DNA from: Candidatus Bathyarchaeota archaeon
GTDB lineage: Archaea > Thermoproteota > Bathyarchaeia > Bathyarchaeales > Bathycorpusculaceae
Reading direction: 5' to 3'
DNA: 64,000 bases
Assembly (NCBI GenBank): GCA_963811105.1
Contig: CAWEPZ010000011.1
Location: 608,001 to 672,000, forward strand
Each line of letters starts with the position of its first letter. Position 1 is the first letter of the stretch. The notes under the pieces were generated by a model, which worked only from the letters and a program-made list of their open reading frames with translations, did no database searches and was not told where the DNA came from. This document shows, one piece after another, positions 1 through 64,000 of the stretch. The position numbers were made by a program, and so were the translations under genes.

Positions 1-180
1 CGTACGGCTTACTGTAAGCTTCTTTTCATCATTCAAAAGAATACACCTTTTGCTATAGTTTTATTTTGGATTAGGACCAATTTAAAGGTTAAGTTTCAGT
101 ATGATACGTCGTTTGAGAACGTAGTGTTGAGGAAAAGATTGGTCGACTGAAATATCATGAGGTTTTAACCAAAAAGGTCT

Positions 181-590
181 TTGCGCAAAATGAGGGCTTG
201 CTCGATGAGCTTCGCTGGATTCGGCGTCGATTGGAGCGGATTGGAGAGGCTGAGTATTCTGTGGGTGACGTTGAGTGGTTTTGCGGTTCTTGATGAGGTT
301 GATCGGAAGATTGTGCAGATGATTAGGGAAGCTGGAATTCCGGGTGTTTTGCCAAAGGTTGTGGCTGCTGACGTCAACCTGCGAGGCAACTTTGAGTTAA
401 GATATTATGATATGAGTTTGGCGGATTTTGCGCATGAATAAGCGCTTGCACTTTGAAACTGGGAAATGTTTGTTTGAGAAGCGTGGGCATTCGTGGGCTT
501 TGACTATGTTTGCTTTTGAGTCTTATGATAAGCCAATTCAGCCGAAGAATGAAGTTTCTGCTCTGGATCTGAAGAGGTTTTAGTGAATAA
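181..590 (+). pseudogene. Frameshifted fragment of a winged-helix-like hypothetical protein, probably from a mobile element
   Basis: ORF 181-441 (DEVDRKIVQMIREAGIPGVLPK) appears to continue in another frame as MNKRLHFETGKCLFEKRGHSWALT; no clear start. Confidence 0.4.
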
Positions 591-822
591 AAAAGAAAAT
601 TTCTAAGATTTATTGGGTGTTGGATGCTAAAGCTTTGGCTCAATTACTTGGGTACAAAGACTGCAGTACAGAGCCGTCAATGTTTTTGACTGCTTGGAAG
701 ATCCCTTGCTATAAGTTGCATTAGGAAAAGTTCGCTGATGGCATAGTCGTTGTAAGCGTGGAGCCGGGAGTTCCCAAGCTTGAGGAGTGTGTTGATGACG
801 AGGAGGGGGGGTTAGTTCGGGT

Positions 823-1011
823 TTGACTAAGCGTGAGAAGCAAATTTTTGCGCTTAAAAAAGGTGATATGTCGGATTATGAGATTGCCCGAAAGCTAAGG
901 GTTGATGCTGGGAATATTACTCGATCAAGGTTAACTGCCTTGTGCAAGATTGAGTGGGCTCAGGTTGATTTGGAATTTGCTCTCCAGGTAGGCGCGAAGA
1001 TTAAATTTTAA
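823..1011 (+). CDS. Small HTH DNA-binding protein (LuxR/sigma70 region-4-like)
   Basis: LTKREKQIF...MSDYEIARKLRVDAGNITRSR HTH pattern. Confidence 0.6.
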   Translation: MTKREKQIFALKKGDMSDYEIARKLRVDAGNITRSRLTALCKIEWAQVDLEFALQVGAKIKF

Positions 1012-1169
1012 TTCAACCAACCTTTCCCGCTTTCTTTATACTTACTTTTTTAAATACACCCTTAACACGACACTTCACAACGCGCAAAGAGAAAACATGA
1101 AGGGATAGTTGTTTTCCTCGTTTCCTAAAGTGAAGCCAAAAAAACATAGAGCTTTTGGTCAAGTAAATA

Positions 1170-2717
1170 TTAGTTTTTGGGGTTCTGTTTAAAGCCACGA
1201 TTGAAGTAATAGATCATAACTGCAATTACAGCAGCTAACAACATTATGATGACTCCTCCAATAATCAGCGTCGTCTGAGTAAATTCCAGATTAGCGTTTG
1301 GCTGTGTTTGACCAAGATTGAGAATAATCAAGTGTGTGCTGTGATGATACGTAAGGTGGACAATGTAAGAATCCTGCTGAGATGTAACATTGTAGTTTAG
1401 TTGTTTTCCGTCAAGGTACACTTTTAGCATCGAAATATCGTCGATAAGGGATTTTGCAATGTGTGCATCAATGTATCCTGTTGTGCCTTGAGAACCAGTT
1501 ACTGAGAAGCTTAGTTCGTGGCTTGTGGAATTGAAAGACAAGTTCGATACGGTCGAGTTTGATGATACTGAGAAAACGTCTTGAGCATTTTGAACAGTTA
1601 ATGGCATTACTACAAGATTAACTACACTACTGGTACCAGAGTGAGTAGAGTCTCCTTGAAAAGTAGCGTTTATCAGATAATTTCCAGTGACTGAAGGCAA
1701 CCATTCGGCTAAGAAACTTCCGTCTGAACCTGTGTTCACGAGTGTGAGGTCTTGCCAAGAATTTCCACCTGTAACGCTGTAGGAAATTAAGATGGGAGCT
1801 CCTGACATCGCTGCTTCGTTAGCAGATAAATTACCCTTGATTTCGACTTTGAAATCAGTGTAGGAGGTAGAACTTACACATGAAAGAGCGAGGATTGAGG
1901 TGTACAAAGGTGCTGTGGAAGATGAGAAAGTTGTTGCTGACTGGTAGTAAACTCTTCCTTTACCGTATTCATGTGTGAATGCGAACACTAAGCCGTCAGT
2001 CCATCGCGCTATTACTGTTGAGTCGTTACTCACTGAAGTTAACGCGTAACAACTGTAAGCGTCGATATGGTAAAGCTGATTTTGAGTTTGAAGTGAAGTC
2101 CCAAATGGGTTGTTTACTGCAAGATTGGCGCTTCCGCCTGAATTTGCAAATTGAGAACTGCCAAACCAATCCTGCAAAGAAGACAAATTCTCCCCGCCAC
2201 TTTGGTAAGGCCACATATCTTTGCAATAGGTTGAGAAGTAGCAGGGTATGCCGCCGATGATAACGACGTTTCCTCCGTTGGAGAGGTAGTTTCTTACAAG
2301 TTGGTTATGTTTGGGTTCAACAGCAAACCAAGCCTCAAAAATAACAAGGCCGAAGTTTGAAAGATCATTTGGGACATCGCCAGTGCAAGTAACGTTGAAT
2401 CCTTGCTGCTCTAATGTTTTGACGGTCCCAATCTTTATTGCTGAAAGGTATTCTTCACCCCAGTAAGGCCCCCAACTGGCTCCATCTGTGAAGTGATGAG
2501 CATTATAGTTATCTAACCAGTTAATGTACAGAACTGAGGTGCCGTTCTGAGCAGCCCATTTTGCTCCACTGCCAAAAAGTTGTTCGCTAGGAGTTTGTTG
2601 AGGTGCTTGTTGAGATACAGCAGTCTGCATTAAAGCTTGCCCAACAACAACACAAATTAGCAGTATTATAAATGCGAAGATCTGAAAGTTGCAAAGTCGC
2701 ATCTTTGAGGACACCAA
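1170..2717 (-). CDS. Secreted, C-terminally anchored surface protein (possible GATase-I-like domain, Ig-like domain and shared C-terminal module)
   Basis: Signal peptide; YLSNGGNVVIIGG and HEYGKGRVYY motifs; SNSTVSNLSFNS...GTTGY...YHHSTH module; C-terminal TM with basic tail. Confidence 0.8.
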   Translation of the reverse strand: MVSSKMRLCNFQIFAFIILLICVVVGQALMQTAVSQQAPQQTPSEQLFGSGAKWAAQNGTSVLYINWLDNYNAHHFTDGASWGPYWGEEYLSAIKIGTVKTLEQQGFNVTCTGDVPNDLSNFGLVIFEAWFAVEPKHNQLVRNYLSNGGNVVIIGGIPCYFSTYCKDMWPYQSGGENLSSLQDWFGSSQFANSGGSANLAVNNPFGTSLQTQNQLYHIDAYSCYALTSVSNDSTVIARWTDGLVFAFTHEYGKGRVYYQSATTFSSSTAPLYTSILALSCVSSTSYTDFKVEIKGNLSANEAAMSGAPILISYSVTGGNSWQDLTLVNTGSDGSFLAEWLPSVTGNYLINATFQGDSTHSGTSSVVNLVVMPLTVQNAQDVFSVSSNSTVSNLSFNSTSHELSFSVTGSQGTTGYIDAHIAKSLIDDISMLKVYLDGKQLNYNVTSQQDSYIVHLTYHHSTHLIILNLGQTQPNANLEFTQTTLIIGGVIIMLLAAVIAVMIYYFNRGFKQNPKN

Positions 2718-2771
2718 GGGTAGTTATGCCTCTAAGGCTGCTTAAGTTTAGGTTGCGTCAAAAAGGTTCCT

Positions 2772-2811
2772 GTCAACATTTCTTGACTGACCCAAGTCAA
2801 GTTTTCTTGAC
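2772..2811. repeat. Cassette-junction site type A (double palindrome), full copy
   Basis: GTCAA CATTTC TTGAC TGACCCAA GTCAA GTTTTC TTGAC. Confidence 0.85.
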
Positions 2812-3659
2812 TAACTCGCTTTATCACAGTCTGCTTGATTGTGTTTTTCGAACACTATTTTTTCCTTAGTCTCTTAGATACTTAGCAAAATAGAATTCCT
2901 CTTCAATAGTCAAAGTATCAATATTTTGCCTGTTACCATACCTAATTCGTGCAACGTTGATGTTCGGTCAAAAAGCTCCGTTACCTGATTTCTTCCGAGA
3001 CTAAAATTAACGCAAATATTTCTAAATTTCTTAGAAATATTTGCATGTGAGGACGCATAAAAAAGTGGCCAAAACATCAAAAAAACGTGATGTGACAGAC
3101 GTTTGCAAGTCTTTGGGATTAGAAAAAAGCCATCGAAGTATTACAGTTGTGATTGCAAGAAGAAGTTAACAGCTCGCGTGGCAAAAAATTCCGAAAAAAC
3201 AGAAAAGAAGCAGAAGTTGTTCTGCAAGATACAGAGGCTTGCTAAAATATCATAAGGACATTATTAATTAGCTAGCGACAAAATGTCTGCTAAATTCTTC
3301 TGCACGAAATACTAACAAGTTGAACAGGATGACAGACTGACAGGCAGACATTAGCCACTGACGCGGGTGCGTGGAAGAGTAGGAGTAAGTGGGTAATTGA
3401 GTTCAAGAAATAGAGAAAGATTAAATTTTAATCCAACCAACCAATTTTCATATAGAAATGCTCAAAAAAAATAATTTGGCATTGGAAAGCCCATAGAGAT
3501 AAAGAATTGCCAAAAGCTTTTAACTGGACAAGCTAATTTGTGGCCATTAGGCATGTGGAACCAAATGTTGTTGTAAAATAAATATTGCAATTTGGATGGT
3601 ACTTAATTGTCAAAATAAACAAAGAAAAAAGGAAAGTGAATTTTTGTATTTGCTTTTTC

Positions 3660-6272
3660 TTATGGTCGCTTTCTAAGAATCCTAATTATTGCCAAGCCAA
3701 CTATAGCTATTGCAATGATTATAGCGACTGCAGCAAGAACTACATAGGTCATTAAGTCTGATGTTGTAACTACAGCTGAAGGCGTAGTTAGCATTGCTGT
3801 TGGTGTTGGTGCTGTGCTTACGGCTATTCCTGTTGCTGCTGATGAGCTGCCATATGAGTCGTCTCCTGCGAATGAAGCGGTGATGGTGTATGTGTCCTCT
3901 TTTGGCGGAGTCCATTTGTAAGTGAAAGTACCGTAGTACCCATTCGTCGTGACAGAGCCTATGTTGGTTACGGTTCCATCTGACCCTATTGCGGTTAGGG
4001 TGACTTGGACTCCAGTAATGGTGGCGTTGTGAGAGATTCCGTCAATGGGAAGTTGCATGTATAGATATTCCATTTGCGTTTCCATTGAGGTGTCAGAAAC
4101 GCAGGGTACAGTGCCTGGTTTGGTTGGTGAATTAAGCGGTGCTGTTGGATTTGTTACGCTTCCTTGGTCACCTGGCGACGTGTCCATAACTGTTCCGCGA
4201 ATGGTGACTGCAGTGCCTAGTGGCACCGCGGTATCGGGGGCTGTCACTGTTGTTGTACTTTGTCCTTTGCCGAAGAAGTACATGTATCCGTCATAACCGT
4301 TAGTCGCCTCGAGGTAACCGTCGGCGATTGAGCCTGGATTCATAGGACCTGTGATGTTCCATATGTTTGTGCCTGTTGTTATGTTGATGCAGAATATCTT
4401 CCAGCCTCTTGTTATGGGTGAGCTAGGTGAATGTTCAGTGTTATATGCGTAGAGCTTTCCATCTGCAATGATGCTAACACCGGTAAACCATGGATAGTTG
4501 CCTTCATAGGGGGTTTCATATGCAAACAGCGCTGGAGCTTTGAAAATCCAGACTAATTTTCCGTTGGTCCAGTTGTAAGCAGCGACTCCATCGTATTGAT
4601 TTGAAATTATCATGCCGCCATATGATTGTACACCGTAGCATCCGAAAGTGCCCCATGGCCAGCTTGACAATTCACTTGTCCATAGCGTTGCTCCAGTTTG
4701 AAGATCCCAGCAATGCCAATGACCATCGTTCAAACGTACAGCGTATTTTCCTTGATCAGCGACTGCCGTGCTGCCACTGAAAGCACCTTGAGTACCTACG
4801 GTTGAGTCGGTGGTGATATTCCAGAGCACTTGACCTGTTGTTACGCTAGCAGCCATAATGCGCTGACCATATGCCACTCCTGCACCAGTGGGAGTTATTC
4901 CTGAAGTACTAACAGCTATACCAGATTCATAATCAACGGTTCCCAATGAACTGAATGGAAAACTTATGTTGCCTGCCACAGCTAACGCATAATTAGCGAA
5001 ATTTAAGCCTGAAACGCTTCCGAGAATAGTCCAGTTAATCAAGCGGTAATTTGGATTTGAAGTAGTGCCTATGCTCTGTACGCTCAAGAAGTAAGGATCC
5101 ATATAGAAAGTGCCAGTTGTCAAAGGAGCAATTGAAACATTCACCGTTGGAGCGCCAGTGTAAGGATCATATCTTATGTACCTTCCACCGCCTACGTAAA
5201 CAAGTTCTGCCAAATTGCCCCGAACTACCGATTCCGAACCAGGTACGTTTGCTTGTTGCTGCAATTTATACGTGATAAATGTAGGTACCTGAACACCCGT
5301 CTTTTCCCAGTATATTTGCCCGGTCTGTAAATCATAGCATTGCCAAACGCTTTGAGTTTGCCCATCAATAACTTTTGTGACAGTCTGATAGCATCTTCCG
5401 TCATAGATTATGTTTGGATCAGTTCCTGAAACTGGTTGGTAGGTTTGTCCCCAAACGCCTCCTACAATGCCTCCGATTGCGTCTTGACGCCTCCATAGAA
5501 TGTGAGCACTGGTTGGTCCTTGGACATATGGAGTGAAGAGATAGTTGCTCATGTAGGTGTTTGTGTCTGCTGGCCAACCTGGTCCTCCTCCGACTATGCC
5601 AGTGGCTGGATAGTTACCAAGTATTGGCCACCATTCTCTGTTCTCTGGGGAAACTGGTCTTGTCCAGTAGTCCGTTGGAAGAGGTGAACCTGGCCAAGAT
5701 GCTACTAAATCTTGTTGCACTACGAAAGTGTAGGGTCCATCAGAGCTGGGCTTGTAGTAAACTGATTTAGAAAAGCTTGTGGTGGTAGTTTGGGAGGCTG
5801 TTCCTGACAGGTCACTTACTGTGTTACTGTAGTTGCCTGGGGGGAAGTAGGTGCCAAGGAAGTCAAATTTTACTGTCCAATTGCCAAGTTGATCGACTGT
5901 GTATTCGAACCATGCTGATGTATCTCCATGGAATGAATCTAAAGGACCGACAGTTGATGTTGTTCCATCTGGCTTTGTAAAAGTTACTAAGAATGCTGCT
6001 TTGTAGTATCGGACGACGTTTATTGGCGGTTGCATCCACAAATTAATTAGCAAAGGTTGGCCGAGACCAATTGGATTTGGTCTGAAACTCAAATGTGCGA
6101 CGGTCGTATATGATTCGTCAGGGGTAACGTTTGCCGGTACTGCTATTGAACCGCTATCTTGCATATTTGTATACTGACCGTTGGCTGGCATTTCCATGAG
6201 CATCGTGGAAGTCATTAATAGAATTGCAACGATTGCCAAAGCTATTTTCCGTTTACTAAAAGTATTTTTCAA
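3660..6272 (-). CDS. PQQ-binding-like beta-propeller surface protein (paralog 1)
   Basis: 870 aa; signal peptide; repeated W-x-x-D-L-x-T-G-x-x-x-W blades; PLPTDYWTRPV and PGTVPCVS..SM motifs; C-terminal TM plus RKRP. Confidence 0.85.
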   Translation of the reverse strand: MKNTFSKRKIALAIVAILLMTSTMLMEMPANGQYTNMQDSGSIAVPANVTPDESYTTVAHLSFRPNPIGLGQPLLINLWMQPPINVVRYYKAAFLVTFTKPDGTTSTVGPLDSFHGDTSAWFEYTVDQLGNWTVKFDFLGTYFPPGNYSNTVSDLSGTASQTTTTSFSKSVYYKPSSDGPYTFVVQQDLVASWPGSPLPTDYWTRPVSPENREWWPILGNYPATGIVGGGPGWPADTNTYMSNYLFTPYVQGPTSAHILWRRQDAIGGIVGGVWGQTYQPVSGTDPNIIYDGRCYQTVTKVIDGQTQSVWQCYDLQTGQIYWEKTGVQVPTFITYKLQQQANVPGSESVVRGNLAELVYVGGGRYIRYDPYTGAPTVNVSIAPLTTGTFYMDPYFLSVQSIGTTSNPNYRLINWTILGSVSGLNFANYALAVAGNISFPFSSLGTVDYESGIAVSTSGITPTGAGVAYGQRIMAASVTTGQVLWNITTDSTVGTQGAFSGSTAVADQGKYAVRLNDGHWHCWDLQTGATLWTSELSSWPWGTFGCYGVQSYGGMIISNQYDGVAAYNWTNGKLVWIFKAPALFAYETPYEGNYPWFTGVSIIADGKLYAYNTEHSPSSPITRGWKIFCINITTGTNIWNITGPMNPGSIADGYLEATNGYDGYMYFFGKGQSTTTVTAPDTAVPLGTAVTIRGTVMDTSPGDQGSVTNPTAPLNSPTKPGTVPCVSDTSMETQMEYLYMQLPIDGISHNATITGVQVTLTAIGSDGTVTNIGSVTTNGYYGTFTYKWTPPKEDTYTITASFAGDDSYGSSSAATGIAVSTAPTPTAMLTTPSAVVTTSDLMTYVVLAAVAIIIAIAIVGLAIIRILRKRP

Positions 6273-6749
6273 GTTTTTTCTCCTCTAGTTTTTTCAAGCG
6301 ATTGCTATTCATTTTTTGGTATTTAACACTTGTCAGTGTACTCCATAGACAGAAAGCTATTAGTCAACTGGAGAAAATCATTCTTACTCGCTAATAGCGG
6401 AGGGTCAAACGAAAGGCAAGATGAGCGCCGCGACAAAGAGAGAGCCGCCCAGAACAGGCTGAAACAGGAAAATCAGCTTCATGCCTATTTTGATATACAA
6501 ACAATTTCTTGTCCTTTTCTGAGAAACATTCCTTGCTGGATATGCAATTGCCAAGAGGGAGCGCTGTACATTTTCTGTATTTGCAGTAAACAGAGCATAG
6601 CTGAAGACTTCTTTTTATGCTCAGTGCGTTAAATATGGTTACATTTTGGACTTTTGGTGTCCATAATTACGGTGGGCGATAGAAGTTTATGGAGGCTGGA
6701 ACAGCAGAAGAGGTAACGATTATGCAAGGAATCAACTAACTTACGTCTC

Positions 6750-6903
6750 AATCTGAAAACCACTTGTTACGACAAAAGCCAAGGGAATGGGATTAGACTT
6801 TGCCATATGCAAGCGCATCGTTGAGGCACATATGGGAAGTATTTATGTGGAAAGCGAAGTTGGCAAAGGAACAATTATCAAAGTAAAGCTACCGGTCAAA
6901 TAG
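6750..6903 (+). pseudogene. Histidine kinase ATPase-domain C-terminal remnant
   Basis: Translates TTKAKGMGLDFAICKRIVEAHMGSIYVESEVGKGTIIKVKLP (G2 box); no intact upstream ORF. Confidence 0.75.
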
Positions 6904-6993
6904 CTATTGCATTTTCATCTACCTATCCACTGCTCAAATGAGTAGTTTGTTCGGTTTCTTTTTAAGCAATCTAAACCATAAGCGGGAGCCTAC

Positions 6994-7371
6994 GTGACTG
7001 GTTATGATGAAGACAACAGATTCTTTGGAGGCTTAGCTGGGTTGGGTAAGACTGTTCCTTCGTATCGGATGGCTTTGGAGTTTGAGATTCGTAGGTGGAA
7101 AGGATTTAGAAATGCTTTGCCAAACGAGAAGGCACGAGTTGCCTTTGATGAGCTGATGGATATGTGCAGGGATAATGGGATGGCAAGCGGGGAAGCGTGT
7201 AACCCAATACTCTTTGAGCTTATCGTTATGTCTATTCTGTTGGCTCAACAAAAGAAATTGCGTGAACTCGAGCACAAACTAAACGATGTGCTTTTGCAAA
7301 AAATAAGCACACAACCTCATCGGAGAGTAAAAGCAAACAATAAAGTCCACGCTACAACTGAAACAAAATGA
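6994..7371 (+). CDS. Small alpha-helical conserved archaeal protein (resembles the PolB2-operon accessory family)
   Basis: GKTVPSYRMALEFEIRRWKGFRNAL...AFDELMDMCR...NPILFE..MSILL; true start probably near 7042; paralog of 11081-11443. Confidence 0.6.
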   Translation: MTGYDEDNRFFGGLAGLGKTVPSYRMALEFEIRRWKGFRNALPNEKARVAFDELMDMCRDNGMASGEACNPILFELIVMSILLAQQKKLRELEHKLNDVLLQKISTQPHRRVKANNKVHATTETK

Positions 7372-7654
7372 AGATGATGAAAAATGTTCTGTAAAGTCTT
7401 CGTCTGTTTGTTTTTCCCCTCAAAAATCGTCTAGCTTAAGACTAAACAGTTGTAGTCTCATTTTGTACCAACAAACCTTCATAATAGCTTTTTATATTTC
7501 TTAATGAAGATGGAAGTCAATACTGTTTGGCTAAATGTCCTAAATGTGGCAAAGAAGTTTCCAAACCTGACAAATCTTTAAAAAACAGCGTTTTCCACAT
7601 TGAAGCCTACACATGCAGGAACTGTTGCACCCACTTCAAAGTATCAGAATAACG

Positions 7655-7915
7655 TTAGGGATTGTAAATAATTAAGTAATTTTTGTTCACTTCTATTGAA
7701 AACCTATTCTTGAGAAATAAACCGATTTCTCGAAGGCTATAATTGCCTCTGATTTTAAGTTGAAATTTTTCAGGATTTCTTTGTTCAAGAATAACAAAGC
7801 TCAGGTCAACAAGTTGGCTAGCGCCTAATTCACTTAACAGCGCAATCGCTTCTTTCCTATTCATGTGTTCCCTCTCAAACCACTGTGAACGTACGATTCT
7901 AATAACACTTTGCAT
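7655..7915 (-). CDS. Small hypothetical protein
   Basis: ORF with a plausible ATG start at MNRKEAIALL (~7864). Confidence 0.5.
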   Translation of the reverse strand: MQSVIRIVRSQWFEREHMNRKEAIALLSELGASQLVDLSFVILEQRNPEKFQLKIRGNYSLREIGLFLKNRFSIEVNKNYLIIYNP

Positions 7916-8461
7916 TCAATCGCTTATTTCTCTAGCGAAGGTCTATCAAGGAGAGTGTGGCAGTCACCGGAGAAAACGAGAAGGGTGTGTTTGAAGCGTT
8001 AGACTTTCCCTACCCATTGCCTACTGAGCGGGAGATAATTGACGGCAAACCGATTGGCTACTGCCAGAAAAACTGTATACAAACTTGAAAAGAAACTACG
8101 TGGGTGCGAAGTGAGCTAAAGAGTTTGCGCCCTACAACAGAGAGGGTCTTTGCTTTCTTGCTCCATCAAACCTTCTGCAGTTCTTCTTATCAGAAATAGA
8201 CATAGATTGAAAAAACAAAATTAGAGCAAATAGGAAATAAAAAGGAAATCTATATTTTAAAAGGCTTTCTGGGTTCGAACTGATTGCTATTTTAGTTGCG
8301 GTTAATTAGTGAATTGAGAATAGAGCACGGGCCTGTAATGTGTTTTTTTTTAGGCTGCCTTTTCCCTATCAGCTTCTTGTATGACCGAAATAATGCCTTA
8401 AAGCCATCCATTTGACACAATTTTTATATTAAACCAACGATAAACCTCAACAGGGAGCAAA

Positions 8462-9334
8462 ACGAGCACTGAAAGTTATCGCTTCAAAGTAGGGAATTTT
8501 GAATGCTTGGCTGTCAGCGACGGCACCTTCACATACGCACCCCCCACTTTCCCGCCCCCTGCTACCTTTCTTTTCGCCAATGCACCAAAAGAACGTCTCA
8601 CCCAAAAACTTCTTGAACACAACCTCCAGCAAAAACAGTGGGTAGAGTGGATAAGTCCGTACATCTGTCTGGTGATAAACACGGGTGAACATTGCGTGCT
8701 GGTAGATACAGGTGCAGGTGGTCTTGGCCAAAACACTGGAAAACTTCTTCAAAACCTGCACTTGAATGGGATTTCACCAGGGAAAATTGACACAGTTATC
8801 CTCACGCATGGACATCCAGACCACATCGGCGGGAACACCAATAATGAAGGAAAACTAATCTTCCCCAACGCTCGCTTCGTTATGTGGAAAGGTGAATGGG
8901 ATTTCTGGAGCTCGGAACGGGCGAAACTGGAGCTTAATGAACAAGGAAAAGAAATCCTCCTCGCCTTCGCGCGCAAGAACCTGCCTCCGCTCCAGAGTCA
9001 GCTCGACCTCGTTGACCATGAAACGGAAATCATGCCTGGTATCCGAGCTGTTGCAGCGCCTGGTCACACTTTTGGTCACATGGCGCTGGCCATTTCCTCG
9101 GAGAGTGAAAAATTGCTTGTGTTTTCCGATGCGTTTCTTCATCCCCTTCATATAGAGCAGCCTCACTGGCATGCTACCGTCGACTTTGATCCTCAGCAGG
9201 TTATGGCCACGAGGCGTCGACTTCTCAACTTGGCCGCAATCGATAAGACCTTAGTGCTTGCCTTTCACTTTCCCTTCCCAGGCTTAGGCCATATTGTCAG
9301 GAAAGGAGAGCAATGGCGATGGCAACCAATCTAA
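8462..9334 (+). CDS. MBL-fold metallo-hydrolase (organophosphate hydrolase/AHL-lactonase-like)
   Basis: LVDTGAG, THGHPDHIGG (HxHxDH), PGHTFGH and FHFPFPGLG motifs; frame is open back to an ACG at 8462 after GGGAG. Confidence 0.9.
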   Translation, partial: TSTESYRFKVGNFECLAVSDGTFTYAPPTFPPPATFLFANAPKERLTQKLLEHNLQQKQWVEWISPYICLVINTGEHCVLVDTGAGGLGQNTGKLLQNLHLNGISPGKIDTVILTHGHPDHIGGNTNNEGKLIFPNARFVMWKGEWDFWSSERAKLELNEQGKEILLAFARKNLPPLQSQLDLVDHETEIMPGIRAVAAPGHTFGHMALAISSESEKLLVFSDAFLHPLHIEQPHWHATVDFDPQQVMATRRRLLNLAAIDKTLVLAFHFPFPGLGHIVRKGEQWRWQPI

Positions 9335-9471
9335 ATGATGGATTAGGCTCTGGCCTCAATCTTGAATTCACTCGGGCTGCCTTGCCCCGAAATTATGTGT
9401 TGAAGTAGGTTGGTGAGACACGCTAGTTAGCCTGAAGCATACTACCTTTTCTTCTAGCTATTTCCTTTTGA

Positions 9472-9617
9472 TCTTAATTCTGTACGAATGAAAACATCTC
9501 GCTTAGGATTAGTAGATGATGATCGGAGTGAAAAAAACAACCGATCATCACCTACCCTCACTAAGTTAGTTTTGCCAATTGAGTCCTGCAGACGAAGGTC
9601 TACTTACTATGGAAGAA
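9472..9617 (+). repeat. Decayed provirus-gene remnant, copy 1 (homologous to 34600-34810 and 42832-43250)
   Basis: Shared text cgcttaggmttagt..gatgat..gagtgaaaaaa...aagttagttttgcc. Confidence 0.75.
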
Positions 9618-10320
9618 AAAATTATCTAACTTGAGCAATATTGCTTAAGTAAAGCAACTTGAATTAAAAGCGTTAATATGCGTATGTTATGGAGAAAAGG
9701 CCTGCTGACATTATTACTGAAGCCCGAAAACTGGACAGGATGAGAATGGAGCAGGCGGTACTTGGATCAATTGGCTTTGGTAAAAAAGACATCAACCGCT
9801 TCTATGAAAACCTATCACCCTTTCCGACCTCAGCGCTTCAAGAGCTACGAGCGTGAAGAAAGAAACCATCTAAATGGAATCGAAATGCTTTATAAAAGAT
9901 GACCTGAATAGAGTGAGATAATAGGCGGGTTTATTGAAGGGGTTTGCTGTTTTTTCTATGTAGTTTTTGATTTCTTGTAGTATGCAGGAGTGTAGGTTGG
10001 GAGTTGGATTTTGAATTTTCTGTTTTGGAACTGCGTATCATTCCGCAGCAAGGTGACTCAATCTATCGGCGAGATGGATTCGCAATAACCTATGCATGCA
10101 CTTGACTGCCATGCAGCCCTAAAGCAGCAAGTTAGGGATCCTAACATTGACGTCCTAGATTTCGCCAGTTGAATCTCAGTCTAGGCAATCCCCAAACTTG
10201 ACTGTTAAGACATTTGGAACATACGATTTTCTTATACATATTCGACAAGAAATTGTCTTTTTCGGCACGTAACCCTTTTATCGATCAATGGTAACCCTCG
10301 TCTTAAAAGTGGCCGTTCAA

Positions 10321-10467
10321 ATGGTCAAATGCCCTAGATGCCGAAAAGAATTCGCTAAATTAAAAAGTAGACATGAAAGCGACTATTTCTCATTGAAATA
10401 TTACTCTTGTGATAAATGCAGGCACATTTTCAAAGTAGCCCGCGTTAAATATCCAACCAGTCTATAA
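10321..10467 (+). CDS. 48-aa zinc-ribbon microprotein
   Basis: MVKCPRCRKE...YYSCDKCRHIFKV, two CxxC; below the ORF-track length cutoff. Confidence 0.55.
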   Translation: MVKCPRCRKEFAKLKSRHESDYFSLKYYSCDKCRHIFKVARVKYPTSL

Positions 10468-11080
10468 AGAGCAGCTCAGTCTAAGTTGTAGAACAACGTG
10501 ATAACAAAAGACGCAATAAAGTTTTTATTTTCAAATGAAGATATTTGTTATAGCCATGAAGAACCAAAAGAAGAACCGTAAAGAAAGACGCAAAGAAATT
10601 CTGGCCGAAATTCTGAATCCACGAAGTCTTTAGCGGCTAATAAAATATTAACTTCTTCAAAGAAGAGCAAGCCTTAAGGTTCTGGCAAAGGCTGTAGATA
10701 GTAGATTTGCTAAATCTCGTTACAGAATACCGCAAAATCGCTCGGTATTACGCTGCTTAATTCAGACAGCTCATTTCTCTTATTACTATTCGCTACAAGG
10801 GAAATATTGTCCATCTACAATTCAATCTAAAAAAATTGTCAATTATTACGTACTTGACCGTCGCACAAAAACATTCAGAGCTCAGGCCAACTTTATTGAT
10901 TGTTTTCTGCGCCTTTTAGAATTCTATTCACGGAATCCTTAGGCTTTACTTTCAGCATACCCTCCACTGCTTGGTAATGTCTTTTTTGAATTCGCTTTAT
11001 ATGCTGTTTTTGCTGATGCTTGTGCCGCACGGGATTAGCTATGATTAAGGTTTTCAGATTGTTTGGAGGCGTAGAAGGTT

Positions 11081-11443
11081 ATGGGTAAGAGTGTTGAGTC
11101 TTTCAGGATGGCTTTGGAGGGAGAGATTAGCCGGTGGAGTGGCTTTGCTAGAGCGTTGCGTAAGCCTGAGCGGGAAGCTTTTGATTCACTCATGGATATT
11201 TGCAGGAGTTACGCTTCGGAAAGTAGCAATACGACTAATCCCATAGTCTTTGAGCCCATGGTTATGTCTATTCTACTCTTTCAACAAAGACGGATAAGGA
11301 AGCTGGAGACGGTGCTGCAAGAAATCAAACCTGACATAACAATTCCCACAGAAAGCCAAGAGCATAACAATACAACTGATGCTAAGCCTGAAAATGACGT
11401 TCAAAAAGCTCCAAGCGGAGATGGACAATCACAGTTGTTCTAA
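11081..11443 (+). CDS. Small alpha-helical conserved archaeal protein, paralog of 6994-7371
   Basis: MGKSVESFRMALEGEISRWSGFARALRKPEREAFDSLMDICR...NPIVFEPMVMSILL. Confidence 0.7.
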   Translation: MGKSVESFRMALEGEISRWSGFARALRKPEREAFDSLMDICRSYASESSNTTNPIVFEPMVMSILLFQQRRIRKLETVLQEIKPDITIPTESQEHNNTTDAKPENDVQKAPSGDGQSQLF

Positions 11444-11795
11444 TCATCAGGCGAGCTGTAAGAAAACCTCTCAAAGGGTGTCAAAGAAGAGCAAGTGGTT
11501 TAGTCAGCTTGAAGATATAGAGTTTGTTTTTCCCAAAGAACACAACAAAATCCTAAGCCACATTCTTAATCAAGACTTTGACTTCGATACCAAATCAGAA
11601 AACAGCACTATAACGCAAGAAAATACTCGCTCCAGGCTTTAAAGACAACCGCTATGGAACCATTAAAAAGAAAACAAGAATTTTGAAGGAAACGGGAACC
11701 TCAAGCAAGCAGGTCTAAGAATGGTTCTGCCTAAATAGTTAACGGCAACTTTCCAAGAATTAAATCACAAAAATGGACATTAACTCCCGAGTTTA

Positions 11796-11811
11796 ATCAA
11801 AGTTTCTTGAC
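11796..11811. repeat. Type A single palindrome at the array end, overlapping the stop codon
   Basis: ATCAA AGTTTC TTGAC; TGA of gene 11797-12570 lies inside it. Confidence 0.7.
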
Positions 11812-12570
11812 TTGAGATGTTCGGTGCGCTTTGAGATGAACAAAGAAAACAACTATAACAAATAAGGTTGCAGCCACTGTGCTTGCAAAGATTAGGATGA
11901 TAGTGGCGGTAGTTGAAGTAGAAGTTTTAGTTAAAGGAACTTGGTTAATGGTTGGTTGTGGAATATAGTTGTTAGGCTCTTTTGGGATTGTCGCTTGAGG
12001 AATTGAATTTGATGTGTAATTTGCGTTTGTAGGCAATGGTTGGGTATCAGGCGTATTTTTTGGTTCTACTGTGAAATCAACAGTGTCTGTCCATATGGCT
12101 TGATAATCTAAGCTTCCTGGACTTACAGGTTTAAAGGCTCCGTTTGGAGGGTTAGGACCGTTTTGATGTACGTCAACCTGAAGAGTTACTACTACTTGAT
12201 GAGGACCTGCGGATAACTCGGGGATATTTACTGATCCTATCGCTTCGTAAACAACGTGTAACTCATTGTTTGGATTGTTAACTGTCCAAGGTATAGACCC
12301 TTCGTCGTTTCCATCTAGGGTATATGTTAGGGTGTACTTCAGGCCCCCAACGGGAAAAGTTACGTTCAGCGTTAACAGATTTGAATCGTAGGTTTCGGAT
12401 CTGGGAAAAGTAATTTGAACTACTTTATAGGGCTGTGTAGTAGAAGCGTGGGCGGGCACAATTGTTTGAGTCCAGAACGCTAACGATATAAGAAATAGTA
12501 AAGGGATTAAAAGAGTGCAGAGTATTTTTTTGTTCGATCTTCCTTGTACTTTTCGCATTAACATCAACAA
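11797..12570 (-). CDS. Secreted membrane-anchored Ig-like protein (cassette)
   Basis: Signal peptide, ITFPRSETY/YTLDG/ELSAGPHQVVV Ig-like pattern, P/T linker, TM, tail QVKKL. Confidence 0.8.
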   Translation of the reverse strand: MLMLMRKVQGRSNKKILCTLLIPLLFLISLAFWTQTIVPAHASTTQPYKVVQITFPRSETYDSNLLTLNVTFPVGGLKYTLTYTLDGNDEGSIPWTVNNPNNELHVVYEAIGSVNIPELSAGPHQVVVTLQVDVHQNGPNPPNGAFKPVSPGSLDYQAIWTDTVDFTVEPKNTPDTQPLPTNANYTSNSIPQATIPKEPNNYIPQPTINQVPLTKTSTSTTATIILIFASTVAATLFVIVVFFVHLKAHRTSQVKKL

Positions 12571-12608
12571 GTTGCTAAAGGTGAAGGTCCAATATTACTC
12601 TCCCCCGG

Positions 12609-12656
12609 GAACAGTCTGTTCCGCTAAAAGAACGCTTAGTTAGTAAGTTTCTTGAC
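12609..12656. repeat. Junction site type B plus degenerate type A palindrome
   Basis: GAACA GTC TGTTC CGCTAAAA GAAC ... AGTTTC TTGAC. Confidence 0.8.
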
Positions 12657-13950
12657 TGGTATCAATGATGTCTAACCAATGTAACAACCGAGAAATTATT
12701 AGAATAAAGGGCAGAATTACTAACCAAGATAATTCTGGAACGGTAGGAGTTGAAGCTGTCGACGTTTGATCTGATGCTATTGGAGCGTTGCTGTCTGCGT
12801 TGAAGTTTATTGTTTGCTCAAATGTTGGGACAGAAGGAGTATTTGCCTCGGATTTAACAGAAATAGTCAGTTTATGAGAACCGTTTGACAGCCCAGTTAG
12901 TGTTATATTGCCATTGAGGGACTTCCAATCAGAAGCTTCAGGTTCACCGGTTGTATCCAAAGCATAATATGACCAAGTAACCTTTGAATCGACGCTATAA
13001 ATTATTGGCACTTGATTAATATTGTAGGTTGCTTGGTTTTGTGGTGAGATAATAGTAAATACTCCGGGTATTTGACCAGCCTGTGTTGGCAAGTTGATTG
13101 GTTGGCTAATTTGGTTGCTTACAGAAAAACGGGTTGCAAAATTTGATGTCATAATGTTGTCCCCGTAATCTGTCCATAGAACCAAAAATATCATCGTGTG
13201 ATTTCCAAGCGATTGAGTTGCTATTGTTCCAGTTAAAACTATGGTGGGATGGTTGGCTGTGTACACTGGAATATACGCCGGTGCGCTACCATTGATTACC
13301 ATTGGCCCATATGGACCCTTGGCTGAGTCTCTGCCTGCGATGGAGATAATGTTTCCTGTATTATCAAGTACATAGCTGACTGAGTATATTTCTCCGCGAA
13401 GTAGACTATTGGTAAACCAAGATGGTGGAATAGTTATGTTTATGGAGTAAGGAATAGGCTGATTTTCTGGAAAAACTTGGGGGTAAGTTGGAATATTAAC
13501 CTTTAGAATTGGAGCATCAGGGTTAAGGGTTGTTGGTCTGCCTACAGGAAACTCGACTCTTGCGCTTCCTTCATTTACCCAAGTTCCATAGTCGTATTTT
13601 ACATATACCATTATTACATGCCAACCATCCGAAAGATTCGGCAAAATTGCTTGGCTAGTAACTGATGAATATGAATAAGCACCTGAGGTGGAAATGCCTT
13701 GGTAGACTGGTGTCATGCTTACATTGGCTTGCCCGTCTACGCTATAAGTAATATATCGGTTCTCTGAACCTTTGAGAGGATCTAAAAACATTGAAGCTGA
13801 AATGTTGAGCAAAACAGGATTTATATTATTACCATAACTCTCAGGTGAAACAATAGTAACTTGCAGAGGACCAGGTTCAAAATTAGCCCATACGCCAACT
13901 ATATTGTATGCTCCCAGAAACATTGAACTGATAACTATTACGGCTAACAT
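12640..13950 (-). CDS. Secreted multi-Ig-like surface protein with PEF-CTERM-like (VPELSW) anchor (cassette)
   Basis: Repeated IVSP/IISP..YSVDG..LSxGxH units; TVPELSWLVILPF; tail may be frameshifted. Confidence 0.8.
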   Translation of the reverse strand: MLAVIVISSMFLGAYNIVGVWANFEPGPLQVTIVSPESYGNNINPVLLNISASMFLDPLKGSENRYITYSVDGQANVSMTPVYQGISTSGAYSYSSVTSQAILPNLSDGWHVIMVYVKYDYGTWVNEGSARVEFPVGRPTTLNPDAPILKVNIPTYPQVFPENQPIPYSINITIPPSWFTNSLLRGEIYSVSYVLDNTGNIISIAGRDSAKGPYGPMVINGSAPAYIPVYTANHPTIVLTGTIATQSLGNHTMIFLVLWTDYGDNIMTSNFATRFSVSNQISQPINLPTQAGQIPGVFTIISPQNQATYNINQVPIIYSVDSKVTWSYYALDTTGEPEASDWKSLNGNITLTGLSNGSHKLTISVKSEANTPSVPTFEQTINFNADSNAPIASDQTSTASTPTVPELSWLVILPFILIISRLLHWLDIIDTSQETY

Positions 13951-14015
13951 TTTTGCATTAATAGTTAACCACCACTATTTTTTCCAATGCTTTGTTGTGG
14001 TTAAAAAGCTTATTC

Positions 14016-14055
14016 GTAAAATTTTCTTGACTATGGTTAGTCAAAGTTTCTTGAC
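14016..14055. repeat. Cassette-junction site type A, full copy
   Basis: GTAAA ATTTTC TTGAC TATGGTTA GTCAA AGTTTC TTGAC. Confidence 0.85.
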
Positions 14056-14128
14056 GCAGTTTACTTGGTGGTTTTTCGATGCCTTCTAAGTAGAAGTAAA
14101 GAAGCAACTGCATTTTAAAGGATAAGGC

Positions 14129-15817
14129 CTACTTCACACTTCTTTCCTTGCTTAAAAACACAAACGCAAAAGCAACTACAACCACAACGATAACACTCAT
14201 CAGCACCAAGATGGCAATTTGAACCCAATCTAAACCCAGAAAAACTGCGTGTTGATACCCAGACTGAGTGAATTCGATTGATATTTGATGAGTGCTGTGG
14301 TGATAGCTAAAAGACACGAGCCAAGAATCTCCTTGGGACTGGGTAGTGTAAACTAATTGATTTCCGTCAAGGTAAACCTTGAGATTAGAAGCGTCACTGA
14401 TAAGTGATTTGGGAATATGCACATTAATGTATCCTGTTGTGTCTGAGGAACCGCTGACTGTAAAACTTAATTCTTTGCTTGTGGAGTTGAAGAAAATTTC
14501 TGAAAGAGTGGAATTTGATATTACGGAGAAAGCCAAGTCTTTTTCGTAAGGTGTCACAGCAAAGTTGACTGTAGTGCTTGTTTGAGGATATTGGTCATTT
14601 CCGAGCCATTCAGCTTTGAGCAAGTAATTTCCTGTGACTGTTGGCATCCAAACCGCCAAAAAATCTCCATTGCTATCTGTGTTCAATAGAGTAAGGTCTA
14701 TCCAAGAGTTGCCGCCGTTAACGCTGTAAGATAACTGGATTGATGCGAACGGTACACCTTGTCCATCAGCAATTAAACTACCATTGATGTCTACTTTGAA
14801 GTTCGAAAGTGTTGCAGAGCTTTGGCAAGAAACAATGAGGGTAGGCGTAGAAGGATTTAGATAGGATTGATTTGAACCGACGGTTATGGTGTATGCGGCT
14901 TGCCCTTGGGAAGTCATAACATCTACTATTAGTGGATCTCCTGGACTGACGTTTAGGGGTCCTGTACCATTAATGTTCAATTCTGTCCCGAAGCCTGCTA
15001 AAACTATTTCATGATCTGACCAACTTGTCAAATAAATGCCGATCATGTCCTTGGGCACCCATTGTGAATCCGTGCACCCCGCCTCCCAACTGTTAAAGCC
15101 TGCTTCATCGTATATTCTTATGACCGGAGTGGTTCCCCCGACAACGGTGTCGACGGATCCATCGCTTAGATTCATAAGTTGAGGCGAAATATTCCCAAAA
15201 CCATCGCCACTTATTATTATTGTTTGTATCCGAGTAGCTGCAATGTGGCTAATTGAAGATATTTCTGGTGTTGCTCCGGATGATCCAGGCAGATTTTGGC
15301 CTGTTGAACCAACAACATCTGTGTAAATTGCTTGTCCATTGGTAGTTTGCACTGCTATCAGCATTGGATCGCCTAAAGATAGGGTCCATTGTCCAGTACC
15401 GTTTATGCTTAGTGCCGTTCCAAAGCCGCCTAAGACAATGTCCGTGTCTGACCAACTCACTAATATGACGCCAATACTATCCGCACCCGTATTTGGAGTA
15501 TCTTGTACACCTGCTTCCCAACTGCTCGAACCGCCTTCATCATAAAACCTTATGACTGGAGTAGTGCCTCCACCGACAGTATCTACAGATCCGTCCCCCA
15601 GATTGAAGAGTTGAGGTTGAATTTTGCCGAAACCGCTACCGTGAATAAATATGGTCTGTATTCTGGTTGCTTCAATCGTGCTTACCGAGGAAATTTTTGG
15701 TGTACCGCTTTGAGACCCCACAAAATCTGCAGTACCGAAAGAAGCCAAGCCGCTAACCATAAAAGCTATCAAGAAAATGCATAGGAATGACTTCTCCATA
15801 GCTATAACCACAATCAA
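14129..15817 (-). CDS. Secreted surface protein with two tandem IPT-like repeats and the shared C-terminal module (cassette)
   Basis: Duplicated ISS..ATRIQTI.I.G.GFG...GSVDTV.GGTTPVIR.YDE unit; SNSTLS..FNSTSKELSFTVSG..TTGY..YHHSTH; TM. Confidence 0.8.
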   Translation of the reverse strand: MIVVIAMEKSFLCIFLIAFMVSGLASFGTADFVGSQSGTPKISSVSTIEATRIQTIFIHGSGFGKIQPQLFNLGDGSVDTVGGGTTPVIRFYDEGGSSSWEAGVQDTPNTGADSIGVILVSWSDTDIVLGGFGTALSINGTGQWTLSLGDPMLIAVQTTNGQAIYTDVVGSTGQNLPGSSGATPEISSISHIAATRIQTIIISGDGFGNISPQLMNLSDGSVDTVVGGTTPVIRIYDEAGFNSWEAGCTDSQWVPKDMIGIYLTSWSDHEIVLAGFGTELNINGTGPLNVSPGDPLIVDVMTSQGQAAYTITVGSNQSYLNPSTPTLIVSCQSSATLSNFKVDINGSLIADGQGVPFASIQLSYSVNGGNSWIDLTLLNTDSNGDFLAVWMPTVTGNYLLKAEWLGNDQYPQTSTTVNFAVTPYEKDLAFSVISNSTLSEIFFNSTSKELSFTVSGSSDTTGYINVHIPKSLISDASNLKVYLDGNQLVYTTQSQGDSWLVSFSYHHSTHQISIEFTQSGYQHAVFLGLDWVQIAILVLMSVIVVVVVAFAFVFLSKERSVK

Positions 15818-15847
15818 AACAAATGTATTATCGATAAAAGCATTCTC

Positions 15848-15887
15848 ATCAAATATTCTTGACTAATATTAGTCAAATTTTCTTGAC
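15848..15887. repeat. Cassette-junction site type A, full copy
   Basis: ATCAA ATATTC TTGAC TAATATTA GTCAA ATTTTC TTGAC. Confidence 0.85.
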
Positions 15888-15899
15888 TGGTTTTTTGTG

Positions 15900-16895
15900 T
15901 CAAACATTTCCTTGTAGTCTCTTTCTAACCGTAATCAGAGCAATTGGAATGGAGAGTAGTAAGGGTAGGATTGTCAACCAAGAAAACTCTGGAATTGTGG
16001 GGGAAGATGGTAAGGTATAGTTATAGGGTTTAATCAGAGGATATCTGTCGATTACTTGTGGAGCGGCCTCGCTAACATACGTAATATTGCCTATACCTGA
16101 ATAGCTTATTTCAACTGCTTGAGGATATCTTCTTGCATAGTCATTCCAGTAGTTGCCTTCAACTCCATTGTCCCAGGGTTTAGTATTAGCAGATTTTGGA
16201 AAGAGCAGAGTTCCAAATGTGAGTACCTCAACGTTGAGGAAATTGTTGTGGTAAACTTGAAATTCGCTAGTTTGTGTACTGATAAAGAAGGTTGTGAGTC
16301 TGCTAAAAGTTATGTTATTAGATTCAATTTTTAGTGCTGTACAATTAGTTATCCAAAAGCCAGTTGCATAATCACCTAGCACTATTTGATTTTGAGATAT
16401 TGTATTGTTGTTTCCTACTATCCGTTCTGGGCCAATTTGATTTCCTATTATTTTGTAATTACTGGCGTATACTGCAACATCATAAATATTATTGGAAAAG
16501 TAGTTGGACTGAATTGTATTGTTATCAGAAGCTCCTATTACTCCTAAACTCCAGTTAAAGATGTGAAAATTGAAAATAGTGACATTGGTACAAGCCAAGT
16601 ATATGGCAGCCATATTGTAAGTTTCCCTTCCAGGTCCTTGAAGGTTAAGACCAGAACCGTTTAGAATAATGTTGTTACGTTGAATTGTGATATTGCAGTT
16701 TTGAATGTTATCAGTTAAGGTATAGATGCTTCCATTATGTTGAATAGGTGCTGTTGAAGGCTCAATGGTTCCATCTGACGTTATGTAAATGGGAGAAACA
16801 TCAGAAGGATTCAAAGAATTAGCTCTAGATACATCTAACCTCAAAGCTGACAAAACTACAAAAAGAATCAGCAAAGAAACTAACGCTTTCTTCAT
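15900..16895 (-). CDS. NosD/CASH right-handed beta-helix surface protein with PEF-CTERM-like anchor
   Basis: IYITSDGTIEPSTAPI, Asn-rich beta-helix, WDNGVEGNYWNDY, DRYPL, IPEFSWLTILPLL. Confidence 0.85.
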   Translation of the reverse strand: MKKALVSLLILFVVLSALRLDVSRANSLNPSDVSPIYITSDGTIEPSTAPIQHNGSIYTLTDNIQNCNITIQRNNIILNGSGLNLQGPGRETYNMAAIYLACTNVTIFNFHIFNWSLGVIGASDNNTIQSNYFSNNIYDVAVYASNYKIIGNQIGPERIVGNNNTISQNQIVLGDYATGFWITNCTALKIESNNITFSRLTTFFISTQTSEFQVYHNNFLNVEVLTFGTLLFPKSANTKPWDNGVEGNYWNDYARRYPQAVEISYSGIGNITYVSEAAPQVIDRYPLIKPYNYTLPSSPTIPEFSWLTILPLLLSIPIALITVRKRLQGNV

Positions 16896-17551
16896 CTTAT
16901 TCGATGCCTTCTATAGATAGTAAGAGCAACAACCCCAATGGAAGGGGCAGCTATAACTAATGATAATATGGTGAAGAATTCAGCGTCTTTAGGTAACAAT
17001 TCACCATCAGGCTTCTCTGTTATATTGGAATTTTGAGAAATAGTGAAATTAACTGAAGCTTTGTCTAAACTCTGAATGCTTCTTATCCGTGGGTTAAGAC
17101 TGTCTGGCTTAACATCTAATCGTAAGAAATGAGTTCCTTCTGAAATATTATGCAGAGTTGTAGTGTAGTTTAGCCACGTGTTGCTATACCAGCATGGATT
17201 TACAAGAGAACAAAAAGCCTCATGTCCGCCAACTGAAACAAGAGTCATATTTTGGCGGTCAGAACCATCTAAACTATAAATACAACTGATATTTTGGTAA
17301 GGAACATAATGCGTATTTGGCTCAGACTCAATTCCTCCTATATGCAAACCTGCGTTTACAACAATATCAGAATCTGTATACGTGAAGTTTTCAATCGGTG
17401 AGGTTATAGCTATTTGACCAGAAAGTTCATCATAATTAAAAGGAATTGCAGCGTTTGGCGAATAGCAGGAACCAAAATTTAACGCTAGAACTGGAAAAAT
17501 AAATCCGACAAGAAACAAAAGTAATATTTTCTTATCCACAATCATCATCAA
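16892..17551 (-). CDS. Secreted membrane-anchored Ig-like protein
   Basis: Signal peptide, ITSPIENFTY, YSLDG, ISEGTH, TM, RRHR tail; stop overlaps the start of the next gene. Confidence 0.75.
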   Translation of the reverse strand: MMMIVDKKILLLFLVGFIFPVLALNFGSCYSPNAAIPFNYDELSGQIAITSPIENFTYTDSDIVVNAGLHIGGIESEPNTHYVPYQNISCIYSLDGSDRQNMTLVSVGGHEAFCSLVNPCWYSNTWLNYTTTLHNISEGTHFLRLDVKPDSLNPRIRSIQSLDKASVNFTISQNSNITEKPDGELLPKDAEFFTILSLVIAAPSIGVVALTIYRRHRIR

Positions 17552-17590
17552 TATTATTCAGGTATTTTCTTGGTTATAACTCTCCTGAAA

Positions 17591-17637
17591 GAACAAGGTG
17601 TTCCGCTAAAAGAACGGTTAGTCAAAAGTTTGTTGAC
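17591..17637. repeat. Junction site type B plus type A palindrome
   Basis: GAACA AGG TGTTC CGCTAAAA GAAC GGTTA GTCAA AAGTTTG TTGAC. Confidence 0.8.
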
Positions 17638-17641
17638 CTGA

Positions 17642-18364
17642 TTATTTTGGCGTTTTTCGATGGCTTCTAAACAGCAGTAAAGCACCAATAACAATCGCCA
17701 AGATTGCAGCGGTTACAATCGCTAAAATATAGGATGCAGGAAAATCAGCTCTATCGTTAATATTTGAATTACTTGCAGTCGCAGAAGATTGAATCGGTTG
17801 AATTGTTGGAGATGGTTCTAATGTTGAAGGAATTGTGTTTACTGTAAAGTTAGTTTTTTCAGAATAAGTATCAATGTAGTAATTCATTTCGATGTTCCAA
17901 GTTCGACTATCATTTTTATCGTAATAACTATTGTAATAACTATCGGAGTGAATGCGTATTTGGAAGCTATGATTTCCTTCAGATAGATTAGTTAAGTCTC
18001 CTTGATAGCTGAAGGGTTCTTTTCCGTATTTTAAATAATCAGCGTAATTGGAAATTGCAACTTCATTGTTGTTGTCGAGTTTGTATAAGATTACCATTAT
18101 TTGACCGTGAACTGGGTCATAGTCAAACCATGATGAAGGTTTTCTTATAGTTAATGAATAATGGATTGTGTCGACATCATAGGTCTTATTATTTATTGGT
18201 TCGCTAATGGTTATCGTTGGCTCATTCTTATCGGGTGTTGTGGGTAGCGGTGCTTGAGGAGAAGGATTTCCAACTGCTAACTCCACTATCGCCATACTAA
18301 TTATGGCTGACATTAGAAAGACTAATGCAACCGCCAAAGGTGTTCTTTTCACAAAGACAACCAA
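17642..18364 (-). CDS. Secreted membrane-anchored Ig-like protein (cassette)
   Basis: Signal peptide, ITISEPINNKTY, NLSEGNHSF, TM, RSHRKTPK tail. Confidence 0.8.
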   Translation of the reverse strand: MVVFVKRTPLAVALVFLMSAIISMAIVELAVGNPSPQAPLPTTPDKNEPTITISEPINNKTYDVDTIHYSLTIRKPSSWFDYDPVHGQIMVILYKLDNNNEVAISNYADYLKYGKEPFSYQGDLTNLSEGNHSFQIRIHSDSYYNSYYDKNDSRTWNIEMNYYIDTYSEKTNFTVNTIPSTLEPSPTIQPIQSSATASNSNINDRADFPASYILAIVTAAILAIVIGALLLFRSHRKTPK

Positions 18365-18401
18365 GTTATTACTGCGTTGAATTTGCTATTTACGTTTTTT
18401 C

Positions 18402-18441
18402 GTCAAAGATTCTTGACTGGGGTTCGTCAAACTTTCTTGAC
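18402..18441. repeat. Cassette-junction site type A, full copy (extra degenerate palindrome at ~18463-18480)
   Basis: GTCAA AGATTC TTGAC TGGGGTTC GTCAA ACTTTC TTGAC. Confidence 0.85.
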
Positions 18442-18530
18442 TAAACGCAAACTGTCGGTTAAGTCAAAGTTTTTCTTGAATAGTTTAAGATTAGATTTCT
18501 GGTACGCAGTAAATTCATAATTGAAGTTCA

Positions 18531-19680
18531 TTACGACTGTCGCCCGTGTTTCTTAATGTAAACTGTGCTTCCAACACATATCACAGCTACTGCTGCCGCT
18601 ACGACCGCAATCAATAACATCGATTGAGTGAAGTTACCTGTTGATTCATTTGGTGTGAGTGTGGCGGCGCTGATGCCTTGGTCAGTTAAATTAAAGCTAT
18701 ACACTTCTGATGTGCCAATGTTACCGCCGTTGTCTTTAGCATAAACAATTATTTTATGGCTCCCATAAGCTATATTTGAGATAATAGTTGAATTGCCGTA
18801 AATAGTTTTGTTGGCATTGCCGTCCAGGCTGTAGCCTATCCAAGGTGTAGGCTCGTTAATCTCAATAACTAGCGGTAAATTGATCCAGTTAAAGACATGG
18901 GAAATTATTGTTCGGTTGGCGATTGCGGCGGCGTCAATATGGATGATTGGAGCGTTGTGATCTCTTACGATGAAATCGACGGCTTGAGAAGTATAGAGAT
19001 GTCCCGCACTGTCGTTGCCGTACATTGTTAAAGTGTGGGAGCCTTCTAAAAGGCCGTTAAGAGACAGAGTGGCTAAGCTGGTAATTACTTGGTTATTGTC
19101 CAAACTAAATCCTGCCCAAGAGAGAGGTGTATCGCTTTTGAATTCAAGAAGCATACTAGTTGAATCATAGGTTTTCGGTTTCGGAGACAATCACATGAAT
19201 CGTTGGGGTTGCATCGCCAACTATGAAGTAGTTGGTTACAGAAAAATTGGAAAGTGGTTTGCCGCTAGAGTAATCGGTAAGGTCTGTTTGTCCATAAATA
19301 GATAGTGAGTGAACTCCATCTGATAAATCGGTAATTGCTTTTATCACAGTGGCGACATGACCTGAACTGCCTACTTGAGTATTGAATGTCAAATTAACCC
19401 CTGGATGACCATCCAAGCTGTATTGCATCCAAGTTACTTTTTCGGCTGCCGTAAAAAAATGGCTGTTGGTCACGACTTTCACGTTCATGTAGATAGTTGA
19501 CTCATTATATACCTTGTTCATAGCTGGAACGGAGACTGACACTTTCGGTGCCAATTGATAAAGTTCAAAATTGGCTGATGCAAACTCAACCAAGGGAAAG
19601 GACAGCAATGGAGTTAGAAGCATTAGCAGGCAAAATAGCGTTAAAGCCTTCTTATCCAGAAATACACCGTTCGCTGGCAA
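18531..19680 (-). pseudogene. Multi-Ig-like anchored surface protein split by a frameshift (ORFs 19165-19680 and 18531-19190)
   Basis: The N-part has a signal peptide and ends PTIHV; the C-part resumes SPKPKTY, has YSLDG/GSH units and a TM. Confidence 0.7.
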
Positions 19681-19737
19681 TTTTCATAGCCTCTTCTAAC
19701 AAAGTTATTTGCAATCGATTTTCTTAAAAGGTTTTCA

Positions 19738-19777
19738 GTAAAACAATCTTGACTGGGTTTAGTCAAAGTTTCTTTAT
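19738..19777. repeat. Cassette-junction site type A
   Basis: GTAAA ACAATC TTGAC TGGGTTTA GTCAA AGTTTC TTTAT. Confidence 0.8.
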
Positions 19778-19809
19778 TTGCGCTTTCTAAACAGCAAAAT
19801 ATTACCGAG

Positions 19810-20084
19810 TTAGCAGATTAGTCTTGTTACTCGACTATCAGGGAATCGGCGTTAGCAAAAGGCTCCTAAACTTTATTGCTGAACTTTACTCTTATCAAAC
19901 TATAATGCCCTTCTATATTCTGTCGAGCAATCCTCAAATTATCCATAGAAACCTTGGTAATTGGAAAATAATGAGTTCTGGTCATGCAAGCAAAGGAAAG
20001 AATGACTCTAGAATAAACAATAGATTGCATTGCAGTTTAAACCGAAGACGAATAACCGTTTCGATGCGATACAAAGAAAAGTAA
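19810..20084 (+). pseudogene. C-terminal remnant of a phage-like GNAT acetyltransferase gene (copy 1)
   Basis: RLVLLDYQGIGVSKRLLNFIAE (GNAT motif A-like); no N-terminus; homologous remnants at 23160-23340 and 26280-26395. Confidence 0.65.
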
Positions 20085-20381
20085 ATTTCATTGTCTCTTA
20101 GACCCTTTGGAGATTAAATTTTGATCTCCTCCGACGACGACGCTGGTGACTGCCCCTGCCTATTACTGATTACATTATTCCTTGATTATTAGGTATGAGA
20201 CGGTTACAAAGAAGGATTTACTGAGGCTGCGGTAAAATCTAAAAGGGAAAAGAATCTAATTTTAAAATAACGCTAATTTTTTTGTGACCTACTACCTTAT
20301 CAGTCCCTTGTTTAACGCCTTTCAATCGATTGTTTAGCCTAAAAAAGGAGAGATTGAGGTTGGTTTGGTTTCGTTTGGTAT

Positions 20382-22681
20382 TTACCGTTTTCTGAGTATT
20401 AGGATAGCTGAAGCAACTGAGATTACAACTACAATTGCTATTCCGATTGCTGCGGCTATGATTGTCATGGTATAATCGGGTATCACAACTTCTGCTTGAG
20501 TCGCGGATGCTTGAGGTGATCCAACTGAGGCGTAGGTTGTTGCGAATGAGCGACCATATGAGTCGTCGCCCTTGAAAGATGCTGTAATAGCATATTGCCC
20601 GTCGATTGTTGGCGTCCATGTGAAGCCGAAAGTACCAGTGTATCCATCGGTAGTTGTGTCGCCGATATGTATGTAGTTGCCGTTTGGATCAACAGCGTCA
20701 ATGGATATTGGAACCCCTATTATTGTCGTATTATGGTTTATACCGTCAATCGGGAGTTGCATGTGTAGATATTCCATTTGTGTAGACATTGAGTCTTTGG
20801 ATACGCACGGCGTTCCCGGTTGAGCAGGCGAAGTGTCGAGCACAGCGCCCCTTATCATAATGCCACTTCCTTGCGAAACGACAACGTCAGGTGCTGTCAC
20901 GGTAGTAGTGCTTATGCCTTTGCCAATCACGTACATCATTCCATCGTACATATCTGCAGCTGCTAGATAACCGTCAGCGATCGCCCAAGGAGTCATGCGT
21001 CCGGTGATGTTCCATATTCCCTCGCCAGTGGTAGCGTTGATAGCGTGAAGCTTATACCCTCTCGGTATAGGCTCGCTGATTGAGTGCTCATCATTGTAGC
21101 AGTAATAAACTCCATCCGCAACGTATGGTTGAGTGCCACTGCTTCCAGGGCTAGTATAAAATGGAAGGAACTCTTCACCTGTTTTAGAATCTGCATAAAC
21201 CGATTCGTATGGGAAGTCAGGTACGTATTTGTATCGCCAGGATATCTTGCCGTTGTCCCAGTTGTAAGCGGCGACTCCATCATATTGGTTTGAGATTATG
21301 TTTCCGCCGTATGATATTACGTTGTAGCATCCGAATGTTCCCCAGGGCCAACTTGAAAGCTCGCTAACCCACAGTTCTTTGCCAGTTTGCAGATCCCAGC
21401 AGTGCCAGTGGCCATCATTCAATCGTACCGCGAATTTTCCATGGTCAGCGCATGCAGTGCTTCCACTGAACAAACCACCGAGTCCAGTACTTGCGTCGGT
21501 TGATGTATTCCAAAGCAGCCTTCCTGTGTATATATTGGCACCCATTATCAAATTGCCATAAGTGACTCCTACGCTGGCAGTTGAGATTCCTTGAGTGACC
21601 ACGGCTACGCCTGCTTCGTAATCAACAACCCCTAAGCTACTGAATGGCCAAGTAACGTTGTTGCACACGTCAAGCACGAAATTCCCCACACCGAACCCTG
21701 ATATGTTTGTTCCCTTTATCGTCCAATTGATTAAACGGTAACGCTGATCAGCCGGAACGCTATTGCCAAGGTTCTGCACTGATAAGAAGTAGGGCCAATC
21801 GTAAGAAGCATAGTAAGTGCCTGTCGTCAACGGAGAAATTGAACAGTTAATTTTAACAAGGCCACAAAAGGATTGTATTGTTATTAGCCGTCCGCCGCCT
21901 ACGTACATAAGGTCAACTCTCATGCCTAAAGTGCTTGCTGCTTCACCTTGTACGATGTTAAGCTCTCTCTCGCTGTACAGAATCATGGTAGGCACTTGAG
22001 TGATATTTGTCTTTTCCCAGTAAATCTCACCTGTTCGCAAGTCATAGCATTGCCAAACGCTCTGAGTTACTCCATCGTAAACCTTAGTAACACTTTGATA
22101 ACATCGTCCCATAAAGATAATTGATGGACCGGAAACAAAGCTATTCAATGGTAATGTGTAATTGGTTTCTCCATGACCTATATTCTCTTTGCCATATTGC
22201 TCTTTGGGTAAAGGTCTTTATCGTTGGAGTGGACAGCCCGCAGTTTGGTACAATCAACGGTAACTTGTCGTGCCCCATAGAGTCTGAGATCTTTTATAGT
22301 AAACTATTCAACCCATGCTGTTCCGTCTCCTTGATAAGTGCTTATTGGACCAATCGATTCAGTTGTTCCGTCTGGTTTTGTGAAAGTCAATGTTAATCCT
22401 GTAATCAAGTGGCCTACATTAATTGGAGGCTGCATCCACATGTTAACCAGCAAGTATTGGTTGATTCCAATGGGGTTTGGTCTGAATGACATGTGAGCGA
22501 TGGTTTCATATGTCAAGTCAGGGGTAACGCCTGCAGGTAGAGGTATCGACCCAAAACCTCGTTGATTTGTATATTGAGCTTGTGCGGGAACAGAAAACAT
22601 TATGATGGAAGAAGCCATTAAAAATGCGAATAAGATTGCAATAGTTTTTTTTGCCATATTTGCGTTATTTTTCATCTGCAT
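20382..22681 (-). pseudogene. PQQ-binding-like beta-propeller surface protein (paralog 2), interrupted
   Basis: N-part 22304-22681 stops at GDGTAWVE; C-part 20382-22148 resumes near IIFMGRCYQ; the PTDYWTRP region seen in the paralogs is missing. Confidence 0.8.
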
Positions 22682-23159
22682 TTTTCTATTCTCCTTAAAT
22701 TTTTTAGAAAGAGCTTAGCGGAAAAAGCGCTCCGCTTTCAACGATAAGCCCTTTCCTCAATTGACGTATTGTTGCTAACAATTTATAAAACCAAGTGGAA
22801 AGTAACCACTGACGACAACTGTATTGGCAAGCGAACTAAAACTCTTCCTAAAACAGAAGGCAGCGGTATAAATGTCACTGACAAGTTACACATCTTTTGG
22901 ACGGCGCCATTTCAGTTACGCATTTGTTCTGCCACTTCTCAGTAGATTAAATTTTTCGGCATGTAGAAAAGTCGGATAAAATTTTCTCATAGAACCTATT
23001 TATGCAAAATTCGAGTCTTCATGGATCATATGCTGTGTCTAAGGATTTTTGTGCTGTGGTTTGGCAGGGTGATTTCGTCATACCGAAACATTTTATCGGG
23101 CACATTTCCATTAATTAATTTTGGAAAATGTCTCTTAGACTTCACGGCAACGCTACGTT

Positions 23160-23340
23160 TCCTGAACCCAAGTTCCATTCTACATCCAAACAAGCAACCT
23201 ACAAATCATTCGAGGAAACATGAAGAACTGGAAAATAACCCGCTTTGGACATGCCAACAAAGGGCAAGATAAGCAAGAATAAATAATGAAATAAGACAGA
23301 GTCTTAGCCGGAAAATGAATAACATTTCTATGCAGTACAC
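23160..23340 (+). pseudogene. GNAT-gene C-terminal remnant, copy 2
   Basis: Translates TQVPFYIQTSNLQIIRGNMKNWKITRFGHANKGQD, matching PFYILSSNPQIIHRNLGNWKIMSSGHASKGKND in copy 1. Confidence 0.7.
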
Positions 23341-23538
23341 AGGAAAGAGATAATATCATGATTTACACGTCAATTTTTTTACTCTTTCGCTTAAGCTAAG
23401 CGGGTTCAGAAACCTGGCTAGTCGAAATCGAGAAACTTGCAAGAAAAGTCTTTCATCACAAATACATCACGCATAGGAAATGTACTTGCAGTAATATTTA
23501 TCAAAAAAAAGAAAAAAGAATTATTGTTTTTTGTATTT

Positions 23539-26193
23539 TTATGGTCGTTTTTTTAGTAATAATGCGCCGACTATAGCTATTGCAATTATGATGGCAATTA
23601 CTCCTAAGACCATGTAAGTCATTAGGTCTGATGTCGTAGCAGCGTTTATTGGAGCAGAGGTTGCTGTCGGAGTTGCCTGAGGTGCGTTGACTACTAATGC
23701 TGCTGCTTGAGCATAAGAACTTCCGTATGAATCATCGCCTGCAAAGGTAGCGGTTATCTTGTATGAGCCTGCAACGGTTGGAGCCCAGACGTAGCTGAAT
23801 GTTCCGCTCATGTCGCTGGTAACTGTTGCAATGTGGACAAGGTTGTTGTTGGGGTCAACTGCGTCGATTGAAACTGGTACACCTGTAACATTAGCTGGCA
23901 CTTGATACTGAGCATGCAGGTGATCCATCCATGCGCTCATCGATTGTGCTGAAACGCATGCTGTGCCTGGCTGCCCTGGTGATTGGTCTAAGACTGTGCC
24001 TGATATTATCGCGCTTTCACCTGTGGTGATTTGTGTTTGTGGCACTGAAACTGTGGTTGCGCTTTGTCCTTTGCCGAACACATACATTGTCGCATCATAT
24101 TCGCTTCCGAATACTAGATAGCCTTCCGCAATAGCGCCTGTGAATGCTCTGGACTGGTCAACTTGAGAGGCTGAGTAGTTCCATATTTGCTCGCCTGTGG
24201 TCATGTTGACACAGTATAGGTTTAAGCCTCTTGTCAATGGTTCACTGGGTGTGTGTTCTGCAGATGAAACGTAGAGTTTTCCGTCAGCAATCTGAACACC
24301 AACGTGAAATGCGTATTCTGTGCCGTTCATGTCAGTTTGGTATGGAGTTTCAAACTCGTATGGTGTATATGCATGGAAGTGCCATTCAATATTGCCATTG
24401 GCTTCGTTAATGCCATAGACACCATCATAAGCACCGCTGATGTAGATGCCGTAGCCTGTTGCAACATGGTATGCGCCGAATTCACCCCATGGATAAGACA
24501 GCTGAGTACTCCACTTAAGTTTTCCAGTGTTCAAGTCCCAAGCCATTATATCGCCTTCAAGCCCTCTGGCAATGAATACTCCGTTGTCAGCAACGCATTC
24601 AACAGTGCTGAAAAATGATTCGCTACCGTCACCCTTTTGTAGAGTTGTCACATTCCACAACACCTGTCCAGTTGTGAGACTAATACCTGTCATGAATTGT
24701 CCGATTGTAACTCCAGTGCCGCTTACACCCGATGGGTTTATTGAACCAACGTAGACCGCTACACCTGTAGTAAAGTCAGTTGTGGTTGGCAATGAACTAA
24801 TCGGCCATGTTATGTTTCCTGCAATTCTTTGCTGTAAGGTATTAGCGGTAGTTACGGTTGTACCAGTTGACACTTGGACCCCAGCATCGTTTGTTGTCCA
24901 GTTGATTAATCTGTATCTGTTTGCGCCTGCTGCCGCACCTAGATCCTGAACACTTAATTCGTATTCGTCCGAATAGTATGTACCAGTCGTTAATGGAGCG
25001 ATTGAAGCGTTAATAAGGGTAGAACCGGTGAATGGGTCATATTTGAGCAGTCTTTGGCTGCCAACATATACTAGTGTTACGCCTAAGCCTCGCATCATGG
25101 CTTCTTCGCCAGCTACTGCTTGAGAAGCTCTTTTTGTGTAGCTAACGAATGTTGGTGCTTGAGTTACACTGAAGTTTGCAGAATTTGTTTTATCCCAGTA
25201 TATCTGACCTGTGCGTAAGTCATAGCATTCCCAAACGTCTTGTGTTATACCGTTTACTACTTTTGTAAGTGTTTGATAGCATCTTCCGTTGTAGATTATT
25301 TGTGGATAGAGCCAACTACCTGCTGTTGGACTTGGGGTAGCGTCTGGTCTAGCTGTGATGTCTCCGAGTTGTCCGCCGATTAAGCCGCCAACGCCGACTA
25401 CTCTTGACCATAGAATGTGTGCAGTGTTAGGCGCTTGAACGTATGGTACGAAATTGCTTGTTGCACTCCAGGTTTTTGAAGTGTTTGGATATAGTGAATC
25501 CCATGTGATTCCTTGGGTATAGCTTGGGTCAACTGGTGAATAGCCAGTTGGTGGGTAGCATCCAAGTATGGTCCACCATTCCCTGTTGTTAGGCGACACT
25601 GGTCTGGTCCAGTAGTCGGTTGGCAATGGTGTCGGTGGCCATGAAGCTACTAGGTCTTGTTGGACGACCATTTTTAGTGGTGGTGAAGATGAGGGGCTGT
25701 AGTAGGCTGAATTTAGGTTCTGTCCTGAAGAGTTAGTAACAATGTAACCGCTAAAGTATTGTGCTGCTGGAAAGTACTCGCCTATGAAGTTGAATTGTAC
25801 GGTGTAGTTGCCTACCTGGTCTGGCACATAAGTTGTCCATGCTGTTGCGTCGCCGGCGTATGATGATAGAGACAATTTGTCTTGGGATCCGTCTGGCTTG
25901 GTGATAACGATCTGATAGGAACCTATGTATTGTCTGTTGATGTTGATTGGAGGCTGAGTCCACATGTTTATCAGCAGTGGCTGGTTTACGCCTATCGGGT
26001 TGGGTGAAACGCTCAGGTATGAAACGGTTGAGATTGTGATGCTTGGGGTAACACCTGATGGCAGTGCTCCAGCGGTTGGTTGGGTTGCGGCAAGTTGAGC
26101 TTTAGTAGGTGCAGCAATCATTGCAATTGACGAAATCATTAGTATTGCTAAGAATATCGCTAATATTTGCTCTTTATGTGTAGAATAATTCAT
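23539..26193 (-). CDS. PQQ-binding-like beta-propeller surface protein (paralog 3)
   Basis: 884 aa; same motif set as paralog 1; C-terminal TM plus KKRP. Confidence 0.85.
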   Translation of the reverse strand: MNYSTHKEQILAIFLAILMISSIAMIAAPTKAQLAATQPTAGALPSGVTPSITISTVSYLSVSPNPIGVNQPLLINMWTQPPININRQYIGSYQIVITKPDGSQDKLSLSSYAGDATAWTTYVPDQVGNYTVQFNFIGEYFPAAQYFSGYIVTNSSGQNLNSAYYSPSSSPPLKMVVQQDLVASWPPTPLPTDYWTRPVSPNNREWWTILGCYPPTGYSPVDPSYTQGITWDSLYPNTSKTWSATSNFVPYVQAPNTAHILWSRVVGVGGLIGGQLGDITARPDATPSPTAGSWLYPQIIYNGRCYQTLTKVVNGITQDVWECYDLRTGQIYWDKTNSANFSVTQAPTFVSYTKRASQAVAGEEAMMRGLGVTLVYVGSQRLLKYDPFTGSTLINASIAPLTTGTYYSDEYELSVQDLGAAAGANRYRLINWTTNDAGVQVSTGTTVTTANTLQQRIAGNITWPISSLPTTTDFTTGVAVYVGSINPSGVSGTGVTIGQFMTGISLTTGQVLWNVTTLQKGDGSESFFSTVECVADNGVFIARGLEGDIMAWDLNTGKLKWSTQLSYPWGEFGAYHVATGYGIYISGAYDGVYGINEANGNIEWHFHAYTPYEFETPYQTDMNGTEYAFHVGVQIADGKLYVSSAEHTPSEPLTRGLNLYCVNMTTGEQIWNYSASQVDQSRAFTGAIAEGYLVFGSEYDATMYVFGKGQSATTVSVPQTQITTGESAIISGTVLDQSPGQPGTACVSAQSMSAWMDHLHAQYQVPANVTGVPVSIDAVDPNNNLVHIATVTSDMSGTFSYVWAPTVAGSYKITATFAGDDSYGSSYAQAAALVVNAPQATPTATSAPINAATTSDLMTYMVLGVIAIIIAIAIVGALLLKKRP

Positions 26194-26279
26194 TTTTGTT
26201 CTTCTCCTAAATTTTTATGAACAATCCCTTCGTGCGATTAGTTATAAAACTTTCGAATAATTTTCATTACGCACAGAAA

Positions 26280-26395
26280 ATTGGCAAGTCGACAGGTTTG
26301 GGTATGCAAGCAAAGGGAGAGATAATACAAGAATAAACTCAGAAATAAGAAGCAGTCTTAGCCGGAAACGAATAACTGTTTCTATGCAATATTTA
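26280..26395 (+). pseudogene. GNAT-gene C-terminal remnant, copy 3
   Basis: Nucleotide match to 23250-23340 (caaaggg..agataa..caagaataaa..gaaataaga..agtcttagccggaaa..gaataac..tttctatgca). Confidence 0.7.
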
Positions 26396-26508
26396 GAACA
26401 ATAAACAACATCTTTTCTCAAGCCTTTGTATAAATTAAGCCCTCAAATTCACGGTAGCCATGCACACTGAACCAAAATGTTAAGCGCGTGCCAAAGCGAA
26501 AATTGTAC

Positions 26509-27921
26509 TTAGTTTATTTCTTTTTGTTTCTTGTTTAAACCTAGCGAGTATTTTGCTGCAACTACCAGTATAGTGCCAAATATGGCTACTATTACGATTA
26601 GTATTATTTCGCTTCCTGGTTGTTGGGTTCCTTTGAGTTCTGTTGCGGGTGCATTTGCGTCTATGTGCATGCTTATTTGATGGGTGCTGTGCGAATAATT
26701 GAATGTGAATACCCAAGAATCATCTGTTGAAGTTACTGTGTAATTGAGTTGTTTTCCGTCAATGTATGCTTGTAAGCCGTTACCGTTTGGAAGTAAACTC
26801 TTGGCTATTGTAGCTTTAACGAAACCTGTCGTTCCAGATGGACCTGTTACGTTAAAACTCAAAGTGGCTGTCTCATTGTTGAAAGCCAAAGCGTTAACGG
26901 TGCTGTTTGATTCGATAACCAAAGTATTTTTGTTTTCAATGGGCAAGAAGTTTAAAGTGGTAGTATTGCTTGCGTAAGTGTTTGTTGAGTCTCCGCTCCA
27001 CTCCGTCTTAAGTGTGAATGAGCCTGAGGCACTGTTTATCCACTGGATATTGTACGTGCCTTCGTCGTTTGTTAGTCCCGAACTTATGGGTATCCAAGTT
27101 TTTGCTCCTGGAAAAGTGTAGGATAAGACAACTGTTTTATTCTGCAATGGAACCCTGCTAGAATCCGATAACGTACCGAAAATGTTTACTGCTGAACCAG
27201 CGGTTGTTGACAAAGACTCGGTGGAGATTGAAAGGATTGCAGGGTTATTAAAAGGGTCTTGGATGTTTCGGAATGAATAGTCAGCTGGTGAATTGCCCCA
27301 TACGCCTAATCCTATGTATTTAATGTCTTCGAATGTGAAATTGGCTATTTCGGACGTTGAAAGTGACCCTATTGATGTGCCATTTTCGTCAAGTACAGTT
27401 GTTGTGATAGCAAAAGGAGATGATGCAACACTTAATTTCATCGTGTACCAAACGTGCGGTTCTCCGAAAGCAACTTCGCTTGCCATCCAGTCGCTCCAAT
27501 TCCTCGCCAACTGAAAAACGCTCTCACCATAGTATCCATATTCAAAGTTAAATCCAAGAGTACTTCCTGCAATCGGCAGGCTGCTTCTAACGAATACTCC
27601 ACAGCTTTCAGGCGTCTCAGCGTTCACTTGAAAAGAAAACGTGAAATCACTGCTAGGTTTAATTTCCTTATAAAAAGATATTGCAGGACTAACACTACCG
27701 CCGTTGCTCCATAACCTCAAAGTACCGTTTGATTCAGCATAGTAGCCGCCTTTGTCTTCAACTTGCCACCCTACAAGCGAGGTTGGGGCTGCCTGACTCT
27801 CGCAGCGGCTTAGTTGACTAAACGTCAAGACCAAAAGGCTGATTAGGAGCAACATGGGGATTAGCTTTTTCCACACAGACACTCGACCTTTAATGAGGCT
27901 AACAAGATTGTCACTTGTCAC
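26509..27921 (-). CDS. Secreted surface protein with a lectin/ConA-like N-domain and the shared C-terminal module (cassette)
   Basis: Signal peptide; SNSTVNALAFNN..LSFNVTGPSGTTGF..YSHSTH; TM. Confidence 0.75.
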   Translation of the reverse strand: MTSDNLVSLIKGRVSVWKKLIPMLLLISLLVLTFSQLSRCESQAAPTSLVGWQVEDKGGYYAESNGTLRLWSNGGSVSPAISFYKEIKPSSDFTFSFQVNAETPESCGVFVRSSLPIAGSTLGFNFEYGYYGESVFQLARNWSDWMASEVAFGEPHVWYTMKLSVASSPFAITTTVLDENGTSIGSLSTSEIANFTFEDIKYIGLGVWGNSPADYSFRNIQDPFNNPAILSISTESLSTTAGSAVNIFGTLSDSSRVPLQNKTVVLSYTFPGAKTWIPISSGLTNDEGTYNIQWINSASGSFTLKTEWSGDSTNTYASNTTTLNFLPIENKNTLVIESNSTVNALAFNNETATLSFNVTGPSGTTGFVKATIAKSLLPNGNGLQAYIDGKQLNYTVTSTDDSWVFTFNYSHSTHQISMHIDANAPATELKGTQQPGSEIILIVIVAIFGTILVVAAKYSLGLNKKQKEIN

Positions 27922-27961
27922 TTAAAATATGAAGATTTGTTTTAAAGATAAAAGAGTTTTC

Positions 27962-28023
27962 GTCAACATTATTTGACTAACAGTTTCTTTTTAGCGTTTT
28001 TTAGTCAAGAAACTTTGACTAAA
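27962..28023. repeat. Variant type A site with the second palindrome inverted and displaced
   Basis: GTCAA CATTAT TTGAC, 26 nt, GTCAA GAAACT TTGAC; arms TTTTAGTCAA/TTGACTAAAA are perfect. Confidence 0.75.
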
Positions 28024-28119
28024 ATCAAAGCAAGAGTCCACGCTACTTTAGCCCAGAAAAGGTAGTTCGGTTCTATTGCTTTCCAATTTGCCTTAATCCA
28101 CCCTTTTATTAGTTGAACA

Positions 28120-29319
28120 TCATTTTTTATACCTAAGTATCACCGCAACAGAGAGCATTATGACAAACAATGATAGAATTGTCAACCAAGAAAACTCAGG
28201 AACAGAAGGAGATGGGGTTGGACTAGGAGAAGGGCTGTTATTGGGGTTGCTGTTTGGTGTTGGGGAAGAGGTAGAATAAGGTAATGCTGTTGATGAATAA
28301 GTAAGATAGTTTTCAATGTTAACAGGATTAAGCAATGGAAAATTATCTTGGTTGAACTCATTTATTGTATAGGGTATACTTCCAATGCCATTGCTTCCAG
28401 TTCCTCTGTATTTATCCCAATGATTACCTTCCTTGCCATCATCCCAATAATTGATTGATTTTACGACTCTGATCAGGTCATAGTATGAAGAATCATTTGA
28501 GATATCCTTTGAATTAAAAAGAAAATTATTGTGATGCAGTACATTCTTTGTGCTTCCAACAAAATGAGTAGCGTCAGTATTGTAAGCTATGTAGTTTCCC
28601 ACTACATAGTTTTGGCTTGTAAAGTAGTAAAACAAGCCTGTGTACGCTGAAGTTATTTTGTTAGCTGAAACAACAGTGTTGTTTACATTTCTATCTGAGA
28701 AGCGTAAACCTACATGGCTAGAACTGATATCATTATTTCTAATCAGGTTATGAGTAGAAAATCCAGTGATATCAATCCCATAGTAATTGTCCCAAATAGT
28801 ATTTGCTTCAATCAAATTATTACTGGAAGAATGCACCCAAATGCCATTGCCACTATTTTCTATCTTATTACCGGTGATATTGCAGTTTTGAGACTGTTCT
28901 AGTTGTATAGCAACAAGTTCTTTATCAAAAATGATGGCACTAACGGTTGGTTGTTTGGTATTAGTGGCAACTAGAGTTAATGCTGAAATGGCAACTTGAC
29001 TATGGTTTACCATTAACATAAATGGATTTGATTGACCAGTAATAATGGTTGACTCCTTATCCTCACCTGTAAGTGAGATTGCTTTGTCAATTATGATGTT
29101 GCTTTCTTGATAGGTGCCTTTCTTTACATAAACTGTATCTCCGTCATCTGCATGACTTACAGCATCTTTGATAGTGGAATAATCAGCTGGCACAACTATT
29201 GTTTCAGGTTCTAAAACGGTAGTTCCTGATTCTGCCTCTGATATTTGGATTAATGGTACAACTATCAAACTAAGAAATAGCAAAATAATTGCTAAGACTA
29301 CAGCTTTATTGGTTCTCAT
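28120..29319 (-). CDS. NosD/CASH beta-helix surface protein with PEF-CTERM-like anchor (cassette)
   Basis: IVVPADYSTIKDAV..GDTVYVKKGTYQE, WDDGKEGNHWDKY, DNFPL, VPEFSWLTIL. Confidence 0.85.
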   Translation of the reverse strand: MRTNKAVVLAIILLFLSLIVVPLIQISEAESGTTVLEPETIVVPADYSTIKDAVSHADDGDTVYVKKGTYQESNIIIDKAISLTGEDKESTIITGQSNPFMLMVNHSQVAISALTLVATNTKQPTVSAIIFDKELVAIQLEQSQNCNITGNKIENSGNGIWVHSSSNNLIEANTIWDNYYGIDITGFSTHNLIRNNDISSSHVGLRFSDRNVNNTVVSANKITSAYTGLFYYFTSQNYVVGNYIAYNTDATHFVGSTKNVLHHNNFLFNSKDISNDSSYYDLIRVVKSINYWDDGKEGNHWDKYRGTGSNGIGSIPYTINEFNQDNFPLLNPVNIENYLTYSSTALPYSTSSPTPNSNPNNSPSPSPTPSPSVPEFSWLTILSLFVIMLSVAVILRYKK

Positions 29320-29363
29320 TTTTCCAAATCTACTGCTGTTTGACTATCCCTAAAAGGCTTTCA

Positions 29364-29403
29364 GTAAAATAATCTTGATTGTGATTAGTCAAACTTTCTT
29401 GAC
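29364..29403. repeat. Cassette-junction site type A, full copy
   Basis: GTAAA ATAATC TTGAT TGTGATTA GTCAA ACTTTC TTGAC. Confidence 0.85.
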
Positions 29404-29500
29404 TACGCAAATTTGCGTTTGTGTTGTTTTTCAACTCTCATTTTTTCAGTCAACAAAAGCCAGTCTGAACCATTCTATTCCTTTTTGCTTCATTATGCGA

Positions 29501-30709
29501 TCAGAGCCTCTTTACAGAATTTTTGCGTCTCACAACAATAAGAATCGCCGCTCCTGCCACGACACCTAATGCGGTTGCAGCTACTATTTCTAAAGTTGCA
29601 GTCGGTGTTGCATTGGACGTTTCAGCTGCTTGAGCTGTCGTTGAAGATGACATTGATGAGGGTGCAGTTCGATTGAGTGATATGTCTTCAACGGGTTTGT
29701 ATTGCCAAATGTTTGAGCAGTAGAAACTGGAGCCGTCAGTGTAGCCCCCTATTGCGTACAAAGCATCACCAACAGCTGCAACGCCAAGAGCGTTTCTGTT
29801 ATCAATCATCGGAGTACCCATTGTCCAAGAGTCGTTTTGGGGAAAATAGACTTGGTTGAAATCTGTGCCCGATTGGTTGCCGTATCGTTGCTTCTGAGTG
29901 CCGCCTCCCAGTACGTGAATTGCGCTTGTGTTAGACGTTGTTAAGGTAACCGCTGCTGAGTTCTCGACTGAGTTTGGAATAGGTGCTGCGGTGGTCCAAG
30001 TGTCGGTCTGAGGGTCATACACTTGAACTATGTTGGTGATGTCTCCATTCTGCATGACTCCTGAAAATACGTATATTTTGTTGTCTACTGCTGCGGATGC
30101 GTATGACGCGACTGGATAGGGCATAGGTGCCAACTCTTTCCACGAGTCTACTGCAGGGTCATAGGCCTGGTTTTCCCCTGAAATCATGTAGGAGAGTTGA
30201 CCAGGTAAAGCTTTAGGCGAGTTATCCTTGGTCATTGTTCTTCCGCCAATCAAGTAGATTTCTCCGTCAACCACGTTTGCTGTTAAGAACCATCTTTGGG
30301 TAGGCATGGGAGTTTTCGCCATCCAAGAATCCGATGTTGAGTCATAGACGTTGTTTGCTGGTCCTCCGATACAGTAGATTATGTCTTGGTAAGCAGCGAT
30401 GCCGAAGCTGTTGAGCCAGTTTGGTCCAGGCATCGGCGTTTTCTCAACCCAAGTGTCAGTGGCTGGATTGTAGGCTTCGTTTGTGTTGGTGGTTCCTGTG
30501 CGATTGTTATGATATCTGTCCTGTACTGCTGTTAGCCCGCCAATTGCGTAAATCGTGCCATTGGCTGTCACGGCACCAAACATGTATCTTGCCGTGGGCA
30601 TAGGCGACTTTTCAACCCATGAAAGGGCTTGAGCGTCGGAGGGATGAATGGCAAAACAGCTTACTGTTATGATGATGAGCGCAAACACGAACACAAATAC
30701 CTTGGCCAT
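29501..30709 (-). CDS. Kelch-repeat secreted, membrane-anchored protein (cassette)
   Basis: Repeated MPT.R...IY.IGG...YDP.TD.W Kelch blades; signal peptide; TM. Confidence 0.9.
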   Translation of the reverse strand: MAKVFVFVFALIIITVSCFAIHPSDAQALSWVEKSPMPTARYMFGAVTANGTIYAIGGLTAVQDRYHNNRTGTTNTNEAYNPATDTWVEKTPMPGPNWLNSFGIAAYQDIIYCIGGPANNVYDSTSDSWMAKTPMPTQRWFLTANVVDGEIYLIGGRTMTKDNSPKALPGQLSYMISGENQAYDPAVDSWKELAPMPYPVASYASAAVDNKIYVFSGVMQNGDITNIVQVYDPQTDTWTTAAPIPNSVENSAAVTLTTSNTSAIHVLGGGTQKQRYGNQSGTDFNQVYFPQNDSWTMGTPMIDNRNALGVAAVGDALYAIGGYTDGSSFYCSNIWQYKPVEDISLNRTAPSSMSSSTTAQAAETSNATPTATLEIVAATALGVVAGAAILIVVRRKNSVKRL

Positions 30710-30758
30710 ATTCTGTCATCAAACTGTATTCGCAAGGTTCCTATTAGCTCTCCTTGAA

Positions 30759-30783
30759 GAACAGGCTGTTCCGCTGAAAGAAC
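30759..30783. repeat. Junction site type B
   Basis: GAACA GGC TGTTC CGCTGAAA GAAC. Confidence 0.8.
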
Positions 30784-30820
30784 ACTGCGTTAACCCAAGT
30801 TCTCATCTTACCTTTTAGTG

Positions 30821-31025
30821 CTAAACATTTCCTTGTAGTCTCTTCCTAACGATAATTAGAACAAATAGGATAGCGAGTAGTAAGGGTAGAATTGTCAACC
30901 AAGAAAACTCTGGAACAGTTCGAGTGGGTGTTGGTGATATACTTTGATTTGGAGTTGGTAAAGTTATGATTGCTTTCTTTGGGTCATGATTGTATGGTTT
31001 CATTAATGGGTAGTTGTCGATGTTT
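30821..31025 (-). pseudogene. 3' remnant of a NosD-family PEF-CTERM gene
   Basis: DNYPLMKPY...VPEFSWLTILPLLL..VRKRLQGNV; tail closely matches gene 15900-16895. Confidence 0.75.
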
Positions 31026-31097
31026 CGTTATTAATAATTTAGACGGGTAGGTTTTAAAATGCAGTTGCTCTCTAACAATTGATTAGAGGCTAACAAG

Positions 31098-31787
31098 CTG
31101 GTTAGGCTAAAGCAACTTTGGAAGAACGATTACTTCAAAACAATATTCGCCATTGTCTTGGTTGTTACGTTAGTTCTTGTTTTCTTCTTCGGCTTAAAAT
31201 TAGCGTTTAATGTTTCCTATGGACCAATAGTTGTAGTTGAAAGCGGTAGCATGTGCGTTCCTTACGGCACAGGATGTGCCGGCTGGAACAGCATCACACA
31301 CCCGTTTGACCACACCCTGCACAAAGGCGATATCGTAATTATTCAAGGGGTAAATCCTAAAGATCTGAAAACGGGCTATCCCAACAGCGATGTGATCGTT
31401 TTTTACGACCCAAATGATCATACCGCCACTCCGATCATACATCGCATTATTTCGGTAACAGATGTCAACGGCACACTGTATTTTATAACTAAAGGGGATG
31501 GAAATGGCAGTCCTTCAGCAAAATGGCCGGCTCCTGTAACATCAATTGACGGCTTGGACCAATGGGATTACCTAAATAATCCACCCGGAGTTCCGCAAAA
31601 CGATGTTGTTGGCAGGGTTGTTATGCGGATTCCATGGTTTGGATGGGTAGCATTGATTATGCAGCAGAGTTCATGGGGTTTGCCATTAATAATGGGGTTA
31701 ATAGTACTGCTGATAGTTGTGGAATTTATAATTCCGATGTTTAGAGGGAACAAGAAAAAGACCGAAAACAAAAGCTTTCTTGACTAA
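31098..31787 (+). CDS. sec11: Signal peptidase I (S26, archaeal Sec11-type)
   Basis: VVESGSM (Ser), GDIVII, PIIHRII (His), ITKGDGN, VVGRVVMRIPWFG; frame is open to a CTG at 31098 (ORF track starts at 31158). Confidence 0.85.
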   Translation: MVRLKQLWKNDYFKTIFAIVLVVTLVLVFFFGLKLAFNVSYGPIVVVESGSMCVPYGTGCAGWNSITHPFDHTLHKGDIVIIQGVNPKDLKTGYPNSDVIVFYDPNDHTATPIIHRIISVTDVNGTLYFITKGDGNGSPSAKWPAPVTSIDGLDQWDYLNNPPGVPQNDVVGRVVMRIPWFGWVALIMQQSSWGLPLIMGLIVLLIVVEFIIPMFRGNKKKTENKSFLD

Positions 31788-31810
31788 GTTTTCGTCAAAC
31801 TTTTCTTTAC
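31769..31810. repeat. Degenerate type A site shared by two convergent gene ends
   Basis: CAAAA GCTTTC TTGAC TAAGTTTTC GTCAA ACTTTTC TTTAC. Confidence 0.65.
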
Positions 31811-32953
31811 CTGTTTTCGATTTCTTCTAACGAGAAATAAAGCGATGGTACTTATTCCAATTATTATGATTGAAGTCATAGCTAAGTAAGTTACAATTGG
31901 GGAAGACTCGGTCTTCGTGGTAAAAACAATGGCTTGCGAGGAACCTATGTTTCCGTAGGTGTCTTTAACGTAAACTGTTATGTTATGTTCTCCTTTAAGC
32001 AAGTTTGTTAACGTTATATTTCCATAAAGTGTTACGTTATTCTGTCTGTCTAAGCTATATCCGATCCAAGATATGTTAGGGAAAGCATTCAAAGAAGATT
32101 CAATTAGTGATTTGCTCAAAATGATTGGTTCGTCAATCAAAAACGTAAGTGGAACATTGCTTGAATTATAGACACTGTTTTGAGGAGACAAAACAGAGAT
32201 AATCGGCGAAATCGGTAAGGCAAAAAAAGCATTATACTGTTTGTTATAAACAAAGTCAAGCATGGTGAAATAGACTGTTTCAGAAACTCCAACATTTCCA
32301 GTTGCATCAACCGCATAAACAGTCATGTTATTCGCACCTACCTTATATTCTCCGATTGTTTTATTTCCAAATATCGTTACATTCGCTTGATTATTGATAC
32401 TATATGTTGCCCAAACGATTGGTTTGCTAACCGAATAATTTAGGGGAAGCCCTGAGCCAAAGCCCATGTATGTTTCATTTTTTGGAGACTGTACTATGAT
32501 TCTTGAAACGCTATCATCGGAGATTGGAGTAATTGTATCTACATGAAAGGTAACATTCGAACTAAAAACATGATCCATATCTGTTAGCCCATGAATCAAT
32601 AATGTGTGTTCACCATTTCCCAAGCCAGATATCCATTCGGTTACAATTATTGGAGTGTACGCAGTATATTCATGAGGATAAGAGAATGCTATAACAACAT
32701 CTGGTTTCCCATCTAAACTATAATAGAGATTTTTAATTTTCTCAAGGTTAGGTCCATATCCACTTAACGTAATTGTAAGAGCTAAAGGAACATTGGAACG
32801 ATAGGTTTCATTCTGTAAAGGTGAGGATATAGCAAGCTCAGGAGGAGACCAATTAATAAAATTGGCTGACGCCATCTTAACCGGTACTCCAACAATTGCT
32901 AAGGATAATAGCAACACTATTGTCATTACAGTCGTTGGTCTAATGTTCTTCAT
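31784..32953 (-). CDS. Secreted multi-Ig-like anchored protein (cassette)
   Basis: Three ISSP/VQSP/VLSPQN..YSLD..GEH units; TM; tail RRNRKQVKK. Confidence 0.8.
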   Translation of the reverse strand: MKNIRPTTVMTIVLLLSLAIVGVPVKMASANFINWSPPELAISSPLQNETYRSNVPLALTITLSGYGPNLEKIKNLYYSLDGKPDVVIAFSYPHEYTAYTPIIVTEWISGLGNGEHTLLIHGLTDMDHVFSSNVTFHVDTITPISDDSVSRIIVQSPKNETYMGFGSGLPLNYSVSKPIVWATYSINNQANVTIFGNKTIGEYKVGANNMTVYAVDATGNVGVSETVYFTMLDFVYNKQYNAFFALPISPIISVLSPQNSVYNSSNVPLTFLIDEPIILSKSLIESSLNAFPNISWIGYSLDRQNNVTLYGNITLTNLLKGEHNITVYVKDTYGNIGSSQAIVFTTKTESSPIVTYLAMTSIIIIGISTIALFLVRRNRKQVKKSLTKT

Positions 32954-32996
32954 TTTATCAAGTAATTCTTCTTAAGTTTTCAATAAAAGGTTTGCA

Positions 32997-33036
32997 GTTA
33001 AACAATCTTGACTTGGTTTAGTCAAACTTTCTTGAC
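32997..33036. repeat. Cassette-junction site type A, full copy
   Basis: GTTAA ACAATC TTGAC TTGGTTTA GTCAA ACTTTC TTGAC; contains the stop of gene 33022-34479. Confidence 0.85.
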
Positions 33037-34479
33037 CAGTTTTTTATACCTCAGTGTCAACGCAACACAGAATATTGAGGCAAACAGAGGCAGAATTGCT
33101 ATCAATGGCAACTCTGAAACGGAAGGTGTTGGTGCTGTAGTTGAGGTTTGTATGTCGGTTGGCGTGGTAATTCTTGCGAATGTTGCATTTATAGTGTGGC
33201 TGGTTTGAACATTGGGCAGGTTGTATGCGTTGATGGCTCCCTGCGATACTCCATTGTCTGTTACATCTAAAATTTGGTACCCGACATCTGGAGTTATTAT
33301 GAAGGTGAAGCCACTTCCCGGGTATGCGAAATAGGAATCATGCCCACGGATACCATTAATGTTTCCTCCTGAACCTGCATAAACGTCTACAGCATAATCA
33401 ACATAAAGTGTTTGCGTTGGTGTAGGAAGTACAGCATCGGTTGGTATAGCAGAACGTGAACCATCTGACAACACTGCGACTAAGTCGCTGCTGTCTGCTA
33501 CGAATATTTTGCCTGTTTCTTCATCACAGAGAATTTTATAAGGCATTAAAGGCAATGCCATAGTCTGAACAATGGTATTAGTGCTATCGGATATGATTGA
33601 GATAGAATTTGGGACTATGTTGCCAACGATTATTGCGCCAATGTTTGAATCATAAGCTATACCGCTTGTCATGGTGTTAGAAGGCAAATTGACTGTTGCA
33701 ACTACCGAATGAGAGATACCGTTTATTATTGAGACCTTGTCTGTACCTAAGTTAAGTGCGAATATCTCACCTTTGCCAGAATCGTAAACTATGCTTTGGT
33801 CACCCAATGCTACATTAACTGGGAAGGTTGCAGCCACTTTGTTAGTTGAATCCGATATAACAGAGATGAGGTTTCCTTCACCGTATAAAGAAACTGCAGA
33901 GGGATAACTGGTTACATATATTTCTCCTCTTCCAGAATTGTAAGCCAAGCAATGCGGTTGCCCCTCAATTGGTATAGTTGCTATGATGTAGTTAGTATTA
34001 TCTGAAATGACGGACACCGTGCCGGAGGCTGAATTTGCAACGAAGACCTCATTTTTACCGGAGTCATATACTATGCCTGTTGGGACACTTCCCACGCTTA
34101 TGTTTGCTACAACTAAATTTGTGGTATCAGAGATTACCAACACCGTGTCAGCGGCAGCGATGGATACGAATATTTCGCCTTTGCCCGAGTCATAAGCCAG
34201 GCAATAGGAGCTGTATCCCTTGTTTAGCTGGGCGCTTGTCAACTGAATGCTTGCAACTATATTATTATCAGTATCGTGTATAATTGAGATGGTCCCAATG
34301 GAAGAATAGGGTTGACCTGAAGAAACGAATACTTCACCCTTGCCAGAATCATAGGCTAAAGCCTGATTTCCAGTCGTAGAAAGATGAATAGTCTTAATTA
34401 CTGTGACTTGACAGGAAGCAGGCACAGCTAACAAGAAGACCAAAAACAAAAGAATGAAAACTTTGAACCAATTGTTCAT
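33022..34479 (-). CDS. YVTN/YncE beta-propeller surface protein with InlB-B-like domain and PEF-like anchor (cassette)
   Basis: Repeated AYDSGKGEIFV..VSVISD.TN blades; FTFIITPDVGYQILDV; VSELPLIAIL..RYKKLVKKV. Confidence 0.85.
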   Translation of the reverse strand: MNNWFKVFILLFLVFLLAVPASCQVTVIKTIHLSTTGNQALAYDSGKGEVFVSSGQPYSSIGTISIIHDTDNNIVASIQLTSAQLNKGYSSYCLAYDSGKGEIFVSIAAADTVLVISDTTNLVVANISVGSVPTGIVYDSGKNEVFVANSASGTVSVISDNTNYIIATIPIEGQPHCLAYNSGRGEIYVTSYPSAVSLYGEGNLISVISDSTNKVAATFPVNVALGDQSIVYDSGKGEIFALNLGTDKVSIINGISHSVVATVNLPSNTMTSGIAYDSNIGAIIVGNIVPNSISIISDSTNTIVQTMALPLMPYKILCDEETGKIFVADSSDLVAVLSDGSRSAIPTDAVLPTPTQTLYVDYAVDVYAGSGGNINGIRGHDSYFAYPGSGFTFIITPDVGYQILDVTDNGVSQGAINAYNLPNVQTSHTINATFARITTPTDIQTSTTAPTPSVSELPLIAILPLFASIFCVALTLRYKKLVKKV

Positions 34480-34517
34480 ATGTGCTTATTCGGTTTTTTT
34501 ACAATAAAAAGCTTGCA

Positions 34518-34557
34518 GTAAAATAACCTTGATTAAACTTAGTCAAACTTTCTTGAC
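34518..34557. repeat. Cassette-junction site type A, full copy (right end of the array)
   Basis: GTAAA ATAACC TTGAT TAAACTTA GTCAA ACTTTC TTGAC. Confidence 0.85.
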
Positions 34558-34599
34558 CTGTTTTCGATGCCTCCTAACAAGCAACGAAAAGACAACAAT

Positions 34600-34810
34600 G
34601 AACCTCGACAACTGTTAACAGAAAAAAAGTCTATGCATTCTACTGCAAAGAGTCTAGGCAAAACCCTTTCTTTTGTGCAAATGAAAACATTTCGCTTAGG
34701 CTTAGTAGTTGTTGATGAGAGTGAAAAAAACACGCCATCAACAACTACCTTTACTAAGTTAGTTTTGCCAATTGAATCCTGCATACGAAGGTCTACTCAT
34801 TTTGGAAGAA
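34600..34810 (+). repeat. Decayed provirus-gene remnant, copy 2
   Basis: KSMHSTAKSLGKT..RLGLVVVDESEKNTPSTTT..KLVLP; shares its 3' junction with copy 1. Confidence 0.75.
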
Positions 34811-34909
34811 GGCCAGCGCGCGATTTATAGCGAGACGATTCAGCTTGGCTGTGCAAAGCTTTTGGATTCCGCTTTTCTGACCCTACGCAACTTGAGGCTT
34901 TTAGGCATA

Positions 34910-35335
34910 TGATGGCAAAGCTTCAGCCACAAAATGTGGAGACCAAACTTATAAAAAGCTAATCGCATAAATTGTCTTCTTACCAAATATGCGTTTCGGA
35001 GACGAAAAATTTGGGACCGGAACAACTGTTTTAGCAGGTTCCGGAGAGAAGGATAGACATCGCTGGAAAACTCGTTGAATTTGCTTGGAAAATGCAAAAA
35101 GAAGGCTATGATAAAGAAACGATTCGAGGTGACTGCGGCTGCTTACGGGCATTGGATTTGCGGGGAGCGGAAATATACCATTGAGCACGCCCTTTTCGAG
35201 GCTGGTCGCTAACGACCAATTTATTGTTCATATTGCTGAAAAGTCTGAGGAAATCAAAGAACTTCCAGAAGCTGGGTTCGAATACGCTTGTGCGAAAGAT
35301 ACGTTAATATTCCTGAGAAAAGAAAATGACACGAA
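34910..35335 (+). pseudogene. Tyrosine integrase remnant with an internal deletion, upstream of tRNA-His
   Basis: GKLVEFAWKMQKEGYDKETIRG..LRALDLRGA followed closely by C-terminal EEIKELPEAGFEYAC..FLRK, which matches the tail of the 47743 integrase; catalytic domain absent. Confidence 0.65.
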
Positions 35336-35373
35336 AGCCAAGCATCTCCAGCAGGCGGAGACTTCCAAAATGT

Positions 35374-35447
35374 GGCCGGGGTGAGGTAGCTTGGTAGCCT
35401 AGAGGCCTGTGGAGCCTTTTGCCAGGGTTCAAATCCCTGCCCCGGCC
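35374..35447 (+). tRNA. tRNA-His (GUG)
   Basis: G-1 plus GCCGGGG/CCCCGGC acceptor stem; anticodon arm GAGGC-CTGTGGA-GCCTT; GGTTCAAATCC T-arm. Confidence 0.9.
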
Positions 35448-35470
35448 CTTCTTTGCTTTGGTATATAAGT

Positions 35471-35558
35471 GCAGAGGTCGCCGAGCATGGTCAAAGGCGT
35501 AGGCTTCAGGAGCCTATCCTGTAGAGGTTCGTGGGTTCAAATCCCACCCTCTGCACCA
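35471..35558 (+). tRNA. tRNA-Leu (CAG)
   Basis: GCAGAGG/CCTCTGC stem; TAGGC-TTCAGGA-GCCTA; long variable arm; encoded CCA. Confidence 0.93.
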
Positions 35559-35634
35559 ATTCTGATTAGCCTTGCTATTTTGAAACTCGTCTATTGCAGT
35601 AATTGACAGTTGTTCGTACAGTTTTTGAACTATA

Positions 35635-36360
35635 GTGCAAAACTTGTATAAGGAACCATGTTTAGCTTGTTTGGATATGGCTAAGAGAAGACTGCTTGCA
35701 ATTATAATCGCACTAATCTTAGTGATAACACCTATAGTCTTGTTGCGGGCAACAAGCTTTCCGACTAACAAGGCGCCAGTCACAAGCCCCATTCGAGTTG
35801 CATGTGTTGGGGATAGCATAACCGAGAAAAGCAAGTACACCGCTGATCTTCAGTCAATGCTTGGTCCCAAATACTTAGTAGGTAATTTTGGCGTAAGCGG
35901 ATCAACTGTTTCGCTTAGCACATATAAACCATATATGGATCAGCCTCAATTCCAAGACGCCGAGAATTTTGAGCCTGACGTCGTAGTTATCATGTTGGGA
36001 ACGAACGATGCTCATAGCGATCTTCAACAATACAGTGTAACCTTTGAAGGTGATTATGGCAACCTTATTGACTCATTCCAAAACCTCAGCAGCACTCCAC
36101 AAGTTTTGGTTGTGGAATCACCACCAGTCTATAACAATACGTTAGATCTAAACTCAACGTTTTTCAGTAGCACAATAATTCCCCACATACAAAATGTTGC
36201 AAATCAGCAAAACTTGCCCGCAATTGATGTTTATGATACTTTTGGCAACCGCTCGGATTATACCGTTGATGGAATTCACCCAAATGATGATGGGGCTGCA
36301 CTTATCGCTTCTCAAGTGTACAATGCAATAACGCCCGTAGATACAAGCTCAGCGCCTTAA
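35635..36360 (+). CDS. SGNH/GDSL hydrolase, N-terminally anchored
   Basis: GDSIT, NFGVSG, LGTND, DGIHPN blocks; likely start is MAKRR (~35677). Confidence 0.9.
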   Translation: MQNLYKEPCLACLDMAKRRLLAIIIALILVITPIVLLRATSFPTNKAPVTSPIRVACVGDSITEKSKYTADLQSMLGPKYLVGNFGVSGSTVSLSTYKPYMDQPQFQDAENFEPDVVVIMLGTNDAHSDLQQYSVTFEGDYGNLIDSFQNLSSTPQVLVVESPPVYNNTLDLNSTFFSSTIIPHIQNVANQQNLPAIDVYDTFGNRSDYTVDGIHPNDDGAALIASQVYNAITPVDTSSAP

Positions 36361-36612
36361 CTCGTTATAATAAAAGATAGCTATTTTCTAAACATAACTT
36401 AGGCTGGTTTTACCTAAAAACACGAATACATGTGTTGCAATAGAGATCGAACATAATGGCAACCGAAAACAAACATTGTAGTTCAAGCAAGAACCAGAAA
36501 AAAAATTCATCCAAACAGAAAAGCAAATAAGGAAAGCGAAGATGAATCGGGAGAACTCCTTGCGTATGATAAAGCTCGGAAACTTGCGGAAAAATACTAT
36601 TAAGCTAGCCTC

Positions 36613-37758
36613 ATGAGTAATAAAAACATGTTCTTTCACGTAATAGTGACAACAGAATGCAATTTGCAATGCAAATACTGTTTTGGCGAATCGATGGATG
36701 ACTTCGACGAAGACTTCGGAGATAACGTTGAAGTTGATTACAATTTGCCTCGCCAAATTAATTATAACGTTGAATTTTTGGATGCGTTTTGTCGAAAAGA
36801 CCCTGACTGCGTCTTAACCTTTTACGGCGGCGAACCCTTGCTTGAAATTGATAAAATCAAACAGATTATGGATAAGGCGACGCCGAATTATTTTATGATT
36901 CAGACAAATGGCTTGCTGCTTGACAAGCTAGAGCCTGCATATGTCAACCGCTTTCATACGATTCTAGTTTCAATTGACGGAGAAGAAGCGTTAACGGACT
37001 ATTACCGTGGAAAAGGCACTTTCCGCAAAGTCATCGACAACCTGAAACTGATTAAGCAGAACGGTTTTCAAGGGGAACTAATTGCAAGAGTAACAGTAAT
37101 GGAGCAAACCGACATCTCCAAACAAATAAGATGGCTCCTGGATAACGATGGTTTTTCTTTTTCCTCAGTGCATTGGCAATTAAACGCAGGTTTTTGGGGA
37201 AACGATTACCAAAGACGCAACTTTGAACACTGGGCAAAAACAAACTACATCCCCGGCGTGAAAAAACTTGCAGAGTTCTGGGTTGACCAGATGGAAGAGA
37301 GAGGCGTTGTTTTGAAGCTTTACCCTTTGCTCGGCATCACCGATTCGATTTTGCGCGACGAAAAGAGTTGTCTGATGCGTTGCGGTGGAGGCTGGATAAA
37401 TTATGCCATACAAACAGACGGTTATATTATTCCTTGCCCAACAATGTGGGGGATGAAAAAATACTATTTAGGCCACATAAGCAACGCAGATCCGCTTACG
37501 CTTTCGAAAATCTTTGTAGACCAGTCGCCATGCCTAAATTGTTCAATCCTCAATATCTGCGGTGGCAGATGCTTATACACAAACATAACTAAGCGGTGGA
37601 ATGACGAAGCCTACAGTAAGGTCTGTAACACGGTTGCCGAGCTTGTCGAGTCAGTGAAGGCACAGATTCCTCGAATTCAGCGATTGCTCGCAGACGAAAA
37701 AATTAGCTTTAGAGATTTCGATTTTATGAAGTACAATGGCTGCGAAATTATACCTTGA
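36613..37758 (+). CDS. Radical SAM/SPASM protein (AF0577/TIGR04084-like)
   Basis: CNLQCKYC, FYGGEPL, CGGG..IIPCP..CLNC..C.G.C SPASM cysteines, C-terminal YNGCEIIP. Confidence 0.85.
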   Translation: MSNKNMFFHVIVTTECNLQCKYCFGESMDDFDEDFGDNVEVDYNLPRQINYNVEFLDAFCRKDPDCVLTFYGGEPLLEIDKIKQIMDKATPNYFMIQTNGLLLDKLEPAYVNRFHTILVSIDGEEALTDYYRGKGTFRKVIDNLKLIKQNGFQGELIARVTVMEQTDISKQIRWLLDNDGFSFSSVHWQLNAGFWGNDYQRRNFEHWAKTNYIPGVKKLAEFWVDQMEERGVVLKLYPLLGITDSILRDEKSCLMRCGGGWINYAIQTDGYIIPCPTMWGMKKYYLGHISNADPLTLSKIFVDQSPCLNCSILNICGGRCLYTNITKRWNDEAYSKVCNTVAELVESVKAQIPRIQRLLADEKISFRDFDFMKYNGCEIIP

Positions 37759-38216
37759 GTTTTGGAAGAATCCATTGTCTTTTTACTTTCTTTTCCTGAA
37801 TAGTTTATGTCCCTCAATTTCTGCATGTAACTCAAATCCTCCTTCTCGCCCAGCTGAAGGATACGCACGTACTCTTCATTGTCAAGTTCCGAGTTGTGTT
37901 TACCCTTAAGCTTGTTTAGAATCTGCCTAAGCATACGCCTATCCACGTCGGTTACTTGCGACCGAAGAACTGGAGCAAAAAACTCGCCATGCCGCTTACA
38001 AATTTCTGTTCGCGTTTCACCATCAACCAATAACCCATCTTTGTTGGTGAGCATTGGGTAGGTCCAACCATACTTTTGTAAGCTACGCCAGATTTGCACT
38101 TGCTGCTTTAGCGTAGTTACATTAGGGTTGTTTTGGTCCGCATTCAATAGACGGATGTCTTCTACGATAGAGCCGTAGACTTCTGGTATTCTAAGGGTAG
38201 TTTTCTTTTCCATCAT
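37677..38216 (-). pseudogene. ParB/Srx-like N-terminal domain protein, phage-type, probably truncated
   Basis: NNPNV...SLQKYGWTYPMLTNKDGLLVDGETR...ILNKLKGKH; 3' end runs into the convergent rSAM gene. Confidence 0.6.
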
Positions 38217-38230
38217 CTAATCTCCTTTTT

Positions 38231-38500
38231 CTATTTGCTAAATAGTGACATTGATCGTAGAAACGGTTCGTTTTTTGCAAGCTCGCTTTCTATTTCTGCC
38301 GATCGTTTTTCGGCATCTTGTTTTTCTTTAAGGGTTTCCAACCCCAGCAGTGCCACTAAACGGTCTGTGACCCTTAAGGATTTTACTTCTGGTGCATGTG
38401 TCCAGTTGCAAGTTAAATGCCAATACAATCGTAAACAGAGTTTTTCGTAATTTGAAGCTGTGTGCTGAAGAACGTCTACTTTGTCATAAATCGCTTTCAT
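38231..38500 (-). CDS. Hypothetical protein or provirus remnant
   Basis: Short ORF directly upstream of the ParB-like gene. Confidence 0.3.
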   Translation of the reverse strand: MKAIYDKVDVLQHTASNYEKLCLRLYWHLTCNWTHAPEVKSLRVTDRLVALLGLETLKEKQDAEKRSAEIESELAKNEPFLRSMSLFSK

Positions 38501-38949
38501 TTGGAATAAGGCTTTAACAAAAACTTTCCGCTGTGGGTCTCCTTGGGTCTTTTCAATATTGATCTGGTAAGGTTCTTATGGTTCTTCATCCCACGGTTGC
38601 CCTAACATTTTGGCTTCTTCTTGGGATTGAGGGTATTTCTCAATTAGATATTTGCGGGCTTTGGCATATGTTATCATGATTTCCCATTCAGCGCCCGATA
38701 TTAAGGATAAACCGAGAGCTAGCTCTCAAGACAACACAAAACAAGACAACAATCACTATATGTTGTAATGACCAAACAAAACTTGTGCTGATGTGATAAT
38801 CAAATTAGTTTAACTGTAATACCGAAGTTATTGAATCAGCTATCTTTTCAATTCAGTTTTAATTTACCAAAAAAATATAGAGTAATTGACAAGTTCATAG
38901 TGTTTTTATACAAAAAAAAGAGGAAGAAACTTTGAGTCTTCATTATGGA

Positions 38950-41544
38950 TTACTTCTTCCGATAAAGTATTAGTCCTACTAATGCGACTGCAATAATAAC
39001 TGCAATTATTCCGCCGAGTATTGTCATTGTGTAATCAGGTATGATTATTTTCTGTTGTTGTCCTGTATTAGTTGATGTTGGTGCTGGAACAACAGTGATG
39101 GCAGTTGAGGCTCCTGAACTTCCATATGAGTCATCTCCTGCAAACGTTGAGATGATTTGGTAGGTACCTGTTGCTGGTGGTGTCCATTTAAGTGCAAAAG
39201 TGCCGTAGTAAGCGTTTGTAGTTGTAATGCCAATGTTTGTTGGGTTACCGTTATCGTCAATAGCAGTTAGTGTCACGGGTACTCCAGTCATAGTAATGTT
39301 GTTCCATATTCCGTCGATAGGATATTGCATGTGCAGGTATTCCATTTGTGTAGTCATGGATTCTTTAGATACGCATGGCGTGCCTGGTTGCCCGGGAGAT
39401 TGATCTAAAACTGTGCCAGTTAATACTGCGCTTTGCCCTAGTGATAGTTCTATTTTTGGTCCATCAATTGTTGTTGCACTTTGGCCTTTACCGAAAACGT
39501 ATTCGCACCCATCATATGCGTTGGATATTGCGATGTATCCGTCAGCTATAGCACCTTGGAATACTCTAGAGCCATCACCTCCCCCGGCTTGGGTAGCGGT
39601 TATGTTCCATATTCCTTCGCCATTGGTTGCATTAATGCAATGGAACTTCCAACCTCTTTTTAACGGTTGATCAGGCGAGTGTTCGGCGTTGAATGTATAG
39701 ATTTTACCGTCAGCAACGCAAGCTACTGCATGCCAAGATCCGACAGTTGTGCCATTTGAACCTGTATATGGCGTTTCGTATGGCAAGGTTCCAGACTCAA
39801 ATTTCCAAACTATTTTTCCGTTGTTCCAGTCAAGGGCGCAAATGCAATCATACTGGCTTGAAATTATATAGCCACCGTATGAGGTTGTACCGTATGTTCC
39901 GAAGGTTCCCCAAGGCCAACTGGACAATTCGCCTTTCCATAGAAATTTCCCTGAAGTTAGATCCCAACAATACCAATATCCGTCGTTAAAGCGTGTCGCA
40001 TATTTTCCATGATCTGCTAATGCAATTCCCGCACTGAATTGACCTGTATTGACACCGGATGAAATATTCCACAGCAACTGTCCTGTTATCAAGCTGGCAG
40101 CCATTAATCGTGTTTCAGTAGCGACTTGTGTGGCTGGATTAATTACACTGGCACTGGAAACGGCTATGCCTGTTTCAAAATCAGCACAGTTTCCTAAATT
40201 GCTGAATGGCCAAGATATGTTGCCAACTATTCTAGTGCCCGCAGTTGTAGTTAGGCTATCAAATGTCCCTTTTGTTGTCCAGTTAATCAATCTGTAGTTA
40301 GGATTAGCTGTGGTGCCGATATTCTGAACGCTTAGAACGTATGGATTATTGTAGAAAACTCCTGTTGTCAATGGATCGATTGAGTAGTTTCCTACTATCG
40401 CTCCATTCCATGGTCGATACTTTATCAGTCTTCCATTGCCTATATAGCCCAAATACGCCGTTGCTGTAAATGGCTGTGCGTTTGCGTCACTTTCACCCGC
40501 ATTACCACCCGGGTCATACATTATGAATGTGGGTGGTTGAGTAATGTTTGTCAGTTCAAAGTAGACTTCACCAGTGCGTATGTCATAACATTGCCAAACC
40601 GGCTGAGCCACTCCATTGAAAGTTTTCTGCACGATCTGGTAAGCTCTCCCATCATAGATAATAGTTGGATGCCCATAAATCACCGTGGTTGACTCGCCAA
40701 TGCTTTGTTGTCCCATTGATCCGCCTATGAGGCCGCCTATGGCAAACTGTCGCTTCCAAACTATGTGTGCAGTGTTTGGCGCTAATACGTAAGCGGCGTA
40801 ATAATTGTTCATTGTTCCCCCATTATAGACATTGTATTTGTTTGTATTTGCTGGCCAATTGGAGCCTCCGCCTACAACGCCTGTTGCAGGCCAGTTCCCC
40901 AGAATGGACCACCATTCTCTATTATGTGGGGCTACAGGTCTGGTCCAGTAATCAGTGGGCAATGATGATGTAGGCCAAGATGCTGCTTGCTCAGCGCTTA
41001 CCACTAGGGCGTAAGGTCCATCTGAACTTGGTTCATAGTACACTGAAGAGGTGAACTTTGTGCCTGAAGTATTCGTCACGATATATCCATTATAATATTG
41101 TCCTGCTGGGTAGTACATTCCTAGAAAATCAGACTTAATCGTCCAATTGCCAACTTGATCAGCTGTGTATTCAAACCATGCTGTTCCATCTCCAAGGTAC
41201 GAATCCAAAGGACCGATAACATCTTTGGTTCCATCAGGCTTAGTGATTGTAACGGTGAAGGCTTGGGTAAACATCCGCTGTGCATGAATTGGTGGTTGCA
41301 TCCATATGTTGACTAGAAATGGCTGTCCTAGCCCTACTGGGCGCGGTCTAAAGCTAAGGTGAGTGATTGTACTAATTGTTGCATCGACCGTAACGCCGTT
41401 TGGTAATGGTCCACTAGCTGGTTGTTGGGTGGCAAGTTGTGCTTTAGCTGGAATAATTATGTCATTTGTCATCATGAGGATTGGTGAGATCATAAGAAAA
41501 ATTGCTAGTGTTACTGCTAATTTTGACAGTTTAAAAGAGTTCAA
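38950..41544 (-). CDS. PQQ-binding-like beta-propeller surface protein (paralog 4)
   Basis: 864 aa; LPTDYWTRPV, GTVLDQSPGQPGTPCVSKESM; TM plus RKK. Confidence 0.85.
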   Translation of the reverse strand: MNSFKLSKLAVTLAIFLMISPILMMTNDIIIPAKAQLATQQPASGPLPNGVTVDATISTITHLSFRPRPVGLGQPFLVNIWMQPPIHAQRMFTQAFTVTITKPDGTKDVIGPLDSYLGDGTAWFEYTADQVGNWTIKSDFLGMYYPAGQYYNGYIVTNTSGTKFTSSVYYEPSSDGPYALVVSAEQAASWPTSSLPTDYWTRPVAPHNREWWSILGNWPATGVVGGGSNWPANTNKYNVYNGGTMNNYYAAYVLAPNTAHIVWKRQFAIGGLIGGSMGQQSIGESTTVIYGHPTIIYDGRAYQIVQKTFNGVAQPVWQCYDIRTGEVYFELTNITQPPTFIMYDPGGNAGESDANAQPFTATAYLGYIGNGRLIKYRPWNGAIVGNYSIDPLTTGVFYNNPYVLSVQNIGTTANPNYRLINWTTKGTFDSLTTTAGTRIVGNISWPFSNLGNCADFETGIAVSSASVINPATQVATETRLMAASLITGQLLWNISSGVNTGQFSAGIALADHGKYATRFNDGYWYCWDLTSGKFLWKGELSSWPWGTFGTYGTTSYGGYIISSQYDCICALDWNNGKIVWKFESGTLPYETPYTGSNGTTVGSWHAVACVADGKIYTFNAEHSPDQPLKRGWKFHCINATNGEGIWNITATQAGGGDGSRVFQGAIADGYIAISNAYDGCEYVFGKGQSATTIDGPKIELSLGQSAVLTGTVLDQSPGQPGTPCVSKESMTTQMEYLHMQYPIDGIWNNITMTGVPVTLTAIDDNGNPTNIGITTTNAYYGTFALKWTPPATGTYQIISTFAGDDSYGSSGASTAITVVPAPTSTNTGQQQKIIIPDYTMTILGGIIAVIIAVALVGLILYRKK

Positions 41545-41916
41545 TTTTGCTTTTCACCGTTTTCCAATCTATCAAATTGCTTTTAAGACTTATTGAAAAC
41601 ATAAAAAAAATTAATAAAAATGAAATTAATACTCATTTAATAGTTGAATATTTTTAAATAAGAACGCATGCAAACCCCAAAGCCGCAATCGTCAATTCGT
41701 AAGTAGTATCCAAAATAATGATTTAGCTACCCCCTAACTATTCAAACTTTGAATTCTACTATAAAATAAAATAGGAAAAAAGAGAAAATATGCGGGAGAT
41801 TTCTCCTCTGATTTTGTGTTAAGGATTTAATAAGAAATTAAAAAAAAGGGAGAAGGTATTGCGTGAGAATGGTGACATCACCACTGAAAACGAATGCGAA
41901 ATTATTCCTTAGTACT

Positions 41917-42177
41917 TTACAGTTTCTTGTAAACTACATCTTTTTCTTTTACAGGTTGAACCACTTTCAATCCTATGCTTTTGCCACCTTCAGCCCGCTG
42001 AATATCTTTTCTATCTATTTGCATTGATTCGATAGTTTGCTCAAAATCGGTTGAAGGCCCTTTAATGAGTATGCAATCTCCAACCGCCAGCGGCAATGAT
42101 AGTTCAACCACGGCCACATTTATCTTGGAGAAAAAATGTACAATGTGCCCGATCTCAATTACGGCTTCTTCAGTCAA
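41917..42177 (-). CDS. Translation elongation factor-like small beta-barrel protein
   Basis: IGHIVHFFSKINVAVVEL..L.VGD.I.IKG..TDFEQ.IESMQI..G..IGLKV. Confidence 0.75.
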   Translation of the reverse strand: MTEEAVIEIGHIVHFFSKINVAVVELSLPLAVGDCILIKGPSTDFEQTIESMQIDRKDIQRAEGGKSIGLKVVQPVKEKDVVYKKL

Positions 42178-42354
42178 GCAGTTTGCCCCTTGTTTATCAC
42201 TATGATTGATGGCAATAAAAGATTTGCCTTCTTTATCTAGGTGTCAGGATATTTTATACAATTCTGAAAACATTGCCAAATTTTCTTGAAATTCAAAGCA
42301 GCTTTTTTAGCAAATACAATACATTTTTTAAAAAAAGAACACTGTATTTAGCCG

Positions 42355-42516
42355 TTACCATCCTGAAGTTGCGTCATCACCGGTTTGCTCCAGAGCTTTC
42401 TTTTCCTCATCGCTGACATCAAGAGGCAAATTAACTTGGTTGTGACCTTCTTCAATTATCTCCCGTTTCTTTTTCCGCTGTCTTATAGTAATTTGACCCT
42501 TCTTTTTCTCTTCCAA
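42355..42516 (-). CDS. 53-aa charged microprotein
   Basis: TTG start after a strong SD (GGAGGTGA); LEEKKKGQITIRQRKKKREII...SGW. Confidence 0.4.
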   Translation of the reverse strand: MEEKKKGQITIRQRKKKREIIEEGHNQVNLPLDVSDEEKKALEQTGDDATSGW

Positions 42517-42831
42517 AAAGTTTCACCTCCCCTAAATATCGTTGAAAAAAGCTGTAGACCTCAGGAATAACCAGCTTTTTTTTAATTTTTACCTTTACTG
42601 ACCATTCAGCTTGTCAGATATGTTTGAATTTCTTCATCCTAAGAAATATCTGAAATTTGGCTGTATTAACTTGCGTGACTGTGCAGTAACAACAACAAAG
42701 CCAAAAATGTTAAATCAATGAATAACCGAAATATTTTTGTCAGTTTAAGCATTTCCAAATGGCTGTCATCTTTTCTTTACAGAAGTCTTTGTAACCTGCA
42801 CTTTTAGAACTGCAATTCTTAAACGACTTGA

Positions 42832-43251
42832 AGAAAGCAAGGGGCATGGATTCTCAATTCTAAACTCCAGGTTAGCCAACGAATTGAAGACGGATTTGAA
42901 CACAAAAAGTCTCTGCGTTCCATTGCAAAGATTCTGGGCAAAACCCTTAATTCTGTACGGAAGAAAGCATCTCGCTTAGGCTTAGTTGATGATGATGGGA
43001 GTGAAAAAACAACGCCATCATCATCTACCCTTGATAAGTTAGTTTTGCCCGATGAGTTGCCTTCAATTGAGGAAAAACTCAAGACCTTAGTTGGAGCCTT
43101 GCAGCGCCTTGAATCGGGCGAATTGGATAAAATTGATGTTTTGCGTTTACGCTGCATCATCCAGGCCGTAATAGTGTACCAGGAGCTGACAGCGGAATAT
43201 ATCGACTATCGCGGGTTAGAATCTGAGAGGTTAGAGTGGAGAGAGAAGTAA
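42832..43251 (+). pseudogene. Provirus gene preceding terminase (possible small subunit), copy 3 and most complete
   Basis: KSLRSIAKILGKT..RLGLVDDD..LVLPDELPSIEEKLK..VLRLRCIIQ..YIDYRGLE; immediately upstream of the TerL fragment. Confidence 0.55.
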
Positions 43252-43257
43252 AGGATC

Positions 43258-43725
43258 TTGCACAAAAATCCTCAGACGTTGCGTCCAAATCTGCATCTTA
43301 ACGAGCGAGCTAAAACTCGAATGGACGTAAGTTTATTGAAAATGTTAGCGCCAGTAAGGTGGTTGCTTTATAAGGTGATGTTAAAGAGTTTTTTGAGCAA
43401 GTTTTCGGTTTTACGCCTTATAAACATAAGGCTTGAATTGGCAGATTTATTTGAGAAGAACCAGTTCACGGCGGTGCGGTGGTGTAAGCAGAGTGGCAAG
43501 AGTTATTCGGTTTCTGCTTTGCTGCTCAAATATGCTTGGAAATATGCGGATAGCTATATTGTGATTGTGGGTCCCAGCTGGCGCCAAACAAAACTAAACA
43601 TTAGGCGTATGGGAGGTTCTGCAGAAAACTCCCAGTGTAACAAGGCCTATATGGGCAAAGGGCAAGAATCTTTTTGCCCGATGGGAGCATGATTGAGGCG
43701 TTTCCAAACAACCTTGATACAATTA
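43258..43725 (+). pseudogene. Terminase large subunit N-terminal remnant
   Basis: FTAVRWCKQSGKS (TerL Walker A R-Q-x-G-K type), IVIVGPSWRQTK; frameshifted and truncated. Confidence 0.7.
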
Positions 43726-43762
43726 GTTCCGTTGCACTCTTTTCGTGAGAAAAAGCTCGTGA

Positions 43763-44122
43763 CTATTTTTGGTTTTCAAGTTTTTCGGGAGATCTCAATT
43801 GATTTCGTATGATGATGAAAAGTCCAAAAAAGAGCACGCCAGCTATGATTCCTGAAGTGATGCCCATGATGTACAACGCCTCCCACGCTGGCATAGAAGT
43901 GCTGAGGTACTTGAACGAACCGATAAGTATGAACAGGGAAGCTGAACCAAGAAATGAAATTCCAAGAGCCATCAAAACACTGCCAACTATGCTTATGATT
44001 ATGAGTTTTTTGAGTCGTTTCTTAACAGCTGTTTCCGCTTCATTCATATATGCCTTGAGTATGGCTTTTATCTCACTTAGAATTGCTCCAATTATTTCCC
44101 TTAATGAAATCTTTTCTGACAT
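43763..44122 (-). CDS. Two-TM membrane protein (holin-X/YqjE-like)
   Basis: Charged helical N-terminus followed by two hydrophobic helices. Confidence 0.55.
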   Translation of the reverse strand: MSEKISLREIIGAILSEIKAILKAYMNEAETAVKKRLKKLIIISIVGSVLMALGISFLGSASLFILIGSFKYLSTSMPAWEALYIMGITSGIIAGVLFFGLFIIIRNQLRSPEKLENQK

Positions 44123-44326
44123 CTAATAATTACGCCTCTTCCAAAAACAAATCTACCGAACCCTAAAAATCATGTTATTCACGCACGATAGCTGAGTAAA
44201 AATGTTTCAAGATTCTCATATTTAGTTTAGCTTAGTATCTATTTTAAGATTGTGACTGCATGACTGCAGCAAAGTAAATTTAAAAGCCTCTTTAGTCACC
44301 CCTTACTTGGTTGGAGTTCCTGATTT

Positions 44327-44652
44327 TTGGGTGCAATATACCAAGTTATTAATTTTATTACCTCTGGAAGCATCGGCGGTATTCCACCATTAGTTTTGAT
44401 GATTACTCCATTTGTTATCGGACTTATCATAGGCTACCTAATCCACAAAATGCTAAAGATCGCGATTTTAGCTGCGATTATATTGGTCGTGGTTGCTTAC
44501 TTTGGGTTCTTCGGTTTAAGTCTTGGCGCCTTGAAAAGCGTTGCTGACACATATGGCTCCTTGCAATTCAATATGGAGTACTTCTCATGGGCATACTACC
44601 ACTTGGTTTAGGGCTAGTCATTGGTTTCGTAATTGGCTTCGTACTATCGTAA
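44327..44652 (+). pseudogene. FUN14-like small membrane protein, frameshifted near 44565
   Basis: GLIIGYLIHKMLKIAIL..; the alternate frame continues AIQYGVLLMGILPLGLGLVIGFVIGF. Confidence 0.5.
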
Positions 44653-45019
44653 GCAAACACTTCTCTCTGTAGGAAAACTAACCAAAATCGGCGCAAAAGA
44701 GGTACGAAATTATGCCATGTGTGTATTATCTGCGGGAACCCAACAAAAAACGAAGTTCTACAAGAAAGAAAAAAAACCAAAAAACAACCAACTCTTGCAA
44801 ACTCACTCAACCAGCCAAATACTCATCATATACCATTCTATCCCCAAGCTCGAAATAGATTCTTCAATTTAAAGAAAACCTATACAAGACAACAAAAAAT
44901 GATTACATGGCCAAAACAATAACAATAAGCAGCCAATAATTGAAAAAAAATATGTTCAAGTGGTAATGTTTCCTAGCGAAAAAGGATGTTTTCGTTTACC
45001 CCAACTGCGTTAAGGGTTA

Positions 45020-45217
45020 CTACTTCTTTTGTCTTACTGCGACCTTGGCTTTCATTTCAAAGATAGTATCTTCGCCGATTTTTCCAATACCAAAGTTCCA
45101 TTCTAATACATCAACTTCCATGTCTTTGAAGTGTGAAACCCAGGTTTTCTGGAATTCGTCCCATTTTTCGCCTATCTTCTGTATCTGTTCTTTGACGTCT
45201 ATTTGTTGTTCTGGCAT
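45020..45217 (-). CDS. Small hypothetical protein
   Basis: ATG preceded by GGAGGTG SD; 65 aa. Confidence 0.6.
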   Translation of the reverse strand: MPEQQIDVKEQIQKIGEKWDEFQKTWVSHFKDMEVDVLEWNFGIGKIGEDTIFEMKAKVAVRQKK

Positions 45218-45474
45218 AATTTGTTACACCTCCTAAAATGCGCTAAAAAATTGCGCAGGCCCAAGTTTATAGCTAGTCATTGGTTGGTTTAAATGTGTGT
45301 GACTGTGAAGCTGCAACTACAGATGTAAGTCATTATCGTCCAACAAGATTGACAAAACCTCAATTAAGGAAAAAAAGAAGTCTAAATAAAGAAGCAAACA
45401 AGCTGTTACTGTTTATTGACAGTCACACATCTTAAAATAGACTGGCAAGTTAAAGATAACTAAGGTTTTTCAAA

Positions 45475-45633
45475 ATGGGCGCACTTGATTTTCTTTTCGT
45501 CGTAGCTGCGATTCTTGTCTTGCTGTGGCTTCTGGGCTTTTTCATCTTCAACCTTGGCACTATCATATGGGTTCTGCTTGTCATCGCCATCATCATAATA
45601 CTTGCTCGACTGCTTACAGGACGCAGAATATAA
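45475..45633 (+). CDS. lmo0937/DUF5670-like small membrane protein
   Basis: MGALDFLFVVAAILVLLWLLGFFIFNLGTIIWVLLVIAIIIILARLLTGRRI (missed by the ORF track). Confidence 0.75.
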   Translation: MGALDFLFVVAAILVLLWLLGFFIFNLGTIIWVLLVIAIIIILARLLTGRRI

Positions 45634-45887
45634 CAGCAACCAAAAACATGGTAGCAGCGCCAAAAGCTGCTTCCCAACTTTTTTGTAAACAAAGAAATCG
45701 CACTTGTATAGGTAGGTTACGTCATTCAACGTTTTGATAATTATCTATCAGTATGCGCTATCCTAAGTTTTTCTCTATTGCCATTTTTGGATTTTTGGAA
45801 GCAATTGCTTATCGCTTGTTGGTGTCTGATAGCAGTCACAGATGTTTAATAAAAGCGCAAGACAGTATTATTTTATAGTGAATTTTT

Positions 45888-46052
45888 ATGAGCAAAGACG
45901 AAACTGAAGGTAAAATTAAACAGGGAAAAGGCAAAGTCCGTGAAGGCTTAGGCAAGATTACTGGCGACGATAGTGAACAGATTAAGGGCAAAGTGGAACA
46001 AGTCAAAGGAAAAATCCAGGAAGAAGTAGGCAAAGCAAAAAGAAAAGCCTAA
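45888..46052 (+). CDS. csbD: CsbD family general stress protein
   Basis: MSKDETEGKIKQGKGKVREGLGKITGDDSEQIKGKVEQVKGKIQEEVGKAK (missed by the ORF track). Confidence 0.85.
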   Translation: MSKDETEGKIKQGKGKVREGLGKITGDDSEQIKGKVEQVKGKIQEEVGKAKRKA

Positions 46053-46680
46053 TAAAATTTAAAACCAACTATTCAACGCTTCAATAATCAGCCAAAATAA
46101 GATTTTCAAGAAATCGGAAAAAAACACTGTCAATTGTTAATGCAGATAGCTTACCCCCTTTTGGGGTTTTTTTTCTCAAGTTTTGGGGAGCATGTCAAGC
46201 AAGCGAAAACTTGAAGTTGCACTCTTTATTTTGCGTTCCCCCACAAAAGAACTAAACGGGATTTGGACTTAAAGTCTGCTTAGTTTTCTAATTCTTGGTT
46301 AGCAAAGAATAGAGTCTCGAAATGTAGTTCTACAAATTCGCTTCTGGATCTTTTTTGTTTTGAGGCTTCTCTATATATTTTCTCTAATGTGCGGTTAGAA
46401 AGGCTATGCTTACGGGGTGTTTGCGCACTGTAGCCTGAGTCTCCAAGTATTTTCCGCTTCTTAATAATTAACAATTGATTGTTAAAGGGAATTTGGATAA
46501 GGTGTTTGTGGGAGTTCTCACTAAAAAAGAGGTTGGTATTTGACATTCACGACCTTTGTCACGGAAGCATGGGGACAACCTGAAGAAAATTACTTAGTTA
46601 AAAAAAATAAAAAAATTGAGCTGAAAATTCTTAGTATAGTCTGCGTCAAGCAGAACTAACGGTTTAATGTATGTTTATGT

Positions 46681-46890
46681 TTAGTGGTATTCGTGCGACT
46701 TCTGGTCGGAAACGGGTTCGTGTCCTTGGTTTTTGCTTCTTGCCTTAATAATTGTTGCTTGAGCTTTGTTTTCTGCCTTGTTCAACTTGCCTTTGTACCG
46801 CTCTCTTTCGCTGATAGCTGTTTTGTCTTCCTTTTCAGGATTTTCGCTTTTTGCCTGATCCTCTCTATCCTTCTTGTCTTGGTTACTCAT
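46681..46890 (-). CDS. Small hydrophilic protein
   Basis: 69-aa highly charged ORF with ATG start. Confidence 0.4.
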   Translation of the reverse strand: MSNQDKKDREDQAKSENPEKEDKTAISERERYKGKLNKAENKAQATIIKARSKNQGHEPVSDQKSHEYH

Positions 46891-46999
46891 AGAATCCCTA
46901 AAAACTTGCTTACGCCGGGTTTAATAAACACATGTTTTTGCTTAGAGTTATTTGCTAAACCAAGTTTTAAATAAAGCAAACCGATTGAAGACTTGAAGG

Positions 47000-47534
47000 A
47001 ACCAGCATCGTCTTTTCGCAAAATGGCTATAAGCTATAGACTTCGCAAATAAAAAAATAGCCATTTATCACCCAGCTAAAAGCAACAATACACGCACCAT
47101 CAGAGTAAGCGAAGATCGGATTAGCATGCTCCAGCAGTTACCAAGAAAGGGAAAACTTGTGTTTTCCTACAGAGAATATCAATATGCTGAAAAAGGATTC
47201 CTAAGAATGCGTCAACGAGCAATAGCAAAGACACGCAACCAAGAGCTTCGCAAAATACACTTTTACACCTGCCGATATTGGCGAGCAACCGATGAAAGAC
47301 ACAAAAAAGGCAACCCAGAACAGCGTTCAATACCTGCTAGGCCACACGTCGCTAAGCTACGTGGGATTATATGCTAGGCTAATCGTCGATTACTTTGGTA
47401 ACGATCAGGAATTTGACGTGCAAGAAGCCGACGACAACGACAAACCGAGAATTAGAATGCTACTGCAAAGGGGTTATGATCCAGTGCTAAATATCAACGA
47501 TGGAGGCGTCCACTATTTCAGAAAAGCTAAATAA
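47000..47534 (+). pseudogene. Tyrosine integrase C-terminal remnant, upstream of tRNA-Pro
   Basis: LRKIHFYTCRYWRAT, then a frameshift to VQYLLGHTSLSYVGLYA...YFRKAK (Hxx-R, LGH, Y). Confidence 0.75.
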
Positions 47535-47613
47535 ATACTTGTCATACTCTCAATGCGGTCGCAGCATCGCCGCGAAAATAGTAGGACCGTCATCTAGCAA
47601 AAAGCATGGACAT

Positions 47614-47692
47614 GGGGCCGTCGTCTAGCATGGTTCAGGATACATGCCTGGGGCGTATGCGATCCTGGGTTCAAATCCCAGCGGCCTCACCA
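47614..47692 (+). tRNA. tRNA-Pro (GGG)
   Basis: GGGGCCG/CGGCCTC stem; CATGC-CTGGGGC-GTATG; GGTTCAAATCC; encoded CCA. Confidence 0.92.
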
Positions 47693-47742
47693 CATTTCCA
47701 GTGGCCCTATTGGCGATGATTTTATTCAATTTTTTAGTCATT

Positions 47743-48135
47743 TTATTTTTGCTTCCTGAATAGTTTTACTTCTCCAAAGTCGCACACGTACTCAAATCCT
47801 GCTTCCACAAGTTTTTGGGCGTCTTCTACGGTTTTGGCGGTGGCTGAATGGAATTCGTCGTTTTTGAAGGTGATGAGCTGAGTGTACAGTAGGGTGTTTT
47901 GGATGTTTCTGTGTCCGAGTATTTTCATGACGTGTAAGATGTCTTTAGTTTTGGCGTATTCGGTTGTGGCTTTCCAGTGTCTTAATGTGTGGAAGTGGAT
48001 TTTTTTAAGCGGTCGTTTTTGAGATTAGAGGCGATTCGGCTTCTTTGTAGTCGGAAGGCTCTGGCGAAGTGTCTCTCACTGCACTTGTAGGGTTGCTCGT
48101 GGTCTCTTGGTAGGCTGTTTAGCATTGCTATGAGC
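47743..48135 (-). pseudogene. Tyrosine integrase C-terminal remnant, convergent on the tRNA-Pro 3' end
   Basis: IHFHTLRHWKATTEYAKTKDILHVMKILGHRNIQNTLLYTQL..EAGFEYVC; N-terminus lost. Confidence 0.85.
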
Positions 48136-48261
48136 AGAAGATTTCCCCATCCCCAACCTACTTTAATACATAATTTAGGGACAAAGCGGCGTTATGCTTA
48201 ATTGCTTAATCTAAAACCTTTTAAGCAGTTCATTACAACGAGATAAATAAAGGGACAAGAA

Positions 48262-48754
48262 ATGAGAAAACTAGATTTACTTCCAAAAAAGAAGAGGCTT
48301 AATGTTGGAATAATTGCAGTTGCTTTAATTGTATTAATTGTTGGCGCAGCTTCATCTTGCTGCTTAAGCAGCGCAAGTGAATACCCGACTCTCTCAAGTA
48401 TGGCTGGCATTTATTCAAACGCATTAACAGGAACCGCAATAACTCTTTATGAGGATGGCACAGCACTATTTGGCACACATGATAGCATATGGCACATAGT
48501 CAACGCAACAAGCTTCGAAATCTCATATATTGGGGTAGCAGGCTTCCGTCAATTCTTTGAATTCAGAATCACAAATAACGGTTTCACAGAAGCCGAAACA
48601 GGAAACGTGTACATTAAAGCTCCGTCTGGTAACGTCCCCGAGCCCGACAGTGCCAGAATTCAGCAACACATCGTTCGCTTTAATCGTGACTATGATAGCA
48701 GTAGCAACTTGCACTGTTGCTTTAGCAGCAAAGAAAGAGAAAAAAACGATTTAG
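48262..48754 (+). pseudogene. Secreted protein with PEF-CTERM-like anchor, frameshifted near 48630
   Basis: ORF 48262 N-part plus alternate-frame TSPSPTVPEFSNTSFALIV..KKEKKTI. Confidence 0.7.
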
Positions 48755-48769
48755 TCAAGGCATTTGGAC
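48754..48769. repeat. Degenerate type A palindrome at the gene stop
   Basis: GTCAA GGCATT TGGAC starting at the G of the TAG stop, at the gene 3' end as in the array. Confidence 0.5.
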
Positions 48770-49157
48770 AAACAACAAGAAAGCTAAAATTCGAAAAACT
48801 CTCTTTTTTTGTTGAACATAGAAGAATCTGAAAAAAAGTAATTTCGGGACAAGGCAACGTGCTATGTCCTGCAATCTCTGACGAAGATAAGAAAAAGTAA
48901 TGCTCAAGAAATAGGCTCCTGTTCTATCTGAAGCAGGGCACGCTTGGTAATTTCTTCAAGCTCTTGGAAATCTGCATCAAAATTGAGGGCTAATCCTGAA
49001 AGGACAATTCGAATGATAACCGCGGCAACATCTATCTGTTTCTGATTCAATGGGTTAGCATCCAAGTGGGCATTGTTAGGAAAAAAGGGGAGAAGGCTGC
49101 GGAGCTTAAACAGACATTGTGGCGATAACTGGAAAAATGTCGCCTCGGTGGTCCGCC

Positions 49158-49182
49158 TTCAAATCCCAGCGGCCTCACCACA
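49158..49182 (+). mobile_element. attR-like duplicate of the tRNA-Pro 3' end (copy 1)
   Basis: TTCAAATCCCAGCGGCCTCACCACA, identical to 47670-47694. Confidence 0.85.
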
Positions 49183-49650
49183 ACTACACCAGGCTCCATT
49201 CGCAAATCTTGCTACTTGCGTTTTCTAAAAAGTTTGACTCCGCGTAGTCGCAACCGTAATTTAGATTCGTTGATACAATGCGAAGGTTTTAGTTGCGGGA
49301 AACCGCGGACGAATGGCTTTAAGTCCGCCCGCAAAGATTTAGGGACCGTTTTGGTAGCTTGAATTTCTTATTCGGTTTGGGTCTGATAACTTAGTCTTAG
49401 AAGAAGGTGGAAAGTACATATTCGTCCCGTGGGGTTCGAGTCCCAGCGAGCCCGTCCTATTTCTTTTCCCAAGGGAAAAAGAGGATTTGCTTAATGTATT
49501 AAGCGCATCCCAAATTTTACAGAAATTTTAACTCAAAACCAGGAAAAAAGCTAAAGGTGTATTGAGAACACATGATCTGAGTTTCAAGGAATCTGTTCTA
49601 TTGCAATTATAGAAATGCTTATGACTAAATAGCCTCTAAGTAACTGAGTA

Positions 49651-50172
49651 TTGACAATGTCAAGAACAAAAAACCGAAGAATTGTAAAAATACTTATCGC
49701 TGTCGTAATAATTGGTGCGGTAGCTTCATCAATTCTTGTCGCATATAATTGGCAATCAATCTTTCCATCGAATTATCCAATAGCTCTCAGTAACATCATC
49801 TTTCCAATGGATAAGCAGATAGAGTCGGTATCCATAGGCATTAAAACATACCAAGCAAACGAACCGATTATAACAAATTTGATAACTATTAATACTACAG
49901 GCTTAGAGCCGTTGGCAACACCTCAAAACATTCCACAAGGTGGTAAGTACGCAACATCAGATTACATAACGCCAACAAAATATTCCATAGGCCAAACAAT
50001 TGTAATTGATAGAATATCTAACATTAGCCAGATACATGAACGACTGACAATAATGATTACCCCTAAAATGCTACAATATACCGCAGGCTATTACGTTAAC
50101 ATGCAATCAACACACACAGGGTACGCGATTGCTCCACCCATAAATGCAACATGGGTTTCAATTTCAGAGTGA
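49651..50172 (+). CDS. Hypothetical N-terminally anchored protein
   Basis: Basic N-terminus, TM helix, beta-rich ectodomain. Confidence 0.6.
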   Translation: MTMSRTKNRRIVKILIAVVIIGAVASSILVAYNWQSIFPSNYPIALSNIIFPMDKQIESVSIGIKTYQANEPIITNLITINTTGLEPLATPQNIPQGGKYATSDYITPTKYSIGQTIVIDRISNISQIHERLTIMITPKMLQYTAGYYVNMQSTHTGYAIAPPINATWVSISE

Positions 50173-50466
50173 TATGTTTTCGAGCGTTGAATTTTTCCGA
50201 CTCAGATAATTTTGTAGAGGATTTCATTAAGAAAGAGGATAATGTGGGTGACATCTCCATTGAAATATGGGTTAAAATCATCTAGCTGTCAAAGCTGTCC
50301 CCAGGTTTAAACACAAAGATTCTCAACATAGTCGAGCAAGAAATTGTACTTCAAATTAGAGCCTCCGTTTCCAGTACAATGTCTGACTTGATGTATATCG
50401 CAAATAATTTAAGCGTAGAAGAAGAAATGTAGCATTTCAGTTGCTAGATTGTAGGGAGATGATTGT

Positions 50467-51162
50467 GTGGTTGGTACATTCGTTTTGGTTCACGGTTCTT
50501 GGCATGGAGGTTGGTGCTGGAAGAAACTTACGCCCTATTTGGTTAAAAAGGGACATATCTGCTTCGCACCGACGCTTTCTGGGATGGGTGAAAGATTTCA
50601 CATCGCAACTTTCAACATGGGTCTGTCGGTGCATATCCAAGACATTGCCAATTTGCTTGAGTTCGAAGACCTAAACAACGTCGTCCTTGTCGGTCACAGT
50701 TACACAGGAATGGTCATCACCGGGGTCGCCGAAAAAAGTTCCCGTATCAGCAAACTCGTTTATCTTGATGCCATCGTCCCCGAACACGGGCAGAGCATGT
50801 TCTCGATAATGGATGGATTGGAAGCCCAGTTCAGGCGAAACGCAGACGCCAAAGGAATGGTTCCTTCATGGGCACCTGAAGACTTCGGGGTTACTGACCC
50901 ACGTGACATAGCCTGGATGAAATCGCGCCTTACTCCAATGCCTATTTTGACGCATCAGGAGAAGCTCGATGCCCCTAAAATGAACGCGAAGAAACTTCCC
51001 CGCTACTTTGTTCATTGCACGCAGTTTGGGCTAGGAGATTTTGCTGAGAAGTTACGACGCGAAGGTGGATCCGTCTTCGACTTGGATTCAGGACACGATG
51101 CAATGATAATTGAACCCGAGAAGCTATCATCGATTTTGGATAGAATAGCCTCTTCCTCATAG
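50467..51162 (+). CDS. Alpha/beta hydrolase (methylesterase-like)
   Basis: FVLVHGSWHGGWCW, LVGHSYTG, LVYLDA, DSGHDAM. Confidence 0.9.
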   Translation: MVGTFVLVHGSWHGGWCWKKLTPYLVKKGHICFAPTLSGMGERFHIATFNMGLSVHIQDIANLLEFEDLNNVVLVGHSYTGMVITGVAEKSSRISKLVYLDAIVPEHGQSMFSIMDGLEAQFRRNADAKGMVPSWAPEDFGVTDPRDIAWMKSRLTPMPILTHQEKLDAPKMNAKKLPRYFVHCTQFGLGDFAEKLRREGGSVFDLDSGHDAMIIEPEKLSSILDRIASSS

Positions 51163-51267
51163 GTTTCAGCATTTTTTGTTGTGGTAGTGTGGTGTAAGTC
51201 ACAATGTCTTATTTATCTGGGTCTTGAACATTACGAGTGACTTACTCCTTAAAGAGGTGAATAGTTA

Positions 51268-51570
51268 ATGAAGAAAGAAATGGACCCGTTGATGGCAGCT
51301 TCTAATGTTTACAAGTTACTGAATGAGAATGATAAGGTGCGTGTTCTTGAGGTAGTCTTTAAGCCTGGGGACGTTGCGAAAATGCATCATCATCCTGACC
51401 ACGTGGTTTATGCTTTGAATGGTGGAAAGCTGAGTTTTCTTTCTGGAGGCAAGACCCAAGAAATGGAAATAAAGGAAGGTTCAGTAATTTTCCTCGAAGC
51501 ACAAGACCATGAAGCGAAAAACGTTGGAAATACAACCGTAGACCTTATTGTGATGGAACTAAAGAAGTAA
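51268..51570 (+). CDS. Cupin domain protein
   Basis: ENDKVRVLEVVFKPG..MHHHPDHVVY..QDHEAKNVG. Confidence 0.85.
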   Translation: MKKEMDPLMAASNVYKLLNENDKVRVLEVVFKPGDVAKMHHHPDHVVYALNGGKLSFLSGGKTQEMEIKEGSVIFLEAQDHEAKNVGNTTVDLIVMELKK

Positions 51571-51757
51571 CCGCTTGATCTACTTTTTGCAGCTTCAATC
51601 TTCTTAATATTTTTTAGTCAAAAAAGCAGGATTAGCGGGAGATTCCTCCACTTTTGCTTGGGTTTAAACCGCAAAGAATAGAAGGTGTAAACTCCCTGAT
51701 CTGGTAACGATTTATATTTAATGCAAATTACCTTTTAGTCAGTTGAGGGTCAATCTT

Positions 51758-52048
51758 ATGCCAGGTAAGTTTAAAGCATACATGGGAAACATTCAGCAGA
51801 AGACGGATAAGAAGCCTGAATACTTTTGGAATTTAGCTAACGACAGGGGTTTTATCAAGGAAGGAAAGATTGTTGTTAAGCATGGTGATATGTTGACTTG
51901 GCTCAAGACTGACATGGGGTTGGGTCATGTTCAAGCAAACTTTATGATTCTTTATCTTCGTTTACGAACTAGTGATCCCAAGGTAAGTGAGCAAGCCAAA
52001 AAATGGGCTTATGAAACCGGATACCTAGAATATTGTCCTAAGAGTTGA
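51758..52048 (+). CDS. DUF4287-like small protein
   Basis: FKAYMGNIQQKT.K..WLKTDMGLGHVQAN. Confidence 0.7.
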   Translation: MPGKFKAYMGNIQQKTDKKPEYFWNLANDRGFIKEGKIVVKHGDMLTWLKTDMGLGHVQANFMILYLRLRTSDPKVSEQAKKWAYETGYLEYCPKS

Positions 52049-52134
52049 GCTCAACAATAACTCAGGCTTTTCCTCCCGCTTGAATAATTCTTGAGGGCGA
52101 CTAAGAAGACTCACTTGACCGTCAATTAAAAACT

Positions 52135-52887
52135 CTATAAGTTCATCAAATGCGTTAGTATGAATGTCAGAACGAATATCAATACACATCCGAATGTGCA
52201 AAGAGCCATAGTGCGTCTAGGAGGGTTCTTTTCTTGCGCCTGCGGTAAAAGATCGCTTGCTCCCAGATACAGAAAACCGCCTGCAAAAAAGGGTAGAAAC
52301 AGAACAAGGTAGTACGGTGGCAACTTGAAGAAAACTGTAGCTACAACTCCCAAAACTGGAGCGACGGCATCCAGGATCAGCATTCGCAGAGAATTCTTCA
52401 GCGAGTTGCCAGAATTCAGCATCACAGCAACCGTACTGAGCCCATCAGTGAAGTCATGGAATATAACGGCGAAAGCAATGATTATGCCAACATGAATATC
52501 CGCTTCAAGACCGAAACCAATTGCCAAGCCGTCCATGAAACTGTGAACCGAAAGTTCTGATGTTGCAAAAATCCCACCCAAAGGATGTTTAACTTCAACA
52601 TATTTACCGTCCTCGCTGAAGACATGTCCACTTACCATTCTGGAAATAATGTAGAGAAAAAGGAATCCGACAACCGTCAGAACCATTATCTCCTCAAGGT
52701 CAACATTGGTAGAAATAGCAAGCTTGAAAGTTTGAGGCAGTATATCCACCAAAGAAGTTGTAATTAAGATGCCTGCAGCAAGGGCTCCGAGGATTCCTAT
52801 ATTCTTCCTACGCCGTGCAGCGAACAGCCCCCCGAACAACGTCGAGAAGCAGGTAACTATGCCCAGCAGAATTGGATCGAAGTTCAT
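52135..52887 (-). CDS. ZIP family metal transporter
   Basis: HSFMDGLAIG, IFHDFTDG, AGGFLYLGASDLLP; multiple TMs. Confidence 0.9.
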   Translation of the reverse strand: MNFDPILLGIVTCFSTLFGGLFAARRRKNIGILGALAAGILITTSLVDILPQTFKLAISTNVDLEEIMVLTVVGFLFLYIISRMVSGHVFSEDGKYVEVKHPLGGIFATSELSVHSFMDGLAIGFGLEADIHVGIIIAFAVIFHDFTDGLSTVAVMLNSGNSLKNSLRMLILDAVAPVLGVVATVFFKLPPYYLVLFLPFFAGGFLYLGASDLLPQAQEKNPPRRTMALCTFGCVLIFVLTFILTHLMNL

Positions 52888-52963
52888 AGTCTATTATTCC
52901 TCAACAATGATTAATTAATTATTTTCGTCATTTCTGTCAGTTTGGTGTTATGTAACAAGAGGT

Positions 52964-52986
52964 TTCAAATCCCAGCGGTCTCACCA
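52964..52986 (+). mobile_element. attR-like duplicate of the tRNA-Pro 3' end (copy 2)
   Basis: TTCAAATCCCAGCGGTCTCACCA, one mismatch to the tRNA. Confidence 0.8.
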
Positions 52987-53107
52987 TAATCATTTAAAAC
53001 ATCATTGATTATGTTTAGCATGAACTACACTAAAGACAACAAAATTAGGAATATTCAACTGAAACCAAAAAAAGACATCAAAAATAGTAGTGTATTGATT
53101 CTTTTGG

Positions 53108-53206
53108 TTAGGCTTTTGTTTTGAGTTCGAGCCTGAGATTGTATACTACAACGGCTATTGAACCAAAGATTACAGCTATTGAAGCTGCATCAAGTATTCC
53201 AAACAT
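53108..53206 (-). CDS. 32-aa single-TM microprotein
   Basis: MFGILDAASIAVIFGSIAVVVYNLRLELKTKA; AGGTGA SD; divergent from the Lrp-domain gene. Confidence 0.35.
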   Translation of the reverse strand: MFGILDAASIAVIFGSIAVVVYNLRLELKTKA

Positions 53207-53385
53207 ATTTTCACCTTTTTTTCTTATACATAGCTTTATGCTCAGTAAAATATAAAGTTGCTTATGAATTGTTCATAATTTTTCATAAAACCTAAACATA
53301 CGTCTAAATCCAACAATAAATTTATATGCAAAGGAACATACACTTTCACAAGAAAAGTAGAGAAAAAAAATAAGAGGTAAAAAAA

Positions 53386-53622
53386 ATGAAAGCCTACATA
53401 CTCTTAAGCACTAAACCAGGCACATCATTGGACGTCGTTAAAAGATTCAAAGAAAAAGTCAAAGAGACCATCGTTGCGGATGCGATCTTCGGCAGATACG
53501 ATGCAATCGTAATATTGGAAGCACCGTGTCTTGAAGACATAAACCAGATAGTTTACAAAATAATCGAAAAAGACCCCAACGTAATCCGCACAGAAACATC
53601 CATCGTCCTGTCCCCAATGTAG
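53386..53622 (+). CDS. Stand-alone Lrp/AsnC ligand-binding (RAM) domain protein
   Basis: KAYILL..PG..IFGRYDAIV..V.RTETSIV. Confidence 0.85.
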   Translation: MKAYILLSTKPGTSLDVVKRFKEKVKETIVADAIFGRYDAIVILEAPCLEDINQIVYKIIEKDPNVIRTETSIVLSPM

Positions 53623-53717
53623 TTGTTGAAAAAACCAACAACACCAAATTTTTTTGTTTTAAATAAAGAAAGTTCGAAAATAAGAAACAAAAAAATGGAA
53701 ATAGGTCTTGGTAGCCA

Positions 53718-55265
53718 TCATTCTGAACTTAATCTTTTTATGCTGTATTTCATGTGCTTGTCTTCTTCTGCTTCTTTTCCTGGGAAGGGGAAAATTCCTG
53801 ACTCTTTGCTTCGCGAGTTTAGGCCGAAGTATGCAAGTCCTATAGCCATCCATATCCCCGTTATTGCTATTGCAATGAAAGCAGCCCACTGTGTATCACC
53901 CCCGCCTACCACGCCTAGCCATACGACTGCTCCCATCATGACCATGTTAGCGGCGAAGCCTGCGATTGGAATAATATATTTGGTCAGGATGGAGCGACGT
54001 TCTCTGGATAGAGCGGCAACTGCAATTAGGCAAGTTACTCCATAGAGCAGGAATGTACCGAAGTTGGATAACAGCATGACTGCGGTTAGGTTTCTAAGAG
54101 ATAGCACTCCGAATGCACCTATGAGCGCCGAAACCAATGTTAATACCCACGTGCCAACTGCTGGTGTTCCATATCTTGGGTTTAACTTGCCAAGTGGCTG
54201 TGGAACTTCTGTGTCACGACTGATAGCGTAGGTTACTCTTACTCCGGTGTTAAGGCATGCGAGTGTTGTGCCGAGAACTGCTGCTGCTACTGCTCCAGCA
54301 ACTACTATCATTATTGGGAAACCGCCTCCGCCAAACAACGCGTTAGTGGAGATACGCACAATGTCGCCCAATGGTCCGGCTGAAGCTGCCGCTGAAGCGA
54401 ATGTGTATTTGGAGTTAATCCAAGCTTGTATTCCGTAGAAGCCAAGCAAATAAGCGAATGCTCCCTGAATCGCTAGTGAGAGGATGACTGCGCGAGGGAC
54501 ATCTTTGGGGTTCTTTGCTTCGGAAGTCAACGCCGTTATTGACTCGAATCCTACAAGTACAAGTATGGCTAAGCTGGCTTGGAACAGCACGTGGCTAAAG
54601 TTGGAAGGTATTACAACGCTTGCAGGGTTGGAATAGTAGAAAGTAACGTGTTCAGGGTTAATGAAGCGGTAGGCAAGCGCTAAGGCTGTTACGCCTACTA
54701 GCATTGCAAGCTGTATTATGTTGATGATGAGGTTTGTTTTTGTTGATCCTTGAATGCCCCTGTATGCTATAAAACCAACAATAACTGCGAACACTACTAC
54801 GATGGCAATTTGTTCAAGCGTAGTTATAGGAAAGCCTACGGTTTGCAGAATGTATGTCATGAAGAAACCCATGAATGCAACCATTACTCCAGGGTAAACC
54901 CAATAGTACAAATGTGAAAGCCAGCCTACAATGAATTTAGCGTTTCGTGCTTTTCGGTTGCTGCTGCCTCTATCTAAGAGGGCACGCTGAGCAAAGTAAT
55001 ATGAGCTGCCAGTGCCTGCATCAGGGTAACGACGTGCTAACCAAGCATAAGACATGGCAGTTAAGAATGACAGAACCAATGCGATAAAGAGACCAAACCA
55101 AATGTCGGGTGCAGTTGAAACGCCTGAAGGATCAACCTGAGCTGCTTGTGCTTGGTAGTTAAGCCACAGAAAAGCCCCCGGTGCTATTAGCGCCATAGCG
55201 TTGATGGTTAAACCTGCAAGGCTTAATGTTTTCTTCATCTGGGGCGCAGTTTGTTCACTTGACAT
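53718..55265 (-). CDS. APC family amino acid permease
   Basis: MALIAPGAF, YPDAGTGSSYYFA, LVGFES..SEAKNP; about 12 TMs. Confidence 0.9.
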   Translation of the reverse strand: MSSEQTAPQMKKTLSLAGLTINAMALIAPGAFLWLNYQAQAAQVDPSGVSTAPDIWFGLFIALVLSFLTAMSYAWLARRYPDAGTGSSYYFAQRALLDRGSSNRKARNAKFIVGWLSHLYYWVYPGVMVAFMGFFMTYILQTVGFPITTLEQIAIVVVFAVIVGFIAYRGIQGSTKTNLIINIIQLAMLVGVTALALAYRFINPEHVTFYYSNPASVVIPSNFSHVLFQASLAILVLVGFESITALTSEAKNPKDVPRAVILSLAIQGAFAYLLGFYGIQAWINSKYTFASAAASAGPLGDIVRISTNALFGGGGFPIMIVVAGAVAAAVLGTTLACLNTGVRVTYAISRDTEVPQPLGKLNPRYGTPAVGTWVLTLVSALIGAFGVLSLRNLTAVMLLSNFGTFLLYGVTCLIAVAALSRERRSILTKYIIPIAGFAANMVMMGAVVWLGVVGGGDTQWAAFIAIAITGIWMAIGLAYFGLNSRSKESGIFPFPGKEAEEDKHMKYSIKRLSSE

Positions 55266-55555
55266 TTAGTCTTCGCCCTCGATTCTTTTTTGAAAGATAC
55301 TGTGTGGTTGTTTTCGAGCGTCTAGAATGATTGGTTCTTCAATGTTTCTTGTAAATCTTTTGTGTAAGTTATTGAAGCTTTTTCCAATTGTTAACACCAA
55401 TTTTAAGTAATTACCAATTGATATGTTCAGATAAATATAAATATAGTTAATAATTGTTCATAATTTTTATGAAAAGCTGAACTATTTTTCAGCAATTACT
55501 CTCTTTTAATAAACATTTAACAAGTCTGAAGTTGGACCCAGACAAAACAAGCTGA

Positions 55556-56470
55556 TCAAGTATTTCCTATAATTAGCCCTATAGTAAAGCTTAAAACCGG
55601 CGCAATTACCCAGCTTAACACTATCGTCAGAAATGGCTTTAGTGAGACAAACTTGGATTTGTAAGAGATGCTAGTTCCGAAAACCGCCGCCGAAAGGGCC
55701 TGAGTGTTAGAAAGTGGGATATTCAAAATTGTCGCTGTCTCCACAAGAATGGTTGAAGTTAAAAGCGTGGACATGGCGTTTGGATACCGCATAAGAAATA
55801 GCTCCTGGGAAACCCTTCGAATCTCACCAGCACTCAAAAAGAAAGTTCCGATAAATATTGCAGCGATTGCTAACGCCACTGTGGTTATGTCGAAACCGCC
55901 TGTAGCGACTATAAGCCCAATTGTATTTGCCCCTAGAACATATGACGTAGAAAACGCTAAAACGATGAGCAAGACTTTGTACGTTTGCAGTCTTTGCCAC
56001 AGGTTTTTTGGCCATCTTCTGTTTATGATTCTGATCAGGTAAAAAGCTAAAAATATGGCAACTATCGGTGCAGCGATCCATAACACAACTACTTCAACAA
56101 CGTAGATACCGTTTGTGAGTCCACCATGTGCAGTCGATAAGCCTGTAAATAAACCGACAAGCGACATGCTAAGAGACATCGGTGCTCTAATTAAGTCAGC
56201 AACGACGAAAATAATTATTGCCGCCAACAAAGCTTCTGCCCGAAATTGCGTAGCCATATTTGGCAATAGCAGATCCACGGTTTTTGTCATGCCCATACCC
56301 TGAATTACAAGTCCCAGCGAAAATCCTGCAGCGCCAAGCAACGCTCCAAATCGTTTAGTTATTATTCTTGACCCTACCGCTGGACCCACACATGCTGACA
56401 GGTTATTGCCTGAAACTAACATTACTGCAACAAAAGTTAGAACCAGAAGAGCGATTGAAAGCCACAGCAT
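55556..56470 (-). CDS. Inorganic phosphate transporter (PiT family)
   Basis: SGNNLSACVG and GANTIG signature repeats; PLSNTQ; paired with the DUF47 gene. Confidence 0.85.
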   Translation of the reverse strand: MLWLSIALLVLTFVAVMLVSGNNLSACVGPAVGSRIITKRFGALLGAAGFSLGLVIQGMGMTKTVDLLLPNMATQFRAEALLAAIIIFVVADLIRAPMSLSMSLVGLFTGLSTAHGGLTNGIYVVEVVVLWIAAPIVAIFLAFYLIRIINRRWPKNLWQRLQTYKVLLIVLAFSTSYVLGANTIGLIVATGGFDITTVALAIAAIFIGTFFLSAGEIRRVSQELFLMRYPNAMSTLLTSTILVETATILNIPLSNTQALSAAVFGTSISYKSKFVSLKPFLTIVLSWVIAPVLSFTIGLIIGNT

Positions 56471-56477
56471 TGGAAGG

Positions 56478-57158
56478 TCACTTAAGTATAGAGGTAACCA
56501 CTGAAACGATCAAATCTGAAAAGTCCTCGCAAGAATCAAGGATATCGTCGCACTTGTGCAGAAGCTCCGAATAGTGATAGAATTGGAGGTAATGCAGTTT
56601 AGACGTCAGAGCATAAAGCCTGTCAAATCCTGAGTCCTTTACGTCATCACCCTGTTCCTCCAATGCTTCAATTTCTTTGCGCAACTCCAAAATCTCAGTT
56701 ATGTTTGACGAAGAGAGAGCCTGTTTAAGCTTTAATTGGGATTTTTCTGCGAGGGCAAGAATAATCTCATATACGGAGTCCCAATCGGCATGTTTTATAT
56801 CAAAACTCGCTGAGTAAGCTTTCGCCATTCGATTCAGTTCCCTGCTCAAATAATAGTATAAGTCAACAATGCTATCGGCCACTTGGACGCATTCTAGAAG
56901 GCTATCTATTACGTTGGGGCTTATAGCCCCGCTTGTGATATCTTCACTTATTCTAAAAGCAATTTCATCAGATTTTTTCTCAAGTGACTGCACTGAATGC
57001 ATCACGCCAATTAACTTTTTTTGGTCATAATCCATTTTGAACATGCTTGCTACAAACGTGTTGGCTTCTGTTGCGATGGCGACGATTTGTGTTAGCTCAC
57101 TGAAGATGTTTTTTTCTCCGACAACAAAAATACCCTTGAGGCTCTTCAATCCAGACAC
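56478..57158 (-). CDS. DUF47/PhoU-like phosphate transport regulator
   Basis: LEKKSDEI, LEEQGDDVK, DDILDSCED helical repeats; upstream of PiT. Confidence 0.85.
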   Translation of the reverse strand: MSGLKSLKGIFVVGEKNIFSELTQIVAIATEANTFVASMFKMDYDQKKLIGVMHSVQSLEKKSDEIAFRISEDITSGAISPNVIDSLLECVQVADSIVDLYYYLSRELNRMAKAYSASFDIKHADWDSVYEIILALAEKSQLKLKQALSSSNITEILELRKEIEALEEQGDDVKDSGFDRLYALTSKLHYLQFYHYSELLHKCDDILDSCEDFSDLIVSVVTSILK

Positions 57159-57286
57159 CCATCTGTTGATTTCAGTGCAATAGATACTCGATAGACAATA
57201 TTAACTATTTAGAATTCCAAAGTTTGTCTGGCAAACACCCTGACCCGATGAGATAAACACCGGAAGCTTCGAAAACATTAACAGAA

Positions 57287-57760
57287 TCAAATTATCTTGC
57301 TATATTCTTTAACAGCGTTCATTGCAATCATCGTAGTTGTTCTTTTTATGAACCGCTCAGTTAACAGGTTTTTTAGAAAAGCATTAAGACAAGCGTTATC
57401 TCGAAACTTTGCTAAGACTACCGTATCATATTCTCCCGTTATTTCATACACAGATAGGACGTTGGTTTCCTTGGCAATTTCGTTTTCGACTTCAATTATG
57501 TGTCCGCCTTCAACTTGAATCATTATAATAGCTGTTAAAGCATAACCCATCTTTGCTGAATCAATAATAGGGGCATAGCCACGAATAACACCTTCACCTT
57601 CTAAACTATTGAGACGGTTATGCAGAATATTTGGGGTTAATCCAACTCTGTGGGCTAATTTGCGCAAGCTTACGCGTGAGTCATCTTCCAATGCGCGGAT
57701 GATTTGCAGGTCAACAGAGCCCAATTCCTTCTTTGGGCTTTTTGATAGTTTTAAGCCCAC
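57287..57760 (-). CDS. Lrp/AsnC family transcriptional regulator
   Basis: DLQIIRALEDDSRVSLRKLA..LEGEGVIRGY..VYEITGEYD. Confidence 0.9.
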   Translation of the reverse strand: MGLKLSKSPKKELGSVDLQIIRALEDDSRVSLRKLAHRVGLTPNILHNRLNSLEGEGVIRGYAPIIDSAKMGYALTAIIMIQVEGGHIIEVENEIAKETNVLSVYEITGEYDTVVLAKFRDNACLNAFLKNLLTERFIKRTTTMIAMNAVKEYSKII

Positions 57761-58039
57761 ACTTATCAGCTCCTAAATGGTATTTGACGTTTGTTTAGTA
57801 AATTAAGGTACATATAAACATATCTGCATAAAAATACTGCCATCTTAAACAATAGTAAGCATATTTGTCGCTAATATTGACAATCAGAACATAAAAAACA
57901 AATCAGCATTGCACAGTTTGACAGTTTCTAAAACCACCTCATTTAATTGTTTGTCTATCTTAAAACAGATACTTTTTTAATGCAAACATAACAGCCTTCA
58001 TCTCATTGAGGACAAATAAACATCCCAGTGGTTGGTAAT

Positions 58040-58460
58040 TTGTTAAACGTTTGCAGCAGACACAGGTTTCGCGTGGAAATTAATGGAATCGCCCCAGTGG
58101 GGATCAGGGAAGTTGAGGTGTTTGCGTTAACATTGATGCCCAGGATTTCAAGGAAGGAAAAAGATATTTCGGCGATTTCTACAACAGACCCAGGTGTAGT
58201 TCATTATGGTTCCGCTTATTTTACGAAACGCTATGGCAGGTAATTGCAGATGACATGGATTTGTGGACGTGGATAAAACAAGTAATTGACGGAGAAGACT
58301 ATCAAAAGAAATGCGTCAATTATTGTCATGGATAGAAAAGGCAATGATAAATTTAGGTTCAATTTAACTGGAGCTTGGCCAAGCATTTGGCTCTTGGGAA
58401 AACTGGAAAGTCACTCTGGTTCCCTGTTATTTAAGGAACTGGTTCTTAGTATGAGAACCC
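58040..58460 (+). pseudogene. Phage tail tube (T4 gp19-like, contractile injection system type) remnant
   Basis: HRFRVEINGI..; MDLWTWIKQV; KRNASIIVMDRKG..RFNLTGAWPS.W..GKL....ELVL across frameshifts. Confidence 0.65.
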
Positions 58461-58596
58461 AAATGTTCCTTAACATTTCATTTTTCCAACACACTAAAAA
58501 GGAAGAATTGAAGCCTGAATTTTTTGCTCTTCAAAGCCATTTCACATGTTAACCTTATTACTGCCAAAATAATTCAGTTAAGGTGAGGCAAAACAA

Positions 58597-59298
58597 TTGT
58601 CAAATACTTCTAGCGCAAAAAAAGATTGCCGCATAAAGATCACAAAAAATGGCCCCTACATAGTTTCTGGAGCAGTTCCCCTTTTTGCTATGACAATAAA
58701 ATGCGATAAAGGGAGAACCCCAGCTCAATGGATAAAAGGGGAAAACCTCAAAACTGCAGAAAACTATGCCTTATGCCGCTGTGGGCAATCAAATAACAAG
58801 CCATTTTGTGATGGAAGCCATGTGAAAGTTAACTTTGATGGCACAGAAGCCAGCGACAGCGAGCCTTTTGAAAAAATGGCAAAAATAATTGAGGGACCCG
58901 AATTAACATTGAAAGACGCTGAGATTCTTTGTGCTTCAGCTCGCTTTTGCCATCGAGGTGGCGACATTTGGGATAATGTCCCTAAGTCAAATGACCCAAA
59001 AGCTAAGAGGAACTCAGTGGATGATGCATGTGATTGCCCTTCAGGCCGGCTTGTGCTTTTAGATAAGAAGACTGGCATGACAATTGAGCCTGCTCTTGAA
59101 AAATCGATTGGTGCAGTTGAGGATCCAAGTATTGGCGTCGGAGGACCCTTTTGGGTTCGAGGTGGAATCCCAATCTTCTCCGCCGATGGAAAACTCTATG
59201 AAGTCCGGAATCGCACGACTCTTTGTCGTTGTGGGAAGTCCACCAATAAACCGTTTTGCGATAGCAGTCACTACCCAGAAGAGGATAGAGAAAGGTGA
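58597..59298 (+). CDS. CDGSH iron-sulfur protein (two CDGSH domains plus a central Fe-S domain)
   Basis: LCRCGQSNNKPFCDGSH; C..ARFC..CPSGRL; LCRCGKSTNKPFCDSSH. Confidence 0.9.
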   Translation: MSNTSSAKKDCRIKITKNGPYIVSGAVPLFAMTIKCDKGRTPAQWIKGENLKTAENYALCRCGQSNNKPFCDGSHVKVNFDGTEASDSEPFEKMAKIIEGPELTLKDAEILCASARFCHRGGDIWDNVPKSNDPKAKRNSVDDACDCPSGRLVLLDKKTGMTIEPALEKSIGAVEDPSIGVGGPFWVRGGIPIFSADGKLYEVRNRTTLCRCGKSTNKPFCDSSHYPEEDRER

Positions 59299-59624
59299 AA
59301 AGCATGGATGAGAAGGATCTAACGGAAGAAGGCATTGAAACTGCTTTATCGTCTAAAGAAAAAGCTTTTGTTCTTTTTTATGCTTCCTGGTGTCCTTTTT
59401 CCCAAAGGTTCTTACCTATTTTTGAAGAGTATGCACAGGGTAATCCGCTTGAATGCCTAAGTGTTGTAGTTGATGATAAACCAGACTTATGTGATAAATA
59501 CTCAATTGAATATTACCCTACGGTTATTCTTTTCAAGAAAGGCAAAATCTACAAGAGGCTTGATGCTGCGCCTGGGGCAGGATTAACCAAGAAGCAGCTA
59601 GCTGAGCTAACAAAGAAACCGTAA
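59295..59624 (+). CDS. Thioredoxin family protein (CxxS)
   Basis: LFYASWCPFS, YSIEYYPTVILFKKG. Confidence 0.85.
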   Translation: MKSMDEKDLTEEGIETALSSKEKAFVLFYASWCPFSQRFLPIFEEYAQGNPLECLSVVVDDKPDLCDKYSIEYYPTVILFKKGKIYKRLDAAPGAGLTKKQLAELTKKP

Positions 59625-59774
59625 TCTTTTGCTTATCGCCTGCTGCTATTGAAGGTTGCTTTTTTCATATCACCTTTATTTGGTACTTTTTGTGTCTGCA
59701 GAAAGTCTAGTATTGATGATTGTTTTCAAAGCCTCAGTACTTCTGCAGGCGTTAGAAAGAAAATAAGTTGAGAT

Positions 59775-60530
59775 TTACTTCCATTTCGTCAATATCTCTT
59801 CTCTTTGGAATGTCGCTTTGCTCAAGTAGAATAGCGCGATGTCGGCAATCGCTAGTCCGAGTGATACGCCTACAGCCAGCCATACTGAGAGTTGAGCGCT
59901 GGTTGAGGCAAAAATTACAATAAAAACTAACGGTAACACCACCAAGCCGCCTAACTGTTGAGCCGCTCTTATGTCATTCACTTTGGATGACACGATTATG
60001 TTGGCTTCAACGCTCATGATGCATGAAAGTGGAGCTATTACACCTATTACCAAAACCCAGTACAAGTTAGGAATTAAGAAAAGGCCCAGTCTTGTGTAGG
60101 ACCAGTAATCTATGATTGGAGCTGAGATTACTGCGCCAAGAAAAGTTACCGCTATACATGGAATGAAAGCTGCTAAACTTTTGCCGAGTAACAGTTCACC
60201 GTCAGTTGTGGGCGTTGCCAACAAGGGTTCAAGACTCTTCTCGATTTTTTCTCCAACAAAACTGTAGGAAGCAATAATAGACGGGAGAATTGAGGCGATA
60301 AGTACTAAGTACATTGTGGCAATGCTCACAATTTGGTTTGCCGCAGCTAAGGCCATAGAAGTTGTTACAAGCGGGGACGAAATTTCCGCGTCCAAAGCAA
60401 AAATGAAAATCACTGGTAGCACGACACCCATTATCACTGGCATTGCAACCAAAGAGTAGAGCACATATTTGTTTTTCTTGAAAACACTAAGGTCTTTTTG
60501 GGTAACAATCCATGACTTCCATAATCTCAT
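59775..60530 (-). CDS. ABC-2 type transporter permease
   Basis: SFVGEKIEKSLEPLLATP..LLGK; six TMs. Confidence 0.9.
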   Translation of the reverse strand: MRLWKSWIVTQKDLSVFKKNKYVLYSLVAMPVIMGVVLPVIFIFALDAEISSPLVTTSMALAAANQIVSIATMYLVLIASILPSIIASYSFVGEKIEKSLEPLLATPTTDGELLLGKSLAAFIPCIAVTFLGAVISAPIIDYWSYTRLGLFLIPNLYWVLVIGVIAPLSCIMSVEANIIVSSKVNDIRAAQQLGGLVVLPLVFIVIFASTSAQLSVWLAVGVSLGLAIADIALFYLSKATFQREEILTKWK

Positions 60531-61456
60531 TGCACTGAAGCCTCCTTAATTAACTTCAAATATACATCCTCAAGCGTCGAACGCAACTCAGTGACGTACT
60601 GAATATTGCCACCTGCTTCCACAATAGCTCTAACAACCTCAGGGTTGTCTTTTTCAGGGTTATCTATGTCGAGAATCAACTTGCTATCGCTTATTCGAAC
60701 GTTCTTAACTGAGCTTAAATTTCGAACAGCTGCCGCAACCGAAGCTGTAACGCTGTCTAAGTGAACAATAGTCTTACGATTATACAGACTGTGCTCCAAA
60801 TTCTTGGGAGAATCAACCGCAATAAGCTTGCCTTTCAAAATTGCGATGCGATCGCAAAGCCTTTCCGCTTCATCCAAATTATGTGTATTAAGAAAAATAG
60901 TTGTTTTCTCTTTCTTAAGGTCCAAAATAAAATCTCGCACGGTTTTAGCTGCTTCTGGATCAAGGTTTGCTGTAGGCTCATCCAAAAACAGAACCAGAGG
61001 CTCATGAATCAGAGCCCTCGCAATAGCTATTTTCTGCTTAGTTCCCTTACTAAATGTGCCTACTGCATCCTCCCGACGCTCCCAAATTCCCAAAAGCCTC
61101 AGAAGCCGTTCAATGTTTTCATGCCGCTTCTGGTCCGGAACCTCGTACAGTTTACCATAAAAATCCAGGTTTCTATAAGCACTTAAACTATCATATAAAC
61201 CAACGTTTTCAGGTAGAAAACCAACTATTTTCCTAATTTTTAGGCAATCATTTTCATTTTCAACTGTGTAGTCGCCAATGCGAGCTTGCCCGCTGGTCTT
61301 ACCAATTAAACAACAAAGCATACGTACCGTTGTTGTTTTTCCCGCGCCGTTGGGTCCAAGAAACCCAAAAACCTCACCCTCTTCGACATGTAACGTAACA
61401 TTGTCAACGGCGGTTAAGTTGCCGAATTTTCTGGTTAGGTTTTCAGTATCAATCAT
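60527..61456 (-). CDS. ABC transporter ATP-binding protein
   Basis: GPNGAGKTT, FSKGTKQK, LFLDEPT. Confidence 0.95.
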   Translation of the reverse strand: MIDTENLTRKFGNLTAVDNVTLHVEEGEVFGFLGPNGAGKTTTVRMLCCLIGKTSGQARIGDYTVENENDCLKIRKIVGFLPENVGLYDSLSAYRNLDFYGKLYEVPDQKRHENIERLLRLLGIWERREDAVGTFSKGTKQKIAIARALIHEPLVLFLDEPTANLDPEAAKTVRDFILDLKKEKTTIFLNTHNLDEAERLCDRIAILKGKLIAVDSPKNLEHSLYNRKTIVHLDSVTASVAAAVRNLSSVKNVRISDSKLILDIDNPEKDNPEVVRAIVEAGGNIQYVTELRSTLEDVYLKLIKEASVQ

Positions 61457-61480
61457 GTGCTAAACCCGATGACTTAGGGA

Positions 61481-61759
61481 TTATTGCCTTTCGTATTTAG
61501 AATCTTCGATCCGTTTTTGCTCTAATTCTTCCTCGGACAGCTTCGGCGAGGCAGTCTTCATTTGTTGTTTTTCTTCAAGAGGCCAAGTTACTGGATCTTT
61601 AACTGATGAATAGACATTTTGCCAACTGCGTTTTTTGCAGGCTGGACATTTGATATAGTGCAAAGGACCTATGTGCGGCGCCAAAACTGTTCCGCCTAAG
61701 CCTTGTTCAAAAACATTTGAACATTTTTTACATTTTACCCTAGTCATCCTAATCAACAA
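61481..61759 (-). CDS. Zinc-ribbon protein
   Basis: CKKC...KCPACKK. Confidence 0.65.
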   Translation of the reverse strand: MLIRMTRVKCKKCSNVFEQGLGGTVLAPHIGPLHYIKCPACKKRSWQNVYSSVKDPVTWPLEEKQQMKTASPKLSEEELEQKRIEDSKYERQ

Positions 61760-61858
61760 TAGGTCGATTATCAGATATTAGATTAAAAAGTTTGCTTAAC
61801 CGAAACTGTTTTTTATTGTCACATTATAATAGCAGAACTAAGCAAGGTTTGAGTTTAA

Positions 61859-62224
61859 ATGTTTGAACATCACTACGAGAATCTTTTGCCAAAACAAGCA
61901 TTTCTTAAGCGGTTAGCTAAGTATGCGTTGATCTCGCTTAGTTTAGTGATTGCTTCATTGATTATTGGTATGGTTGGCTACTACTCGTTTGAAGGCTACT
62001 CATGGGTTGATTCGTTTCTAAATGCTGCTATGTTAATGGGTGGAATGGGACCAGCCGGCACTTTGCACACAGATGCAGGAAAAATATTTGCTGGAATTTA
62101 TGCTCTATACTGCGGGTTAATTGAGCTGTTTGCGATTGGAATCTTCGCTGCTCCTCTTTTTCACAGGTTTATGCATCATTTCCATTTAGAGAGCGAGCAC
62201 AAACAAAAAGAAGACCGAGTCTAA
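61859..62224 (+). CDS. Small ion-channel-like membrane protein
   Basis: IGMVGYYSFEGYSWVDSFLNAAMLMGGMGP..GKIFAGIYALY. Confidence 0.75.
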   Translation: MFEHHYENLLPKQAFLKRLAKYALISLSLVIASLIIGMVGYYSFEGYSWVDSFLNAAMLMGGMGPAGTLHTDAGKIFAGIYALYCGLIELFAIGIFAAPLFHRFMHHFHLESEHKQKEDRV

Positions 62225-62248
62225 AAGCTTGCCAGGTGAATTCTGAAT

Positions 62249-63491
62249 ATGACTTCGGCCATGTTATGGAAAAGGAATATACTTCCAAACGGTTTAAGAG
62301 TATTATCTTTCCCTCGGCAATCTGCAAATACCACCCAGCTGTCCATCGCTGTTGAGTTTGGTTCAAATCAAGAGCCGGAAGAAAACGCTGGAGTCGCCCA
62401 TTTTCTTGAACATATGCTTGCTGGAGGTTCCACAAAACGAATCCAGTTATCGCGAAGCGTTGAAGATTCTGGCGGAAATCTAAATTTTTACACAGATCAT
62501 GAGCACATGATGAGTACCATTGATATTCTGCCGGATAAATTAAGTGAAGCTGCGCTTCGTTCTTTCAGAGTTGCTGTTTAACAACGATTTTGAGGAAGAG
62601 AAATTTGGAAGAGAACAAAAGATAATTCTCAATGAACTCGCAGAAGCCTCAGACGACCCAACTGAAAAGACCGAAGAGTTATTGATGAAAAGTCTGTTTA
62701 AAAATCACCCGGTAAAGCGTCCAGTCGGAGGTTTTCCGAAAACCGTTAGAAAATTAACTTTAAAGCAACTGATTAAGGCGCATAGAACAAATTATATTCC
62801 CCAAAACATGATATTAATTTTAGCAGGCAATTTATCCGAAAAAAATAGTGGCATTGTTCTTAAAAACTTCGAGGACAAAACCTCCGAGAAATTGCGCTCA
62901 AAAAAGATCCACCCTTTGGAAATAGGTAAGCCTGAACCGTTGGTTGTTAAGAAAAAGTCGGGCATAGCTCAATCCTACTTTAGCATAGGGGCAAGAACGG
63001 TTTGTTCAGGTCACAAAGATGCGCCTACGTTAGATTTGATAAGTGCTATACTTAGCGGAGGAACTAGTTCACGATTATTCATAGAACTGCGAGAAAAGAA
63101 CGCCCTTACATATGATGTCAATTCAGACAATAACAAAGGGTTAGATTTCGGGTTTTTCAATATTGATTGTGCAGTTAAAGATAGAAATTTAGACAAAGCT
63201 AATGATTTGATCGGAAAAGAGTTAGCCAAGTTGAAGACTCAAAAGCCACCAACTAAGGAAATTGAAAGAACCAAAAATTTGATTACTGCCGAAATCCTCA
63301 GGGGAATGGATAATCCACATGAAACATCAGAAATTCTTGCCTATATGGAAATACAATTTAGAAATGAAAGATCGCTGCTAGACTATATTGACAAAATTAA
63401 GGCGGTCTCAAGTGAGAACATAACAGAAGCTGCCAATACTTACTTTCAAGAAGATTGTCTTTCAACCGTTATCCTCAAACCTAAGGAGTAA
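62249..63491 (+). pseudogene. M16 (insulinase/pitrilysin) zinc peptidase split by one frameshift near 62555
   Basis: LPNGLRV, GVAHFLEHML (HxxEH) in ORF 62249-62581; SSRLFIELREK.ALTYDV in ORF 62544-63491. Confidence 0.85.
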
Positions 63492-63903
63492 AATCTTCAA
63501 ATAAAAGCATGAAGATTTTTCGTTAAAGTTAGTGTTTCAAGGTGCCGTTTGACAGACAACTCTAATTGCCTAAAAGGATGCCCAGAAATGCAGATTTGGG
63601 AGCCTAAGCCCCATAGTGCAGATCATGGACAGAGCCATATCATGGCAATAGGTTTATCTGCCAAACGACTCGAAACGTTTGCTGATATTATCTACGGATT
63701 CTATAGAAGATAAAAATTTGTGGTAGCGCCAAGACTATCACAAACAATCAAAATACCAACTCCCTTTGTTAAGAAGAAACAAACTTCTATGTTAAAGTAG
63801 AAACATGTAGCAGACCATGTACGCACATAAACATAAACGTCAAAGAAAAAAAGAGCTAAATACATAGAGACTATAATTTGTAACCTTTCAAGGGGACAAT
63901 AAC

Positions 63904-64000
63904 TTGCATTTGGAAGAGATGAAGAAAGAAATTGAAGCTCTCGTAATATCCAAAGGATTTTACAATAAGCCCGAGGACATTCCTAAGAAACTGCTTTTTG
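63904..64000 (+). CDS. Partial ORF, possibly a MazG-like pyrophosphohydrolase (runs off the window)
   Basis: LHLEEMKKEIEALVISKGFYNKPEDIPKKLLF. Confidence 0.4.
   Translation, partial: MHLEEMKKEIEALVISKGFYNKPEDIPKKLLF

Follow-up and report, generated by a model that had tools for sequence, protein, structure and literature searches.

A paired-palindrome promoter element, most likely a transcription-factor docking site, precedes surface-protein genes of a Bathyarchaeia genus and coincides with their rearrangement breakpoints

A 40-bp element made of two copies of the palindrome GTCAA-N6-TTGAC recurs ahead of genes for cell-surface proteins in this archaeal genome, where it probably forms the upstream, regulatory portion of a stereotyped promoter of archaeal type and not a recombination site between cassettes. 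At about 30 genes for secreted proteins the element stands at a fixed distance from TATA box and start codon, and for this reason it most likely serves as a docking site for a transcription factor which, judged from sequence, would co-regulate them.

The window is the whole 64,000-nt stretch analysed here. It contains 11 exact copies of the single palindrome against 0.06 expected and, with up to three mismatches allowed, eight copies of the double palindrome (2772, 14016, 15848, 18402, 19738, 29364, 32997 and 34518) against 0.01 expected, a number that was reached in 0 of 100 shuffles. The first-pass annotation, made from the letters alone, had reported such repeats at these same eight coordinates, and they are real; matched without mismatches, the 5-6-5-8-5-6-5 pattern occurs twice, at 2772 and 18402 (0.00 expected). 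Five of its partial copies (11796, ~12645, 17621, 27962 and 31769) are present as box variants. The sixth, at 48754, is a one-mismatch single box within an ORF and is not separable from chance, because 2.7 such matches are expected per window. Among the sites the box arms are conserved, and the 8-nt spacer and the flanks are variable. The distal box has the asymmetric 6-bp core that had been described, its orientation is constant relative to the gene, and sites differ in its sequence, the degenerate 10th position at least being variable. A symmetric homodimer site would not need an asymmetric, constantly oriented core, a feature that counts against the promoter reading; such a core is a hallmark of tyrosine-recombinase core sites.

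All eight full sites are oriented towards a minus-strand gene, and in each the proximal box is followed by a TATA-like box (Table 1). The element had been taken for a gene separator and does lie between genes, but its constant place 5' of a gene, abutting a TATA-like box, had been missed. Read towards the gene, the distal inverted repeat of 16 bp is followed by a gap of usually 8 nt, the proximal 16-bp inverted repeat, 8 purine-rich nt where the BRE would lie and a TTTTA-type TATA box. The ATG follows ~25-50 nt beyond the TATA box, often where the transcription start would be expected, as in a leaderless mRNA.

Table 1. Element copies and associated genes in the window (in gene orientation the distal box precedes the proximal box)
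Feature	Coordinates	Strand	Remarks
Double box, proximal 34518-34533, distal 34542-34557, then TATA-like box	34518..34557	-	Promoter of 33022-34479; ATG 54 nt from proximal-box start
485-aa secreted, anchored YVTN/YncE-type beta-propeller	33022..34479	-	TIGR02276, 50.1 bits vs cut-off 27.85
Stop codon of 33022-34479	within 32997..33036	-	Inside distal box of next promoter
Double box	32997..33036	-	Promoter of 31784-32953
389-aa secreted, anchored protein	31784..32953	-	Ig-like matches weak only
Decayed double box between two convergent gene ends	31769..31811	-	Synteny breakpoint vs G077
Archaeal-type signal peptidase I, convergent with array	31158..31787	+	TIGR02228, 62.2 bits vs cut-off 51.85
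402-aa secreted, anchored Kelch-repeat protein	29501..30709	-	Upstream without full double box or recognisable box promoter
Double box	29364..29403	-	Promoter of 28120-29319
399-aa secreted NosD/beta-helix protein, PEF-like C-terminal anchor	28120..29319	-	Profile matches
Variant site: proximal 27962-27977, 26-nt gap, inverted distal 28004-28019	27962..28019	-	Promoter of 26509-27921; inversion-type breakpoint vs G077 and contig L100
470-aa secreted, anchored protein, no Pfam family	26509..27921	-	96% identical in G077
PQQ-like beta-propeller and Ig-like surface proteins (20382-22148, 23539-26193), small ORF between	20382..26193	-	
Double box, distal box weakened	19738..19777	-	Promoter of overlapping ORFs 19165-19680 and 18531-19190
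Double box	18402..18441	-	Promoter of 17642-18364, 16892-17551 and 15900-16895; distal box is synteny breakpoint vs G077 and L100
Single 17-nt box with indel, then TATA-like box and conserved 5' hairpin	17621..17637	-	Internal promoter of 16892-17551
Double box	15848..15887	-	Promoter of 14129-15817; in G077 all downstream of distal box replaced by two unrelated genes
562-aa secreted, anchored protein, no Pfam family	14129..15817	-	Slot variable among close relatives
Double box	14016..14055	-	Promoter of 12640-13950; homology with G077 and G074 stops at outer edge 14055
Single degenerate box with indel, then TATA-like box and conserved 5' hairpin	12641..12656	-	Promoter of 11797-12570
Lone box over stop codon of 11797-12570, no promoter behind	11796..11811	-	Synteny breakpoint vs G077
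Double box outside array	2772..2811	-	Promoter of 1170-2717 (515-aa secreted, anchored protein)

A 32-nt matrix running from the proximal box through the TATA box gave 72 matches above 14 bits in the 3.49-Mb genome and 0 in the shuffled genome. There were 36 rows above 24 bits; removal of four judged to be distal boxes or to have no TATA box left 32 promoters with the layout, and the genome count of boxes is 63. Two of the 36 rows have no downstream ORF, and of the other 34, 29 have their start codon at a distance of 44-81 nt, counted from where the proximal box starts. The modal distance of 54 nt (n=6) fits a leaderless mRNA; if transcription begins at this commonest ATG position, the boxes would span about -39 to -54 and -63 to -78. 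Across the genome, TATA-like pentamers are most frequent at -31 to -29 relative to ATG codons, which is also their register in the box promoters. The gap between the boxes is 7-10 nt in 19 of the 32 promoters, 18-20 nt in four and 26 nt, with an inverted box, in one; eight have the proximal box alone. No gap of 11-17 nt was found among them, and the two gap classes differ by one helical turn. Distal boxes are direct in 23 of 24. In the relative G077 and in the metagenome contig L100, one box is common to two divergent promoters, an arrangement frequent among operator-type sites.

Of 24 other species in the genus (relatives titled Bathyarchaeia or Ca. Bathycorpusculum), 16 have the layout; none of 16 genomes from 11 other families has it, and the reversed control pattern gave 0 in all 41 genomes. 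The motif is retained in those 16 species although the genes themselves are only 64-79% identical in nucleotides. An ORF begins 64-89 nt from the motif start at 11 of 12 loci of relatives, and nine of those ORFs have a hydrophobic N-terminus. The scan of the genome and its relatives, which the first-pass annotation had proposed as a check, thus returned isolated copies ahead of single genes, both elsewhere in the genome and in the 16 sister species, a result that speaks against integron-like array sites.

The genes behind the element form a distinct class. Among 25 downstream ORFs of at least 150 aa (one gene counted twice), 24 encode a hydrophobic N-terminus and 19 a C-terminal anchor as well; the corresponding numbers for 2362 background ORFs of the genome are 416 and 182. 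Their folds are diverse (NosD, Kelch, PQQ propeller, CarboxypepD_reg, BNR), implying that the shared element is not a by-product of whole-gene duplication. Within the array, most genes encode a hydrophobic N-terminus and a C-terminal membrane anchor, in line with the secreted, anchored proteins that had been described, and profile searches confirmed the NosD/beta-helix, Kelch, Ig-like (with a PQQ-like beta-propeller) and YVTN/YncE repeats. The genes from 11797 to 34479 are on the minus strand as described, except for the plus-strand gene of signal peptidase I, which keeps its array-end position in G077. For three surface-protein genes within the array (20382-26193), a box-type promoter was not detected.

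Synteny of the array was found in none of 60 other species, and gene order and content differ between the window, G077 (90-96% identical) and two metagenome contigs. Of the eight ends of homology blocks against G077, five are no more than 4 nt away from a box, and another lies 20 nt off, beside the TATA-like box of the site. One breakpoint is located either past the distal box, between the two boxes, or directly downstream of the TATA box, and the breakpoint in contig L101 is within the shared C-terminal anchor coding region, outside any box. An inversion-type junction joins the only inverted box (28004-28019) to the distal box at 18426-18441 and is also present in the independent contig L100. 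One gene slot, bounded by two distal boxes, is replaced in G077. Comparison of close relatives, another check that had been suggested, therefore placed the breakpoints mostly at boxes and found the array genes not to be syntenic, so that neither the conserved synteny nor the breakpoints away from the sites that had been named as contrary to a recombination model were observed. Block ends at boxes are a prediction of that model and count against the promoter reading. Orthologous boxes in this genome and G077 keep their arms and differ in the core.

The first-pass annotation had read the array as an integron-like system served by a recombinase encoded elsewhere. The sites are 5' of genes and phase-locked to the TATA-like box and start codon, where cassette 3' ends would be expected, and the single-box promoters, the spacing shift by one helical turn and the conserved isolated single-gene copies also disfavour it. 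As for an enzyme, seven intact-looking tyrosine recombinase genes are present elsewhere in the genome, but none is intact in the window, which has only a fragment with a stop codon (47875-48027). On the contig, ~283 kb separate the array from the nearest intact PF00589 match, and no serine recombinase was found in the genome. It is improbable that the distal box is the core site of such a dedicated enzyme, moving surface-gene cassettes in an integron- or shufflon-like manner while embedded in, or doubling as, a promoter. This would account for the arm-core-arm build (arms of 5-8 bp, a consistently oriented asymmetric 6-bp core), the block ends at boxes and beside a TATA-like box, the inversion-type junction recurring in L100, the slot replaced between distal boxes, the lone box that closes the array at 11796, three ORFs that terminate inside a distal box and the seven recombinase genes. 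It leaves without reason, however, the TATA and start-codon lock at about 30 promoters, the one-turn shifts and the boxes that are proximal only, and it is at odds with the conserved single-gene copies, the distance of any intact recombinase, breakpoints that do not fall at one fixed point and distal-box cores that differ between sites, a mismatch that would impede strand exchange of the tyrosine-recombinase kind. Moreover, neighbouring genes have almost no homology other than the boxes, so that homology-dependent exchange must map to them too. The rearrangements are attributed here to homology-driven recombination between dispersed promoter (and anchor) repeats.

Two other explanations concern what the boxes do as part of a promoter. 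A bound factor that acts as a repressor or dual regulator, for example by looping or BRE occlusion, is a nested variant of the docking-site reading and rather unlikely. With only 8 nt between the proximal box and the TATA-like box, a dimer on that box could collide with TFB at the BRE position, and ArsR/SmtB-type relatives of the candidate factor described below are named repressors. Against this, the imperfect TATA-like boxes would suit an activator-dependent promoter, and the sites are wholly upstream of BRE/TATA, as are those of the archaeal activator Ptr2. Sites so placed are activator sites in described archaeal cases such as ArnR (PMC6396743). It is very improbable that the similarity has no present function and that the promoters are young paralogues of a single ancestral module which was carried along with duplicated gene ends. 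Promoter sub-families do share about 55-95 nt including spacer and 5' UTR (e.g. 32997 and C2:243837), a G077 promoter is 82% identical to 29308-29403, and C-terminal anchor coding regions are shared too; yet the arms are conserved while spacer and flanks vary, orthologous boxes keep their arms as the core changes, and the motif persists in the 16 species at the low gene identity given above.

Several known systems have features in common with the element. The dif site of Xer systems, pdif modules, shufflons and the Mycoplasma vsa/vsp loci share with it inverted arms around a 6-bp asymmetric core or variable surface-protein genes, and surface-gene inversion systems also the junction between oppositely oriented boxes. 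However, dif is single-copy, unlike the 63 boxes here, and pdif and inversion systems have alternating or inverted sites with a recombinase nearby, in contrast to the nearly uniform direct boxes and the lack of a nearby recombinase here. Integron attC arrays, including archaeal ones, likewise consist of co-oriented unrelated genes between palindromic repeats, with some ORFs ending in the element and content that differs between relatives with boundaries at the element (PMC9668308). As described there, attC is a long imperfect hairpin at the 3' end of mostly promoterless cassettes with adjacent IntI and attI, whereas here two short separate palindromes stand 5' of each gene with its own TATA-like box and no integrase adjoins the array. 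The Haloquadratum walsbyi cell-wall island, a replacement-type flexible genomic island, is a similar cluster of genes for secreted, anchored surface proteins in which conserved genes alternate in a mosaic with strain-specific ones, and its diversity is ascribed to homologous recombination and mobile elements (PMC4535781); the available part of that account describes no shared promoter element as recombination point, whereas breakpoints here are at 16-22-bp promoter boxes.

The box geometry matches that of the ArnR boxes of Sulfolobus, which are described as a pair of 15-bp inverted repeats located between -43 and -84, ahead of the flaB BRE/TATA, and bound by membrane-bound HTH factors in a manner requiring both boxes (PMC6396743). 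Both systems have paired short inverted repeats upstream of BRE/TATA (5-5-5 in ArnR boxes, 5-6-5 here) at comparable positions (about -39 to -78 here), and both concern cell-surface structures and a membrane-anchored HTH one-component regulator, here a candidate only. The box sequence is different, and about 30 promoters of unrelated surface proteins take the place of pilus/archaellum operons. A membrane-anchored ArsR/DUF7347 winged-helix family is a weak candidate for the regulator. Its members combine an ArsR-type HTH at the N-terminus with a single transmembrane helix and an outside domain of ~300 aa; ArnR, by contrast, has an HTH together with HAMP and sensor domains, and its two transmembrane helices are C-terminal (PMC6396743). 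Some members have genes placed divergently beside box promoters; one of these, a 428-aa protein (G000:C1:65342-66625; HTH_5 34.5 bits, DUF7347 32.8 bits), has its boxes at -94 and -128. Homologues were found in 21 of the 24 genomes from the genus and in one of 16 outside. Boxes lie within 400 nt upstream at 7 of 31 homologous loci and at none of the other 24, with a density of 0.97 per kb upstream of the homologues against 0.03 per kb elsewhere in those loci; at the closest locus, L066, where the protein is 97% identical, the upstream region lacks a box.

Taken as a docking site, each box would be bound by a dimeric winged-helix transcription factor, and two dimers would bind cooperatively on one helix face and aid TBP/TFB loading, which would amount to activation. 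About 30 genes for secreted, membrane-anchored surface proteins would thereby be co-regulated in this Bathyarchaeia genus. The element, with ~60 copies per genome, may at the same time be where homology-driven crossovers give rise to inversions, deletions and the replacement of genes, and, as it is nearly the sole sequence common to otherwise unrelated neighbour genes, crossovers there would make the array differ between close relatives.

The 16-bp inverted repeat GTCAA-N6-TTGAC, referred to here as the box, is present in 11 exact copies in the window against 0.06 expected. From sequence geometry and comparison between genomes, the element built on it is predicted to be cis-regulatory and to define a surface-protein regulon in one genus of Bathyarchaeia. 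All eight double sites listed by the first-pass annotation were recovered with at most three mismatches (0.01 expected in the window), and exact double palindromes are present twice. Among its further partial or variant copies, five were retained (see table) and the one at 48754 is indistinguishable from chance. In all full sites (40 bp), read along the gene strand, the distal box is followed by 8 nt, the proximal box, 8 purine-rich nt, a TTTTA-type box and the start codon, which in the full sites of the window lies a few tens of nucleotides past the TTTTA-type box.

Scan matrices were built from the window's own sites and run over the whole 3.49-Mb assembly (G000), in which the window is C11:608001-672000. 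With the 40-nt matrix, 16 sites score above 40 bits: 8 in the window, 1 elsewhere on the same contig, 6 in a cluster at 219-257 kb of contig C2 and 1 on contig C9. The 32-nt matrix, which runs from the proximal box to the TATA box, gives 72 matches above 14 bits in the genome and none in a shuffled genome. Above 24 bits there are 36 matches, and the removal of 4 that are distal boxes or lack a TATA box leaves 32 promoters. In these the TATA-like box lies 8 nt past the proximal box, and the position of the proximal box relative to it is invariant. The spacing of the two boxes is also restricted, being 7-10 nt in 19 promoters, 18-20 nt in 4 and 26 nt with an inverted box in 1, with the distal box absent from the remaining 8; gaps of 11-17 nt do not occur among the 32. 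Distal boxes are direct in 23 of 24 cases and inverted in one, and a single box is common to two divergent promoters in G077, a close relative, and again in L100, an independent metagenome contig. The spacing appears to be kept in helical phase, and the layout fits a protein that would bind on one face of the helix.

The distance to the gene is similarly constrained. Two of the 36 matches above 24 bits have no downstream ORF, and in 29 of the other 34 the start codon lies 44-81 nt from the start of the proximal box. The commonest distance is 54 nt (6 cases); a seventh would be the 455-aa gene at C2:257099, which also starts at 54 nt, where a spurious 37-aa ORF was counted instead. Since the TATA-like box is centred about 27 nt into the 32-nt matrix, an ATG at 54 nt coincides with the expected transcription start, which fits leaderless mRNAs. 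The register agrees with that of the genome as a whole, where TATA-like pentamers ahead of 1614 long ORFs peak at -31 to -29 from the ATG, with a second, broad hump at -56 to -40. Three single-box promoters carry a second conserved element downstream, in which a TATA-like box is followed by a 7-bp inverted repeat, a purine-rich stretch resembling a ribosome-binding site and the start codon. The repeat would give a hairpin lying either in the 5' UTR or where transcription starts, and the element as a whole could represent a distinct regulatory signal at the RNA or DNA level.

Features of the array and its surroundings (window positions unless a contig or locus is named; G077 is a close relative, L099 a locus in it)
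Feature	Position	Description
Lone box	11796	variant copy
Single box with indel	~12641-12656	variant copy
Single box with indel	17621-17637	variant copy
Box pair, 26-nt gap, distal box inverted	27962/28004	variant copy
Double box, decayed	31769-31811	variant copy
Single-box promoters	12590-12656; 17575-17637; G000:C2:663648 (-)	second conserved element downstream
Block shared with G077	26464-28022	96% identity
Block shared with G077	15828-18445	91% identity
Block shared with G077	11797-14055	90% identity
Block shared with G077	31038-31813	94% identity
Signal peptidase I gene	31158-31787 (+); L099 15557-16183	archaeal-type, within array
Tail remnants, RRHRK-type	14060-14095; 34557-34600	out of frame, upstream of two distal boxes
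Overlapping ORFs	18531-19190; 19165-19680	look like a single gene split by a frameshift
GDSL lipase gene	35635-36360	adjoins radical SAM gene
Radical SAM protein gene	36613-37758 (+)	weak SPASM match, just outside array
Dispersed repeat	9473-9691; 34601-34810; 42904-43057; L099 6812-7090	~110-210 bp
Dispersed repeat, tandem run	C9:7354-7844	
tRNA matches (Rfam)	35380-35555	two, adjacent
tRNA match (Rfam)	47614-47689	beside recombinase fragment
Tyrosine-recombinase fragment	47875-48027	contains stop codon
Small ORFs	G000:C2:244.1-244.6 kb; G000:C2:253.2-253.9 kb	inside second array
168-aa winged-helix protein gene	C12:4710-5216	variant boxes upstream

Nearly all genes behind the boxes encode proteins with a signal-like N-terminus. 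Among the 25 ORFs downstream of boxes that reach 150 aa or more (one gene is represented twice), 24 carry a hydrophobic N-terminal segment and 19 carry both this segment and a C-terminal anchor; over all 2362 genome ORFs of this size the numbers are 416 and 182. The co-oriented genes of unrelated folds described by the first-pass annotation hold up in the main, as the genes at 11797-34479 lie on the minus strand, with the signal peptidase I gene as the one exception. Their products include NosD/beta-helix, Kelch and YVTN/YncE proteins and PQQ-type propellers with Ig-like domains, with hydrophobic N-termini and C-terminal anchors, and several are without any family match. Members outside the window add more NosD, Kelch, PQQ, CarboxypepD_reg and BNR-type proteins. 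Many of the anchors have an RRHRK-type tail at their end or a PEF-like motif ahead of them, and NCBIfam reports no sorting-signal model for them.

Several other features of the coding sequences were recorded. The signal peptidase I gene is convergent at the array end in both the source genome and G077, and its last codons overlap a box half-site. Out-of-frame remnants of the RRHRK-type tail occur upstream of two distal boxes. One array gene appears to be split by a frameshift, and the G077 orthologue of 12640-13950 likewise consists of two ORFs. The small ORFs inside the second array, on contig C2, resemble toxin-antitoxin-type pairs by their N-termini and may be nucleotidyltransferase/HEPN-like and DUF433/PIN-like.

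A 30-position pattern of the element, allowing at most one mismatch, is found in 16 of 24 other species of the genus, a count that overstates independence since the sister genomes are related to one another. It is absent from all 16 genomes of 11 other families of the order, and a reversed control pattern has no match in any of the 41 genomes. Of 12 loci taken from relatives, 11 have an ORF whose start lies 64-89 nt from that of the motif; nine of these ORFs have a hydrophobic N-terminus and the other two encode a conserved 59-aa Cys-rich protein. Tested in this way, the boxes would define a functionally coherent regulon conserved across species. The Cys-rich ORF, possibly a zinc ribbon, follows a full double box in L010 and L011 (G010:C6 and G023:C14), and it is the only non-secreted product seen repeatedly behind the motif.

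The geometry matches that of the ArnR boxes in the flaB promoter of Sulfolobus acidocaldarius, which PMC6396743 describes as two inverted repeats of 15 bp each that span -43 to -84, ahead of BRE/TATA, bound by membrane-bound HTH regulators and both needed. The corresponding positions here would be about -39 to -54 and -63 to -78. Sites of this kind have one or more inverted repeats of 13-17 bp at a fixed distance upstream of BRE/TATA, and in all 32 promoters the proximal box stands a constant 8 nt from a TATA-like box. By this likeness the element is most likely an ArnR-box-like upstream site, presumably activating rather than repressing.

A box promoter on contig C1 precedes the gene for a 55-aa membrane protein. 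The divergent neighbour of this gene, at G000:C1:65342-66625, encodes 428 aa, and its product is built of an ArsR-type winged helix at the N-terminus (34.5 bits to HTH_5 and 32.8 bits to DUF7347), a single transmembrane helix and an outside domain of roughly 300 aa. The nearest solved relatives of this protein are PH1932 and ArsR/SmtB proteins, with weak E-values; 21 of 24 genomes from the genus have a homologue, as does 1 of 16 from elsewhere. Seven of 31 homologous loci (7 of 26 in an overlapping set) have divergent boxes in the 400 nt upstream, where box density is 0.97 per kb versus 0.03 per kb elsewhere in these loci; the closest homologous locus, L066 (97% identical), has no box upstream. 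A second family member, a 168-aa winged-helix protein with a transmembrane segment, has variant boxes upstream, and close homologues (E <= 1e-40 plus two fragments in genome G004, counted by eye) are present in 9 of 16 motif-positive and 1 of 8 motif-negative sister genomes, a co-occurrence that is suggestive only since the genomes are related and unequally complete. The ArsR/DUF7347 membrane-anchored winged-helix family is a weak candidate for the regulator, and it is rather doubtful that it will prove to be the right one.

Comparison with relatives bears on the other function proposed for these sites. Array synteny was found in none of 60 other species, in which only single genes match, at scattered places and at 64-79% identity, too low for placing breakpoints. 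In G077, pieces of the array lie on one contig in an order different from that of the window. Five of the eight block ends (28022, 18445, 14055, 11797 and 31813) are at most 4 nt from a box and a sixth, 15828, is 20 nt from one, beside the TATA-like box of that site, as the first-pass annotation had predicted of rearrangements between relatives. Neighbouring blocks share 23 and 18 bp where they meet, and it is the boxes that make up these shared stretches; as the box is identical in both partners, the crossover position within it cannot be placed. The 18445/28022 junction is the product that would be expected of an inversion between the sole inverted box (28004-28019) and the distal box at 18426-18441, and it is seen again in L100, a contig from another data set. 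The slot of gene 14129-15817, flanked by two distal boxes, holds two unrelated genes in G077; the best matches of the first of these in the source genome are partial, at 32-40%, and on the promoter side of the slot similarity falls after the distal box. The metagenome scan gave two short contigs, L100 and L101, too few for statistics, and the junction in L101 lies in the C-terminal anchor coding region, outside any box. Contigs of four DNA runs (X1, X2, X9 and X10) were also aligned to 11700-31699 at >=90% likeness. Their joints or loose ends fall at 14055, 15869-15897, 18441-18446, 28019-28024 and 29385 with sides of 20-37 nt, that is, motif-only matches from other loci or organisms, and were therefore counted neither for nor against recombination. 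Three contigs (X1 record 2, X2 record 20 and X9 record 26) bridge the site 18402-18441 in the reference order.

The coincidence of block ends with boxes is what a dedicated recombinase acting at them would produce, and the element does show, in sequence layout, inverted arms around an asymmetric core of 6 bp, within the 6-8 bp that the first-pass annotation gave for tyrosine-recombinase sites. However, neighbouring genes have almost no sequence in common other than the boxes and the gene ends that encode the anchors, so homology-dependent exchange must map there as well, and the L101 junction is in the latter. Archaea are already known to have islands of cell-surface genes whose variation comes from homologous recombination (PMC4535781). 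Promoter modules of about 55-95 nt are common to unrelated genes, with boundaries also downstream of the TATA box, and the cores of the distal boxes are not uniform. No intact tyrosine recombinase is found in the window or near either array. PF00589 has 16 matches in the genome, none adjoining an array, and the window contains just one of them, a fragment scoring 30.5 bits and interrupted by a stop codon; for serine recombinases, PF00239 has no match in the genome. Register, spacing, regulon membership and conservation, all locked to the promoter, are not expected of a recombination site, and a dedicated recombinase at the boxes is improbable.

The integron-like cassette array proposed by the first-pass annotation finds no support in the form given, for the sites lie at gene 5' ends with a TATA-like box of their own and not, as attC sites would, at the 3' end of cassette ORFs that lack a promoter. 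An attC site is a single long imperfect hairpin with paired R/L boxes; by eye the element reads as two separate 5-6-5 palindromes. The PF00589 search of the window revealed no integron integrase with attI beside the array. The layout of an inversion system (shufflon, vsa-type), with inverted sites around the segments and a recombinase gene beside them, is not seen either, as only one distal box in 24 is inverted and no recombinase is nearby. Rfam at gathering thresholds returned three tRNA matches in the window and nothing else. The idea that distal boxes regularly supply the stop codon of the upstream gene was ruled out, as only 3 of 63 boxes do so. A combined reading, in which the distal box would serve both as upstream activating element and as crossover site of a dedicated recombinase that inverts, deletes or swaps promoter-plus-gene cassettes, is given very little credence. 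If true, such a dual-use site would make for an archaeal counterpart of shufflons or integrons, embedded in promoters and diversifying the Bathyarchaeia cell surface, and the breakpoints at boxes are the sole observation that keeps the recombinase idea alive and testable.

The surroundings of the array hold further repeats and apparent remnants. A dispersed repeat has 36 BLAST matches in the genome, including the query copy, and contains a 15-bp inverted repeat with compensatory changes between copies; in one of its reading frames it looks like part of a small HTH-like protein. The array stands between two direct copies, one copy flanks the array in G077, and others lie near other box loci. 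Two of the tRNA matches, adjacent to each other, are found some 0.8 kb upstream of the first promoter of the array, and a third lies beside the tyrosine-recombinase fragment. The tRNA matches and the recombinase fragment have the look of scars left around the island by old integrations.

For the Bathyarchaeia, an abundant and essentially uncultured group, nothing is to our knowledge known of gene regulation. A literature search by topic found no published description of the element, which appears to be previously undescribed; among papers mentioning Bathycorpusculum, titles and abstract openings point to none on promoters. The rigid promoter layout at about 30 surface-protein genes across the genus offers a ready-made regulon and a probable model of transcription starts with many leaderless mRNAs, and the 40-bp site could serve as a probe to fish out the cognate factor by DAP-seq or EMSA, for which culture is not needed. 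The breaks in gene order between 90-96% identical genomes at promoter boxes of 16-22 bp would provide a concrete mechanism for the turnover of surface islands. The boxes mark secreted proteins (NosD-like beta-helices, Kelch and PQQ propellers, Ig-like proteins) that are probably switched together, an entry point to the ways in which the cells cope with surfaces, polymers or viruses.
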